DNA of 44,464 nucleotides, taken from the IMG/VR virus record IMGVR_UViG_2061766007_004279; one strand, given 5' to 3'. The DNA is from an uncultured virus (IMG/VR IMGVR_UViG_2061766007_004279). Taxonomy: Duplodnaviria > Heunggongvirae > Uroviricota > Caudoviricetes. Positions 1 through 44,464 of the stretch are shown one piece after another (positions within the stretch are counted from its first letter, which is position 1; each line of letters begins with the position of its first letter). The position numbers were made by a program, and so were the translations under genes. The notes beneath the pieces were generated by a model, which was given only the letters and a program-made list of their open reading frames with translations, searched no databases and was not told the origin of the DNA.

Positions 1-36
1 ATCCAGTACACTACGGCCGAATAAGGCGGTGAGAGT

Positions 37-613
37 ATGGCGACAGTAGCATGGACAGACACGAATCCGCTGCCTGACAGCGACTGGAACGAAACAGACT
101 TCCCTGTAGTCACGGCAGGGCCTNNNNNNNNNNNNNNNNNNNNNNNNNNNNNNNNNNCGGCGTGGGCAGGCTCTGTATCAAGTACAAAGGATCCCCAACA
201 CGAGGAACCTTGCTATTAAGTACCGACTGCAGTTCCGCATCAGAAGCAACGTTGCAGACCAGAAATACTTCGGCAAGGCGAGAGTATCTCTAGACGGCGA
301 AGACCAGAGCGGCCCGAGTTACGATTCCGGCAGTACATACTACGGCAACACGAGCTGGTCTACGAAGAAGACGGGTTACGCGGTTATTGAAGGAATAAAG
401 AACGGCGTCAACATACCCGCGTTCTTCGTGTGGACAGCGTCTGTGGTATCAGACGAGGCTACGATACCTAATCCAATTACTGCGCCGCAGGTGAGCATCA
501 ACGACGGCGGGAACTGGGTGGAAGCAGACGCGGTTTATATCAAAGTCAACGGCGGATGGGTCGAGGCAGACGCCGTACATGTCAAAGAAAACGGCACATG
601 GCAGGAGGCATGA
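37..613 (+). CDS. Variable tail/receptor-binding-like protein, allele of related phage A; gap at 124-157 shifts the frame
   Basis: ATG 37 after GGTGAGAG. The C-terminus has repeated beta motifs (VSINDGGNWVEADAVYIKVNGGWVEADAVHVKENGTWQEA). It occupies the same pre-portal position as 9873-11088. Confidence 0.5.
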
Positions 614-614
614 G

Positions 615-2651
615 ATGAGAAGGAAACGGAGAAACGGGCAGGAACCGGTGGTGACCGGGTACGACTATTCCACGCCGGAGGCACGGGAGCAGACCGTGAG
701 CGAGCTGTTCCAGCGCGCGAAGACGGCCAGAACCGCCGTGGAGGCGGAGTGGCAGNNNNNNNNNNNNNNNNNNNNNNNNNNNNNNNNNNNNNNNNNNNNN
801 NNNNNNNNNNNNNNNNNNNNNNNNNNNNNNNNNNNNNNNNNNNNNNNNNNNNNNNNNNNNNNNNNNNNNNNNNNNNNNCCGTGACAGCGATATGGACAGC
901 GTGAGGGCGAAGCAGCGGGAGTTCGCCGTGAAGTACATCGTGGAGAACAACCGCCTGAACGACATGAACACGCGCAACGAGCGGCGCCTGCTGAAGCTGG
1001 GCGACGCCTTCTGGAAGGCGTACTGGGACGGCACGATGCGCTGCGGCATCCACGAGGGGGACATCCGGATCCGGGACATCCCCGTGGACGCGATCTTCCC
1101 CGACCCGTCGATCCGGGACGGCACGATCCAGGACGGGCAGTACCTGGACTACGTGTACCGGGTGCACAAGGTGAAGTTCTGCCAGACCTTCGCCGCGGAC
1201 CTGGAGCGGCTGGGGCTGAAGCAGGAAGACATCATGAGCGAGGACTACGTGACGCGCACCGGCGTGTTCGACATGACCACGGCCATCGACGACCTGGACG
1301 ACACGGTGCAGGTGCTGGAGCACTGGTTCCGCCAGCCTTCGGAGACGAAGGACGAGAAGGGCGGGACCGTGCCGGCGGGCGNNNNNNNNNNCCACGACGT
1401 GACGCAGGAGACCATGGAGTACTGCCGGGACAACGATATGCCGTGGGTGCCGTGCAACATGCCGGACCCGTGGATCATGGTGGAGAGCCAGATCGACCCG
1501 AACGTGCCGCAGCCGGAGTTCCGCGGGCGCGACAGCGACATGGACAGCGTGAGGGCGAAGCAGCGGGAGTTCGCCGTGAAGTACATCGTNNNNNNNNNNG
1601 CGCGGTGGGCTGCTCCATCCAGGCAGGAGGCCGGGAGCTGCGGTATATACCGAATTACTGGGAGCGGACGTGCCGGCAGAACACGCTGTTCCCGTTCGTG
1701 CATTACTGGCGGATCCAGGACGAGAACCAGTTCTGGAACAAGAGCGAGCTCTTCCCCATCCTGGACCTGGTGGACGCGGCGGACCGGAAGCTCTCCATGG
1801 CGATCCTGAACGACGCGTTCATGGCCAGCGATATCCTGCTGGTGGAGGACGGCGCGCTGGCGGACGATACGGAGATCACCAACGAGCCGGGCGCCGTGGT
1901 GAAGCTGAAGCCCAACGCCATGGGGCGCGTGCAGCGGCTGGGCGGGCTGCAGAGCCTGGCCAACGCGAGCGTGGGGATCGAATGGTTCAAGGGCCAGATC
2001 GAGCGGACGAACCGGAACTACGACACGTCCATGGGCCACGAGGCCACGCGCGTGACCACCGCCTCCGGCATCGCCATGCTGCGCTCCGACGCGCAGGGGC
2101 AGGCGGATATCAAGAAGGCGGACCGGAACGCCGGCTTCGAGCGGCTGTACGAGCTGCTGGACTGGCTGGCGCTGGAGTTCTTCGACGACGACCGGATGCT
2201 GTTCCTGGGCGCGGACAAAAACAAGGGCCGCGAGGCGGAGCGGATGATCTTCAACAGCGACGACCTCTCCGACGTGCTGCCGGAGGTGCGCGACCTGCAG
2301 GGCAACGTGGTGCGCGAGAGCCGCGACTACTGGCCGCGCATCGACGTGACCGTGACCGCCGGGGACAGCGTGGTGCAGGGCAAGCAGGCCACGCTGCAGG
2401 CGCTGCAGGGGCTGACGCAGAGCCAGATCACCGCGGAGAACTGGCGGCTGTTCGCTTCGCAGCTGGAGGTGCTGGACATCCCGGGCAAGCAGGACATCAT
2501 CCGCGAATGGGAGGAGCGGTTCGCCCCACGGCCGGAGACGGGCATGGATCCGGCGGCCGGGNNNNNNNNNNNNNNNNNNNNNNNNNNNNNNNNNNNNNNN
2601 NNNNNNNNNNNNNNNNNNNNNNNNNNNNNNNNNNNNNNNNGAAGCCTGTGA
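615..2651 (+). CDS. Portal protein (P22-like), copy A, fragmented by gaps
   Basis: ATG 615 after GGAGG. The pieces are highly similar to the intact 629-aa copy at 11187-13076 (KYIVENNRL, DAIFPDPS, FPFVHYW, TNEPGAVVKLK). Segment 1393-1589 is misplaced. Confidence 0.8.
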
Positions 2652-2663
2652 GACCTCGATATG

Positions 2664-2713
2664 ACACCTCATCCGTCAGCCGGGGGCTGACACCTTCCCC
2701 TCAAGGGGAAGGC
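2664..2713 (+). repeat. Family-1 double-hairpin repeat, intergenic
   Basis: ACACCTCATCC-gtcagcc-ggg-ggctgac-ACCTTCCCC-TCAA-GGGGAAGGC. Confidence 0.9.
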
Positions 2714-2735
2714 TTTCAGAGGAAGGAGAAATGAG

Positions 2736-4452
2736 ATGGCGAAGAAATCGGGCGTGAGCATCCAGAGGACGGTGTACGCGACCTTCCGGGGCGCGGACTT
2801 CTCCACGGATCCCTCGCTTGTGGACCAGAGCCGGAGCCCGCTGTGCACCAACATCATCGCCGACGGCGGCGGCATGCCGCAGAAGCGGGACGGCTGGCGG
2901 GTGCTGCATACGCTGTCAGGCCGCGTGAACGGCCTGCACTCCGCGGCCTTCTCCGGAGCGGTGAAGAAGCTGGCGCACGTGGGCACGAAGCTGTATGTGT
3001 TCGAGGATGACGGCGTCCCGGAAGAACTGGAAGGCATCACGCTGCCGGACCACAAGAGCCGGAGCGCGTATCTGGACGGGAAACTGTGGATCGTGACCGG
3101 CGGCGGGTTCTATGCGTACGACGGCACGGCCGCGGCGAAGGTGTCCGACGGCGGCGCGTACATCCCGACCACGACCATCACGCGGACGCCGGCCGGCGGC
3201 GGCGTGAGCTACGAGGACGTGAACCTGCTCACTCCCTACCGGAAGAACGCCTTTCAGACGGACGGGACGAGCGTGACCTTCACGCTGGACGGGGAGATCG
3301 ACCTGACGGGCGACGTGACCTGCTGGGTGTGGGGCGTGGAGACGACACCGTACGACATCGACCGGCGGAACGGCACCGTGACCTTTGAGACCGCGCCGGC
3401 GGCGCCGGAGGCGGGGGCCGNNNNNNNNNNNNNNNNNNNNNNNNNNNNNNNNNNNNNNNNNNNNNNCCGGATCGACAAGTGCACGATCCTGTCCACCTAC
3501 GGCGTGGGGACGAACGACCGGCTGGTGCTCTCCGGGAACCCGGACTTCCCGAACCTGGACTGGATCAGCGCCATCGGGGATCCGACCTACTTCCCGGACC
3601 TGGGATACTCCACCATCGGCGGGGAGAACACCGCGATCCTCGGCTACCTGCGCGTGGGGAGCTCGCAGGCCATCGTGAAGGCGGACGACGGGCAGGACTC
3701 CTCCGTGTTCCTGCGGACGGCGGAGATCGGCAGCACGGGCGACGCGGCGTTCCCGATCCGGCAGGCCATCGCCGGCGTGGGAGCGGTGAGCGCGGGCAGC
3801 TTCGCGTCTTTGCTGGACGACCCGCTGTTCCTCTCCCGGAACGGGATCATGGCGATCGCGTCCAACTCCATCACGAGCGAGAAGATCTCACAGGGGCGGA
3901 GCTACTACGTGAACGCGAAGCTCACCAAGGAAGAAGGACTGGGCGAGGCGGAGGCGGTGGTCTACGGCGGCATGTACCTGCTGTCGACCGGGAGCGGCCA
4001 CGTATACGTGATGGACGGACGCCAGAACAAAAGCTACAAGAGCGCCAGCTTGGGCGACTTCATATACGAGTGCTACTACTGGGAGGATATGCCGGCGCGG
4101 GTGTGGATGTGCCGGAAGAGCGGGACCGGCGAGAGCCTGTACTTCGGCACGGAGGACGGCAGGATCTGCAAGGTGAACTCCGACGTGGAGGGCATGAACC
4201 GCTACAGCGACGGCGGGACCCTGATCCCCGATACGCAGACGATCGTGAACGGAGAGGCCATCGAGGCGGTGTGGAGCACCAAGTACGACGACGACGGCAC
4301 GCCGGCCATCCTGAAAACGATGCTGAAGCGGGGCTGCTGCGTGACGATAAAGCCCTACGCGCGGAGCTCCGCGCAGGTGTACTTCCGCAGCGACCGGAGC
4401 GGCGGNNNNNNNNNNGAAGCATTTCGTCATCGGCAACTATGCGAAACGGTGA
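2736..4452 (+). CDS. Packaged-DNA stabilization/nozzle-like protein, copy A (gapped)
   Basis: Follows the portal. Beta-rich (YATFRGADFSTDP, PTYFPDLGY, LYFGTEDGRICK). Homolog at 13069-14953. Ends KHFVIGNYAKR*. Confidence 0.65.
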
Positions 4453-4474
4453 TGGGGGCTGCGTTGATCGACGG

Positions 4475-4512
4475 GATCTCTCACCGGTGTGAGCACCGGT
4501 TCGAGAATGGCA
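4475..4512 (+). repeat. Family-2 hairpin repeat
   Basis: GATCTCTC-accggtg-tgag-caccggt-TCGAGAATGGCA; matches 29306, 30372, 36233 and 11147. Confidence 0.8.
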
Positions 4513-4533
4513 TTAAAGGAGGGGCAAAACGTT

Positions 4534-4650
4534 ATGAAATGTCCGAAATGCGGGATCGAGATGAAGCGGGAGACGGCCGGCAGGTGGGTCTGCCGGAATC
4601 CGAAGTGCAACATGAGCAAGGGAGGAAAAGAGCATGGCAACGAAGGATGA
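4534..4650 (+). CDS. Small zinc-ribbon protein (38 aa), copy A
   Basis: MKCPKCGIEMKRETAGRWVCRNPKC; RBS AAGGAGG; conserved homolog at 15023-15124. Confidence 0.7.
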   Translation: MKCPKCGIEMKRETAGRWVCRNPKCNMSKGGKEHGNEG

Positions 4651-4870
4651 ACTGATCAGGGCGTATACCGACACGGGGAGCGGAAGGCAGGCCGTGCAGG
4701 ATCCGGTGGCGCAGGCGTACCGGCAGGCCGCANNNNNNNNNNAAAGCATTTCGTCATCGGCAACTATGCGAAGAGATAAGGAGGACGGCGGCATGAAATG
4801 TCCGAAATGCGGGATCGAGATGAAGCGGGAGACGGCCGGCAGNNNNNNNNNNGGCGCAGTATTACAAGGG

Positions 4871-5579
4871 ATGAAATACCGGGAAGGGACACCGCCGGCC
4901 GTCTGCATGATGACGCAGTCGACGTGCTACCGCAACAGCCGGCTGATGGCGGTGCGGGGGGTGCTTTGGCACTCCACGGGCGCGAACAACCCGAACCTGA
5001 AGCGCTACGTGCAGCCGGACGACAACGCGCCGGACCGCGCGGAGCTGCTTGCCCTGCTGGGGAAGAACACGAACGGGAACGACTGGAACCATATCGCCGT
5101 GGAGGCCGGGCTGAACGCCTGGATCGGGAAGCTGGCCGACGGGTCGGTGGCGTCCGTGCAGACGATGCCGTGGAACTTCCGGCCGTGGGGATGCGGGTCC
5201 GGGCGGAAGGGCAGCTGCAACGANNNNNNNNNNCTCGGGGCTCCGGTATCCGGAGATCCTGGCCTGGAACAGTCTGACGGACTCCATGATCTGGCCCGGG
5301 CAGCGGCTGCGGATCCCGGACCAGACGCCCGCACCGGATCCCACGGAGGACTGGGCGCAGGTGTGCCTTCCGGTCCTGCACGAGGGCGACAGCTCGCTCG
5401 CCGTGCAGGCCGTGCAGTACCTGCTCACGGCCAAAGGCTACGACCTTCCGGAGCATGGCTGCGACGGGGAGTTCGGCGGGGAGACCATGAGCGCCGTGCG
5501 CGCCTTCCAGGAGGACCACGGGATCGCGTGCGGGAACGTGGACGCGAAGACATGGACAGCCCTTGTCCTGGGGGAATGA
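4871..5579 (+). CDS. Endolysin A: Amidase_2-like domain, LysM and PG_binding_1 (gapped)
   Basis: VLWHSTGANNP..NAWIGKLADG..PWGCG (amidase). YPEILAWNSLTDSMIWPGQRLRIP (LysM end). DGEFGGETMSAVRAFQ (peptidoglycan-binding). Confidence 0.8.
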
Positions 5580-5592
5580 AAGGAGAAACGAC

Positions 5593-6153
5593 GTGACACT
5601 CGGAGAAGCGAAAGAAAAGGTCTACATGCTGCTGGACGAGCACAGCGCCGGCGGCGAGGTGGAGCACGACGAAGACATCGAGCTGAAGATGGTCCGGTTC
5701 TTCGACATCGCCCAGAAGACGCTGAGCCAGATCAAGAAGATCCTGAAAACGAAGAAGATCACCGCGCAGAGCGGGAAGGAAGAGTACGCCATGCCCGGGG
5801 ACTTCCGGCAGGTGTACCGGATCTGGCGGGACGGGAAGACCGTCACCAACCGGTACCGCTGGCGGGGCGGGAAGCTGCTGATCCCGGAGCGGGACGCGGG
5901 GAGCGAGTTCGTCATCGAGTATTTCGCCAACCCGGAGACCATCCCGGAGGACGCGGATGACGAATATGAGTTCGAGATCGCGGAGGACGCCTGCGAGTGC
6001 ATGCCCTACTACGTGGCGGCGCAGCAGCTCCTGCCTGATCTGGTGATGGACTACGGGTCCATGCTGAACATGTACTCCCAGGCGGTGGGGCTGCTGGACA
6101 CGACCATGCCGGGGGAGAACAGCCGCATTACGCAGGCGTTTTTCGGGAGATGA
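5593..6153 (+). CDS. Putative head-tail adaptor protein
   Basis: GTG 5593 after AAGGAG. MTLGEAKEKVYMLLDE..EYAMPGDF..YFANPETI..CMPYYVA resembles podovirus adaptors. Its 5' end recurs at 44375. Confidence 0.6.
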   Translation: MTLGEAKEKVYMLLDEHSAGGEVEHDEDIELKMVRFFDIAQKTLSQIKKILKTKKITAQSGKEEYAMPGDFRQVYRIWRDGKTVTNRYRWRGGKLLIPERDAGSEFVIEYFANPETIPEDADDEYEFEIAEDACECMPYYVAAQQLLPDLVMDYGSMLNMYSQAVGLLDTTMPGENSRITQAFFGR

Positions 6154-6154
6154 T

Positions 6155-6200
6155 CCCCCCTTAGTCCGCTGCGGCGGACAGCTCCCCCCGAGGGGGAGCC
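6155..6200 (+). repeat. Family-1b double-hairpin repeat
   Basis: CCCCCCTTA-gtccgc-tgcg-gcggac-A-gctccccc-cga-gggggagc. Same architecture as family 1; partial relatives at 11091-11114, 39610-39631 and 43379-43386. Confidence 0.65.
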
Positions 6201-6240
6201 GGGCCGNNNNNNNNNNNNNNNNNNNNNNNNNNNNNNNNNN

Positions 6241-6564
6241 GGAAGTCAGGGCGTAGAGATCGCCCGGGGGACCGGGGACGGGATGTATATCTCCTTCCCG
6301 GACGCGCCGCTGGAGAGCGGGGATATGATCCGCTTCGCCGTCCGGGAGGAGGCGGAGAGCGACACAACGCTGATGGAGAAGACCGTCACAGAGTTCACCG
6401 GGGACGGGAAGGCATATATCTCCTTCACGGAGGAGGACACCCTTTCCCTGGAGGCCGGGGACTACGTGTACGGCGTGCAGGTCATCCGGTCCGGAGCGGA
6501 GCCCGTGGACGTGATCCGGGAGGCGGCCTTCGCGGTGAAGGAGTCGGTGGCCAGAGATGAATGA
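6241..6564 (+). CDS. BppU-N-like tail protein (5' end in gap)
   Basis: EIARGTGD..IRFAVRE..ISFTEEDTLSLEAGDYVYGVQV; located in the tail module. Confidence 0.55.
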   Translation, partial: GSQGVEIARGTGDGMYISFPDAPLESGDMIRFAVREEAESDTTLMEKTVTEFTGDGKAYISFTEEDTLSLEAGDYVYGVQVIRSGAEPVDVIREAAFAVKESVARDE

Positions 6565-6570
6565 AATGCT

Positions 6571-6740
6571 TCGATCAAGACCCGCTGACGCTGGGCTCTT
6601 GATCGAGAGGGATGCGGCCCGACCCGCGCACTCGCTTTGCTCGCACACTCTCGGGCCGAGAGGAATTTATCCCGAGGTACACGCCCCCGGGAAAAATATC
6701 TGCATTTCATTCGCCGTGCGCGGCGAACTCTGCGAGCCAA
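6571..6740 (+). repeat. Family-3 multi-hairpin element (~170 bp), copy 1
   Basis: Aligns with 44194-44364; the first 50 nt are identical. Confidence 0.85.
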
Positions 6741-6762
6741 AAGGAGATGAAANNNNNNNNNN

Positions 6763-8382
6763 TCATAGCTTCACAGGACGGCCCGGCGGAGATCGCGGCC
6801 GGGATCCAGAGCGATGCGAACATAGAGGCCAAGGTGGAGCAGCCGGCGGAGATCCATGTGGAAGTCATGCCCGCCGGTCCGCAAGGCCCCCGCGGTCCGC
6901 AGGGCGAACAGGGCATACAGGGCGAGACCGGCGACGACGGAGCTGCCGCTACCATCGCTGTCGGGACTGTTGCCACGCTCCCGGCCGGGTCCTCCGCCAC
7001 GGTGACGAACAGCGGCACGTCCAGCGCGGCAGTGTTCGACTTCGGCATCCCAAAGGGCGACAAGGGCGACGCCGGCGATACAGGGCCTTCCGGTGCTGAC
7101 GGCGCAGACGGCGTATCTCCTGATGTTACCGTCACGGACATCACGGGAGGCCACCGCGTCATCATCACCGACGCTGACCATCCAAGCGGACAGACATTCA
7201 ATGTGATGGACGGCGAGGACGGGCAGAACGGGCAGGGCGTTCCTACTGGCGGCACGACCGGGCAGGTGCTTACCAAGAAATCCGGTACGGACTACGACAC
7301 CGAGTGGGCATCGACCATCATCCCTTACGGCAAACTCGACTTGACCTCCACCGCCACGGACATGACCGCCACAGTACCGGGCATTACGGAACTGAAAAGC
7401 GGCGTGTGCGTGTGGCTCACCAACGGAGTTGTAACGTCCACGACAAACTACACCATCGACATCAACGGTCTTGGTGCGAAGCCCGTGTATTCGTCCCAAG
7501 CAGCCGCAACCCGCACGACTTCGCTGTTCAATGTCAATTACACCGCTTTGCTGATATACAACGAAGACCGGGTAGAGGACGGGTGCTGGGACTATGTTTA
7601 CGGCTATGACTCCAACACCAACACCATCGGTTACCAGATAAGGACGAACGGCGTGACCATGCCGATGGACAGCATCACCTATCGTTACCGTCTGCTGTTC
7701 CAAAAGCCGGACGGGAAGAAGTTCGTCCCCGCCAACAATTCGACCTCGACAAACGCCACGGCGTCGAGAACAGTCTGCCAGACCCCCATCGACCCGTTTG
7801 GCCTTATCGTTTACTACGGCACAACGGCATCCGTTGCGGCTGGGGCAAAGCCGAGTTCTTCTTACCTCTGGCAACAGTATGACGGTATCAGCTTGGGGTA
7901 TTCTTTCAACCGCACCGGAGCGGCTTTGACGCTTACAACGTCTGAACCGATTTATCTGAAGTGCGCGCCGCAGTCTGACGGGTCTGCAAAAATGGACAGC
8001 ACAACGCCGTTTGTACAGGCGCTGCCATCAACCGCCGACGGGAAGATCTACATTTTCCTTGGTATTGCGGCAAGCGCTACGACATTCACGCTGACGCTGG
8101 AACACCCCGTTTATTACCATGACGGTTCGCGGATCAGAATTTGGACTGGCAAGGCAATTCCGTCGCCCTCCTCCGCAACGCCGCAGCCTCTTGGCACGGC
8201 GGCGGCGGGGTCNNNNNNNNNNNNNNNNNNNNNNNNNNNNNNNNNNNNNTTACACGGCGGCAGACGTGGGGGCTGTGGCTGTCGCACAGGGCGCAGGACA
8301 CGCCGGGGAGTTCCTTGTGGTAGGCTCTGACGGAAATGTTAAAACGGTAACGATGTCCGCATGGAACGGAGGCAACTACTGA
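6763..8382 (+). CDS. Tail fibre/receptor-binding protein with collagen-like repeats (start in gap; gap at 8213-8249)
   Basis: GPQGPRGPQGEQGIQGETG, AVFDFGIPKGDKGD, GVPTGGTTGQVLTKKSGTDYDTEW and TIDINGLGAKPV fibre motifs. Ends SAWNGGNY*. Confidence 0.8.
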
Positions 8383-8885
8383 TGGCTTTGGACAAACTCG
8401 TTGACTCAACTCAGCTTGACAGCGATCTGACTTCCGTTGCCGACGCAATCCGCACAAAGGGCGACACAAGCTCTGTGCTGGCGTTTCCCGCCGGGTTCGT
8501 GAGCGCCATTGGCAATCTGCCAAGCGCAAGACTGATAAAGTATAAATCCGTAACATTTACAACGACCGCAACAAGCGACGCGCGTCAGACCGTCTCTCTT
8601 GAACCCGGAATGACAAATTACTATATCACGGTCATAATCGACACTCGCCCAAGCGCACCGGACTCTTCCGAATATATAGCCTTGCAGTGGCATCTTTTGA
8701 ACCTCACCGGTTACGGCCTACAGCAAACGGGAATGATTTTGAGGCCAAACGGAACAATCGGAACAGATGGTGCTGCGTGCGGATTTACTGCTTCTACCGG
8801 CGTGCTTTCAATGGGGGGACCGTATGGTCATTTTATGGCGGGAACCACCTATCACATTTATCAATTTGAAATTGGAGCGAACTGA
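8382..8885 (+). CDS. Tail-fibre-associated protein
   Basis: The N-terminus LDSDLTSVADAIRTKGDTSSVLAFPAGFVSAI is typical of Clostridia phage fibre proteins. Coupled to the upstream gene by a TGATG overlap. Confidence 0.6.
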   Translation: MALDKLVDSTQLDSDLTSVADAIRTKGDTSSVLAFPAGFVSAIGNLPSARLIKYKSVTFTTTATSDARQTVSLEPGMTNYYITVIIDTRPSAPDSSEYIALQWHLLNLTGYGLQQTGMILRPNGTIGTDGAACGFTASTGVLSMGGPYGHFMAGTTYHIYQFEIGAN

Positions 8886-9358
8886 TGAAAAAGCTGCTGG
8901 TCGTTTTAATGACCATCGCCATGTTCGCCGTTCCGCGGCCCGTGACAATTCCTGACGGGGCATACGGAGTGTTTCAAGTTTCGTCCATCGGCACATCTAC
9001 CCCGGTCTATTTTTCCGACACACTTACCGGGCAGGAAGTGGTTGACGAGGAAAACTCCGCGCTGATCCGGGAACGCGGCAAGGGGTATTTCATCGGTGAC
9101 CATTACGGAAGTGAGGTGGACGGCGGGGAATGGAACGTCAACGAAATGCACGTGGGCGAACCCGCGTTCCTCATCACCGAGGAGACAACCTATTGTTATG
9201 AGTGCATTGCCGTGTGCCTCTGCTATGACAACGGGTACGACTATCTGTTCGGCGGCTACCGCGTCAGACCGGATACGAACGACATCATTGCGTGCGGGTG
9301 CGCCTGGGGCGACTATGTGTATCTGGCTTACTACGATTATTCCGGCGAAATACCATAA
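8885..9358 (+). CDS. Exported protein with sortase-like fold
   Basis: Signal peptide MKKLLVVLMTIAMFA, then GVFQVSSIGTSTPVY, QEVVD, FIGDH and IIACGC. Confidence 0.5.
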   Translation: MKKLLVVLMTIAMFAVPRPVTIPDGAYGVFQVSSIGTSTPVYFSDTLTGQEVVDEENSALIRERGKGYFIGDHYGSEVDGGEWNVNEMHVGEPAFLITEETTYCYECIAVCLCYDNGYDYLFGGYRVRPDTNDIIACGCAWGDYVYLAYYDYSGEIP

Positions 9359-9371
9359 GGGAGGAAACGAC

Positions 9372-9859
9372 ATGAGTTTTACGAAGATCACGGACGGGGA
9401 TATCACATCCCAGGGGGTGCAGAGCAAGCCCAACAAGCTCACCGGGACGGCGGCGCAGAACAAGCAGGCCTTCGACAACCTGGTGAGCGCGGTGGTGAAG
9501 GCGAAGTTCAACGCCCTCATCGACGAGCTGGTGGCCGCCACGGCGGCGGCCCAGCTGGGCGTGGACACCATCGGCGTGGGATATGAGGACTACGACAACC
9601 TGCAGGACGTGCTGGAGGCCATCGTGGCGGCCATGGCCGGCATCACCCAGGGCAGCGTGGCCGANNNNNNNNNNNNNNNNNNGGGGCGGTGACCACCGGG
9701 AAGATCGACGACGCCGCGGTGACGGAGGCCAAGCTGGACACTACCACCCTGGACTATGAGACGGTCAACCTCAGCGCCAACCAGGTGCGGCCCATCTATG
9801 TGACCAACACCGTTCCCACCGGGGCGAGCGCCGACGGGATCTATCTGGTGTACGAATAA
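9372..9859 (+). CDS. Tail-associated structural protein (gapped)
   Basis: RBS GGGAGG. MSFTKITDGD..NKQAFDNLV, GAVTTGKIDDAAVTEAKL repeats, ending DGIYLVYE*. Confidence 0.6.
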
Positions 9860-9872
9860 GGCGGTGAGGTAG

Positions 9873-11088
9873 ATGGCGACGATTTCCGCATCGAGCGAAA
9901 ATACGACGGTATCTCTGACCGTAACAGCCAGCGCCAGCCGAAGCGGCGGGNNNNNNNNNNGCTGAAGGCCAATTATCCCGGGCCGTACTACAGCTGGGGC
10001 AAGGTCAACGGCGATACCGTGAAGACCGTATCGAACAACACGTCCAACGACGGCTTTACGCATACCGGGACGAAGACTGTAACGGACACGGAGTACGGCG
10101 CGAAGACCTACTCCATCCCCATCGCGGTGCACGGGCAGGGGAGCCGGGGCGGCGGCTCACTGGCGCAGACTACCACCGGGTCGGTGAGCGTCAGCATCGG
10201 GGCGGCGAAGTTCACCGTCACGTTCGACAAGAACGGCGGGGACACGCCGAGCATGGCTGGCAAGGAGGTCACCTATGGGCAGACCTTCGGCACGCTGGCG
10301 GCCTGCAGCAGGACGGGGTACAACTTCGCCGGATGGTTCACGGCGGCCGAAGGNNNNNNNNNNNNNNNNNNNNNNNNNNNNNNNNNNNNNNNNNNNNNNN
10401 NNNNNNNNNNNNNNNNNNNNNNNNNNNNNNNNNNNNNNNNNNNNNNNNNNNNNNNNNNNNNNNNNNNNNNNNNNNNNNNNNNNNNNNNNNNNNNNNNNNN
10501 NNNNNNNNNNNNNNNNNNNNNNNNNNNNNNNNNNNNNNNNNNNNNNNNNNNNNNNNNNNNNNNNNNNNNNNNNNNNNNNNNNNNNNNNNNNNNNNNNNNN
10601 NNNNNNNNNNNNNNNNNNNNNNNNNNNNNNNNNNNNNNNNNNNNNNNNNNNNNNNNNNNNNNNNNNNNNNNNNNNCCAACGCCACCACGGTGAGCAGCGC
10701 CTCCAACACCACCGTATACGCCCAGTGGACCGGGAACGAGGTCACCTGCACCTACGACGCCCGGGGCGGGACGGTGAACCCGGCGGGCAAGACTGTGACC
10801 GTGGGGAGCGCCTACGGGGAGCTGCCCACGCCGACAAGGGCCGGATACAGGTTCCTGGGCTGGTGGGCCACCGTGCTGGGGAACACGGAGATCACCCCGG
10901 AGTCAACGGTGACGGCCACGGGGAACCACACCATATACGCCCGGTGGGAGCCGCTGAGCGTGCTCCGGTACGTGGGAGGCGGCGAGGCAAAGACCGTCAC
11001 CAACATCAAGGTGGTGGAGAGCGGGACCGTGAGGAACATCGTGGGGTGCTATTCCGTGGAGAGCGGAGTAGTGAAGCAGGGAGTGTGA
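9873..11088 (+). CDS. InlB B-repeat (Flg_new)-containing virion surface protein (gapped)
   Basis: VTFDKNGG..SRTGYNFAGWFT and YDARGG..YGELPTPTRAGYRFLGWW..TIYARW repeats. Confidence 0.75.
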
Positions 11089-11090
11089 GG

Positions 11091-11175
11091 CCCCCCTCAG
11101 CCGCTTCGCGGCAGNNNNNNNNNNNNNNNNNNNNNNNNNNNNNNNNCAGTCTGCGGACTGGTTCGGAATGACAGA
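11091..11175 (+). repeat. Family-1b and family-2 repeats upstream of portal B, interrupted by a gap
   Basis: CCCCCCTCAGCCGCTTCGCGGCAG, then CAGTCTGCGGACTGGTTCGGAATGACAGA. Confidence 0.65.
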
Positions 11176-11186
11176 CGGGAGGACGT

Positions 11187-13076
11187 ATGAGAAGAACGAA
11201 ACGAAAGAACACCGAGCCGGTGGTGACGGGGTACGACTACTCTGACCGGGAGGCGCGGGAGGTCACGGTGCAGGAGCTGTTCCACCGGGCCAAGAACGCC
11301 CGGACGGTGCAGGAGAGCGAGTGGCAGCGGTTCAACGACTACTACAACGGGATCCACGACGTCACCCGGGAGACCATGGACTACTGCCGGGAAAACGACC
11401 TGCCCTGGGTGCCGGCAAACATGCCGGACCCCTGGATCATGGTGGAAAGCCAGATCGATCCCAACGTGCCGGAGCCGGAGTTCCACGGCCGGGACTCCGA
11501 CATGGACAGCGCCAAGGCCAGGCAGCGGGAGTTCGCGGTGAAGTACATCATCGAGAACAACCGCCTGGCGGACATGAACACCCGGAACGAGCGGCGGCTG
11601 CTGAAGCTGGGGGACGCCTTCTGGAAGGCCTACTGGGATCCCGCCATGCGCTGCGGCGTGAACGAGGGGGACATCCGGGTGAAGGATATCCCCGTGGACG
11701 CGATCTTCCCGGATCCCTCCGTCCGGGACGGCACCATCCAGGACGGACAGTATCTGGATTTCGTGTACCGGCTGCATAAGGTGCGCTTCTGCCAGATGTT
11801 CCGGAAGGAGCTGGACGAGCTGGGGATCACCCAGGAGGACATCCTCTCCCAGGACTACGTGGAGCGGACCGGGATCTTCGACATGACCACCGCCATCGAC
11901 GACCTGGACGATACGGTGCAGGTGCTGGAGCACTGGTTCCGGCAGCCGGAGGAGACCAAGGGGAAGAACGGCGAGACCGTCCCGGCCGGGGCGGTGGGCT
12001 GCTCCATCCAGGCGGGCGGGCGTGAGCTGCGGTACATACCCAACTACTGGGAGCGGACCTGCAAGCAGAACCAGCTCTTCCCCTTCGTACATTACTGGCG
12101 GATCCAGGACGAGAACCAGATCTGGAACAAGAGCGAGCTGTTCCCCATCCTGGATCTGGTGGACGCGGCGGACCGGAAGCTCAGCATGGGGATCCTCAAC
12201 GACGCCTTCATGGCCAACGACATCCTGCTGGTGGAGGAAAACGCCCTGGCCGACGGCACCGAGCTCACCAACGAGCCGGGGGCCGTGGTGAAGCTGAAGG
12301 CCAACGCCATGGGGAAGGTCCAGCGGCTGGGCGGGCTCCAGAGTCTGGCCAACGCCAGCGTGGGGATCGAGTGGTTCAAGGGCCAGATCGAGCGGGCCAA
12401 CCGGCAGTACGACACCAGCATGGGCAAGGAGGCGGCCCGGGTGACCACCGCCACGGGCATGGCCATGCTGCGCTCCGACGCCCAGGGACAGGCGGACATC
12501 AAGCGGGCGGACCGGAACAGCGGGTTCGAGCGGCTGTACGAGCTGCTGGACTGGCTGGCCCTGGAGTTTTTCGACGACGATCGGATGCTGTTCCTGGGGG
12601 CGGACAAGGAGAAGGACCGGGAGGCCGAGCGGATGCGCTTCAACAGCGACGACCTCTCGGAGATCATGCCGGAGATCCGGGACCTGAACGGGGACGTGGT
12701 GCGGGAGAGCTGGACCTACTGGCCCCGGGTGGACGTGACGATCACGGCCGGGGACGGGGTGATCCGGAGCAAGCAGGCCACCCTGCAGGCGCTGCAGACC
12801 CTCACCCAGGCCCAGATCACGGCAGATAACTGGAAGCTGTTCGCCGCCCAGCTGGATATCCTGGACATCCCCGGGAAGCAGGATATCGTGAGAGAGTGGG
12901 AGAGCAAATTCGCCGCGCCGCAGATGCCGGGGATGGATGCCATGGGAGCCATGGGAACGGCCACCTCATCCGCCCCTGTCGGGGCACCTTCCCCTCGAGG
13001 GGAAGGCATGAGCGGGGGCGGGAATATGCCCGGGGCGGTGAGCCTGCCGCTGATGGGAGGGGAGCCCATTGTCTAA
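11187..13076 (+). CDS. Portal protein (P22-like), copy B, intact
   Basis: 629-aa ORF with GGGAGG RBS. Portal-like motifs (WQRFNDYYNG, GDAFWKAYWD, FPFV, EPGAVV, ATGMAMLRSDA). The C-terminus includes a family-1 repeat. Confidence 0.85.
   Translation: MRRTKRKNTEPVVTGYDYSDREAREVTVQELFHRAKNARTVQESEWQRFNDYYNGIHDVTRETMDYCRENDLPWVPANMPDPWIMVESQIDPNVPEPEFHGRDSDMDSAKARQREFAVKYIIENNRLADMNTRNERRLLKLGDAFWKAYWDPAMRCGVNEGDIRVKDIPVDAIFPDPSVRDGTIQDGQYLDFVYRLHKVRFCQMFRKELDELGITQEDILSQDYVERTGIFDMTTAIDDLDDTVQVLEHWFRQPEETKGKNGETVPAGAVGCSIQAGGRELRYIPNYWERTCKQNQLFPFVHYWRIQDENQIWNKSELFPILDLVDAADRKLSMGILNDAFMANDILLVEENALADGTELTNEPGAVVKLKANAMGKVQRLGGLQSLANASVGIEWFKGQIERANRQYDTSMGKEAARVTTATGMAMLRSDAQGQADIKRADRNSGFERLYELLDWLALEFFDDDRMLFLGADKEKDREAERMRFNSDDLSEIMPEIRDLNGDVVRESWTYWPRVDVTITAGDGVIRSKQATLQALQTLTQAQITADNWKLFAAQLDILDIPGKQDIVREWESKFAAPQMPGMDAMGAMGTATSSAPVGAPSPRGEGMSGGGNMPGAVSLPLMGGEPIV
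12962..13007 (+). repeat. Family-1 repeat, in frame in portal B
   Basis: Encodes TSSAPVGAPSPRGEG. Confidence 0.9.
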
Positions 13077-14953
13077 GAAATCGGGCGTGAGCATCCGGAG
13101 CACCATCTACGCCACGTTCCGGGGGGCGGACTTTTCCACGGATCCCTCCCTGGTGGAGAAATACCGGTCCCCGCTGTGCACCAACATCGTGGCGGACGCC
13201 GGGGGCATGCCCCAGAAGCGGGACGGCTGGCGGGTGCTGCATACCCTCACCGGGAAGGTGAACGGCCTCCACGCCGGGGTGTTCAGCGGCAACGCTAAGA
13301 AGCTGGCCCACGTGGACACCAAGCTGTACGTCTGGGACGACGAGAGCGCGCCCACACAGCTGCTCACCGGCCTGCCGGACAAGAAGAGCCGGAGCGTGTA
13401 CCTGAACGGGAAGCTGTGGATCGTCACCGGCGGCGGGTTCTACGTGTACGACGGGAGCACGGCCAGCAAGGTCTCAGCGGCCTCCGATGTGTACATCCCC
13501 ACCACCACCATCACCCGCATGCCCACCGGCGGCGGCGTCTCCTACGAGGACGTGAACATGCTCACGCCCTACCGGAAGAACGCCTTCCAGACCGACGGCA
13601 CCTCCAAGACCTTCACCCTGGACGGGGATATCGACGACACCGGGACGGTGACCTGCTGGGTATGGGGCGTGGAGACCGTGCCGGACAGCATCGACCGACA
13701 GAACGGGACCGTGACCTTCACCACTGCGCCGGCGGCGCCGGACGCGGGGCAGGAGGACGGGCTGGTGGTGCAGTTCCCCCATACGGTGACGGGCTACACC
13801 GACCGGATCGACAAGTGCTCCGTGATCACCACCTACGGATTCGGTACCAACGACCGGGTGGTGCTCTCCGGCAATCCGGATCTTCCCAATCAGGACTGGA
13901 TCAGCGGACTGAACGACCCCACGTATATCCCGGACCTGAGCTATACCGCCGTGGGCAGCGAGAGCACCGCCATCCAGGGCTACTGCCGGCTGGGGAGCTA
14001 CCAGGGGATCGTGAAGAGTGACGACGGGAAGGACAGCACCATCTTCCTCCGGCGGGCGGAGATGGACGACGGGGAGGCGGTGTTCCCCCTGCAGCAGGCC
14101 ATCGCCGGCGTGGGGGCCGTGAGCCCCGGGAGCTTTGCCTCCCTGCTGGACGACCCGCTGTTCCTCTCCCGGAACGGGGTGTACGCCATCGCGTCGAACA
14201 GCATCACCAGCGAGAAGATCTGCCAGGGGCGGAGCTTCTATGTGAACGCCCAGCTGACCAAAGAGACGGGGCTCAGCGACGCGGAGGCGGTGATCTGGAA
14301 CGGGATGTACCTCCTGGCCCTGCCCAACGGCCACGTGTACGCCATGGACGGCCGGCAGAGCAAGAGCTACAAGAGTGCCAGCCTGGGGGACTTCGTGTAC
14401 GAGTGCTACTACTGGGAGAACGTGCCCGCCCGGGTGTGGATGTGCTGGAAGAGCGGCACCGAGGAGAGCCTGTACTTCGGCACCGAGGACGGGAGGATCT
14501 GCAAGGTGAACTCCGATATCGCCGCCATGTACCGGTACAGCGACGGGGGCACCCGGGTGACGGGGACCCAGGAGATCACCGGCGGGGCGGCAATCGACGC
14601 GGTGTGGAGCACCAAGTACGACGACGACGGCACACCGGCGATCCTGAAGACCATGCTGAAGCGGGGCTGCTGCGTGACCATCAAGCCCTACGCCCGGAGC
14701 AGCGGGACGGTGTACTTCCGGAGCGACCGGACCGCCGGGACGGAGCGGCAGGGGGNNNNNNNNNNNNNNNNNNNNNNNNNNNNNNNNNNNNNNNNNNNNN
14801 NNNNNNNNNNNNNNNNNNNNNNNNNNNNNNNNNNNNNNNNNNNNNNNNNNNNNNNNNNNNNNNNNNATCGCCCGGAACAGCGAGGTGAACGAGGGGTTCG
14901 GGATCTTCCAGATCACCAAGCACTATGTGACGGGGAACTATGCCAAGAGATGA
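13069..14953 (+). CDS. Packaged-DNA stabilization/nozzle-like protein, copy B
   Basis: TTG start overlapping the portal stop. Homolog of 2736-4452. After the gap the true frame ends KHYVTGNYAKR* at 14953. Confidence 0.7.
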
Positions 14954-14998
14954 CACCTCATCCGGCGCTGCGCGCCACCTTCCCCTCAAGGGGAAGGC
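14953..14998 (+). repeat. Family-1 repeat immediately after a stop codon
   Basis: ACACCTCATCC-ggcgc-tgc-gcgcc-ACCTTCCCCTCAAGGGGAAGGC. Confidence 0.9.
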
Positions 14999-15022
14999 TT
15001 TAACAAGGAAGGAGAGAGCGAA

Positions 15023-15124
15023 ATGAAATGTCCGGTATGCGGGATCGAGATGAAAAAAGAAACGGCCACCGAGTGGGTCTGCCGCAATCCGAAATGCGTG
15101 AGATATAAGGGAGGGAAAAAGTGA
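15023..15124 (+). CDS. Small zinc-ribbon protein (33 aa), copy B
   Basis: MKCPVCGIEMKKETATEWVCRNPKC, with an RBS. Confidence 0.7.
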   Translation: MKCPVCGIEMKKETATEWVCRNPKCVRYKGGKK

Positions 15125-16043
15125 TGGCCACGACCGAGGAACTGAACAATCAGCAGCAGCAGACCGCCACGTACATCGACGANNNNNNNNNNNNNNNNNN
15201 NNNNNNNNGGTATACACTCAGGCGGCGGAGAACGCGGGCCTGGGGGCCTCTCAGCCTGCCCAGGGGAGCCACTGGGACAGCATGCAGAACTACTACCAGC
15301 AGATGTACGACGAGCAGACGGCGGCCNNNNNNNNNNNNNNNAACATCGAGGCGCTGAACAAGGGCTACCAGGGGACCAACCGGCAACTCTACCGGGACTA
15401 CATGCAGCACCAGAGGACGCTGCCTCAGGAGATGGCGGCCAGAGGATATTCCGGCGGACTTTCCGAGAGCGCCCAGCTGCGGCTGCGGAACTCCTACGAG
15501 GAGGGGCTGAACGAGAACGAGCGGGCCCGGCTGGCTCAGGAGAACAGCGCCAACGCCAAACTTGCCCAGCAGCTCTACGAGGCGCAGGCCACGGCAACCG
15601 CCGCCAACCAGCAGGCCAACAAGCAGCGGCTGGGATATCTCACGCAGCTGCAGGAGCAGATGTACCAGGACCAGCAGCAGCGGGCCGCCACCCTGGCCAG
15701 CGCCGGGGACTTCTCCGGGTATCGTGATCTGGGATACTCCGACGACCAGGTCAGCTATCTGGAAAGCATCTGGGCGCGGCAGAACCCGGCTCTGGCGTAC
15801 TCCATGGGGAAGATCAGCGCCGGGGACTACTACAAGCTGACAGGGGCGTATCCGCCGGGGTATTCCACGGGGAGCTCCGGAGGCGGCAGCGGAGGCGGGG
15901 GAGGACCGAAGACGAAGCCAAAAGAAAAGACCGAACCGACGGGTACCACCTGGGAGGACACCAACGCCATCATCAACGGCGTTCCCGGGTACATGAGCGA
16001 CGGAACAAGGTACAAAGACCTGATGCTTGGCCTGCTGAAATAA
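15124..16043 (+). CDS. Putative DNA-ejection/internal virion protein (gapped)
   Basis: Q/A-rich coiled coil with MAARGYSGGLSES and ASAGDFSGYRDLGYS, and a G/S-rich tail. Follows the nozzle gene. Confidence 0.55.
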
Positions 16044-16061
16044 AGGGAACAGGGTGAAGAC

Positions 16062-19000
16062 ATGGGTATCTACGCAAAAACGGCTGACAAGCTGAAAAAG
16101 AAACTGACCGAAGAAATGAGCACTTCCAGCACCGGGCGAGGGGCTGGAAGTGCTGCGGCATCCGGACGGCAGGACACCAGGAGCAGCTTTCTGGCAAGGC
16201 TGCAGAACGAGACAAAGGATTTGTACAGCCAGCAGAGCGGGCCGTCGAGGACGCCGGCCCCTACAGCGCCGAATCTGTATGCGGCGGCGGCGCAGAGGAT
16301 GACGCCGGGGCTGACCGGAGCGCAGCGGCAGGCGATGGTGGAGCAGGGGAACCTGTACAGTCAGGCGGCGCAGCAGCAGGCGGCGAGGCCGACAGGGAAC
16401 ACGTGGGAAGACGCGAACGCGCTGGCGCGGGAGACGCAGCAGCAGAGCCGGCCCAGCTATTTCCAGCTGCTGGAGCGGAACATCAATGCGGCTGCGGCGG
16501 ATCCGTACGGCGGCGTGACACCCCAGATGGTCGCGGAGCTGCGGCAGGCGGNNNNNNNNNNNNNNNNNNNNNNNNNNCTTCCAGCAGCTGGAGCGGGAGA
16601 TCGCCGCACAGGGGAATCCCTATTCCCAGGCCGCCCAGGCCGCGCGGACGCCCACGCCGGGACTGACCGGAGCGCAGCGGCAGATGATCGCGGAGCGTGG
16701 CGAGGCCCTGTCGGAGGACGCGGATCTCCGGGAGGTGAAGGCACGGCTCCCGGGGCTGCAGTATACCTACGAGGCCGCAAAGAACAACTATCAGCAGCTC
16801 ATGGACCGGAATATCCGGCTGGCCAACGAGACCGGGGAAGTGCCTCCGGAGCAGGTGGCGGAGCTGTACCGGGCCGAGCAGGCCATGAAGCAGGCGCAGC
16901 AGCGGTACAACGACGCGCTGGCCCGGAACGAGGAGATGTCCTATTCCGAGAAGATGGGCGGGATCAAGACGGATCTCTCCGGGATCGCGCAGCTGCTGGA
17001 CGACAGAGCGCGGTTCGAGGCGGAGGCCGGGATGCAGAGAGCGTCCGGCATGAACGACCTGGCGGCGGACTTTGACCGGCAGAAGGAGGAGGCGGACGCC
17101 AGGATCGAGGCGGTGCGGGAGCAGCTGCGCCAGGAGGGATATTCCGACAAGGAGATCCAGGCGCTGTTCGAGTACCAGGTGAAACTTAAGAACGCCGCCG
17201 AGATGCAGGAGAGGACCGAGCGGTACCGGACCGAGGCCGCCGGGAACAGCGACTTTGAGAACTGGCTGCTGAACACATCCACGGGACTGGCCGGAGGCAT
17301 CGGATNNNNNNNNNNNNNNNNNNNNNNNNNNNNNNNNNNNNNAGATCATCGGCGCCGACCCAATCACCGGGCAGACAAGGGTGCTGGACTACAACACCGG
17401 TGCGCAGGCCCCCCATGCCATCAGCGAGGCCGTGATGCAGGGCGAGATGGACAAGCTGCTGAAGAAGTACGGCGTGGAGGATGAAAACGGCGAGATCACC
17501 GGCATGAGCCGGGAGGGGAGGATCCGGGCCGGGGCGTATCAGCTGAGCGTCAGCATGGGCCAAAGCGCGGCTGTGGCCGGGCTGACGGCCCTGGGAGCGC
17601 CCTGCGCCATGCTGCTGCTGAGCGGCAACGCGGCCACCCAGACGGTCCACCAGATGCACGAGGCGGGATATTCTGACGGCGACGCCCTGCTGATGGGCGC
17701 CATCTCCGGCGCGGCGGAGTACGTGACCGAGAAGATCGGCATGGACAAGCTGTTCCAGACCCGGGACATCTCCACGGCAAAGAACGTGGTGAAGACACTG
17801 CTGGGGAACATCGTCAACCAGTCCATGGCCGAGGGCGGGGAGGAAGTGCTCTCCACCGTCATCAACACGCTGGCGGATCTGCTGGTGAACAAGGACAAGA
17901 GCGAGCTGGCGCTGCGGTACCAGGAGCTGCTGGCCCAGGGCATGACCCCGGAGGAGGCCGAGCTGGCCGCCGCCCGGGAATGGATGCAGGGCGCGTGGCA
18001 GGACTTTTACATGGGCGCTATTTCCGGCGGACTGTTCGGCATGGGCGGGACCGCTTTCGTGAGCGGCAGGAACGCCATCACAGANNNNNNNNNNNNNNNN
18101 NNNNNNNNNNGAACGGTGCAGGATGTGCTTGACGCGGCCAAAAAGCTGGACGGGAAGATCTCCGACGCCGCGGCCATGCCCGAAATAAGCGACACACCCA
18201 GCGACCGGGAGCTGGGCGCCGCGCAGCGCGGGCTGGAGCGGGCGCAGGTGATGGAGAACATGCGCTCCGAGCTGGAATCCCGGGGCGAGGAAAACGTCTC
18301 TCCCGAGCTTCTGAGCGCCCTGTACAACAGTTCTCTGGAGCAGGAGCAGCGGCTCACCCGGGAGGAGCAGAAAGCCCTGCGGGGCAGCAAGACCGCCATG
18401 GAGCTGGCCGCGGAGTGGAGCGAACAGTGGGGCGACAACAGCGTGCCGGCGCCATTCGAGGGCATGGAGGACATCCTGCGGCGGCAGATGGAGCAAAAAG
18501 AAAACGCGCCCCAGGAGGGCGCGGAGACGCAGGAAAGAAGAACAGCTGCACAGGCCGCTTTTGACGCTGCTACTCCCGTTCAAAAGCACGTTGACAGCAT
18601 CGTGGGGCAGATCGCAGAACGCCTTGGTCTGTCGTATGAACCGGGAGTGCAGAAGTCTATCTCCAGCATTTTGAGCCGGATGCAGCGAAACGCCGACAGA
18701 GGGCGTGATAGCTCGCCGTATTCTCTGAAGGATCTGGCAAGAACCCATATCGAGATGCAGTCGTGGGATCAAATACCGGAAGTGTTGGCCTTGCTGGATG
18801 AAATGAAAATCCCCTATACCGTCGATGCAAAAAACATGGACGGATATAAGGGACTACATGTCACTTGGCAAGAAAACGGGGTCGGCATTGAATTGCAGCT
18901 CTCCACTCCGGAAGCATGGGCTGTCAAAATGCAGACAGAAGAAATCTATGCGAAATGGAGAGAAGAAACTGCAAAGCCCGGGTTTGTGGTAACAGAGGAA

Positions 19001-22000
19001 TACCTCAATGACATCCAGAGATGCCATGATCTATGGGATCAGTTGGATATGCCGGATTTTTCGATCTTTGATACTTCTTCCGGAGAAAGCCGTTTGGAAC
19101 CATCTTCCATAAGCGAAGCAAGGTTCACAGAGGAACGCAAAGGCCCCCAGGTTCCGCCGGAAAGCTCAAGCAGCTCTTTGCCGGACTCTACGGAAAAAAC
19201 CCTGCCTTCAGATGAACGGACAAACATAGATACTCCCCCTTCCGATAAAAGTATATCACAATCGGAGACAGGAGTCAACGAGAAGACCACAGAAAAGAGC
19301 GTACGCGAATCTGCTGCGGTAATAGTAGGCAGCGGGCCTTCTGTTACAGAAAGAAAAGGAAACAGCTTGGCCAAGATTCTGGCAGACAAAATCAGCGCCA
19401 TTCAGCATATGGATCCGGTAACATCATTGTCTGGGCATGAATTGAATGACAGAAGCAAAAAGCCGATGCAGCAGATCATGGAGTTCTTTGCTAAGATTGG
19501 AAACCGCGTCACGAGGGACAACTTTGGAGAGGTGATTCTGGGGCAGTACGGAGCCGATGCAGTTATTAACCACAAACCGCTAAACAGGGCCAAGATGGTA
19601 ACGCTGGAAGCCGTACCGAATGTCATCCGCCACGGGGAAATGATCGGGTATGATCCAGACTGGAAAGGAAGGGGATATGCTTCCTTCATATTTGCTGCAC
19701 CAGTGAAGATTGCCGGAGAAACTGTGTATGTTGCAGCGGTGGTTAATCAGGTGAATGGAAACCAGTTTTATCTGAATGAATGCGTTGACTCGAATGGGAA
19801 CTATGTGAGAATAACAGAAGACCCATCCGGCAACGCAAAAACCGGACTTACCGTTCAAGACGGAATTACCGGAGGGCCGAATGGATCTTCCAGTAATAGT
19901 ATAACCGATGCCGCCGAAAAAAGCAACCCCCAAAATGAAGGCCGGGCCAGCGCGGAGGTGGACACCGGCCGGGCGGAGGACCGCCGTTCTCTGGAGCAGG
20001 AGTACAAGGAGCGGACGGAGGCGTATCTGGCGGCCAGCAACCGGAACGACACGGAGTATGACTACGCCGGTGAGATGGCCCGGATCCAGGAGCTGGAGAA
20101 GAAGCTGGGGGAGATGAACACCTCATCCGCCGAACAGAGTTCGGCACCTTCCCCTCAAGGGGAAGGCGAGGCCCAAGGGGAAGGCAAGGCCATGGCGGAG
20201 CTCATGGAAGTGGGCGAGGCCACGGTGGAGAACGACAGCGGGAAATACACCCTGCAGGTGCGCCGGAAGGGCGAGGGGTACCAGGCACGGATCTCCCGTG
20301 ACGGGAGGCTGGACCGGGTACAGACCTTTGAAACGCCACAGGAGGCGGCGGAATACGCTCTCTCCTACGTGGACGGACAGACCCAGGCCCGGACGGACGC
20401 AGAGTTGGACAACGAGCGCAGTGAGCAGCGGGAGAGGCCCGGACCCCACTGGCCCACCGGGAGAGAGTTCAGCGAGGAGATCATCCGCCAGAAGGAGAAC
20501 AAGGCGGCGGAGGCCGCCACCCAGACGCTGCGGGAGCGGATCCGGCGGGCCGACGAGGAACTGCGCGCCCTTCGAAGACTGGACAAGACCACCGGACTGA
20601 CGGACCAGCAGAGAGCCCACATGAACGACGTCCAGGAGACGCTGGACATCATGAACGACGAGCTGACCAAGCGGAAGGGCCGGAGAAAGGCGAAGAAAGA
20701 AGCGGCCGGGAAGGTCACGGAGAACAAGCCCACACGGAGCGCCGCCGAAGCGAAGAACGCCCTCATGGATCTGTTCCACACCGCCGCCGGCGAGCGTGCG
20801 GACGTGGGGCGGCAGATCGAGGCGAAGCTGGCCGAGATTGCCCGGACCGGGAAGATCACCGAGGAGAGCCGTCAGCAGCTGTATGACCTGCTGATCGAAG
20901 CGGGCGCCGTGCCCAAGCAGGCGGAGGACACCTTCCGGGAGATCCGGAACTGGCTCCGGGGACAGCGGATCTACGTGAACGAGCAGGAGCGCGCCGACCT
21001 GGGCGACGATTTTGAAGCTCTGCGCCGGCGGGCCTGGGGCGCCGGGATCTACCTGACCAACGACATCCGGGACGGCCGGATCGACGGCGTGAACGGCGAG
21101 CTGGCGGAGACCTTCGGGGAGAACATGTTCCCCACAGACGAGGCGCTGAGCGACATGCTCAACAACATGATCGACCTGGCGGACCGGGGAAAGACCACAC
21201 AGCAGACACTGCATGAGGCCATCCGGGGCGAGGCGAAGGAGACCGGTGTGAGCGCCAACGAGATCTACGCCGACATGTTCAGCCGGATGGACGAGACGCT
21301 ACGGACCTTTGCCGAGAAGGCGGGGCTGGAGGTGGACCTGAAAGACCGGACCGCCACCCAGCTGGCCGNNNNNNNNNNNNNNNNNNNNNNNNNNNNNNCG
21401 GGAGAGCGAGATCCGGGGCAAGGTGCTCCGGGGGCTGCAGCGGCTATCCAAGCTCCGGGGCAAGGCAGGGCCGGAGATCCGGACGCAGGTGGACGAGGTC
21501 CTGCAGGACATCGACACCCAGGCAAGGCAGATCACCCCGGCGGGACTGGAAAACCTGCAGGCGCTCCAGAGGGCCTACGAGGAAGCCAGGGAGAAGGCCG
21601 GATACGTGGACGGGGAGAACATGGGGAACTGGATCCCCAACCCATACGTGGAGGAGCGGCTGGCTGCGCTGGGCAAGAAGCACCTGAACGACATGTCCCT
21701 GGAGGACGTGATCGAGCTGGGGCGGACGGTCTCCGCGCTGGAGAACACCATCCGGACCCAGAACCAGATGATCGGGGAGGAGTTCGACGCCACCATCGAG
21801 AGCTACGCCAACGGCGTGCGCGGAGAGGTGGAGAACGCCAAGGGCGCGAAGGCGGGCTTCCTTCACAAGTGGCTGAAGGAGGAGCACCTGAGCCCCAGGC
21901 GGTTCCTGGACATGCTGGGCGGCTGGACGGACGGCTCCATGAAAAAGCTCTCCCAGAGCCTGGAGAGCGGTCAGACGCGGATGCTGGACTTCCAGCGCCG

Positions 22001-24923
22001 GGCCACCCAGAGCTTCGACAGCTTCCTCTCCAGGAAGGCAAACCGCCAGTGGCTGGNNNNNNNNNNNNNNNNNNNNNNNNNNNNNNNNNNNNNNACACCG
22101 TGCTTGACGGGGTGAACGAGGACGGGGCGAGCTATACCGACATCGAGCTCACGCCCATGATGAAGATCTCCCTCTTCCTGCACAGCCGGAACATGGACAA
22201 CCTGCGGCACATCCAGACCGGCGGCATCGTGATCCCCAACAAAGAACTTTATCTGCAGGGGAAGATGGCCGAGGCGTACGCCCAGGGGAAGCGGGTGAAG
22301 ATGAACCCGGAGACCGTGCGGAAGATCGCCGGGGAACTGACGGAGACGGAGAGGACCTTTGCCAACCACATGATCACCGTCTTCGACCAGATCTCCAAGG
22401 ACGCCATCAACGAGGTGAGCCTGCAGCTGGACGGCTTCGAGCGGGCCGGTGTGGAGAACTACATGCCCATCGAGACCGACCGGAACTTCCTCAAATCCGA
22501 CGTGGCAGGTGAGGCCAGGGCCCAGACCGTGGAGGGCATCGGGTCCATCGCCAACGAGCGGATCCACGCCTCCAACCCGGTCATGCTCTCCGACGCCAGC
22601 GACGTGCTGATGAGGCAGATCGACAAGGTGAGCCGGTATTACGGCTACGCCATCCCCATCCGGAACTTCCAGGCGGTGAACAACTACGTGTTCCACGAGG
22701 AAGGGGCGCCCTTCTCCACCTCCGTCAAGGAGATCATGAATAAAAAGTGGGGAGCGGGCGCCGAGCAGTACATCACCAAGATGCTGGAGGATCTGCAGAG
22801 CACCGGCCGGCGCGGGGACATGATGAGCTCCGCCCTGGCCAAGCTGCGGGGCAACCTGGCCGGCGCCACGCTGATGTTCAACCCGTCGGTGGCCGTCTCC
22901 CAGACCGCCTCCTATCCCGGCGCGGCACAGGCCGTGGGCTGGGACGGGCTGGCTCACGGCCTNNNNNNNNNNNNNNNNNNNNNNNNNNNNNNNNNNNNNN
23001 NNNNNNNNCAACCAGGGAAACAGCACCCAGGAACTGGGCGACTACATGAGCCAGAAGGGGCTGGCGCAGAAACTGCCGTGGATCCTCAACTGGATCCAGA
23101 AAATGGACAGCGCCACCATCCGCCGGCTGTGGGCCGCTTCGGAGTACCGGGTGAGCAAAGACAACCCGGGGCTGAAACCGGGCTCCCGGGCCGACATAGA
23201 CGCCGGGACGGACGCCTATTATCAGAAAGTGGCAGAGGTGTTCAACCGGGCGGTGTACGACACACAGCCCAACTACACCAATATGGAGCGGGCCCAGATC
23301 CTCCGGAGCAATTCGGACCTGACGAAGTTCCTGACCATGTACAAGACCGTGCCACTGCAGTATTACGGAATGATGGTGGAGGCCACCGGACGGCTGCAGG
23401 CCGCCGTGAAGAGCGGAGACCAGACCAAGATCGCGGAGGCCAGAAAGTACGCGGCCAATACCTTCGGCGGGCTGCTGGCGGCCAACACCGTGTACGTGGC
23501 GGTGAAGGCGCTGTTCAAGGGCCTGCGGAAGAAGGACAAGGACTACCGGGACGAGGAGGGCAACCTCACCGCCGGGAGCGTGGCGGCGCAACTGGGGAAG
23601 GATCTGGCGGAGACCTATGCCGGGTCCATCATCGGCGGCGCGGAGATGTACAGCGCGGCGGAGAGCCTGCTGACAGGGTCCAAGTTCTACGGGCCGGAGA
23701 TGTCTGCTCTCTCCTACGTGGAGGATATGGTGAACGCCGTCGGCAAGGTGACGGACGCCATCGGGGACGAGGATCCCAGAAAAGCGGCCGGGGCCATCAA
23801 GGACGCGGCGCTCTCTCTGGCCAAGGGCTTCGGCGTGCCGGCGGAGAACATGGAGACCTATCTCATGGCCGGGGTGCGCTGGCTGTTCCCAGACGTAGCC
23901 ATGGAGTACGACAACATGTTCGGCGGGATCCAGAGGGCCGACTTGAAGAGCATGGACACCCAGGCCGTGAGCACCGCCACGAACCTGATCCTGCAGAACC
24001 GGACGGGGTTGAAGATCGACCAGTCCGTGACCGACGAGCTGGCGCGGCTCTACTCCGCCGGGGAGCTGGCTGCCGTGCCGNNNNNNNNNNNNNNNNTACA
24101 ACGGGAAGACCGTGGAGATCGCCGACCGGGGCGCGTACAGCGACACCTGGGGCGCCGTGGTCGGGGACAACCTGGAGGAACTGGTGACGGCGGACGATTA
24201 CGTGAGCGCGGACGACGGGCAGCGGGCGGCGCTGGTGAACAAGCTGTACCAGTACGCCACCGTGGAGGCCAGGAGGGAAGCGGATCCGGAATACTCCGCC
24301 GACGGGAACAGCACCTACGGCTGGACCGTGAAGGCGGACGAGGCCGTNNNNNNNNNNNNNNNNNNNNNNNNNNNNNNNNNNNNGACGCTTTCGGCCACAT
24401 GACCGCCGACAAGGACGAGTTCGGCAACAGCATCAGCGGCTCCAAGAAAGCGAAGGTGTGCGACTACATCGACGCCATGGACATCACCGACGAGCAGAAG
24501 GATGTGATGTACTTCCTGGCGGGGTACAAGGAGAACAGCCTGGAGTATACACCCTGGCACGGGTACGAGGAGGACGGCGGATCCAGGAGCGGGTCCGGGT
24601 CATCCGGGAGCGGCAAGGGATCCGGGAAGAGCTCCGGGAAAAGCTCCGGCGGAAAGCGGTCCGGAGGCCGTGGCGGAAGCCGGAAGGCAGCGGCCAAGGA
24701 GAAGGCCGTGAAGGGATCCGGGAAGATCCAGCTGCCGAAGGTGAGCTCCGGGAGCGGAGGCGCCGGGAAGGTCCAGACGCCGAAGGGATCCGGGAAAGGC
24801 GCGGACGCCAGCCTGACGCTGATCGAGATCATCGACAAATACTACGGAGGGAACGCCCTGGCCGCCGCCATGGACGGCGGTGCGAGGGCCAGAGGCAGGA
24901 CCGAAGTGGACTTTGAGCTGTAA
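16062..24923 (+). CDS. Giant polyvalent/internal virion protein (~2,900 aa across gaps) with RelA/SpoT-like and LPD3-like domains
   Basis: Successive + frames (16062, 16684, 17381, 21423, 22095, 23046) are broken only at N gaps. Includes A/G-rich helices (GAISGAAEYVTEKI, EGGEEV), a low-GC insert at 18540-19940, and a G/S/K-rich C-terminus. Confidence 0.7.
20118..20167 (+). repeat. Family-1 repeat, in frame in the giant protein
   Basis: Encodes TSSAEQSSAPSPQGEG; followed by a partial duplicate (CAAGGGGAAGGC). Confidence 0.9.
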
Positions 24924-24933
24924 AGAAAAAAGG

Positions 24934-24968
24934 AAAGCTCCCGCAGTTGATCACTGCGGGAGCTTTTT
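24934..24968. terminator. Bidirectional intrinsic terminator
   Basis: AAAGCTCCCGCAGT-tgatc-ACTGCGGGAGCTTT with A- and T-tracts, between convergent genes. Confidence 0.85.
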
Positions 24969-26548
24969 CGTGATGGCGAACACGTTTCGGAGGAAGAAAA
25001 GCTCCGTGATGTTCGTACGCTCATCAAGTGGCACACCTTGAAGGGAAGCATACGAACCGGGGGAGTCGTCGGAGAAGGACGAGGAGCCGGTTTCGATGTC
25101 CTGCAAGGTGACGCGGCGGGTGTCGCCGCTGTAGTTGAACGTCATGGTGATCTTGTCGTCCCAGAGGTAGATGCTGTTCACGAACGTTTCCACCAGACGC
25201 CGGCGGGCGTCCGGATCCTCCGGGTCCAGATCCCGGAGCCGGAGGAGGAAATAGAGGATCATGTCCCGGGTGATGGGGACGTCGGAGCTCAGCCGGGCCG
25301 CGGCCAGGGTGTCCTTCAGCTCCAGACGCTGGGCCTCCAGGTCGTTCATCCGGTCCGTGAGGGTGGGGCTGAGCATGCCTGCCTCCACCGCCTGGACGAT
25401 GTTCCGGATCCCCTTCTCCACCTCCGAGAGCTGGCGGCGCAGGCCGTCCTCGTAGGAGGTGTCCTTCTGGCCCTCGTACAGGGCGAAGGCGTTGTCCGCA
25501 ATGCGATCCAGGAGCTCGTCGTCCAGCAGGATCCGGCGGATCTGGTCCATGACCTGCTGCTCGATCCACTCTTTCCGGACGGGCTTCTTTTTGCACTCCC
25601 GGCGGCGGTGGCCCATGCAGTCGTAATAGTGATATACAGTTCCCCGGCGGCTCNNNNNNNNNNNNNNNNNNNNNNNGACTCGCAGTGGCCGCAGAACAGT
25701 TTTCCGGTGAGCAGGTATTCCACCTTCGTCCACTCCTTTTTCGGCGCGCGGCGGTTGCGCACCAGCATTTCCTGAACGCTGTCAAAGACCGTACGCTCCA
25801 CGATCGCGGGGACGGTGCCCATGACCTCGCCCTTGATGGCGTACTCCCCGATGTACTTCCGGTTCTTCAGCATGGCCGTGACCTTGTTGATGGTGAACTC
25901 CGAGCCGTTGGAACAGCGGAGACCGGCGGCGTTCAGGGCTTCGACGATCTCCTTCATGGGCTTTCCGCCGGCGTACTCCCGGAAGATCCGCTGGACAACG
26001 GCGGCCTGGCCGGGGTCCGCTGCGATCTGCTTCTCCGCGTTGGTGACGTACCCGTAGGGGAGCGGGCCGATGAGCTTGCCCTTTTTCACGCTCTCCCGCA
26101 GGCCGCGGCGGACGTTGGTGGACAGCTGCAGCGAGTAATACTCCGCCATGGCCTCCAGGGTGGCCTCCAGGATCACGCCCTCGGGGGTGTCCGGGATCTG
26201 CTCGGCCACGTAGTGGATGGTGACGCCGTTCTTCCGGAGGGTGTGCTTGTTCACCGCCAGCTCGTAGCGGTCGCGCCCGATCCGGTCGTTCTTCCAGGTG
26301 ATCAGCTGCGTCCATTCGCCCTTCGCGCTGTCCCGGAGCATCTTCTGGAACTGCTCCCGGTCGTCGGAGCGGCCGGAGATCCGGCGGTCGATGTACTCCC
26401 GTAGGATGGTCATGCCGTGGTCCGCGGCGTACTTCCGGGCAGCGGAAAGCTGGCCCTCGATGCTCTGGTCGGTCTGGTGGGACCCGTCCGAGTACCGGGC
26501 ATAGACGGCGGCGTATACGGTATTCGGTTGGAGGTTGAGTTCGTTCAT
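24951..26548 (-). CDS. Large serine recombinase (integrase)
   Basis: AVYARYS..QTDQSIEGQL, DREQFQKML, DRIGR, PYGY, MLKNRKYIG, PAIV, YLLTGKLFCGHC zinc ribbon and a coiled coil. The frame breaks at gap 25654-25676. Confidence 0.93.
25011..25057. other. Candidate attP within the integrase 3' end
   Basis: GTTCGTA...TACGAAC inverted ends 47 bp apart around CAAGTGGCACACCTTG. Confidence 0.5.
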
Positions 26549-26602
26549 GGCGTAAGGGGCCCCGGGAGGGGTGGAGATGATGATTATTTTTTCAAGAGGT
26601 AG

Positions 26603-26650
26603 TTGACATGTCGTAAAGATAGGCGTATTGTGTAACTAACAGTTAGTTAC
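26603..26650 (+). promoter_or_regulatory. hicAB promoter and palindromic operator
   Basis: TTGACA (26603)-17 bp-TATTGT (26626), then a perfect palindrome GTAACTAAC-A-GTTAGTTAC (26632-26650). Confidence 0.85.
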
Positions 26651-26669
26651 GGGGCGGTGGTGTGCCAGA

Positions 26670-26936
26670 ATGGGAAAGAAAGAAGATAAGCAGATAGCCA
26701 GGATAAAGAGTATTCCTGCGGACTATACTTTTAGTGAATTGAAGTCGATCCTCGGAAGATTCGGATATGACCAAAAGAACAGGGGGAAAACGTCAGGGTC
26801 TGGGGTTGCTTTTTACAGGGAGTCAGACGGGAAGACAATCATGTTGCATTCACCGCATCCGAAAAACACAATAGGGCGTGCAACATTGAGAGAAATTGTT
26901 AAGAAACTGCAGGAGAACGGAGACATAGAGGAGTAA
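26670..26936 (+). CDS. hicA: HicA-family toxin
   Basis: 88 aa; PADYTFSELKSILGRFGY..GKTSGS..IMLHSPHP. Confidence 0.88.
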   Translation: MGKKEDKQIARIKSIPADYTFSELKSILGRFGYDQKNRGKTSGSGVAFYRESDGKTIMLHSPHPKNTIGRATLREIVKKLQENGDIEE

Positions 26937-26974
26937 AACAAATTCTACGTGTGAGTCAGAAAAGGTGAACGAAA

Positions 26975-27421
26975 ATGAACAACATCATCGAATACAAAGG
27001 GTATCATTCAAAAGTCGAATACAGCGCAGAGGATAATATCCTTTTTGGGAAAATTGAAGGGATAAATGATTTGATCACATTCGAGTGCGAAACTGCGGCG
27101 GAAGTCGAAACGGCTTTTCATGAAGCCGTTGACGATTATCTTGCCTTCTGCGAAGAGGTCGGAAAACAGCCGGACAAGGAATACAAGGGAGTATTCCAGG
27201 TCCGGGTGGATCCTGAGCTTCACAAGAGAGCAGCCATCGAAGCACTTAAGCGGGGGGAGACTCTAAATGCTTTTGTAGCAGAGGCGGTGCAGGATAAAGT
27301 AGAAGGGAAAGCCAAAAATGAGATCCATCTACATCTTCCGGAAACAAAGCGTGATGAATATATCCTCGGACGAACAATGAGTTGGAAAAATACTGGGAGG
27401 CTGCAGCATGCAAGAAGCTAA
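26975..27421 (+). CDS. hicB: HicB-family antitoxin with a C-terminal extension
   Basis: EYKGY..EYSAEDNILFGKIEGINDLITF..FHEAVDDYL..YKGVFQVRVDPELH (RHH domain), followed by about 38 extra residues. Confidence 0.92.
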   Translation: MNNIIEYKGYHSKVEYSAEDNILFGKIEGINDLITFECETAAEVETAFHEAVDDYLAFCEEVGKQPDKEYKGVFQVRVDPELHKRAAIEALKRGETLNAFVAEAVQDKVEGKAKNEIHLHLPETKRDEYILGRTMSWKNTGRLQHARS

Positions 27422-27763
27422 ACTGGTATCAAAGAATATCACGGATTTCTGGATGCGCATGAAGCCGGATTTGCAGCAGATTCCAATCAATGTGGAGTTG
27501 AGCGTAGGGTTTGGACTCCCCAAAGACGGATCAACTTCCGCAGGAATGATGAATGTGCGGATTGAGGTCAAGGCGGAAAAACCGGAAGACTACCATGTGC
27601 TTTTTATCGAGTTCCTGGAATACAGATTCATCGAATCTCAGGACGATATTCAGAAGGCGCTGGAAGAAACGTTCAATGAACTGTCGGTTCAGGAGGTATC
27701 TGATGACCTGGACAAGGCGATGGAGGCGATAGGAAANNNNNNNNNNNNNNNNNNNNNNNNNNN
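27408..27763 (+). CDS. Putative SecB-like chaperone (stop probably in gap 27737-27763)
   Basis: Overlaps the hicB stop; RBS GGGAGG. About 115 aa, acidic, with four beta-strand-like segments then helices ending AMEAIG. Confidence 0.55.
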
Positions 27764-27787
27764 GCCCCGGGGAGCCGGGGCTTTTTT
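27764..27787 (+). terminator. Intrinsic terminator of the hicA-hicB-orf3 operon
   Basis: GCCCCGG-ggag-CCGGGGC-TTTTTT. Confidence 0.8.
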
Positions 27788-27992
27788 ATTTGGGGAGAGA
27801 CGCGGGAGGGGAAAGCCCCTCCCGTTCATATTCACGGAAAGAGGATATGATGCGGACGGCTTCGTCCAGGTCGGCGGCGGTGGCGGCGTCGTTGACCGAA
27901 AAGAGCACCGGAGGNNNNNNNNNNTGAGGCCGCGCGCGTGACCACCGCCTCCGGCATCGCCATGCTGCGCTCCGACGCGCAGNNNNNNNNNN

Positions 27993-28687
27993 TCGGCATC
28001 GGAACGCTCCCGGTTGAGGGCGAAGAGGTAGACGGTGCCGAAGGGATCCGTGCAGACCTGCTTCACCAGGAAGCCGCCGTCGAGCCAGAAGGCGCCGATC
28101 TCCCCGTCCCGGGGGAGACGCTTGACGCCCAGGGCCACGCTGCCGTCCGGGAGCCAGGGCTCCATGGAGTCGCCGTTCACATGGATGGCAAACTCCGCCC
28201 GGAGATCCGTGGTGCGGTAGTCGCCGCAGAAGAGATCGCCGGGGGACTCGGGAGAGCCGGCAGCGAAGGCGGCACCGAAGAGGGGCACGATCTTCGCCGG
28301 CGCGCCGGGGCGGGGCTTCTCCTTGGCCTTGTACTGCTCCTGCTCGCCCAGGTACCGGCCGTAGGAGCAGAGCTCCGTCTGGCCGGCGTGGTTCAGGGCG
28401 TCATAGATCTGGTCGATCTCCCGGACCGGGAAGGGGATCACTTCCGCCGCCGGAGCGGGGGCGGATGCTTCCATCACATCTGTTTTTCCGATAAGCCAGA
28501 CAGGGCTGACAGACAGAACACGGGCAATACTTTCAATCACCGGGAGCTTGGGGTTTTCGTATTCGTCTTTTTCATACCGCTGGATGGTGGACTTGTGTAC
28601 GCCGACAGCCTGCGCGATGCTGTCCAGAGTCATACCGCGCAGGTGACGGGCGTATGCGATGCGTTCACCGAGAGTTTTCAAAGACAT
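27993..28687 (-). CDS. CI-like repressor, XRE HTH plus S24 peptidase (3' end in gap)
   Basis: LGERIAYARHLRGMTLDSIAQAVGVHKSTIQRYE; AAG cleavage-site motif; VNGDSMEP; FLVKQ. Confidence 0.9.
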
Positions 28688-28718
28688 GACATAAATCCCC
28701 TTTTATCAGAGTAAGTAT

Positions 28719-28832
28719 ACTATACTATAAAAATTTGCGAAGCGCAACTATTTTTCAGAAAAAAGTTGCGAAATGCTATTGACAAGGAAATGAGGCGGTG
28801 ATATAGTCAAGATGAAAGTTGCGTGAAGCAAC
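28719..28832. promoter_or_regulatory. Lysis/lysogeny switch: divergent promoters and operators
   Basis: Rightward TTGACA (28779)-17 bp-TATAGT (28802). Leftward TTGCGC-17 bp-TATAGT (28747 to 28719). GTTGCG-N4-GCAAC-like sites at 28734, 28765 and 28818. Confidence 0.8.
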
Positions 28833-28851
28833 AACCGAGGAGGTGAAAAAC

Positions 28852-29058
28852 GTGGTCAACACACAGAAGCTGATCGGGCGGATGAAGGAACTCGGCGTAT
28901 CACAAAAGGAATTAGCAGATATATGCGGCGTGAAGCGGCCCACCATCAACCAGAAACTGCATGGTGTTCGGTCGATCTCGCTGAATGAAGCGCAGATCAT
29001 TCAGAGGACATTACATATCCCGGAGAATGAGTTCGGCGCTTATTTTTTTGACGCGTAG
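28852..29058 (+). CDS. Cro-like HTH regulator
   Basis: GTG after GAGGAGG; LIGRMKELGVSQKELADICGVKRPTINQKLHG; divergent from cI. Confidence 0.88.
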   Translation: MVNTQKLIGRMKELGVSQKELADICGVKRPTINQKLHGVRSISLNEAQIIQRTLHIPENEFGAYFFDA

Positions 29059-29152
29059 TTGCGTAGAGCAACCGTTTCTCCCCTATAGTGGAGAAAGAAG
29101 ATTTTGTCCTTGACAAAATCAAAGGAGACTGCAGACGGAAGGAGGGGAGGAT

Positions 29153-29290
29153 ATGAAGGATCCGGCGAAGGATCCCGTGTTTCTGTGGTGGGTCGTGGAC
29201 CAGGTGAAGATCCTGGCGCGGGATCCGCAGTTCCAGAAGGATTTTCAGGAATGGCAGAGAAAGAGGGCTGAGGAGGCCGGGAGGGCGTGA
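29153..29290 (+). CDS. Small hypothetical protein (45 aa)
   Basis: Strong RBS GGGAGG; MKDPAKDPVFLWWVV..DPQFQKDFQEWQRKR. Confidence 0.55.
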   Translation: MKDPAKDPVFLWWVVDQVKILARDPQFQKDFQEWQRKRAEEAGRA

Positions 29291-29305
29291 GCACTCACCG
29301 GGAAA

Positions 29306-29344
29306 GATCCCTCACCAGTTTGAGAACTGGTTCGGGATGACAGA
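29306..29344 (+). repeat. Family-2 hairpin repeat
   Basis: GATCCCTC-accagtt-tgag-aactggt-TCGGGATGACAGA. Confidence 0.85.
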
Positions 29345-29361
29345 AGGAAGGAGGAAACGAA

Positions 29362-29730
29362 ATGACCGGAACATGCTTTTTGTGCGGCAATTACGAGACG
29401 GTGGAGGTCCACCACATCTTCGGCGGGCCGTTCCGGACGAAGGCGGACAAGCTGGGGCTGACGGTGCAGCTGTGCCCCTGGTGCCACCAGTACGACGCCG
29501 ACAGCGCCCACAAGAGCGCCGAGACCCGGAAGATCCTGCACAAGTACGGCCAGCGCAAGGCCATGAAGGAGCAGGGCTGGGACGCGGACACCTTCATCGC
29601 GGAGTTCGGGCGGAACTACCTGGACGAGGAGGAGCTGGACGAGAACGGGTTCCTGGCGGAGCCGGAGAGCGTGGGGGACAACAGCGGGGAGTTCCGGCTG
29701 GTCCAGGAACAGGCGGTGCTGCCGTGGTGA
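29362..29730 (+). CDS. Zn-binding HNH-like protein
   Basis: CFLCG..EVHHIFGG..LCPWCH..FGRNYL. Confidence 0.75.
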   Translation: MTGTCFLCGNYETVEVHHIFGGPFRTKADKLGLTVQLCPWCHQYDADSAHKSAETRKILHKYGQRKAMKEQGWDADTFIAEFGRNYLDEEELDENGFLAEPESVGDNSGEFRLVQEQAVLPW

Positions 29731-29840
29731 CGTCCTCACAAGCTCCGTATCGTTCGCCCAGACCGCACGCGGCAGGGCTCATTCACTCCGCTGCTCGTCC
29801 TTTCCAAAACGCACCCGCTGCGCTGGGCTGCGTTTTGGGG
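29731..29840 (+). repeat. Family-4 element (~110 bp), copy 1
   Basis: Reverse-complement homolog of 30983-31094. Confidence 0.8.
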
Positions 29841-29856
29841 AATAGGGGGAAACGAG

Positions 29857-30371
29857 ATGGTAAGTAGGAAGATCTGCCGGAGGTGCCGGTACGACAGGCG
29901 GTCCGGGGCGCTGGCGCCGCACTGCGGGTACATGACGGACACCGGGCGGTCGCGGATCGCGCAGATGACGAAGGAGCAGATCCGGAGCGGGGAGTGCCCG
30001 TTCTTCGAGGCGGGCAAGGCAAAGAGGACCATCGTGCGGCCGTTCATCATCTCGCCGGATCCCCTGGCCCGGNNNNNNNNNNNNNNNNNNNNNNGGAGTA
30101 CGACAAGGGCAAGACCGACCGGGAGATCGCGGAGGCGCTGGGCTGCGCCAAGGACACCGTACGGCTCTGGAGGAAGCGGAAGGAGCTGCCGCCCAACGGG
30201 ATGAGCCCCAAACGGCGGATCGACTACGGGAAGGTGAGGGCCCTCTACATGGAGGGACTGAGCGACCGGAAGATCGCCGCGGAGCTGGGGTGCTCCTCCG
30301 GGAGGATCCTGGACTGGAGAAGGGCGGAGGGGCTGCCGGCCAACTATCCGCCGGGAAAGAAGAAGGAATAA
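29857..30371 (+). CDS. Cys-rich N-terminus plus tandem HTH protein (gapped)
   Basis: CRRCRY..CGY..CPF; YDKGKTDREIAEALGC and YMEGLSDRKIAAELGC. Confidence 0.7.
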
Positions 30372-30410
30372 GATCCCTCACCGGTGTGAGCACCGGTTCG
30401 GGATGACAGA
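30372..30410 (+). repeat. Family-2 hairpin repeat
   Basis: GATCCCTC-accggtg-tgag-caccggt-TCGGGATGACAGA. Confidence 0.85.
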
Positions 30411-30430
30411 AAAAACGGAGGTGTAAACAA

Positions 30431-30739
30431 GTGATACCCAAGGAGTGCAAGTGCAAGTACTGCGGGGCGAGGATCCTGTGGATCACGAGCCCGGAGGGGA
30501 GACGGATCCCCATCGAGAGCCGCTGGACGCCTTACAAGGACCGGCGCTTCGACGGCTCCACCACCGCGCCGGCGCTGTGGCTGNNNNNNNNNNNNNNNNN
30601 NNNNNNNNNNNNNNNNNNNGATCGGGAGGACGAGGCGGAGGGCTACGCTCACATGGGGCACGTGTGCCCGGCAGGGTACCGGCCCAGAAAGAAGAGACCG
30701 CTGACAAGGCGGGAAATGTATCGGGAGGAATGGAAATGA
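30431..30739 (+). CDS. Small Zn-binding phage protein
   Basis: CKYCGARILWITSPEGRRIPIE..GYAHMGHVCP; RBS GGAGG. Confidence 0.65.
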   Translation: MIPKECKCKYCGARILWITSPEGRRIPIESRWTPYKDRRFDGSTTAPALWLXXXXXXXXXXXXDREDEAEGYAHMGHVCPAGYRPRKKRPLTRREMYREEWK

Positions 30740-30978
30740 ACAAGACCAAGGCGTGGTTCGTGGCGGCGGTGATCGGGGCGCTGCTGGGCGCTGTGATCTG
30801 GCTCATGTGGAGCTACGCGATCCGGAGCTTTTCCATCGTGAGCATGATCTTCGCGGCGTACGGCTTTGTCGTATTCATCGTCAACCTGGGGAAATGGCTG
30901 GAGAAGGAGCCGCCCCGCCGGGAGCATTACCGGGAGGAGAGGGACGAGGAAGACGCGGAACTCTGGGAGCAGGTATAA
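30736..30978 (+). CDS. Small membrane protein with two transmembrane segments
   Basis: ATGA overlap with the upstream gene; two hydrophobic segments. Confidence 0.65.
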   Translation: MNKTKAWFVAAVIGALLGAVIWLMWSYAIRSFSIVSMIFAAYGFVVFIVNLGKWLEKEPPRREHYREERDEEDAELWEQV

Positions 30979-30982
30979 CTCC

Positions 30983-31094
30983 GGGGTCCCCGTGAAAGCC
31001 CAGCGAAGCGGGTTTCATGGGGAGAGGACGAGCAGCGGAGGGAATGAGCTTTCGAGCTTGCGAGGAAGAGAACGATCCGGAGCTTGTGAGGACG
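30983..31094 (-). repeat. Family-4 element, copy 2 (inverted)
   Basis: Reverse complement reads CGTCCTCACAAGCTCCGGATCGTTC...GCTCATTCCCTCCGCTGCTCGTCCT...ACCCGCTTCGCTGGGCT. Confidence 0.8.
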
Positions 31095-31211
31095 AAAAGC
31101 CGCTGCCGGATGGCGGTCCGACAGCGGCGGCACAAAGGAACCATGAACAAAAGAGCCCCTATGCGGATTTATTATACCGCGCGGGGCTCCAAAATGCAAG
31201 GAGGATATCCC

Positions 31212-31543
31212 ATGACGGTATTTGAAAAGATCGAGGCGATGCAGGCAAAGGAGAACGGCCGCACGGACGCCTGGATGGTGGGCGAGCAGCTGAAGGACAT
31301 CTGCCGCATGGAGCCCCGGAGCGCGGAGCTGATCGACAAAGATCTGGATGTGAAGGAAATGTCCATCAGAGCGGCGGCTGNNNNNNNNNNNNNNNNNNNN
31401 NNNNNNNNNNNNNNNNNNNNNNNNNNNNNNGGATCCTGCGGGAGTTCTACGGGCTGAACACCTCATCCGCCCCCGGCGGGGCACCTTCCCCTCGAGGGGA
31501 AGGCATGAGCGGGAAAATCGTGAGCTTGGAGGACTTCCTGTGA
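31212..31543 (+). CDS. Conserved phage protein upstream of pcfJ, with an in-frame family-1 repeat (31458-31504)
   Basis: RBS GGAGG; WMVGEQLKDIC..ILREFYGL-NTSSAPGGAPSPRGEG-MSGKIVSLEDFL*. Confidence 0.7.
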
Positions 31544-33233
31544 TCACGCTGGCGGAGACGGCGCCGGAGGGGCTGNNNNNNNNNNNNNNNNNNNNNNNNN
31601 NNNNNNNNNCGGGAGATCAAGTGGGACAACTATCTCATATACCGCGCCGGGCGGTACCGGGATCCTCTGACGGGTATGAGCGAGAAATGCGTGGACGCCG
31701 TGTGTACCGCCTGCGGCAAGAGCATGAAGCTGGAGCACGTGCCAAACGGAAACGGAGAGGCGGCTTTCGGCTTCGCGTGGATCACACCGGAGGGGACGCG
31801 CCTGGCCGGAAGGAGCGGGAGAAAGGTATGCTGCCCGGAGTGCGGCGCGGAGGTCACGGCCCGGCATATCAGCTATCTGAAGTATACGGATGAGTTCGTA
31901 TGGCCGATCTCGCTGGAGAAGATGGGCGAGACGCTGATCCTCTATCTGTGGCGGGTGCAGCGGTGGGCGGACAAGCTGGGGGAGATCCACTGGGACGTCC
32001 GGCCCTGGGAGGCGGTGGCCTACAGCCAGGGGAAAGCACAGAAATACGTGCACTGGATGAAGACCATCAACGGCGCGGTATGCATCCTGGCCAAATGGGA
32101 GTCGCGGGTGCGGTTCACGGACACCGTATACAACATCGATCTCGTGTACTGCCCGGAGGGCATCGGGAAGGTCACGCTGGGGACCTGCATGGAGAACAGC
32201 AAGCTGGAGCTCTATATGGCCGTGGAGGGCGAATACCTGTTCCCGGCAACCTGGCTGCGGATCTACCAGCGGCACCACAACGCGGAGAACCTGATGACCT
32301 GCCAGGCGGCCAAGCTGGCGGCGGGAATGCTGGCCCGGGAGAAAAGGGTGCAGAATTATTCCCGGTGCTTCAACGAAAACACGGATCTGCTGAAAATGAT
32401 GGACTGGAAGAAGGCACGGCCCTGGGACATGCTCCGGATCCGGAAGGAAGAGCTGGGGTATTTCAACGGCAAGGCCAGGGAGGACGGCGCGGAACGGCTT
32501 GCTGTTACCATGCTGCTGCGGAAGAGCGGCTTCACCGTCCGGCCTGGGGAGGAGAACCCCGAATGGCTGAGGAGCCAGGCCAGGGAGTTCATGCGGATGG
32601 GGATCCACCCGGCGAAGGCGGAGAACTACATAAACAGGCAGAAGAGGAAATACCCCAAGGACCGGATCACGGAATACGGGATCACGGACTACTGGCGGGA
32701 CGCGGAATGGCTGGGGATGGATCTGAACGATCCGGAGATCCGGTGGCCGCAGCGGTTCCAGCCCGCCCACGACGCCGCGGCGGANNNNNNNNNNNNNNNN
32801 NNNNNNNNNNNNNNNNGAGGAGCGGAAGAGGATAGCCGCGGCCGAGGCGGCGGAGCGGGAGGACAATTTCCGGAAACGGTTTGAGCGCATGAGCAGGTAC
32901 GCCTGGGAGAGGGACGGGATCCTGATCCGGCCGGCCCGGACCGAGCAGGAGCTCATCGACGAGGGAAAAGCGCTGTCCCACTGCGTGGCGAGCTACGCCA
33001 GGAGGCACGCCGCCGGGGAGCTGACGATTTTCTTTGTCCGGCACGCCGACGAGCCGGACAAGCCCTGGTTCACGCTGAACTTCAACGAGAAGGCCGTGAG
33101 CGTGACGGAAAACCGGGGGAAATGCAACTGCGCCAGGACGCCGGAGGTCCAGGCATTTGAAAACGCCTGGCTGGCGTGGGTCCGGGCTGGCGCGAAGAAA
33201 AAGAAAACGAAAAAGGAGGCCACAGCGGCATGA
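31540..33233 (+). CDS. PcfJ-domain protein (gapped)
   Basis: N-terminal CTACG and CPECG; C-terminal LIDEGKALSHCVASYA..IFFVRH..PDKPWFTL. Confidence 0.85.
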
Positions 33234-34249
33234 ATCCATTTGAAGTAAAGGACGAGACGATCGCCACCGCGTCCACCTCATCCGCCCTTCGGGCACCTTC
33301 CCCTCAAGGGGAAGGCATCGAGGCGCTGACGCCGGAGCAGCTGGGCGGGGAGATCCGGCTGCTGACNNNNNNNNNNNNNNNNNNNNNNNNNNNNNNNNNN
33401 NNNNNNNNNNNNNNNNNNNNNNNNNNNNNNNNNNNNNNNNNNNNNNNNNNNNNNNNNNNNNNNNNNNNNNNNNNNNNNNNNNNNNNNNNNACGAGGGATA
33501 CGGCGACGCCCAGGGCAGTCTTTTCGGTGTGGGAAATAATTTTCCAACGTTGGAAAAAATCAGTATTTCCAATGCTTTGCGGCTTCTGGCGGTGCCGGCG
33601 GAGGAGCGAGAGCAGGTGGCCGAGGAGCTGGACGCCGAGCACCTTTCCGCCCGGGAGCTGGAGAAGGCGCTGAAGGAGCGGGACGAGTGGCAGAAGGCCA
33701 CCGTGGACGCCAGAGAGGAAGCTNNNNNNNNNNNNNNNNNNNNNNNNNNNNNNNNNNNNNNNNNNNNNNNNNNNNNNNNNNNNNNNNNNNNNNNNNNNNN
33801 NNNNNNNNNNNNNNNNNNNNNNNNNGGAGAACAGGCCGGTGGAGGTGGCCGTGGAACGGGACGAGGAGGCCATTAAAAAGGCCGCCGAGGACGCCAGGAA
33901 GGCCGCGGAGGACGCGGCGAAGAAGGAAATGGACAAACTCCGGGAGAAGCTGGAGAAGGCCGAGAAGGCCAGAGAGAAGGCGGAGAAGGACGCGGAGGAC
34001 GCGAAGAAGCGGGCCGTCGAGGACGCCGGNNNNNNNNNNNNNNNNNNNNNNNNNNNNNNNNNNNNNNNNNNNNNNNNNNGGAAGAAGCTCCTGTCCGCCG
34101 AGAGCGGGGCCAACGTGGTCGCCGCGCTGTTCTCCCTGGGGCAGCAGAATTTCAACAGCGCACTGGAGAAGGTGACGGCCATGAAGACCACCCACCCGGA
34201 GGTGGCGGAGAAGCTGCTGGCCGGGATGGAGACCGTCATGGGCCGGCTG
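33230..34249 (+). CDS. DUF3102-like coiled-coil protein with an in-frame family-1 repeat (33274-33316); end in gap
   Basis: ISISNALRLLAVPAEEREQ..AEHLSARELEKALKERD; VEVAVE; long coiled coil. Confidence 0.75.
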
Positions 34250-34304
34250 NNNNNNNNNNNNNNNNNNNNNNNNNNNNNNNNNNNNNNNNNNNNNNNNNNN
34301 NNNN

Positions 34305-34587
34305 ATGGTTCAAGATGATCCTCCGGGGGGAGAAGACAGAGGAGTACCGGGAGATCAAGGACTACTGGAAGACGCGGTTCCATAAGGCGGGGCTTTGCCT
34401 GGAGAGCGGGATTCCCCGGGCGCCGGCGGAGGTGCTGTTCGTGAACGGCTACGGAAACGCGCGGCCCGCCATCCGGGCCACGGTGCGGCTCNNNNNNNNN
34501 NNNNNNNNNNNNNNNNNNNNNNNNNNNNNNNNNNNNNNNNNNNNNNNNNNNNAGCTGATCATTCTGGAAAAGGAGGTCCTGCGGTGA
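34305..34587 (+). CDS. ASCH-domain protein (start in gap)
   Basis: WFKMILRGEKTEEYREIKDYWKTR..FVNGY. Confidence 0.8.
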
Positions 34588-34763
34588 TGGACTTTGAGAA
34601 CACATATACATATCACGAGCCGAAGGGCGACCAGGTGGAGCGATACAAGGGCATCCGGGCCAAGGCGCGGGAGCTGGCGGNNNNNNNNNNNNNNNNNNNN
34701 NNNNNNNNNNNNNNNNNNNNNNNNNNCATGTGGGCCAACGCCTCCATTGCGCGGAACGAATAA
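34587..34763 (+). CDS. Acb2/Tad1-like helical-hairpin protein (gapped)
   Basis: MDFENTYTYHEPKGDQVERYKGIRAKARELA..MWANASIARNE*; RBS AAGGAGG. Confidence 0.65.
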   Translation: MDFENTYTYHEPKGDQVERYKGIRAKARELAXXXXXXXXXXXXXXXXMWANASIARNE

Positions 34764-34776
34764 GGAGGACGGGGAA

Positions 34777-34953
34777 ATGTTCTGGTATCTGATGGTGTTC
34801 GCGGCGCTGTGCGGAGCGGCGTGGGGGATCCGAAAAGCCCTCATCTGTCGGCCGGGGGAGGACGGACACCTCATCCGCCTCCCGCCTGCGGCGATGAGGC
34901 ACCTTCCCCTCCAGGGGAAGGCTTTTAAAGGAAAGGAGAAGGACGATGTTTGA
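34777..34953 (+). CDS. Small membrane protein whose C-terminus reads through a family-1 repeat (34866-34922)
   Basis: RBS AAGGAGG; MFWYLMVFAALCGAAWG..GHLIRLPPAAMRHLPLQGKA. Confidence 0.55.
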   Translation: MFWYLMVFAALCGAAWGIRKALICRPGEDGHLIRLPPAAMRHLPLQGKAFKGKEKDDV

Positions 34954-35572
34954 CGACGGGAAGCTGGCCAGGGCGCTGGCCGCGGAGGAAAAGAGCGGAC
35001 TGACGCTCTCCTTCGACGGGGAGCAGATGATCCTGATCGGCCGGGAGTGGATGGCCATGATCCCGCAGGACATGCTGCGGGAGAAGTACCGGCAGACGCT
35101 TGGACACCTGGTGGAGGCGCTGGGATATGTACCGGAGCGGGAGCTGCTGGAGATCCGGAAGGCCAAGGGCGAGTACGTGATCACCCATCCCCTCCAGGAG
35201 GTCATCGGGGAGCATGTGGGGCACTTCCTGGGACGGGAGGTGGCCGAGGCGAAATACACCGGCCTCACGAGGAACGGTCGGGCGCTTTTGCAGATCCGGA
35301 CGGGGACGATATGGGCCTGCGCCATGTGCGGGCCCGGCATGTCCACCGACGAGGTGCGGCTGNNNNNNNNNNNNNNNNNNNNNNNNNNNNNNNNCGGAGA
35401 GGAGCTGTACCGGACCGTGACGCGGCCCAGGGAGGACGATGCCGCGGAAGTGCTGCTGAATCTCTGGAACCATCTGGAGGCGTGGAGCTGGTGCGAGTGG
35501 CCGAAGGACGAGCAGGACGAGATCGACGGGCAGGAGGATCTGTTCGAGGAGGAGGACGGCGATGGAGTTTAA
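34946..35572 (+). CDS. Hypothetical phage protein
   Basis: 208-aa ORF with an RBS, phage-like codon use and an acidic tail. Confidence 0.7.
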   Translation: MFDDGKLARALAAEEKSGLTLSFDGEQMILIGREWMAMIPQDMLREKYRQTLGHLVEALGYVPERELLEIRKAKGEYVITHPLQEVIGEHVGHFLGREVAEAKYTGLTRNGRALLQIRTGTIWACAMCGPGMSTDEVRLXXXXXXXXXXXGEELYRTVTRPREDDAAEVLLNLWNHLEAWSWCEWPKDEQDEIDGQEDLFEEEDGDGV

Positions 35573-35777
35573 CTGCATGTGGAACACCGAGCCGGTCAGC
35601 GAGTGTCCGCCGGTGAAGGAGCTGGCGCGGCTGCGGGCCGACGTGAAGCGGCTGGAGGGGGAGAACCGGTGGCTGGAAGAGGAAAACGCGAAGCTGAGGG
35701 AGAAGATGGAGAGCAACACCTCATCCGCCCCTGCGGGGCACCTTCCCCCCAAGGGGAAGGCAGGAGGGACGATATGA
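35562..35777 (+). CDS. Small coiled-coil protein ending in a family-1 repeat (35716-35761)
   Basis: RBS GGAGG; ends MESNTSSAPAGHLPPKGKAGGTI*. Confidence 0.6.
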   Translation: MEFNCMWNTEPVSECPPVKELARLRADVKRLEGENRWLEEENAKLREKMESNTSSAPAGHLPPKGKAGGTI

Positions 35778-36121
35778 CGCTGGTGAAGGTGGAGATCGAT
35801 CTGCAGAAGGAACGGCCGGTGACGGTGACCAGGTTCCCGGTGGTGAAGGAGTCGAAACGGATGGTCTACTACGCCGACAGGAAGAAAAAGACGCCGTCGG
35901 CGCTCTACAGGACGTCGCTGGGAAAGACGATCCTTGTATCCCCGATCCGGGCGCAGTGCTTCGTCCTTTCATTCTACGACGACAGAGAAAGCGCAGAGAA
36001 CGGCGTGGCCGTGATGCAGGCGAAAATGGAGATCCTGGCCGACATGGAGGCAGCCATGCAGCGGTGCGCCGTGCGGCTCAACGAGCAGATGGAGGAGCTG
36101 TACGCCTTCATGGAAGGCTGA
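35774..36121 (+). CDS. Hypothetical phage protein
   Basis: ATGA overlap and RBS GGAGG; starts MTLVKVEIDLQKE. Confidence 0.6.
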   Translation: MTLVKVEIDLQKERPVTVTRFPVVKESKRMVYYADRKKKTPSALYRTSLGKTILVSPIRAQCFVLSFYDDRESAENGVAVMQAKMEILADMEAAMQRCAVRLNEQMEELYAFMEG

Positions 36122-36232
36122 GCGTCAAGGGCTGAGAACAGGGCAGGAGCTGCGGCTCCNNNNNNNNNNNNNNNNNNNNNNNNNNNNNNNNNNNNNNNNN
36201 NNNNNNNNNNNNNNNNNNNNNNNNNNNNNNNN

Positions 36233-36268
36233 CCTCACCAGTCTGCGGACTGGGTTCGGGATGACAGA
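36233..36268 (+). repeat. Family-2 hairpin repeat, next to a gap
   Basis: CCTCA-ccagtc-tgcg-gactgg-GTTCGGGATGACAGA. Confidence 0.8.
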
Positions 36269-36285
36269 GAACAGGGGGGAAGGGA

Positions 36286-37017
36286 GTGCGCCGTCTCATG
36301 GAGTACAAGATCATATCCGGGAGGACGACAGAGATCCGGAGGACCATGATGCCCTTCCGGGAGAAAGGGCAGAAGGTCCGCCGGGGGACAAAGGTGAAGG
36401 GAAAGACCTCCCTGCGGAAGATCCTGGCCAACGAGAGGGAAGCCGTAAAGAACCTGGCGAGGATCCTCAACTGCAATTTCCGGCAGGGGGACATGTGGAT
36501 CACCCTCACCTATCCGGAGAAGGATCTGCCGTCATCCAGGGAAGAGGCGAAAGCAGACCTGGAGAAGTTCCTGCGGAAGTGCCGGGAGGCGTACAGAAAG
36601 GCCACGGGGAAGGCGCTGCGGTACGTGGTGGCCGTCTCCGACCGGGACGGGAAGACAGGGGAGACCGGAAAGCGGCTGCACCTGCATATCGTGATGGACG
36701 CGCTTGCCTACGAGGTCATCACCCGCCTGTGGCCCGCCGAGGACGTGACGTACCGCCGTCTGGACGGACGGGGGGATTATACGGGGATCGCCCGGTACAT
36801 GGTGACCAACGCCGGGCCGGCAGAAGGGAAAAAGCGGTGGAGCACAAGCAAGGGACTGCTGAAGCCCGTCATAACCGAGCCGGTGCCGGTGGAGGAAAAG
36901 GAGCGGATCAGGGTGCCCAGGGACGTGAGTCTGAAAGAACGGGAGGAATACCGGGACGAGGAGACGGGCATGTATTCCGCCTATGTGCGGTATGTGAAAG
37001 CGAGGCGGCGGGAATGA
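36286..37017 (+). CDS. HUH-motif rolling-circle-Rep-like protein
   Basis: ILNCNF..WITLTY (motif I), RLHLHIVM (HUH), GIARYMV (Tyr motif), RWSTSKGL. Confidence 0.75.
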   Translation: MRRLMEYKIISGRTTEIRRTMMPFREKGQKVRRGTKVKGKTSLRKILANEREAVKNLARILNCNFRQGDMWITLTYPEKDLPSSREEAKADLEKFLRKCREAYRKATGKALRYVVAVSDRDGKTGETGKRLHLHIVMDALAYEVITRLWPAEDVTYRRLDGRGDYTGIARYMVTNAGPAEGKKRWSTSKGLLKPVITEPVPVEEKERIRVPRDVSLKEREEYRDEETGMYSAYVRYVKARRRE

Positions 37018-37298
37018 AGTTCAAGGCCATGAAGGGATGCCGCCGTCCAGCCAGGGAACAGCGGTATATCTGGGCCCTCATGGGGGCCTGGGGCAGTCTT
37101 ACGCTGGACCGGCGGGCGGAGCTGCGAGTGCTTATCANNNNNNNNNNNNNNNNNNNNNNNNNNNTTGAGGAGCGGGCCCTGTTCGACGTGCTGGTGCGGC
37201 AGAAACCGCCGGAGGCCGTGGCGGCAAGGACTGGGATCTCGGCCCGGAGACTGTACGCCCTGCGGTGCCAGTTCTATGAGCAGGTGCCGATCCGGTGA
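37014..37298 (+). CDS. Putative late-transcription regulator (C-terminal HTH)
   Basis: EAVAARTGISARRLYALRCQFY; immediately upstream of TerS. Confidence 0.55.
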   Translation: MKFKAMKGCRRPAREQRYIWALMGAWGSLTLDRRAELRVLIXXXXXXXXXXEERALFDVLVRQKPPEAVAARTGISARRLYALRCQFYEQVPIR

Positions 37299-37368
37299 GG
37301 GAAACAAAAGGAAACATCCGCCTCGCGCGTCTCTCTGCGTGCGGGGTCATTAGACTATTAGTGCGGAG

Positions 37369-37824
37369 GTGAGGGCCGTGGCGCTGACGCCGAGGCAAAA
37401 GAGCTTTGTGGAAAACTATCTGAAGACCGGGAACGCAACCCAAGCGGCGATCTCCGCCGGGTATGCCGCCAAGAGCGCCCGGAGCCAGGGGAGCAAGCTG
37501 CTGGCCATGCCTGAGGTGCAGGAGTACCGCCGGGAGCTGGAACAGAAGCTGTTCGACGAGCTGGGGATCTCCAAGGCGTGGATCGGACGGCGGATGGTGG
37601 AGGTCGTGGACCGGTGCATGCAGGCCACGCCGGTGCTGGTCTGGGACGACGTGAAGCGGGAGAAGGTGGAGAGCGGCTTCTGGGAGTTCAACGCCCAGGG
37701 AGCCATCAAGGCGCTCCATGAGCTGTATGTGCAGCTGGGGTATGCCCAGGGCCAGGAGGAGACGAAGGAGCAGAGGCAGAGCTTCGAGGACTGGCTGGCG
37801 GAGCAGGGGGAGAGCGGGCTGTGA
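37369..37824 (+). CDS. terS: Terminase small subunit
   Basis: LTPRQKSFVENYLKTGNATQAAISAGYAAKSARSQGSKLL. The start may be GTG 37378. Confidence 0.92.
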   Translation: MRAVALTPRQKSFVENYLKTGNATQAAISAGYAAKSARSQGSKLLAMPEVQEYRRELEQKLFDELGISKAWIGRRMVEVVDRCMQATPVLVWDDVKREKVESGFWEFNAQGAIKALHELYVQLGYAQGQEETKEQRQSFEDWLAEQGESGL

Positions 37825-37909
37825 CACCTCATCCGGCCGCGGNNNNNNNNNNNNNNNNNNNNNNNCGCCGGGGGCGCCGGCCCCTACGAGAAGGACGGGA
37901 GGTGCAAGC

Positions 37910-39500
37910 GTGAATCCATTGGTGGCAAGAGACTATATCGAGGGATGCTTGAAGATCCGGACGAAGAGCGGGGCGGTGATCCCATTCCGGTTCAACCCGG
38001 CGCAGGAGAAGCTGTACGCCGTGGCACGGAAACAGCAGGAGGCGGGGAAGCCCGTGCGGATCATCATCCTGAAGGCGAGACAGCTGGGGTTTTCCACGCT
38101 GACAGAGGGCCTGATCTTCCACGCCTGCGCCACAAGGAAGAATACCAACGCCCTCATCGTCACCCACCGGGAGGACGCCACGGCGAACCTGTTCCGCATG
38201 TCGAAGCTCTTTTACGACGAGCTGCCGGAGCCCATCCGGCCCATGCTGAAAGCCAGCAACGCCCAGGAGCTGATCTTCGAGAACCCCACACGGAGCCCGA
38301 AGGAGAAGGCGGAGCGGCCGGGGCTGCGGTCCCGGCTGCGGTGCGCCACGGCAGGGGGGAAGGGCATCGGGCGATCCGACACGCTCCAGTGCGTGCATCT
38401 TTCGGAGTACGCCTTCTGGCCGGAGGGACCGGACGGGAAGGCCGCCACCCTGACGGGGATCCTGCAGGCCGTGCCGGCCATGCCGGGGACCATGGTGGTG
38501 ATCGAGAGCACCGCCAACGGCTACGAGGACTTCAAGGAGCGGTGGGACGCCGCGTCCGCCGGGGAGAACGACTTCGAGGCGGTGTTTTTCGCCTGGTTCG
38601 AGAACCCGGAGTACGCCATGGAGCCGGTGCCGGGGACGGAGTGGGACCCGGAGGAGCGGGAGCTGATGGAGCGGTACGGTCTCACGGAGGGGCAGATGGC
38701 GTGGCGGCGGTGGTGCATCGCCAACAACTGCGGCGGGGACATCGACATGTTCCGGCAGGAGTACCCGGCCAACCCGGACGAGGCGTTTTTGCATTCCGGC
38801 ACGGGCGTGTTCGACAACGAGCAGGTGATCCTGCAGCGGGAGATGGCGCCGGAGACTGTGAGGCGGGGGGACTTTGTTTGGGAAGAGGGCGAAGGACACC
38901 TCATCCGCCCCTTCGGGGCACCTTCCCCTCAAGGGGAAGGCACGGAGGGCGGGCCGTGGAGGTTTGAAGAAAGCCCGGTGGGGGCGGTGCGGATCTGGAA
39001 GGNNNNNNNNNNNNNNNNNNNNNNNNNNNCTGGGGGGCGATACCGCCGGGGAGGGCTCCGACTGGTTCACCGCCCACGTCATCGACAACAGCACCGGGGA
39101 GCAGGTGGCCGCCCTCCGAAGACAGTACAGCGAGCCGGAGTACGTGCGGCAGGTGTACGCCCTGGGGATGTTCTACAACGCTGCCCTGGTGGGGATCGAG
39201 ACCAACTTCTCCACCTACCCGGTGATGAAGCTGCAGGAGCTGGGCTACCCAAACCAGTACGCCCGGGAGCGGGAGGACACGTACACCCGGCAGGTGAAGA
39301 AGAGCTACGGCTTCCGCACCGACAGGCAGACCAGGCCCCGGGCCATCGCCAACCTGGTGGAGGTGTTCAGCAATCATCCGAGGTGGTTCAGGGACGCCGA
39401 GCTGCTGGGGGAGATGCTGACCTTCTGCTACAACGAGGACCACCGGCCGGAGGCGCTGGCNNNNNNNNNNNNNNNNNNNNNNNNNNNNNNNNNNNNNNNN
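37910..39500 (+). CDS. terL: Terminase large subunit (end in gap 39461-39571)
   Basis: FRFNPAQ, ILKARQLGFST, HLSEYAFW, IESTANG, QEYPA; nuclease domain LGGDTAGEGSD and GIETN. Confidence 0.93.
38896..38941 (+). repeat. Family-1 repeat, in frame in TerL
   Basis: Encodes HLIRPFGAPSPQGEG between the ATPase and nuclease domains. Confidence 0.9.
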
Positions 39501-39632
39501 NNNNNNNNNNNNNNNNNNNNNNNNNNNNNNNNNNNNNNNNNNNNNNNNNNNNNNNNNNNNNNNNNNNNNNNAGCGGCAGCAGCGGAGGCGGAGGAGGTAT
39601 TGAGGCATGCCCCCCTCAGGCGCTACGCGGGG

Positions 39633-39955
39633 ACACCTCATCCACCGCAAGCGGTCCCCCTTCCCCTCGAGGGGAAGGCAAGAGGGGAGGAGATGCGTTT
39701 TCGCGTATGGCAAAATGACGGAAATTTTCCGGGAAGGAGTGGAAAAAAGCTCCTTCCCGGTTTTTTCATACCCGAAAACGCTTTGGTTTCCAACAGGTAC
39801 AGAATTTCGTGAAAGTTCAACAAAAAAGTTGCAGTACAAGGTCAACATCGGCTTGTTAGGGTGTATGCAGGACCAAAGAGCAGAGGGGGACGTTCTCCCT
39901 CATCCGCCGGGCAGCGCCCGGCACCTTCCCCCGCTGGGGGAAGGCATTTCGCCGC
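39633..39955 (+). repeat. Two intergenic family-1 repeats (39633-39679 and 39898-39955)
   Basis: First stems are accgc/gcggt and gccgggc/gcccggc; both are followed by a CCTTCCCC..GGGGAAGG hairpin. Confidence 0.85.
39729..39766 (+). terminator. Intrinsic terminator after terL
   Basis: CCGGGAAGGAG-10 nt loop-CTCCTTCCCGG-TTTTTT. Confidence 0.75.
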
Positions 39956-39989
39956 CCCGGCAGCAAAGGGGAGAAAGGAATAACGATCC

Positions 39990-40902
39990 ATGGAAAACGA
40001 AAGTCTGACGATGGAACAGACGGAGGAGGTCGTGACTCCTCAGAACACGGAGGACAGCGGAAGCACCCAGGGCCAGGAGCCCGAAGGCGGAAAGAGCTCT
40101 GACAGCGCCGAGCAGAGCGGGCAGCGGAAACAGTCATCCGACGACAACCGCCGGTATCAGGCGGCCCGGCGCTCCGGGGAGGAGGCCGGGTATCAGCGGG
40201 CCATCCGGGAGATGAACCAGAGGATCGCCAGAGCGGGGATGCGCAACCCGGGGAGCGGCGAGATCATCGGGGACATCGAGGGCCTGGAGAGCTTTTCCGC
40301 CAGCATCCGCAAACAGCGGATCGCGGAAAAGGCCAAGCGGGAGGGACGTCCCGAGGCCGAGGTGGAAGAGGAGGAGGCGANNNNNNNNNNNNNNNNNNNN
40401 NNNNNNNNNNNNNNNNNNNNNNNNNNNNNNNNNNNNNNNNNNNNNNNNNNNNNNNNNNNNNNNNNNNNNNNNNNNNNNNNNNNNNNNNNNNNNNNNNNNN
40501 NNNNNNNNNNNNNNNNNNNNNNNNNNNNNNNNNNNNNNNNNNNNNNNNNNNNNNNNNNNNNNNNNNNNNNNNNNNNNNNNNNNNNNNNNNNNNNNNNNNN
40601 NNNNNNNNNNNNNNNNNNNNNNNNNNNNNNNNNNNNNNNNNNNNNNNNNNNNNNNNNNNNNNNNNNNNNNNNNNNNNNNNNNNNNNNNNNNNNNNNNNNN
40701 NNNNNNNNNNNNNNNNNNNNNNNNTCTCTACGAGGACTATCTGGAGATCGCCGGGAACGCGGCCCAGGCGGCCGTACAGAAGGCCGAGAGCAAGAAGGAG
40801 CGGGCCACCGGCACCGGCGGCGGCTCCGNNNNNNNNNNNNNNNNNNNNNNNNNNNNNNNNNNNCTCAAAATGACGGCCAAAGAGTTTTTGAGCAGGGAGT
40901 AA
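39990..40902 (+). CDS. Putative capsid scaffolding protein (gapped)
   Basis: Acidic disordered N-terminus, DNRRYQAARR and ATGTGGGS, ending LKMTAKEFLSRE*. Lies upstream of the capsid genes. Confidence 0.7.
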
Positions 40903-40914
40903 GCCTGCAGGAAA

Positions 40915-40995
40915 ACACCTCATCCGCCGGGCAAAGCCCGGCACCTTCCCCTCAAGGGGAAGGCTTTGGAGAGCGCCCCTCAAGGGGAAGGCTTT
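40915..40995 (+). repeat. Family-1 repeat plus a partial tandem copy
   Basis: gccgggc-aaa-gcccggc stem; CCCCTCAAGGGGAAGGCTTTG occurs twice. Confidence 0.9.
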
Positions 40996-41024
40996 GAAGA
41001 AAAACGAAAGGAGATTAACAAAAC

Positions 41025-41651
41025 ATGAGACCCATTCAGAACGCGGGCGGGCATGTGGGCCTGACCGCACGCAATTATCCCATCGCGTACAACACCGCCA
41101 TCAGCGCCGGCGAAGTGGTACAGCTGAGCGGAGGCCTCGTGGTGGCCGCGGNNNNNNNNNNNNNNNNNNNNNNNNNNNNNNNNNNNNNNNNNNNNCATCC
41201 CGGCACCAGCGACGCCCTGAACCCCCGGGCCAACGGCACCGAGATCCTGGTGTACGACAACCCGGAGCTGATCTTCGAGTGCCCCGCGCCCACCTTCGCG
41301 GCCAGCGGCNNNNNNNNNNNNNNNNNNNNNNNNNNNNNNNNNNNNNNNNNNNNNNNNNNNNNNNNNNNNGTGTCCCCCAAGGGCAAGAAGCGGCAGATCA
41401 CCGATTTCGCCAACAGCACCACCACCAACACCTTCACGGTGCCCAGCGGTGAGACGGCGGCGGACGGCGACGTCTACACCCTGTACCCGCAGATCGGCTG
41501 CGCGGCCGGCTGGCGGCTGGACAGCACCACGCTGAGCAAGATCGTGCTGAACGCCACGGGCTGCACCAAGCTGAAGGTCGTGGGCCATGACTTCGACCGG
41601 AAGATGATCCGCCTGATGGCTGTGGAACACAGCCTGGGCGTGGAAAACTGA
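41025..41651 (+). CDS. Putative capsid decoration/cement protein
   Basis: TAISAGEVVQLSGGLVVAA..ILVYDNPELIFE; between the scaffold and major capsid genes. Confidence 0.6.
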   Translation: MRPIQNAGGHVGLTARNYPIAYNTAISAGEVVQLSGGLVVAAXXXXXXXXXXXXXXXHPGTSDALNPRANGTEILVYDNPELIFECPAPTFAASGXXXXXXXXXXXXXXXXXXXXVSPKGKKRQITDFANSTTTNTFTVPSGETAADGDVYTLYPQIGCAAGWRLDSTTLSKIVLNATGCTKLKVVGHDFDRKMIRLMAVEHSLGVEN

Positions 41652-41669
41652 GAGAGGAGAGTGTGAACA

Positions 41670-42587
41670 ATGCCTGATTTCAATGCGTGGAAGACCGATA
41701 ACTACAAGTTCGTCGGCAAGGCCTTCGACTTCGCCTACGCGGATCGGCTGAACAAGCTGAGCCCCGTCATCGGCGAGGTCAACGCCAAGAGCATCGACTA
41801 CGAGCTCACCGGCTCCGGCGGATACGGCGAGCTGGCCCGGTACGACGGGAAGAACCTCAACGAGGGCAGCCTGCACCGGGGCTTCAAGACCATCCTCCGT
41901 CCCGACGAGTTCACCATGTCCGTCCCCGTGGGCTACAAGGCCGCGAAGATCGACAAGATGGGCGAGACCCGGAAGGTGGGCGCCAAGCTGGGCGACAGCG
42001 CCGCCATGACCGTGTACCTGCACGTGCTGCGGATGTTCGCCCACGCCTGGGACAGCAACTACACCGGCGGCGACGGCGTGANNNNNNNNNNNNNNNNNNN
42101 NNNNNNNNNNNNNNNNNNNNNNNNNNNNNNNNNNNNNNNNNNNNNNNNNNNNNNNNNNNNNNNNNNNNNNNNNNNNNNNNNNNNNNNNNNNNNNNNNNNN
42201 NNNNNNCCCGACGGCATGCCGTTCCTCTGTGACTTCGACACGGTGCTGATCGCGCCGGAGCTGGAGGAGAAGGCCAAGAAGATGTTCGGCGAGAACGCCC
42301 GGCTCATGCCGACCAAGGATCCGTTCTCTTCCGACAACGGCGCCAACCCCGTCTATGGCATGCAGTACATCGTCATGGGCGGCGGCGCGGACGGCTTCAA
42401 GTCCACCCAGTGGGCGGTGTGCGACCGCCGGCTCATGAAGGAGCTGGTGAACATCGTCTACAACACCCGGCCCACCGTGATGCAGAGCCAGCTGGACAAT
42501 CCGCTGGTGGACATGTACACCGCGTACGTGGACTTCGCCTGCGGCTGGGGCGATGCCCGGCAGATCATCTTCGGCGATCCTTCCTGA
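41670..42587 (+). CDS. Major capsid protein (HK97 fold, Mu gpT-like)
   Basis: About 305 aa; GGDGV, DTVLIAPELEEKAKKM, DFACGWGDARQIIFG. Confidence 0.8.
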   Translation: MPDFNAWKTDNYKFVGKAFDFAYADRLNKLSPVIGEVNAKSIDYELTGSGGYGELARYDGKNLNEGSLHRGFKTILRPDEFTMSVPVGYKAAKIDKMGETRKVGAKLGDSAAMTVYLHVLRMFAHAWDSNYTGGDGVXXXXXXXXXXXXXXXXXXXXXXXXXXXXXXXXXXXXXXXXXXPDGMPFLCDFDTVLIAPELEEKAKKMFGENARLMPTKDPFSSDNGANPVYGMQYIVMGGGADGFKSTQWAVCDRRLMKELVNIVYNTRPTVMQSQLDNPLVDMYTAYVDFACGWGDARQIIFGDPS

Positions 42588-42659
42588 TCGGCCGGAGAGC
42601 GTGAAAAGTAGCGGGAGGGGCAGGCGCCCCTCCCCTACGGGCTAAAAGGAGGATAGAGC

Positions 42660-42935
42660 ATGTTTAAGATCGAGAAGGTCGTGAAGGCGACGGCGGGCAC
42701 TACGGCCAGCACCGTGGAGGTCCACGGGCTTGCCTGCCTGATCCAGAACCTGAGCGACAGCGCCACCGTGTACTTCAAGGAAAAGCGCCACGACGGCAAG
42801 GCAGCGACCGCGTCCAACGGGTACGCCATCGGACCGGGGAAGGAGACCGTGATCCCCATGGTGGCCCTGGATCTGAGCATCGTGGCCAGCGCTGCCAGCA
42901 CGGACGTGCGGGTGCTGATCCTGGATATGGGGTGA
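42660..42935 (+). CDS. Small beta-rich structural protein
   Basis: RBS AGGAGG; LIQNLSDSATVYF..GYAIGPG..DVRVL. Confidence 0.65.
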   Translation: MFKIEKVVKATAGTTASTVEVHGLACLIQNLSDSATVYFKEKRHDGKAATASNGYAIGPGKETVIPMVALDLSIVASAASTDVRVLILDMG

Positions 42936-42940
42936 GAGGC

Positions 42941-43386
42941 ATGGAAAACGTGTGGAAGGCACTGATCGCGGCGTGCCTGGCCGCGCTGGGAGCGTATCTC
43001 CGGCAACTGGCCGCGCCGCTGGCCGTGCTTATCGCGGTGATGCTGCTGGACTGGATATCCGGCATCAGCGCCGCCTGGAAGACGGGAACGCTGGACAGCC
43101 GGATCGGCATCATGGGGATCCTGAAAAAAGTGGGATACCTGCTGATCGTCGCTGTCGGTATGGTTCTGGACTACCTGATACACATGCTGGCCGGGGAGTT
43201 TGGCCTGGTCCTGGAGGGAACGTACTTTGTAGGGCTTGTGGTAATAATCTGGCTGATCATCAACGAGTGCATCAGCATTTTGGAGAACACCGCCGAAACC
43301 GGCGCGCCGGTGCCGCCTTTTGTACAGAAACTTTTGGAACGGCTGAAACGGCACACGGAGGAGATCGCGGGGGAGAACACCCCCTC
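42941..43386 (+). CDS. Holin (TcdE/Phage_holin_4_1-like); end in gap
   Basis: Three hydrophobic segments; LDWISG, GILKK, INECISILEN, PVPPF. Confidence 0.88.
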
Positions 43387-43545
43387 NNNNNNNNNNNNNN
43401 NNNNNNNNNNNNNNNNNNNNNNNNNNNNNNNNNNNNNNNNNNNNNNNNNNNNNNNNNNNNNNNNNNNNNNNNNNNNNNNNNNNNNNNNNNNNNNNNNNNN
43501 NNNNNNNNNNNNNNNNNNNNNNNNNNNNNNNNNNNNNNNNNNNNN

Positions 43546-44154
43546 CAGAGCACCTACACCGGGAATATGTGGAATGACTTTCTCGCCCACGGGTTCCGGG
43601 TGGTCGGAGACGTGGATCTCTCCACCGGCGCGGGGCTGCAGCGGGGGGACGTGCTGCTGAACGTGCAGAGCCATGCCGCCATCTGTCTGGGAGGCGGAAG
43701 GATCGTACAGGCCCGGACCAACGAGCTGGGCGGCGTCACCGGCGGCAGGAGCGGAGATCAGACCGGCCGGGAGATCTGCGTCGGCGGGTATTTCAACTTC
43801 CCGTGGGACGTGGTGCTCAGGTATGAGGGGGACACCTCATCCGCCCCTGGCGGGGCACCTTCCCCTCAAGGGGAAGGCGTTTACGTGGTGCAGAGCGGGG
43901 ACAGCCTGTGGAAGATCGCGGAGGCGGTGTACGGGGATCCCTGGAAGTACCACGAGTTGGAGATCGCCAACAACACCAAAAACGCCGTGATCTATCCCGG
44001 GCAGGTGCTCATCATCCCCGGCATCGGGCAGAAGAAGGTCACGCTCACCGTGGAGGTGGAGGCGGAGACCGCCCAGCTCCTGCGGATCATGGCCCAGGGC
44101 AACGGAAAGAGCGTCGGCGAGATCATCGATCTGCTGCTGGAGGACGCGAGGTAA
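43546..44154 (+). CDS. Endolysin B: NlpC/P60-like amidohydrolase, LysM and an RHH-like tail (start in gap)
   Basis: TYTGNM..LQRGDVLLN..HAAI..GDQTGREI..YFNFPWDVVLRY; LysM YVVQSGDSLWKIA..IYPGQVLIIP. The linker 43832-43878 is a family-1 repeat. Confidence 0.82.
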   Translation, partial: QSTYTGNMWNDFLAHGFRVVGDVDLSTGAGLQRGDVLLNVQSHAAICLGGGRIVQARTNELGGVTGGRSGDQTGREICVGGYFNFPWDVVLRYEGDTSSAPGGAPSPQGEGVYVVQSGDSLWKIAEAVYGDPWKYHELEIANNTKNAVIYPGQVLIIPGIGQKKVTLTVEVEAETAQLLRIMAQGNGKSVGEIIDLLLEDAR

Positions 44155-44193
44155 AAAAACAGGGCGGGGGAGGACTCCGCCCTGCTTTACCAG

Positions 44194-44364
44194 TCGATCA
44201 AGACCCGCTGACGCTGGGCTCTTGATCGAGAGGGATGCGGCCCGGAGCCGCGCACTCGCTGCGCTCGCACACTCCCGGGCCGAGAAGAGTTTTCCGCGAG
44301 GTACACGCCCCCGCGGAAAACGATCTGGATTTGTTCGCCGTGCGCGGCGAATTCTGCGAAGCAA
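44194..44364 (+). repeat. Family-3 multi-hairpin element, copy 2
   Basis: Aligns with 6571-6740. Confidence 0.85.
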
Positions 44365-44374
44365 GGAGGACGCC

Positions 44375-44464
44375 ATGACATTAGGGGAAGCCAAGGAAAA
44401 GGTCTATATGCTTCTTGACGAGCACAGCGCCGGCGGCGAGGTGGAGCACGACGAAGACATCGAG
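44375..44464 (+). CDS. Head-tail adaptor, 5' fragment that closes the circle
   Basis: MTLGEAKEKVYMLLDEHSAGGEVEHDEDIE; 44417-44464 is identical to 5635-5682. Confidence 0.8.
   Translation, partial: MTLGEAKEKVYMLLDEHSAGGEVEHDEDIE

Follow-up and report, generated by a model that had tools for sequence, protein, structure and literature searches.

A dispersed double-hairpin DNA element in rumen phages and gut Firmicutes, with a candidate DUF559 nuclease partner

The window and the repeat element

The window analysed here is the whole 44,464-nucleotide stretch of an uncultured Caudoviricetes virus (IMG/VR record IMGVR_UViG_2061766007_004279). It carries portal, terminase and endolysin genes among others. 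It does not represent one clean phage genome but a chimeric scaffold, with gaps, put together from related rumen Oscillospiraceae phages. It contains 55 N runs (2954 N, many of the runs exactly 10 N), and since these break the window, reading frames across gaps are untrustworthy. The portal and phrog_3287 module is present twice (84% and 74% amino-acid identity), one gene end occurs as two alleles (at 4416 and 4743), and the end of the window repeats 6569-6746.

Dispersed over this scaffold is a DNA repeat of 46-57 bases with two hairpins per unit. The unit comprises a conserved 11-12-base box (box 1, ACACCTCATCCG), a hairpin of free sequence (stem 1) and a conserved hairpin 2 (CACCTTCCCC-TCAA-GGGGAAGGC), and is often closed by a short T-rich tail. 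A 21-base hairpin-2 probe (up to 3 mismatches) found 12 sites in the window against 0 expected from 100 shuffles. Box 1 (ACACCTCATCC, 0-1 mismatch) lies 5' of each of them and also at 37824. Minus-strand matches of the probe were rejected as copies, being echoes of a near-palindrome, and no full element copy was found on the minus strand of the window. A covariance model, of the kind that the original prediction had proposed, was trained on 22 copies from other genomes; it recovered 13 copies in the window, every one on the plus strand, with scores of 37.8-68.7 bits. The 14 plus-strand copies listed in that prediction are real, with coordinates right within 1-3 bases; 12 are full, one is cut by a gap and one is divergent. 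Further members of the family are two sister-type ones (Table 1) and partial right halves at 20173 and 40980, and the gap at 43387-43545 probably hides one more copy.

Stem 1, as had been proposed, changes its sequence from copy to copy while its pairing is kept. In 22 length-matched copies taken from other genomes, pairing holds for 99.4% of cells, both sides have changed at four of the six stem-1 pairs, and the covariation score was reached by none of 500 shuffles. Maintenance of stem 1 through compensatory change is supported.

Table 1. Members of the element family located in the window
Position	Strand	Location	Description
2664..2713	+	between portal 'A' and phrog_3287 gene (start 2736)	full; stem 1 GTCAGCC/GGCTGAC; 68.7 bits
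6153..6200	+	right after adaptor gene	sister subfamily, ATCCCCCCTTAG-hairpin-CAGCTCCCCC CGA GGGGGAGC; 25.9 bits, E=2.8e-5
11089..11114	+	upstream of portal B	left part, sister type, GGCCCCCCTCAG-CCGCTTCGCGG-CAG; cut by gap 11115-11146
12961..13007	+	portal 'B' C-terminal tail	full, in frame, ...TATSSAPVGAPSPRGEG...; stop 13074-13076, 22 codons on
14953..14998	+	after phrog_3287	full, intergenic; starts at A of stop TGA 14951-14953
20118..20167	+	giant LPD3-bearing ORF	full, in frame, ...NTSSAEQSSAPSPQGEG...
31458..31504	+	ORF ending 31543	full, in frame, ...EFYGL-NTSSAPGGAPSPRGEG-MSGKIVSLEDFL*; 13 codons before stop
33273..33316	+	DUF3102 gene, just 5' of DUF3102 domain	full, probably in frame, ...STSSALRAPSPQGEG-IEALTPEQL...
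34866..34922	+	before ribosome-binding site and ATG 34946	full, probably intergenic; 57.1 bits
35716..35761	+	144 bases past stop of gene 34946-35572	full; then AGGAGGG and ATG
37824..37842	+	between TerS and TerL	box 1 and start of stem 1, intergenic; cut by gap 37843-37865
38896..38941	+	TerL, variable stretch before LGGDTAGEG motif	full, in frame, ...EEGEG-HLIRPFGAPSPQGEG-TEGG...
39633..39679	+	after TerL	second type, ACACCTCATCC-ACCGC..GCGGT-CCCCCTTCCCC, probably intergenic; 43.7 bits
39895..39945	+	~45 bases 5' of ATG 39990	divergent, loop CGCT, truncated box 1; 37.8 bits
40915..40964	+	before gene start 41025	full, C-terminal tail or intergenic; 66.8 bits
43832..43878	+	endolysin, exactly between ELLD and LysM	full, in frame, ...RYEGD-TSSAPGGAPSPQGEG-VYVVQSGDSL...

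Copies inside genes

A firm class can be given to seven of the 14 copies: five are in frame (portal tail, giant protein, ORF ending 31543, TerL and endolysin linker) and two are intergenic (14953 and 37824); the DUF3102 copy is probably in frame and the 39633 copy probably intergenic. Of the eight copies originally placed inside ORFs five stand and DUF3102 is probable, while ORF 34777 and ORF 35562 are doubtful.

The portal B frame is open over 11172-13076 with no gap in 11147-14755, and the copy in its tail is identical, at the same site, in two independent records from other samples (L182/G006 and L280). The giant ORF is open and gap-free over 18111-21368; its copy is followed by a partial repeat of its own right half (20173-20185), and by tblastn the related phage G007 matches one and the same frame before and after the copy, with a different, longer linker in G007 at this place. 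The conserved EFYGL motif fixes the frame of the 31458 copy, and another relative, G010, has a sister-subfamily element read in frame at the same place of this ORF. The DUF3102 frame is open from 33161, with no start codon between the element and the domain, and the in-frame call is only probable because of the gap at 33367-33490. TerL is open through its copy; at this site G007 has just a degenerate hairpin-2-like relic, and G010 a shorter unrelated stretch. In the endolysin, whose catalytic domain (ELLD) and LysM were assigned by Pfam, no gap occurs after 43545, and in L179, a homologue with 65% identity, the place of the copy is taken by an unrelated linker of 15 residues.

The six window copies that are firmly or probably in frame all end in the PSP(Q/R)GEG frame, which is also used in 10 of the 15 through-ORF readings in other records. 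That some copies are read in frame inside essential genes, as short Pro/Ser/Gly-rich peptides, is supported. ORFs run through 10 of 52 viral copies compared to 4 of 104 bacterial ones.

Such in-gene copies might be assembly artefacts, i.e., chimeric joins at a repeat abundant in the metagenome. In favour of this are the gaps and the chimerism of the scaffold, a depth ~3- to 60-fold over the source-run baseline (~8-10) in element-bearing bins, and Logan contigs that end at a copy or pass from one copy to another (e.g., 40962 to 43850, 38942 to 44373). However, the in-gene copies are flanked on both sides by the same gene in the same frame, as judged by homology to G007 and G010, the portal-tail copy recurs in the two records mentioned above, and in-frame copies are present in 14 other records. 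A Logan contig of the probable source run covers 43546-44223, and with it the endolysin copy, with zero differences. The artefact reading is already largely refuted and we regard it as extremely improbable.

Gene junctions, orientation and related phages

ORFs drawn through the 14953 and 37824 copies were rejected as gap or frame artefacts, as in both cases a conserved stop (TGA 14951-14953 and TGA 37822-37824) lies at the element's first base. The phrog_3287 stop position is conserved in alleles A1 and A2, G006 and G007, and after the copy there come TTTAAC, a ribosome-binding site and then ATG. The TerS stop is conserved in G007 and G010, and TerL starts at GTG 37910. The 11089 sister-type copy likewise begins directly after a TGA stop. 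Near 2664 the gap at 2562-2640 hides the frame, and frames either stop at TGA 2662-2664 or read through to TGA 2732-2734. The gene 5' of the 34866 copy seems to end at TAA 34761-34763, and the 50-codon ORF crossing this copy is mostly element-derived; its box 1 pairs with downstream GATGAGG, and a degenerate relic lies just 5' (34838-34865). The 35716 copy probably lies before the start of the gene that follows. The likely TerL stop (TGA 39601-39603) precedes the 39633 copy by ~30 bases and gives a C-terminus, RQQRRRRRY*, similar to those of G007 and G010; in a Selenomonadaceae genome, doublets have a copy of this second type as their forward half. Homology of the gene following the 39895 copy begins near 39993. 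The right end of the 40915 copy is repeated over 17 bases at 40976-40992.

The element is mobile, being gained and lost among closely related phages. The empty site AAGAGATAA-GGAGG...ATG is found in allele A2 (4743) and in G006, while the window is filled at 14953; in the reverse case G006 is filled and the window is empty at 5560-5580. In a 95% identical relative, L280, two canonical copies occupy the junction at which the window carries the 11089 sister-type copy. No full copy is present at 73 of 77 portal-relative loci, and canonical hairpin 2 is absent from four relatives that are 90-100% complete. The filled and empty sites do not differ by simple insertion of one unit: they are also unlike in the stretch from the element to the start codon, there is no target duplication at the two filled/empty junctions inspected, and no target motif for insertion was detected. 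Sister subfamilies occupy the same sites (portal tail, EFYGL-ORF tail, upstream of portal) in related phages, which fits permissive hot spots and equally a conserved function. The proposal that the element colonises the phage is upheld as regards mobility and qualified by these shared sites and by chromosomal copies next to housekeeping genes.

A conserved function could be that of a phage cis-acting intercistronic signal on the sense transcript (partial terminator, 3'-end stabiliser or processing site), with selection retaining copies at particular gene junctions and bacterial copies serving the same purpose. Besides the occupation of the same sites by different subfamilies, orientation speaks for it: 37 copies in seven phage records have one orientation per record, on the purine-rich strand, and the sole opposite-strand match is an echo of a plus copy. 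The unit has no stop codons in its three sense frames and TGA in two of three antisense frames, but such a filter is insufficient to explain orientation in phages, because at least nine clearly intergenic copies, placed after a stop codon and ahead of the following ribosome-binding site, are all in sense too. T follows hairpin 2 at +1 in 66% and at +2 in 54% of copies, and paired changes between the EFYGL-ORF tail copies of the window and G010 preserve hairpin 2. On the other hand, presence at a given junction differs among phages that are 88-95% identical, G007 (90% complete) has no copy apart from the TerL relic, and five or six copies are located within coding sequence, in which a terminator would do harm. 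In the bacterial genome G001 orientations relative to neighbouring genes are mixed: (-,-) 9, (+,-) 6, (+,+) 5 and (-,+) 4. Statistics of loops and wobble pairs point to the opposite strand (25 G.T pairs on minus, 6 on plus), RNA-parameter energy is lower on minus in 144 of 157 copies, and no Rfam family matched the element. We consider a cis-acting signal unlikely.

Bacterial copies and the DUF559 nuclease

The element is common in diverse rumen and gut Firmicutes chromosomes. More than 121 genome_contigs stretches among the matches listed, including Oscillospiraceae, Lachnospiraceae, Selenomonadaceae and Anaerovibrio, contain its 35 conserved bases exactly, and so do 52 viral stretches. Five bacterial genomes have 12-46 hairpin-2 copies each, on both strands, against 0 for a reversed control pattern. 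The copies are singles and inverted doublets (~110 bases apart in G001, G003, G005 and G016), and genes adjoining them include ribD, glycogen synthase and a citrate transporter. With hosts assigned by metagenome bins, the bin containing the 95% identical phage contig (G016) has 21 copies, and those with 69-83% phage relatives have 0, 0, 0 and 1.

The original prediction was borne out in describing a non-autonomous, dispersed REP-like element with no enzyme for it encoded in the window. Its link to HUH (RAYT) transposases was not. Under that link the element would be a classical REP/REPIN, moved by a RAYT (HUH Y1 transposase) on single-stranded DNA at the replication fork. Short, GC-rich, dispersed palindromes, REPIN-like inverted doublets and the uniform orientation in phage records, expected of replication-fork action, all agree with this. 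Stem 1 often starts with CGTC (79 of 157 begin G-T after CC), recalling the CGTC-tagged REPs among those described by Di Nocera et al. (2013; PMC3733652). Nevertheless, Y1_Tnp (PF01797) was found in just one of the five element-rich genomes (three genes; scored per genome) and is absent from the one with 46 copies. The element has no conserved unpaired GTAG tag and no target sequence was found. There is no replication-strand bias in G001, since GC skew on the element strand is positive for 13 copies and negative for 12. Finally, the gene flanked by the element in bacteria is DUF559. We find RAYT mobilisation very improbable.

The proposed search for a nuclease gene flanked by the element did succeed in bacteria. 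Genes for DUF559, a Vsr-like PD-(D/E)XK endonuclease, are present in all five element-rich genomes versus 3 of 14 control genomes. In bacteria an inverted pair of units encloses small DUF559 genes, box 1 pointing toward the gene, and this geometry is shared by the doublets. Model matches on both sides (minus copy left, plus copy right) were obtained for 6 of 13 DUF559 matches (L347, L350, L352, L353, the first gene of L355, and L356), on one side for six further ones, and for none at one weak match. The subfamily of box 1 and hairpin 2 is particular to each DUF559 lineage and is shared where the proteins are alike (L350/L351, 92%; L353/L356, 80%). In an independent sample of 17 strong DUF559 loci, 12 have flanking inverted repeats that score at least 13 (mean of displaced controls, 8.25) and have hairpin-2-like arms; no such repeat was seen at the other five. 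Among 150 Clostridia genomes 18 have both DUF559 and the element, 2 DUF559 only, 8 the element only and 122 neither (odds ratio 137, Fisher p=3.3e-15, a test which overstates independence because the co-occurring genomes are kin). Incomplete bins could be the reason why strong DUF559 is absent from 8 of the 26 element-positive genomes, including G141 with 37 copies. Phages rarely encode such proteins: DUF559 relatives occur at just 15 viral loci, and none was found in the window, G006, G007 or G010. Position, co-variation and co-occurrence incline us, by a modest degree, to DUF559 as the putative enzyme that moves the element.

Overall, with a probability of about 0.7, the repeat is mobile, derived from the host and non-autonomous, and belongs to a large REP-like family of double-hairpin elements in gut and rumen Firmicutes. 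RAYTs are thought to drive the copying of REPs, and we liken the proposed role of DUF559 to theirs: the cognate nuclease would recognise box 1 and hairpin 2, require of stem 1 only that it forms a hairpin, and cause the units to be copied. A phage may gain copies while replicating in a host that carries the DUF559-element system. Selection would then filter the insertions, with the element tolerated in sense orientation only, and the survivors would be in-gene copies in tails and linkers, in the frame in which hairpin 2 gives the flexible peptide APSPQGEG, as well as copies that follow a stop codon and precede the next ribosome-binding site.

A dispersed double hairpin on a composite scaffold

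The repeat studied here is 46-57 bases long and consists of box 1 (ACACCTCATCC), a hairpin of free sequence (stem 1) and a conserved hairpin (hairpin 2). A 21-base hairpin 2 probe matched 12 sites in the window and none in 100 shuffled versions. Box 1 is present upstream of every probe site and also at 37824, where a gap interrupts the copy. Matches of the probe on the minus strand are echoes of its near-palindromic sequence; full minus-strand copies are absent from the window. A covariance model derived from 22 copies of other genomes recovered 13 window copies scoring 37.8-68.7 bits, all on the + strand, and a weaker copy at 6153-6200 of the sister type, a related subfamily with a different box 1 and hairpin 2. 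The dispersed double-hairpin element described in the original prediction is thus real, and the model scan proposed there also recovered copies in bacteria and other phages.

The claim that stem 1 stays paired while its sequence changes was confirmed as well. The sequence differs in almost every copy with pairing kept; pairing held in 99.4% of cells across 22 length-matched copies from other genomes, four of the six stem-1 pairs showed changes on both sides, and none of 500 shuffles reached the observed covariation score. Hairpin 2 was fixed by the selection of the 22 copies, which makes the covariation test uninformative for this part, and variants with paired changes (CTTCTCC/GGAGAAG, GCTTCCCC/GGGGAAGC) occur in other genomes. 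With respect to a possible intrinsic terminator, hairpin 2 has 8 paired bases, and among 177 copies the bases at +1, +2 and +3 after it are T in 66%, 54% and 36%; in the window no copy exceeds 3-4 T here, and the in-gene copies have none. Neither tRNA genes nor Rfam families at gathering score were found in the window. Five element-bearing loci gave only sub-threshold matches to Acido-Lenti-1 (cut-off 37 bits, scores 25.9 and 23.4), which lie on hairpin 2 and were taken as chance.

The scaffold itself is a composite. Reading frames are untraceable across its gaps, since 55 N runs, many of exactly 10 N, interrupt the window. A module of portal and phrog_3287 is present twice (700-4655 and 11187-14953; the amino-acid identities are 84% and 74%), two alleles of one gene end (A1 at 4416, A2 at 4743) are found within the first 5.6 kb, and the window end (44194-44369) repeats 6569-6746. 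The scaffold joins two or three strain variants of one phage region (1-5579 versus 10717-15100), many joins being exactly 10 N, and wraps beyond one genome length. Comparison with relatives of 35-40 kb predicts an underlying genome of about 38.6 kb (5580-44187), accompanied by a strain-variant fragment. The closest sequencing runs are bovine gut metagenomes and portal relatives are located in Oscillospiraceae bins; near-identical phage records for 35400-44464 were not found in INPHARED.

When contigs of four runs were placed on the window, the depth of element-bearing bins was about 3- to 60-fold above the source-run baseline. Contigs end at element copies or jump from copy to copy, which explains much of the poor assembly. 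Runs X3-X5 contributed short contigs that cover parts of the window and carry little information on individual copies. Some gaps probably hide further copies, and gap 43387-43545 is a candidate because the related phage G006 carries a copy there.

Several other features of the scaffold may be mentioned. A HicA toxin and HicB antitoxin pair lies mid-genome at 26670-27421 (Pfam E=5e-9 and 1e-18). Within 17381-24923 lies the giant ORF, longer than 2268 codons, which carries an LPD3 (large polyvalent protein) domain. PHROG 22978 is matched both by this ORF and by ORF 23046-24923 downstream, so that a single protein may have been divided by gap frames. A PcfJ-like protein occupies two ORFs (31676-32884 and 32889-33233), which may mean that the gene is truly divided or that gap 32785-32816 has introduced a frame error. 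Another short repeat, CAGTCTGCGGACTGG(G)TTCGG(A/G)ATGACAGA, is located at 11147-11186 and 36233-36272, directly after gaps 11115-11146 and 36160-36232. A hairpin similar to it forms stem 1 of the element beside a DUF559 fragment in the bacterial genome G003 (L357).

Translated copies and their insertion sites

The original prediction placed eight copies inside open ORFs. Five of them are firmly in frame and one (33273) probably so, while those in ORFs 34777 and 35562 (34866 and 35716) are undecided, mostly owing to gaps.

Coding status of the element copies in the window
Copy	Position	Strand	Coding status	Basis
Portal tail	12961	+	firmly in frame	gap-free region; identical copy in two records from other samples
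Giant ORF	20118	+	firmly in frame	no gap; homology to related phage G007, same frame on both sides
ORF tail	31458	+	firmly in frame	conserved EFYGL motif fixes frame; sister element in frame at same spot in related phage G010
TerL	38896	+	firmly in frame	
Endolysin	43832	+	firmly in frame	precisely between ELLD and LysM domains
Directly upstream of DUF3102 domain	33273	+	probably in frame	
Intergenic copies	14953, 37824	+	firmly intergenic	conserved stop TGA overlaps the element's first base
About 30 bases past likely TerL stop	39633	+	probably intergenic	
Other copies	2664, 34866, 35716, 39895, 40915	+	undecided	mostly owing to gaps

Hairpin 2 is read as PSP(Q/R)GEG in all six in-frame copies (five firm and one probable); a literature search with the peptide 'PSPQGEG' found no papers. 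All sense frames of the consensus are free of stop codons; in antisense, TGA occurs in two of the three frames. In-frame copies are found in 14 more records, and among sampled copies the frame stayed open for 80 codons or more in both directions in 10 of 52 viral versus 4 of 104 bacterial ones.

Comparison with relatives yielded filled and empty states at two junctions. The 14953 site is filled in phage B (the second portal and phrog_3287 module), and allele A2 and the 88%-identical G006 have TAA-GGAGG-ATG only. Clean empty sites were not obtained for in-gene copies: at the TerL, portal, giant-ORF and endolysin positions the related sequences contain a different linker or a relic. G006 carries a copy between the endolysin and an adaptor gene, and its window counterpart reads GGGAATGA-AAGGAG; this window junction lies 5' of the adaptor gene, and the gene that precedes it differs from that in G006. 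At L280, the portal locus of a 95%-identical relative, two canonical copies precede the portal where the window has a sister-type copy. A full copy is missing at 73 of 77 portal-relative loci, and four nearly complete relatives lack the canonical hairpin 2. G010 has six sister-subfamily copies (ACAATCCCTCAG ... CAGCTCCCTT ... AAGGGAGCC), all in sense orientation, and G007 retains a degenerate relic in TerL. In the portal tail of a 95%-identical relative (L180, 3840-4040), a different double hairpin (...CCCCCTTTGCACAAGGGGG-CCTTTCCGGGGGAGAAGGC) occupies the site of the window copy, representing a further subfamily or a copy in decay.

Neither of the target features sought in the original proposal emerged: no motif was found in the flanks, and no duplication was seen at two filled/empty junctions. 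Pairing of the left flank with box 1 was not significant (duplex energy -3.88 near versus -3.44 far, p=0.19), nor was flank likeness to GGGGAAGG or GGATGAGG (p=0.26 and p=0.06). The sole flank signal is the avoidance of C at position -1 (4%).

Distribution and orientation in phages and bacteria

A search with the exact conserved 35 bases and a free middle located the element in 52 viral and more than 121 bacterial stretches, the latter assigned, among the matches listed, to Oscillospiraceae, Lachnospiraceae, Selenomonadaceae, Anaerovibrio and others. The 177 copies have 137 distinct middles, and their flanks are unrelated except for a T-rich tail. Five element-rich bacterial genomes (G001-G005) have 12-46 hairpin 2 copies each on both strands, versus none for the reversed control, and copies were present in 26 of 151 genomes sampled (up to 40 matches scored per genome). 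Bacterial copies adjoin ordinary genes and are often arranged as inverted doublets with box 1 inward; in G001, reverse and forward units of a doublet are about 35-40 bases apart. In G003, in G005 and in G016, a metagenome bin holding a 95%-identical phage contig, pairs on opposite strands are separated by 33-150 bases. In five genomes the genes lying between nearby copies belong to ordinary housekeeping or toxin-antitoxin kinds; transposases are not among them.

In Anaerovibrio (G004) the element also lies inside a longer repeated leader, TATAAT...element...CATATTGAGGGG... (L263, L264, L265), located upstream of ORFs of 877-900 codons and once of a MazEF and AAA_14 cluster. These repeated ORFs have no Pfam match, and no Rfam family (hence no rRNA) was found at their loci. 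Elsewhere in the same genome (L262, G004:C1:3300-5900) two inverted copies frame a housekeeping unit, ribD with its FMN riboswitch.

In phages the orientation is strict: all 37 copies in seven phage records lie on a single strand per record, the purine-rich one. Antisense stop codons alone are insufficient to explain this bias, because at least nine of these copies are clearly intergenic. G001, with 25 single copies divided 13 versus 12 by GC skew, argues against a built-in replication-strand rule, and replication-strand bias was rejected for this genome. Orientation relative to neighbouring genes is mixed there too; co-orientation with genes in bacteria was rejected once flanks longer than 300 bases were considered, 300-base flanks giving too few calls. 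Candidate causes of the phage bias are selection in packed operons, insertion into the strand exposed during phage replication or transcription, and a function of the element itself.

Judged by loops and wobble pairs, the structured strand seems to be the complementary one. Triloops are G-N-A on that strand (T-N-C on the sense strand) in 58 of 87 cases, and with this preponderance UNCG tetraloops on the sense strand were rejected. The minus strand has 25 G.T pairs and the plus strand 6. At the outermost variable position of stem 1, 56 of the 137 distinct middles have T.C or A.C, and the reverse is almost never seen. Folding with DNA parameters showed no strand difference (77 versus 70).

A candidate nuclease partner and related repeat families

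The original prediction linked the element to RAYT, the HUH transposase with the Y1_Tnp domain (PF01797). This link was not supported. Only one of the five element-rich genomes, all draft or binned, has PF01797 (three hits in G005), and it was not found in the drafts or bins G001-G004. The search for a nuclease gene flanked by the element, suggested in the same place, did succeed: in bacteria the bracketed gene is DUF559 (PF04480), a small Vsr-like PD-(D/E)XK endonuclease gene. The window had been said to lack a recognisable transposase, and DUF559 was likewise not found in the window, G006, G007 or G010.

DUF559 is present in all five element-rich genomes versus 3 of 14 controls. At 6 of 13 DUF559 matches the covariance model finds copies on both sides (minus copy left, plus copy right) and at 6 further ones on one side, with box 1 directed towards the gene, the same orientation as in doublets. 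Every DUF559 gene has its own box 1/hairpin 2 subfamily, and the subfamily tracks protein identity. Subfamilies beside DUF559 include the family of the window (L347 in G016) and the sister family of phage G010 (L354 in G002). Among 150 Clostridia genomes sampled independently, strong stand-alone DUF559 occurred in 20, model matches in 26 and both in 18 (odds ratio 137, p=3.3e-15, a value that is too generous because the genomes are related to one another). Flanking inverted repeats were well above displaced controls at 12 of 17 sampled DUF559 loci. At one locus (G078:C32:2723-3111) the immediate neighbour of a DUF559 gene (3139-3456) is not a single flank but an array of four tandem copies with 114-base spacing.

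Full-length stand-alone DUF559 genes score 68.7-124.5 bits against a Pfam cut-off of 20.6, and the L347 protein matches PDB 3hrl_A, 'Endonuclease-Like Protein' (E=7.6e-8); the bracketed genes are DUF559 with a predicted Vsr-like endonuclease fold. DUF559 relatives are encoded at only 15 viral loci.

We tentatively propose, with a probability of about 0.35, that DUF559 nucleases are the partners of a large class of RAYT-less hairpin repeats, that nuclease and repeat lineages co-evolve, and that phages are seeded in trans, their repeats becoming linkers and tails. This would be a second, non-HUH route for multiplying REP-like DNA. A nicking endonuclease would read the conserved box and hairpin on one strand, each nuclease lineage would co-evolve with its own repeat subfamily, and phages replicating in such hosts would receive copies that turn into protein linkers and tails. 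The partnership might also explain orphan CGTC-type REPs, which have no known transposase. Which enzyme, if any, serves orphan repeats is left open in the part of Di Nocera et al. (2013, PMC3733652) available to us. Among titles and abstract openings, with most subscription journals outside coverage, no paper was found tying DUF559 or Vsr-like nucleases to such repeats. A literature search found nothing on REPIN with RAYT in Firmicutes, and no account of this element family was found in the literature searched.

REP, BIME and REPIN sequences with their RAYT are described for E. coli, Pseudomonas and Stenotrophomonas (Di Nocera et al., 2013). In the accessible part of that paper, these families share with our element short, GC-rich hairpin units in tens of dispersed copies, the occurrence of singles and inverted doublets, a small gene between two inverted units with subfamilies each tied to their own gene copy, and occasional copies inside coding regions. 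The bracketed gene differs, being an HUH Y1 transposase in REP and DUF559 here, as do the hosts: Firmicutes are not among the REP hosts named in that part. Unlike REP, the element has two hairpins and an unpaired box, a first stem of free sequence and no GTAG tag, and the phage carries it at high density, with 13-15 copies per roughly 38.6 kb. About half of the copies have a CGTC across the foot of stem 1, but this feature varies.

Rickettsia palindromic elements (RPEs) are hairpin repeats lying in frame inside protein genes. To our knowledge, RPEs are longer and confined to Rickettsia, whereas the element has 46-57 bases, is common to several bacterial families and phages and is tied to a candidate nuclease. 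Both survive in frame in protein genes, including essential ones, as short peptides at tolerant places; the likeness is one of behaviour alone. Integron attC sites have a conserved structure with a variable centre, are strand-specific and stand in one orientation on the 3' side of successive genes. The element shares these traits but has no R/L core sites and no integrase, is also found in genes, and in bacteria is scattered in both orientations.

In its accessible part, Di Nocera et al. (2013) name RPEs and describe REPs inside genes. Nadal-Molero et al. (2024, PMC11602168), as far as the available part of their survey goes, report that phage genomes seldom contain transposable DNA and that MITEs in viral genomes are few, mostly intergenic and shared with hosts. 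Like these MITEs, the element is small, non-autonomous, transferred from host to phage and usable as a host marker; unlike them, it attains a density of about one copy per 3 kb and is read in frame. The ends of a single unit (ACACC... and ...GAAGGC) are not inverted repeats, and duplication was not seen at two junctions.

With its dispersed palindromic units and inverted doublets the element behaves like REP/REPIN and, inside genes, like RPE; the draft or binned genomes give no support for a RAYT flanked by it, and it is not built as a MITE. The original view of a non-autonomous REP-like element supplying protein linkers stands for its REP-like organisation and for in-frame copies in TerL, portal and endolysin, and fails, in these draft or binned genomes, for RAYT. 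The earlier observation was largely right, its RAYT idea probably wrong, and the DUF559 lead is worth testing.

The main gain is a testable candidate enzyme for REP-like repeats without RAYT, namely DUF559, bracketed by cognate pairs and co-occurring with them. The element family is also a marker of the likely phage host. A tiny element translated within terminase, portal and endolysin genes at about one copy per 3 kb represents selfish DNA able to build linkers in tightly packed genomes.

Follow-up and report, generated by a model that had tools for sequence, protein, structure and literature searches.

A low-GC cassette with a predicted RelA/SpoT-homolog synthetase and an LPD3 domain occupies an exchangeable site in a phage polyvalent protein

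Here, we describe a low-GC, in-frame cassette inside a giant gene of an uncultured virus (IMG/VR IMGVR_UViG_2061766007_004279), analysed over a stretch of 44,464 nucleotides that we refer to as the window (Table 1). The cassette was acquired horizontally, was swapped in recently and is exchangeable at its site. In the explanation that we regard as probable, it is an acquired two-module insert that places a nucleotide-acting synthetase and LPD3 in the effector region of a polyvalent protein. The phage itself is probably temperate and podovirus-like, living in the rumen on Clostridia.

Table 1. Features of the window discussed in the text.
Feature	Position	Strand	Remarks
Portal gene	11172-13073	+	P22_portal 36.8 bits; phrog_156 E 4e-21
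phrog_3287 virion structural gene	13054-14754	+	E 8.6e-38; upstream of giant gene
Giant polyvalent-protein gene	16062..24923	+	~2,950 codons; no breaks other than eight N runs, which make the frame seem to shift
Conserved left flank	18113..18527	+	88-94% identity to P0153, P0154, P0155 over 137-143 residues
Low-GC in-frame cassette	18528..19939	+	~470 codons; GC 0.49, GC3 0.51; unrelated residues in orthologs
RelA/SpoT-homolog (small alarmone synthetase-like) pyrophosphokinase domain, predicted	18530..19069	+
Catalytic core, predicted	18653..18898	+	K42, S46, R50, R53, D68, R71, Y106, H110, E121, Q123 (domain numbering)
Ser/Pro/Glu/Thr-rich linker between modules	19070..19366	+	low pLDDT at end of model 1 and start of model 2
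LPD3 domain	19367..19813	+	Pfam PF18798 match at 19472-19771
Conserved right flank	19940..21367	+	resumes at GRASAEVD motif; ~480-500 residues, 71% identity to P0153, 87.5% to P0155
Dispersed double-hairpin repeat, in-frame copy	20118..20167	+	178 nt beyond cassette
Large serine recombinase (integrase)	24954..26635	-	Resolvase and Recombinase Pfam; phrog_95 E 5e-77; directly after giant gene

Several observations define the cassette and its borders. First, GC content in 300-nt windows runs at 0.46-0.51 across 18600-19949 versus 0.59-0.69 in the flanks. Over 18524-19948 it is 0.493 (GC1/2/3 = 0.539/0.427/0.514), as against 0.667 in the left flank (18113-18523; GC3 0.869) and 0.658 in the right flank (19949-21367; GC3 0.871). 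Compared with 1,396 windows of 1,425 nt taken over the whole window (mean GC 0.623, SD 0.042), the segment lies ~3 SD low, and the window has three other low-GC islands. An earlier note on this DNA had proposed a low-GC in-frame segment, and the drop in GC3 from 0.87 on both sides to 0.51, together with the sliding-window run, bears this out. Second, identity to orthologs in the left flank stops after residue ~138 of P0002, and at the cassette site P0153 and P0155 have 775 and 635 unrelated residues, respectively, between flanks that are 71-94% identical. The borders, ~18528 and ~19940, were set by these ortholog break-points; of the limits 18540-19940 proposed earlier, the right one stands and the left one moves to ~18528. 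Both junctions are in frame.

The gene that carries the cassette encodes a phage polyvalent protein: a phage gene product of ~2,950 residues with an LPD3 and an RSH domain, the orthologs of which have shuffled modules. Polyvalent proteins (Iyer et al. 2017) are outsized products of phages or conjugative elements in which several effector or LPD domains are shuffled. Its extent was rebuilt piecewise from GC3 and ortholog alignment; the coding pieces have a GC3 of 0.79-0.94, the gene is collinear from N-terminus to C-terminus with P0153 (3,280 aa) and P0155 (3,136 aa), and both its N- and C-terminal pieces match phrog_22978, a profile of 3,513 positions. The 2,268-codon ORF at 17381-24187 in the plain ORF list is an artefact of translating across N runs and has several stretches out of frame. 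The cassette lies in frame within an N-free piece (18111-21368, 3,258 nt) that has no stop over 1,085 codons, so that its proposed position in the ORF of a giant phage protein, beside portal and structural genes, holds. MuF polymorphic toxins reportedly (Jamet et al. 2017) consist of an N-terminal Phage_Mu_F head-morphogenesis domain and a C-terminal toxin. Here, Pfam scans of the giant-gene pieces returned no MuF family in any piece, the toxin-like synthetase module is internal rather than C-terminal, and MuF_C is present only in some orthologs (P0156, P0165 and P0026).

Orthologs and independent assemblies document exchange at the site. Among 48 orthologs of the giant protein, 15 were scanned for Pfam families; 12 of these carry LPD23, LPD3, LPD38, MuF_C, ART-PolyVal, PBECR3, PBECR5 or SHOCT, and three have no Pfam family. 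Comparison of homologous giant proteins, suggested earlier as a way of finding alternative cassettes, thus uncovered other modules at the same site. The synthetase module was found in none of the 48 closest N-terminal homologs and is therefore not a core function of the giant-protein family. In contig X5 the same downstream flank follows upstream sequence that is P0155-like, i.e., this contig is an alternative allele in one metagenome. Contigs from other studies cover the cassette itself: X3 (18113-19999) spans both junctions, X4 (18111-19723) spans the left one, so that two studies contribute to the left junction, and X6, which covers 18553-19980 in pieces, bridges the right one. The only indel reported in or beside the cassette in another sample is one of 15 nt that keeps the frame. 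The window has 55 N runs and includes portions of two phages that are related (two portal sets, 76-84% identical), as might be expected if the low-GC segment had been misplaced in the ORF during assembly or scaffolding of a poor draft. We give such a chimera almost no weight: the segment and both of its in-frame junctions lie in a single N-free piece, and independent metagenome contigs (X3, X4 and X6) extend across these junctions. In other high-GC loci, too, related synthetase modules are poor in GC, with values of 0.475 in L002 (0.548 upstream, 0.498 downstream), 0.482 in L003 (flanks 0.549/0.576) and 0.565 in L004 (flanks 0.669/0.648); in phages L007 and L008 (GC 0.45-0.46) the GC of the module equals that of the genome.

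A dispersed double-hairpin repeat has an in-frame copy just beyond the cassette. Box B of this repeat has 12 copies on the + strand versus 0 expected by chance, hairpin 1 shows compensatory changes, and the repeat sits in frame within six or seven genes. At the copy at 20118..20167, there is a depth spike, and many contigs end.

Based on its predicted fold and on donor-site and catalytic residues that are all present, the first module is a member of the RSH synthetase superfamily, as the earlier note had read from its motifs. The AlphaFold model (pLDDT 92.6) has a central antiparallel sheet flanked by helices, like solved RSH synthetases. The best 22 of 52 Foldseek matches (E<=1e-3) are all RSH enzymes, as are the top 31 rows of the VIA structure comparison, in which SaEAS ranks first and Tas1 is in the group tied behind it. 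The predicted triphosphate helix, with its basic residues, comprises K42, S46, R50 and R53; the D-x-x-R motif is made up of D68, which would bind Mg, and R71; Y106 and H110 lie in the acceptor loop, and E121 and Q123 would supply the catalytic Glu-x-Gln. An alignment of 44 sequences shows no variation at K42, S46, R53, D68, R71, Y106, Q123 and R144 and a conservation of at least 90% at E121 and H110; R50 is conserved as well. These core residues align to the Tas1 and YwaC motifs and match those named for FaRel2 (PMC11782079) and SaEAS/Apk1 (PMC12691689), from which their roles are taken. The peptides quoted in the earlier note lie where it had placed them, in the synthetase (VQKSISS 18647, DGYKGLH 18839, GIELQLST 18884, IYAKWRE 18944) and in LPD3 (GNRVTRDNF 19499, QFYLNEC 19763).

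Of the two profile searches that had been proposed, the one for LPD3 succeeded (cut-off 27; the module scores 36.7 bits alone and 32.8 bits as part of the 1,085-residue piece), and the one for RelA_SpoT (PF04607) fell short of the gathering score, at 23.3 versus 27 bits (E 8.3e-5, profile positions 3-94 of 113); a scan of the full 1,085-residue piece returned no RelA_SpoT match. This cut-off is a database threshold and not a biological criterion; membership was decided by fold and residues. Relatives score above it: P0028, which has 42% identity to the query, reaches 33.9 bits, and P0090 reaches 29.1. The family has 191 cluster representatives at E<=1e-3, and among the 150 listed, 61 are at least 1,000 aa long. 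The sub-threshold score and the absence of the module from the closest homologs are what one would see if it were a mere passenger of a variable linker region, whether inactive, decaying or purely structural. Yet all conserved donor-site and catalytic residues are retained, ~470 foreign codons keep an open frame, the lone indel preserves this frame, and the structure model is confident; we therefore consider a passenger most improbable.

Which acceptor the synthetase would use is suggested by its closest relatives. The evidence leans to a nucleotide rather than tRNA, because Tas1 is the best sequence match, SaEAS is the best structural match, and the D-x-x-R spacing is common to both. Searched against the PDB, the family profile reached Tas1/Apk1 best (E 1.2e-7) and also YwaC, 2be3 and long Rel enzymes. 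The spacing of D68 and R71 equals that of D121 and R124 in SaEAS and of the aligned Tas1 motif, versus D-x-x-G-x-R in YwaC. Thus, in sequence, structure and the D-x-x-R motif, the module is closest to Tas1/SaEAS. Three of five ATP-site residues of SaEAS/Apk1 are identical here (R71, E121 and Q123); the acceptor-loop residue that is Asn in Apk1 (N370) and SaEAS is His, as in ordinary SASs, and Apk1 K353 has no conserved counterpart. A translation-targeting toxSAS is an unlikely alternative. FaRel2 is among the weak single-sequence PDB matches (E 1.4), and in the model the core is preceded by a long N-terminal helix (residues 2-31), reminiscent of the N-terminal helices with which FaRel2 binds tRNA (PMC11782079). 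Against this, the family profile that reached Tas1, YwaC and 2be3 did not reach FaRel2 or CapRel in the PDB at E<=0.01, the D-x-x-R motif is common to the module, Tas1 and SaEAS, and host tRNAs are required by the phage. Even within the Apk1-like family, (p)ppApp-specific, (p)ppGpp-specific and dual enzymes are described in the account given in PMC12691689; membership therefore does not give the product.

The two modules are separated by a linker that has no Pfam match, the first ~70 residues of which can still be aligned in relatives of the synthetase module. The second module has 97 homologs, most of which are marked PF18798, and 44 relatives have in common with it the R, H, K, W-K-G-R-G-Y and E positions, which hardly vary. 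Its AF2 model (pLDDT 87.8) is an alpha+beta fold with a five-strand sheet and gave no Foldseek match at E<=1e-3. Any likeness of LPD3 to BECR-type RNase toxins is at most faint: hhalign gave probabilities of 4.9% for PBECR3, 0.3% for PBECR5 and 0.4% for an unrelated control, a comparison of little power given that PBECR3 versus PBECR5 itself gave 0.1%. In the part of Iyer et al. dealing with potentially enzymatic LPDs, LPD3 is not among them (PMC5512222). The idea of an exchangeable effector pair is upheld as to exchangeability, given the other modules in orthologs and the alternative allele, but not as to the pair. Of 23 RelA-like-bearing proteins that were scanned, three have LPD3, which may stand before or after the synthetase, and proteins that share the RSH module also bear PBECR3, ART-PolyVal, LPD38, MuF_C and ADPrib_exo_Tox. 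The association of synthetase and LPD3 is not a constant one.

The giant gene follows the portal gene, the phrog_3287 gene and one ORF. In L004 the order is alike, with a portal, one ORF and a giant ORF that has the phrog_22978 N-terminus and a synthetase module 64% identical to the one described here. The window also contains an SU10 adaptor, a terminase, an S24 repressor and a HicA toxin island, and relatives are found in Oscillospiraceae and Clostridia MAGs. From this gene context and from known polyvalent proteins (PMC5512222) we infer that the giant protein may be packaged in the virion and injected with the DNA. No alarmone hydrolase (HD-domain) or known immunity family was found in the 45 (PHROGs) and 38 (Pfam) ORF pieces of the window, a search to be read with the 55 gaps in mind and with the possibility that Tis1-like proteins lack models in both collections.

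We suggest that the cassette occupies a hypervariable central "effector" region of the polyvalent protein and that its first module is a catalytically intact, nucleotide-acting pyrophosphokinase of the Tas1/Apk-SaEAS-like type. This enzyme would move pyrophosphate from ATP to the 3'-OH of a purine nucleotide, yielding (p)ppApp and/or (p)ppGpp; it would use up ATP and halt purine metabolism and transcription in the host. LPD3 would be a generic polyvalent-protein module. An ATP-draining enzyme arriving at entry would harm the phage too, which speaks against this reading. It is conceivable, albeit improbable, that the cassette instead serves mainly the lysogen, lysis-lysogeny control, or inter-bacterial or inter-phage toxicity. 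An alarmone pulse might then bias the temperate decision or exclude superinfecting phages. The serine integrase, the S24 repressor and the HicA toxin island fit such a role, as does the co-occurrence of cassette alleles in rumen samples, which would suit conflict loci. Moreover, PMC10083569 considers both injection and inter-bacterial antagonism for MuF-fused toxins such as Apk2, the role of which it describes as not known. By contrast, the module lies inside a late structural-region gene and has neither a separate start nor an immunity gene. A more speculative combination, to which we attach similarly little probability, links three elements: a very fast synthetase, delivered in the capsid in a few copies, the (p)ppApp/(p)ppGpp pulse of which at entry sets lysis-lysogeny or blocks competing phages; LPD3 as an unrecognised BECR-like RNase or generic effector helper; and the double-hairpin repeat as a mobile element that helps cassette shuffling.

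Returning to host takeover at entry by a nucleotide-acting synthetase, an alarmone-like response that shuts down the host has already been proposed for the RelA/SpoT domain in the text of Iyer et al. (PMC5512222). Tas1/Apk1 (a T6SS effector, PDB 6ox6) and SaEAS (exported, PDB 8vx3; PMC12691689) have the D-x-x-R, E-x-Q and K-W-R-like motifs in common with the synthetase module, to which they are only 15-21% identical, and they depend on PAAR/T6SS (Tas1) or a Sec signal (SaEAS) for delivery, as opposed to a phage polyvalent protein. The toxSASs FaRel2, CapRel and PhRel2 act on tRNA as defence toxins, either on their own or fused to an antitoxin (PMC11782079); no pseudo-Zn-finger antitoxin domain was seen in the cassette protein. 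Apk2 (BcTas1), a characterised (p)ppApp synthetase that is fused to MuF in a temperate phage of Bacteroides caccae, is likewise a phage-encoded RSH toxin domain on a capsid-associated carrier, for which co-delivery with DNA is proposed but not shown (PMC10083569). The MuF fusion of Apk2 has two domains, and Tis1-like and Aph1 immunity genes come after it; by contrast, the carrier here is a polyvalent protein of ~2,950 residues with no detected Phage_Mu_F domain, and the scanned ORFs of the window contain no immunity or hydrolase gene. A close precedent is in Iyer et al. 2017 (J Bacteriol, PMC5512222), where RelA/SpoT domains in polyvalent proteins are described alongside LPD3, the latter being mentioned there for prophages of non-pylori Helicobacter. 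There, too, a giant phage protein of many domains has an RSH synthetase amid shuffled effector modules. RelA/SpoT polyvalent proteins and Apk2 being already described, the cassette belongs to a known kind, and the case adds a further example of a protein kind described in 2017. In the examples given there, the domain was acquired by Spirochaetes and epsilon-Proteobacteria prophages and by MuF fusions (PMC5512222), whereas the acquisition described here is in a high-GC rumen Clostridia-type phage, and the swap is caught directly by the GC3 contrast and allelic orthologs.

We find that the low-GC cassette inside the giant polyvalent-protein gene represents a clean natural module swap in a phage polyvalent protein, and its codon composition is still recognisably foreign. 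The window is a draft sequence with 55 N runs, and the 2,268-codon ORF at 17381-24187 in the plain ORF list was rejected because it reads through N runs, with several stretches out of frame. The reading frame was traced by GC3 (~0.9 in true frames), giving a chain of nine coding pieces separated by eight gaps (Table). Eight of the nine run collinear with the close metagenomic orthologs P0153 (3,280 aa) and P0155 (3,136 aa), from the first residue to the last; the short piece 8 was left out of this comparison. Based on the piece chain and this collinearity, the real giant gene is 16062-24923, about 2,950 codons. The cassette lies entirely within the N-free piece 18111-21368, in which 1,085 codons are open (translation P0002).

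Table. Coordinates of the giant-gene pieces, the cassette modules, the repeat copies and neighbouring genes
Feature	Coordinates	Strand	Basis or position
Giant-gene coding piece 1	16062-16550	+	GC3
Giant-gene coding piece 2	16579-17304	+	GC3
Giant-gene coding piece 3	17345-18082	+	GC3
Giant-gene coding piece 4	18113-21367	+	GC3
Giant-gene coding piece 5	21399-22055	+	GC3
Giant-gene coding piece 6	22097-22960	+	GC3
Giant-gene coding piece 7	23010-24080	+	GC3
Giant-gene coding piece 8	24097-24345	+	GC3
Giant-gene coding piece 9	24384-24920	+	GC3
Synthetase module	18530-19069	+	cassette
LPD3 module	19367-19813	+	cassette
P22-type portal	11172-13073		upstream of giant gene
phrog_3287 virion structural gene			upstream of giant gene, with portal
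Large serine recombinase		opposite	downstream of giant gene
Repeat copy 1	2664-2713	+	
Repeat copy 2	12961-13007	+	
Repeat copy 3	14953-14998	+	
Repeat copy 4	20118-20167	+	
Repeat copy 5	31458-31504	+	
Repeat copy 6	33273-33316	+	
Repeat copy 7	34866-34922	+	
Repeat copy 8	35716-35761	+	
Repeat copy 9	38896-38941	+	
Repeat copy 10	39633-39679	+	
Repeat copy 11	40915-40964	+	
Repeat copy 12	43832-43878	+	

Composition and homology both delimit the cassette. First, GC is 0.493 in 18524-19948 vs 0.667 in the left and 0.658 in the right flank, and GC3 is 0.514 vs 0.869 and 0.871, while GC2 is flat (0.427 vs 0.423 and 0.433); windows of the same length across the whole stretch (n = 1,396) have a mean GC of 0.623 (SD 0.042). 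The GC and GC3 scan thus agrees with the earlier note, which had described an in-frame segment of lower GC than its flanks; the edges are sharp, and the peptides quoted there were found where it had placed them. Second, the left flank (P0002 residues 1-137) is 94% identical to P0153 and 88% to P0155, and residues 1-142 are 92% identical to P0154, a further related protein. Ortholog identity is lost past residue ~138 and returns at a GRASAEVD motif (~residue 610), from which it runs to the end of the piece at 71% (P0153) and 87.5% (P0155). These homology break-points, which are independent of GC, place the insert at about 18528-19939. Third, the stretch that these break-points enclose is 775 residues long in P0153, where it contains LPD23 and LPD3, and 635 residues long in P0155, where it lacks any Pfam family.

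The cassette is not an assembly chimera, because contigs from elsewhere bridge its junctions. Ruminant gut metagenomes contain the stretch in 20 rows across 15 studies, and two of these may be the source sample itself. We compared Logan contigs from four other studies (runs X3-X6); as these are contigs and not reads, depth and absence are uninformative. A 3,387-nt contig of X3 spans 18113-19999, i.e., both junctions, with 24 letter differences from the window and one 15-nt deletion that keeps the frame. A 1,772-nt contig of X4 spans 18111-19723 and the left junction, and contig pieces from goat (X6) cover 18553-19980, passing the right junction by 41 nt. In X5, a contig matches the right flank from 19991, and its letters upstream are P0155-type sequence; in this sample, therefore, the same downstream flank adjoins a different allele of the variable region. 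Together with the differing content of P0153 and P0155, this allele bears out the idea that the cassette is exchangeable.

The first module belongs to the RelA/SpoT-homolog (RSH) synthetases, and about 70 conserved linker residues come after it. A Pfam scan of 18530-19120 alone gave RelA_SpoT as its single match (E 8.3e-5; profile positions 3-94 of 113). The HMM support that the earlier note had proposed to look for is found in the relatives P0028 (33.9 bits) and P0090 (29.1 bits), which lie above the RelA_SpoT cut-off of 27, but not in the query itself, with 23.3 bits. Among 1.84 billion cluster representatives, HMMER found 191 synthetase relatives (clusters at 50% identity) at E ≤ 1e-3, 84 at ≤ 1e-10 and 15 at ≤ 1e-30; at least 61 have at least 1,000 aa among the 150 matches listed of the 191. 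Pfam families in 23 relatives were PBECR3 (4), LPD3 (3, one below cut-off), ART-PolyVal (3), LPD38 (2), MuF_C (1) and ADPrib_exo_Tox (1); RelA_SpoT was sub-threshold in 3 of the 23, and 10 were free of any family. Among 32 shorter relatives, 7 matched RelA_SpoT at E ≤ 1e-3, P0028 and P0090 being two of these.

Single-sequence phmmer against the PDB gave insignificant matches only, headed by ankyrin repeats on a short D-G-Y-x-x-L-H stretch, and a family profile was, therefore, needed. The profile of 44 sequences matched Tas1 (6ox6; E 1.2e-7), YwaC/SAS2 (6fgk; E 1.6e-6), 2be3 (E 5.3e-6) and, at about E 0.009, long Rel enzymes. In this alignment, K42, S46, R53, D68, R71, Y106, Q123 and R144 (numbered within 18530-19120) are invariant, and G105, G108, H110, E121, T126 and Y140 are at least 90% conserved. 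The AlphaFold2 model (pLDDT 92.6, pTM 0.86) had 52 Foldseek matches in the PDB at E ≤ 1e-3, all of them RSH enzymes among the matches listed, with Tas1 first (7.4e-7) and SaEAS second (TM 0.70). Structure comparison scored SaEAS highest (15.1; rmsd 3.3, 178 residues aligned), followed by SAS1 (13.7), Tas1 (13.3), RelP/SAS2 (about 13), CapRel (12.2), long RSH enzymes (7.5-9.7), FaRel2 (7.3-7.5) and other Pol-beta nucleotidyltransferases (about 6). The roles assigned to residues of FaRel2 (R/K/S/K/R triphosphate contacts, Mg-binding Asp, acceptor-loop Tyr and Glu; PMC11782079) can be placed on the conserved residues, as can those given for SaEAS/Apk1 (PMC12691689). Profile, model and residue mapping together show that the module has an RSH synthetase fold and active site, the sole miss being the database threshold; the synthetase motifs first read from the sequence alone are thereby borne out.

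It is reasonably probable that the synthetase, judged by sequence and model, acts on nucleotides and would make (p)ppApp and/or (p)ppGpp. We lean this way because the best relative is Tas1 by sequence and SaEAS by structure, and because the Asp-x-x-Arg of D68/R71 corresponds to D121/R124 of SaEAS and to the aligned Tas1 motif, whereas YwaC has the usual Asp-x-x-Gly-x-Arg. Pyrophosphorylation of tRNA is unlikely; CapRel, structurally almost as close to the module, counts against the nucleotide lean, but the poor match to FaRel2 counts the other way. Within nucleotide synthesis, members of the Apk1-like family differ: some are described as making (p)ppApp only, some (p)ppGpp only and some both (PMC12691689).

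The LPD3 label for the second module holds, with PF18798 at 32.8 bits in P0002 and 36.7 bits for the module alone (cut-off 27). Searches found 12 and later 97 homologs of 63-560 aa; the majority are PF18798, and some also have PBECR5, ART-PolyVal or a metallopeptidase. LPD3 and PBECR5 are distinct domains that lie side by side in P0249 and P0284. In an alignment of 45 sequences, G96, K106, R108 and Y110 are invariant, and R56, H75, K82, W105 and E144 nearly so. Modelling (pLDDT 87.8) gave an alpha+beta domain whose sheet has five strands, and Foldseek returned zero matches for it at E ≤ 1e-3; the LPD3 profile found only a dihydroorotase (E 0.13) among PDB sequences, and profile-profile comparison with PBECR3 gave a probability of 4.9% in a test that, per its controls, has little power. 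The BECR-type resemblance proposed in the earlier note is, therefore, a possible reading of this module. NCBIfam at E ≤ 1 gave nothing for the 1,085-residue piece or for either module, and minus-strand ORFs (95-247 aa) in the cassette and left flank contained zero Pfam families.

The two modules had been proposed to form an effector pair, and as a fixed unit this does not stand. LPD3 is N-terminal of the synthetase in P0006, P0016 and P0076, C-terminal in P0020, P0089 and P0002, and missing from most synthetase carriers. A role of LPD3 as a cis-inhibitor was dropped because the modules rarely co-occur; co-occurrence counts from our home-built LPD3 HMM are lower bounds, as it is narrower than that of Pfam and missed P0016, P0020, P0153 and others. 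Short Ser-Gly-x-Ser motifs close the synthetase module (P0002 residues 323-326; window about 19079) and immediately precede LPD3 (residues 407-410; window about 19331). Stand-alone fragments have similar motifs ahead of LPD3, and P0154 has three. The motifs may mark borders of modules or be sites of processing.

The carrier protein is itself variable. Its N- and C-terminal pieces match phrog_22978, a function-unknown profile of 3,513 positions; the conserved C-terminal piece matched only viral clusters without names in the ESM Atlas, which offered no clue to a virion function, and a tblastn search of INPHARED phages with the 1,085-residue piece gave zero matches. When 234 residues of the N-terminus were used in a word-indexed search, 48 proteins of 1,778-3,884 aa were recovered. 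In 15 of these, Pfam found LPD23, LPD3, LPD38, MuF_C, ART-PolyVal, PBECR3, PBECR5 and SHOCT in varying mixes, mostly at residues ~950-2,650, with three lacking any family. An HMM for the synthetase module, which recovered all 150 of 150 positives, found it in 0 of the 48. Just past the cassette lies a small, RAMA-like (Restriction Enzyme Adenine Methylase Associated) domain that is sub-threshold (20153-20371, P0002 residues 681-753; 15.9-16.7 bits vs 35.2); it is common to P0153 and P0155 and, thus, part of the conserved backbone, not of the insert.

With the N-terminal piece as query, a locus search returned a single IMG/VR locus, which ends at the match. A pattern scan for related loci used an 8-sequence alignment, since the 44-sequence one was too diverse. 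The IMG/VR locus L004 has the same layout (portal, one ORF, and a giant ORF with a phrog_22978 N-terminus), and its synthetase module is 64% identical. Two genome-collection matches are MAGs from goat forestomach labelled Oscillospiraceae and Clostridia. In L002, L003 and L004, which have higher GC, the synthetase module has less GC than the sequence around it, lying 0.07-0.10 below at least the upstream flank; this module, therefore, shows the compositional scar repeatedly. In the phages L007 and L008 (GC 0.45-0.46), module and genome have the same GC. The pattern fits a module that came from a pool of lower-GC phages and has since ameliorated slowly.

Elsewhere, the window encodes an SU10-type adaptor, tail and endolysin-like genes, small and large terminase subunits, an S24 repressor, a replication initiator and a HicA toxin. 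Two sets of portal and phrog_3287 genes (880-4403 and 11172-14754) have protein identities of 76-84%; endolysin-like, adaptor and tail genes follow the first, and the giant gene follows the second. The window, thus, contains parts of two related phages, either as tandem prophages or because related strains were scaffolded together. Between two N runs, a 58-nt island (27925-27982) shares 98% identity with 2040-2096 in the first portal and is probably a stray fragment. Three more low-GC islands (<0.52, 600-nt windows) lie at 26351-27900, 28351-29400 and 8301-9200. The first begins at the 5' end of the serine integrase, contains a HicA-family toxin ORF (26640-26933) and is probably a moron or accessory region.

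The window also carries 12 plus-strand copies of a bipartite repeat of about 44-57 nt (0 expected by chance), with a conserved 12-nt box, a variable hairpin in which three of five pairs have compensatory changes, and an invariant 8-bp hairpin. Copy 4 lies in frame in the giant gene, 178 nt past the cassette, and contigs of other samples (X3-X6) stack up and end at 20073-20181. Seven of the 12 copies are within coding segments, usually tails or inter-domain linkers, including the portal tail, the giant protein linker, the terminase and an endolysin-like ORF between ELLD and LysM; in five of the seven, the second box encodes the same 8-residue peptide. At gathering scores, Rfam gave no family for the repeat, and the exact pattern occurs in 119 IMG/VR contig stretches, often several per contig and on one strand. 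At this site, the repeat-encoded peptide is present as two tandem copies in P0155, one in the window and one diverged copy in P0153, and contig 17 of X5 has 66 extra letters at 20114-20118. Comparison of these sequences points to a variable copy number inside the giant gene. The repeat may be a mobile palindromic element that genes tolerate in frame, as they do Rickettsia palindromic elements; alternatively, it may be a hairpin for RNA processing or for termination.

Altogether, the earlier interpretation of the cassette is mostly right, except that the two modules are no fixed pair; the BECR link of LPD3 is a possible one, and injection is a proposed route. What is new here are the exact break-points, the strong compositional scar, the natural allelic alternatives, which circulate in the same habitat as the cassette, and a Tas1/SaEAS-like synthetase family that is mostly missed by Pfam and common in phage proteins of 1,000-5,000 residues (191 clusters). 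The synthetase domain is a compact, well-modelled candidate for testing the injection and product of a capsid-borne alarmone synthetase. Beyond the papers cited here, no experimental study of an RSH domain within a polyvalent protein turned up in the libraries searched, which are incomplete.

The concept of a synthetase in a polyvalent protein is already known, and the present case adds to a known kind. Iyer et al. (2017) defined polyvalent proteins; that paper places RelA/SpoT domains in phage-type ones only, describes RelA-SpoT with LPD3 in Helicobacter prophages, notes MuF fusions and proposes an alarmone-like host shutdown (PMC5512222). Ahmad et al. (2023) described Apk2, a MuF-fused phage enzyme that makes (p)ppApp and is neutralised by Tis1-like and Aph1 proteins, and call its injection untested (PMC10083569). 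Ahmad et al. (2025) added SaEAS and about 600 exported relatives, with one MuF cluster (PMC12691689).
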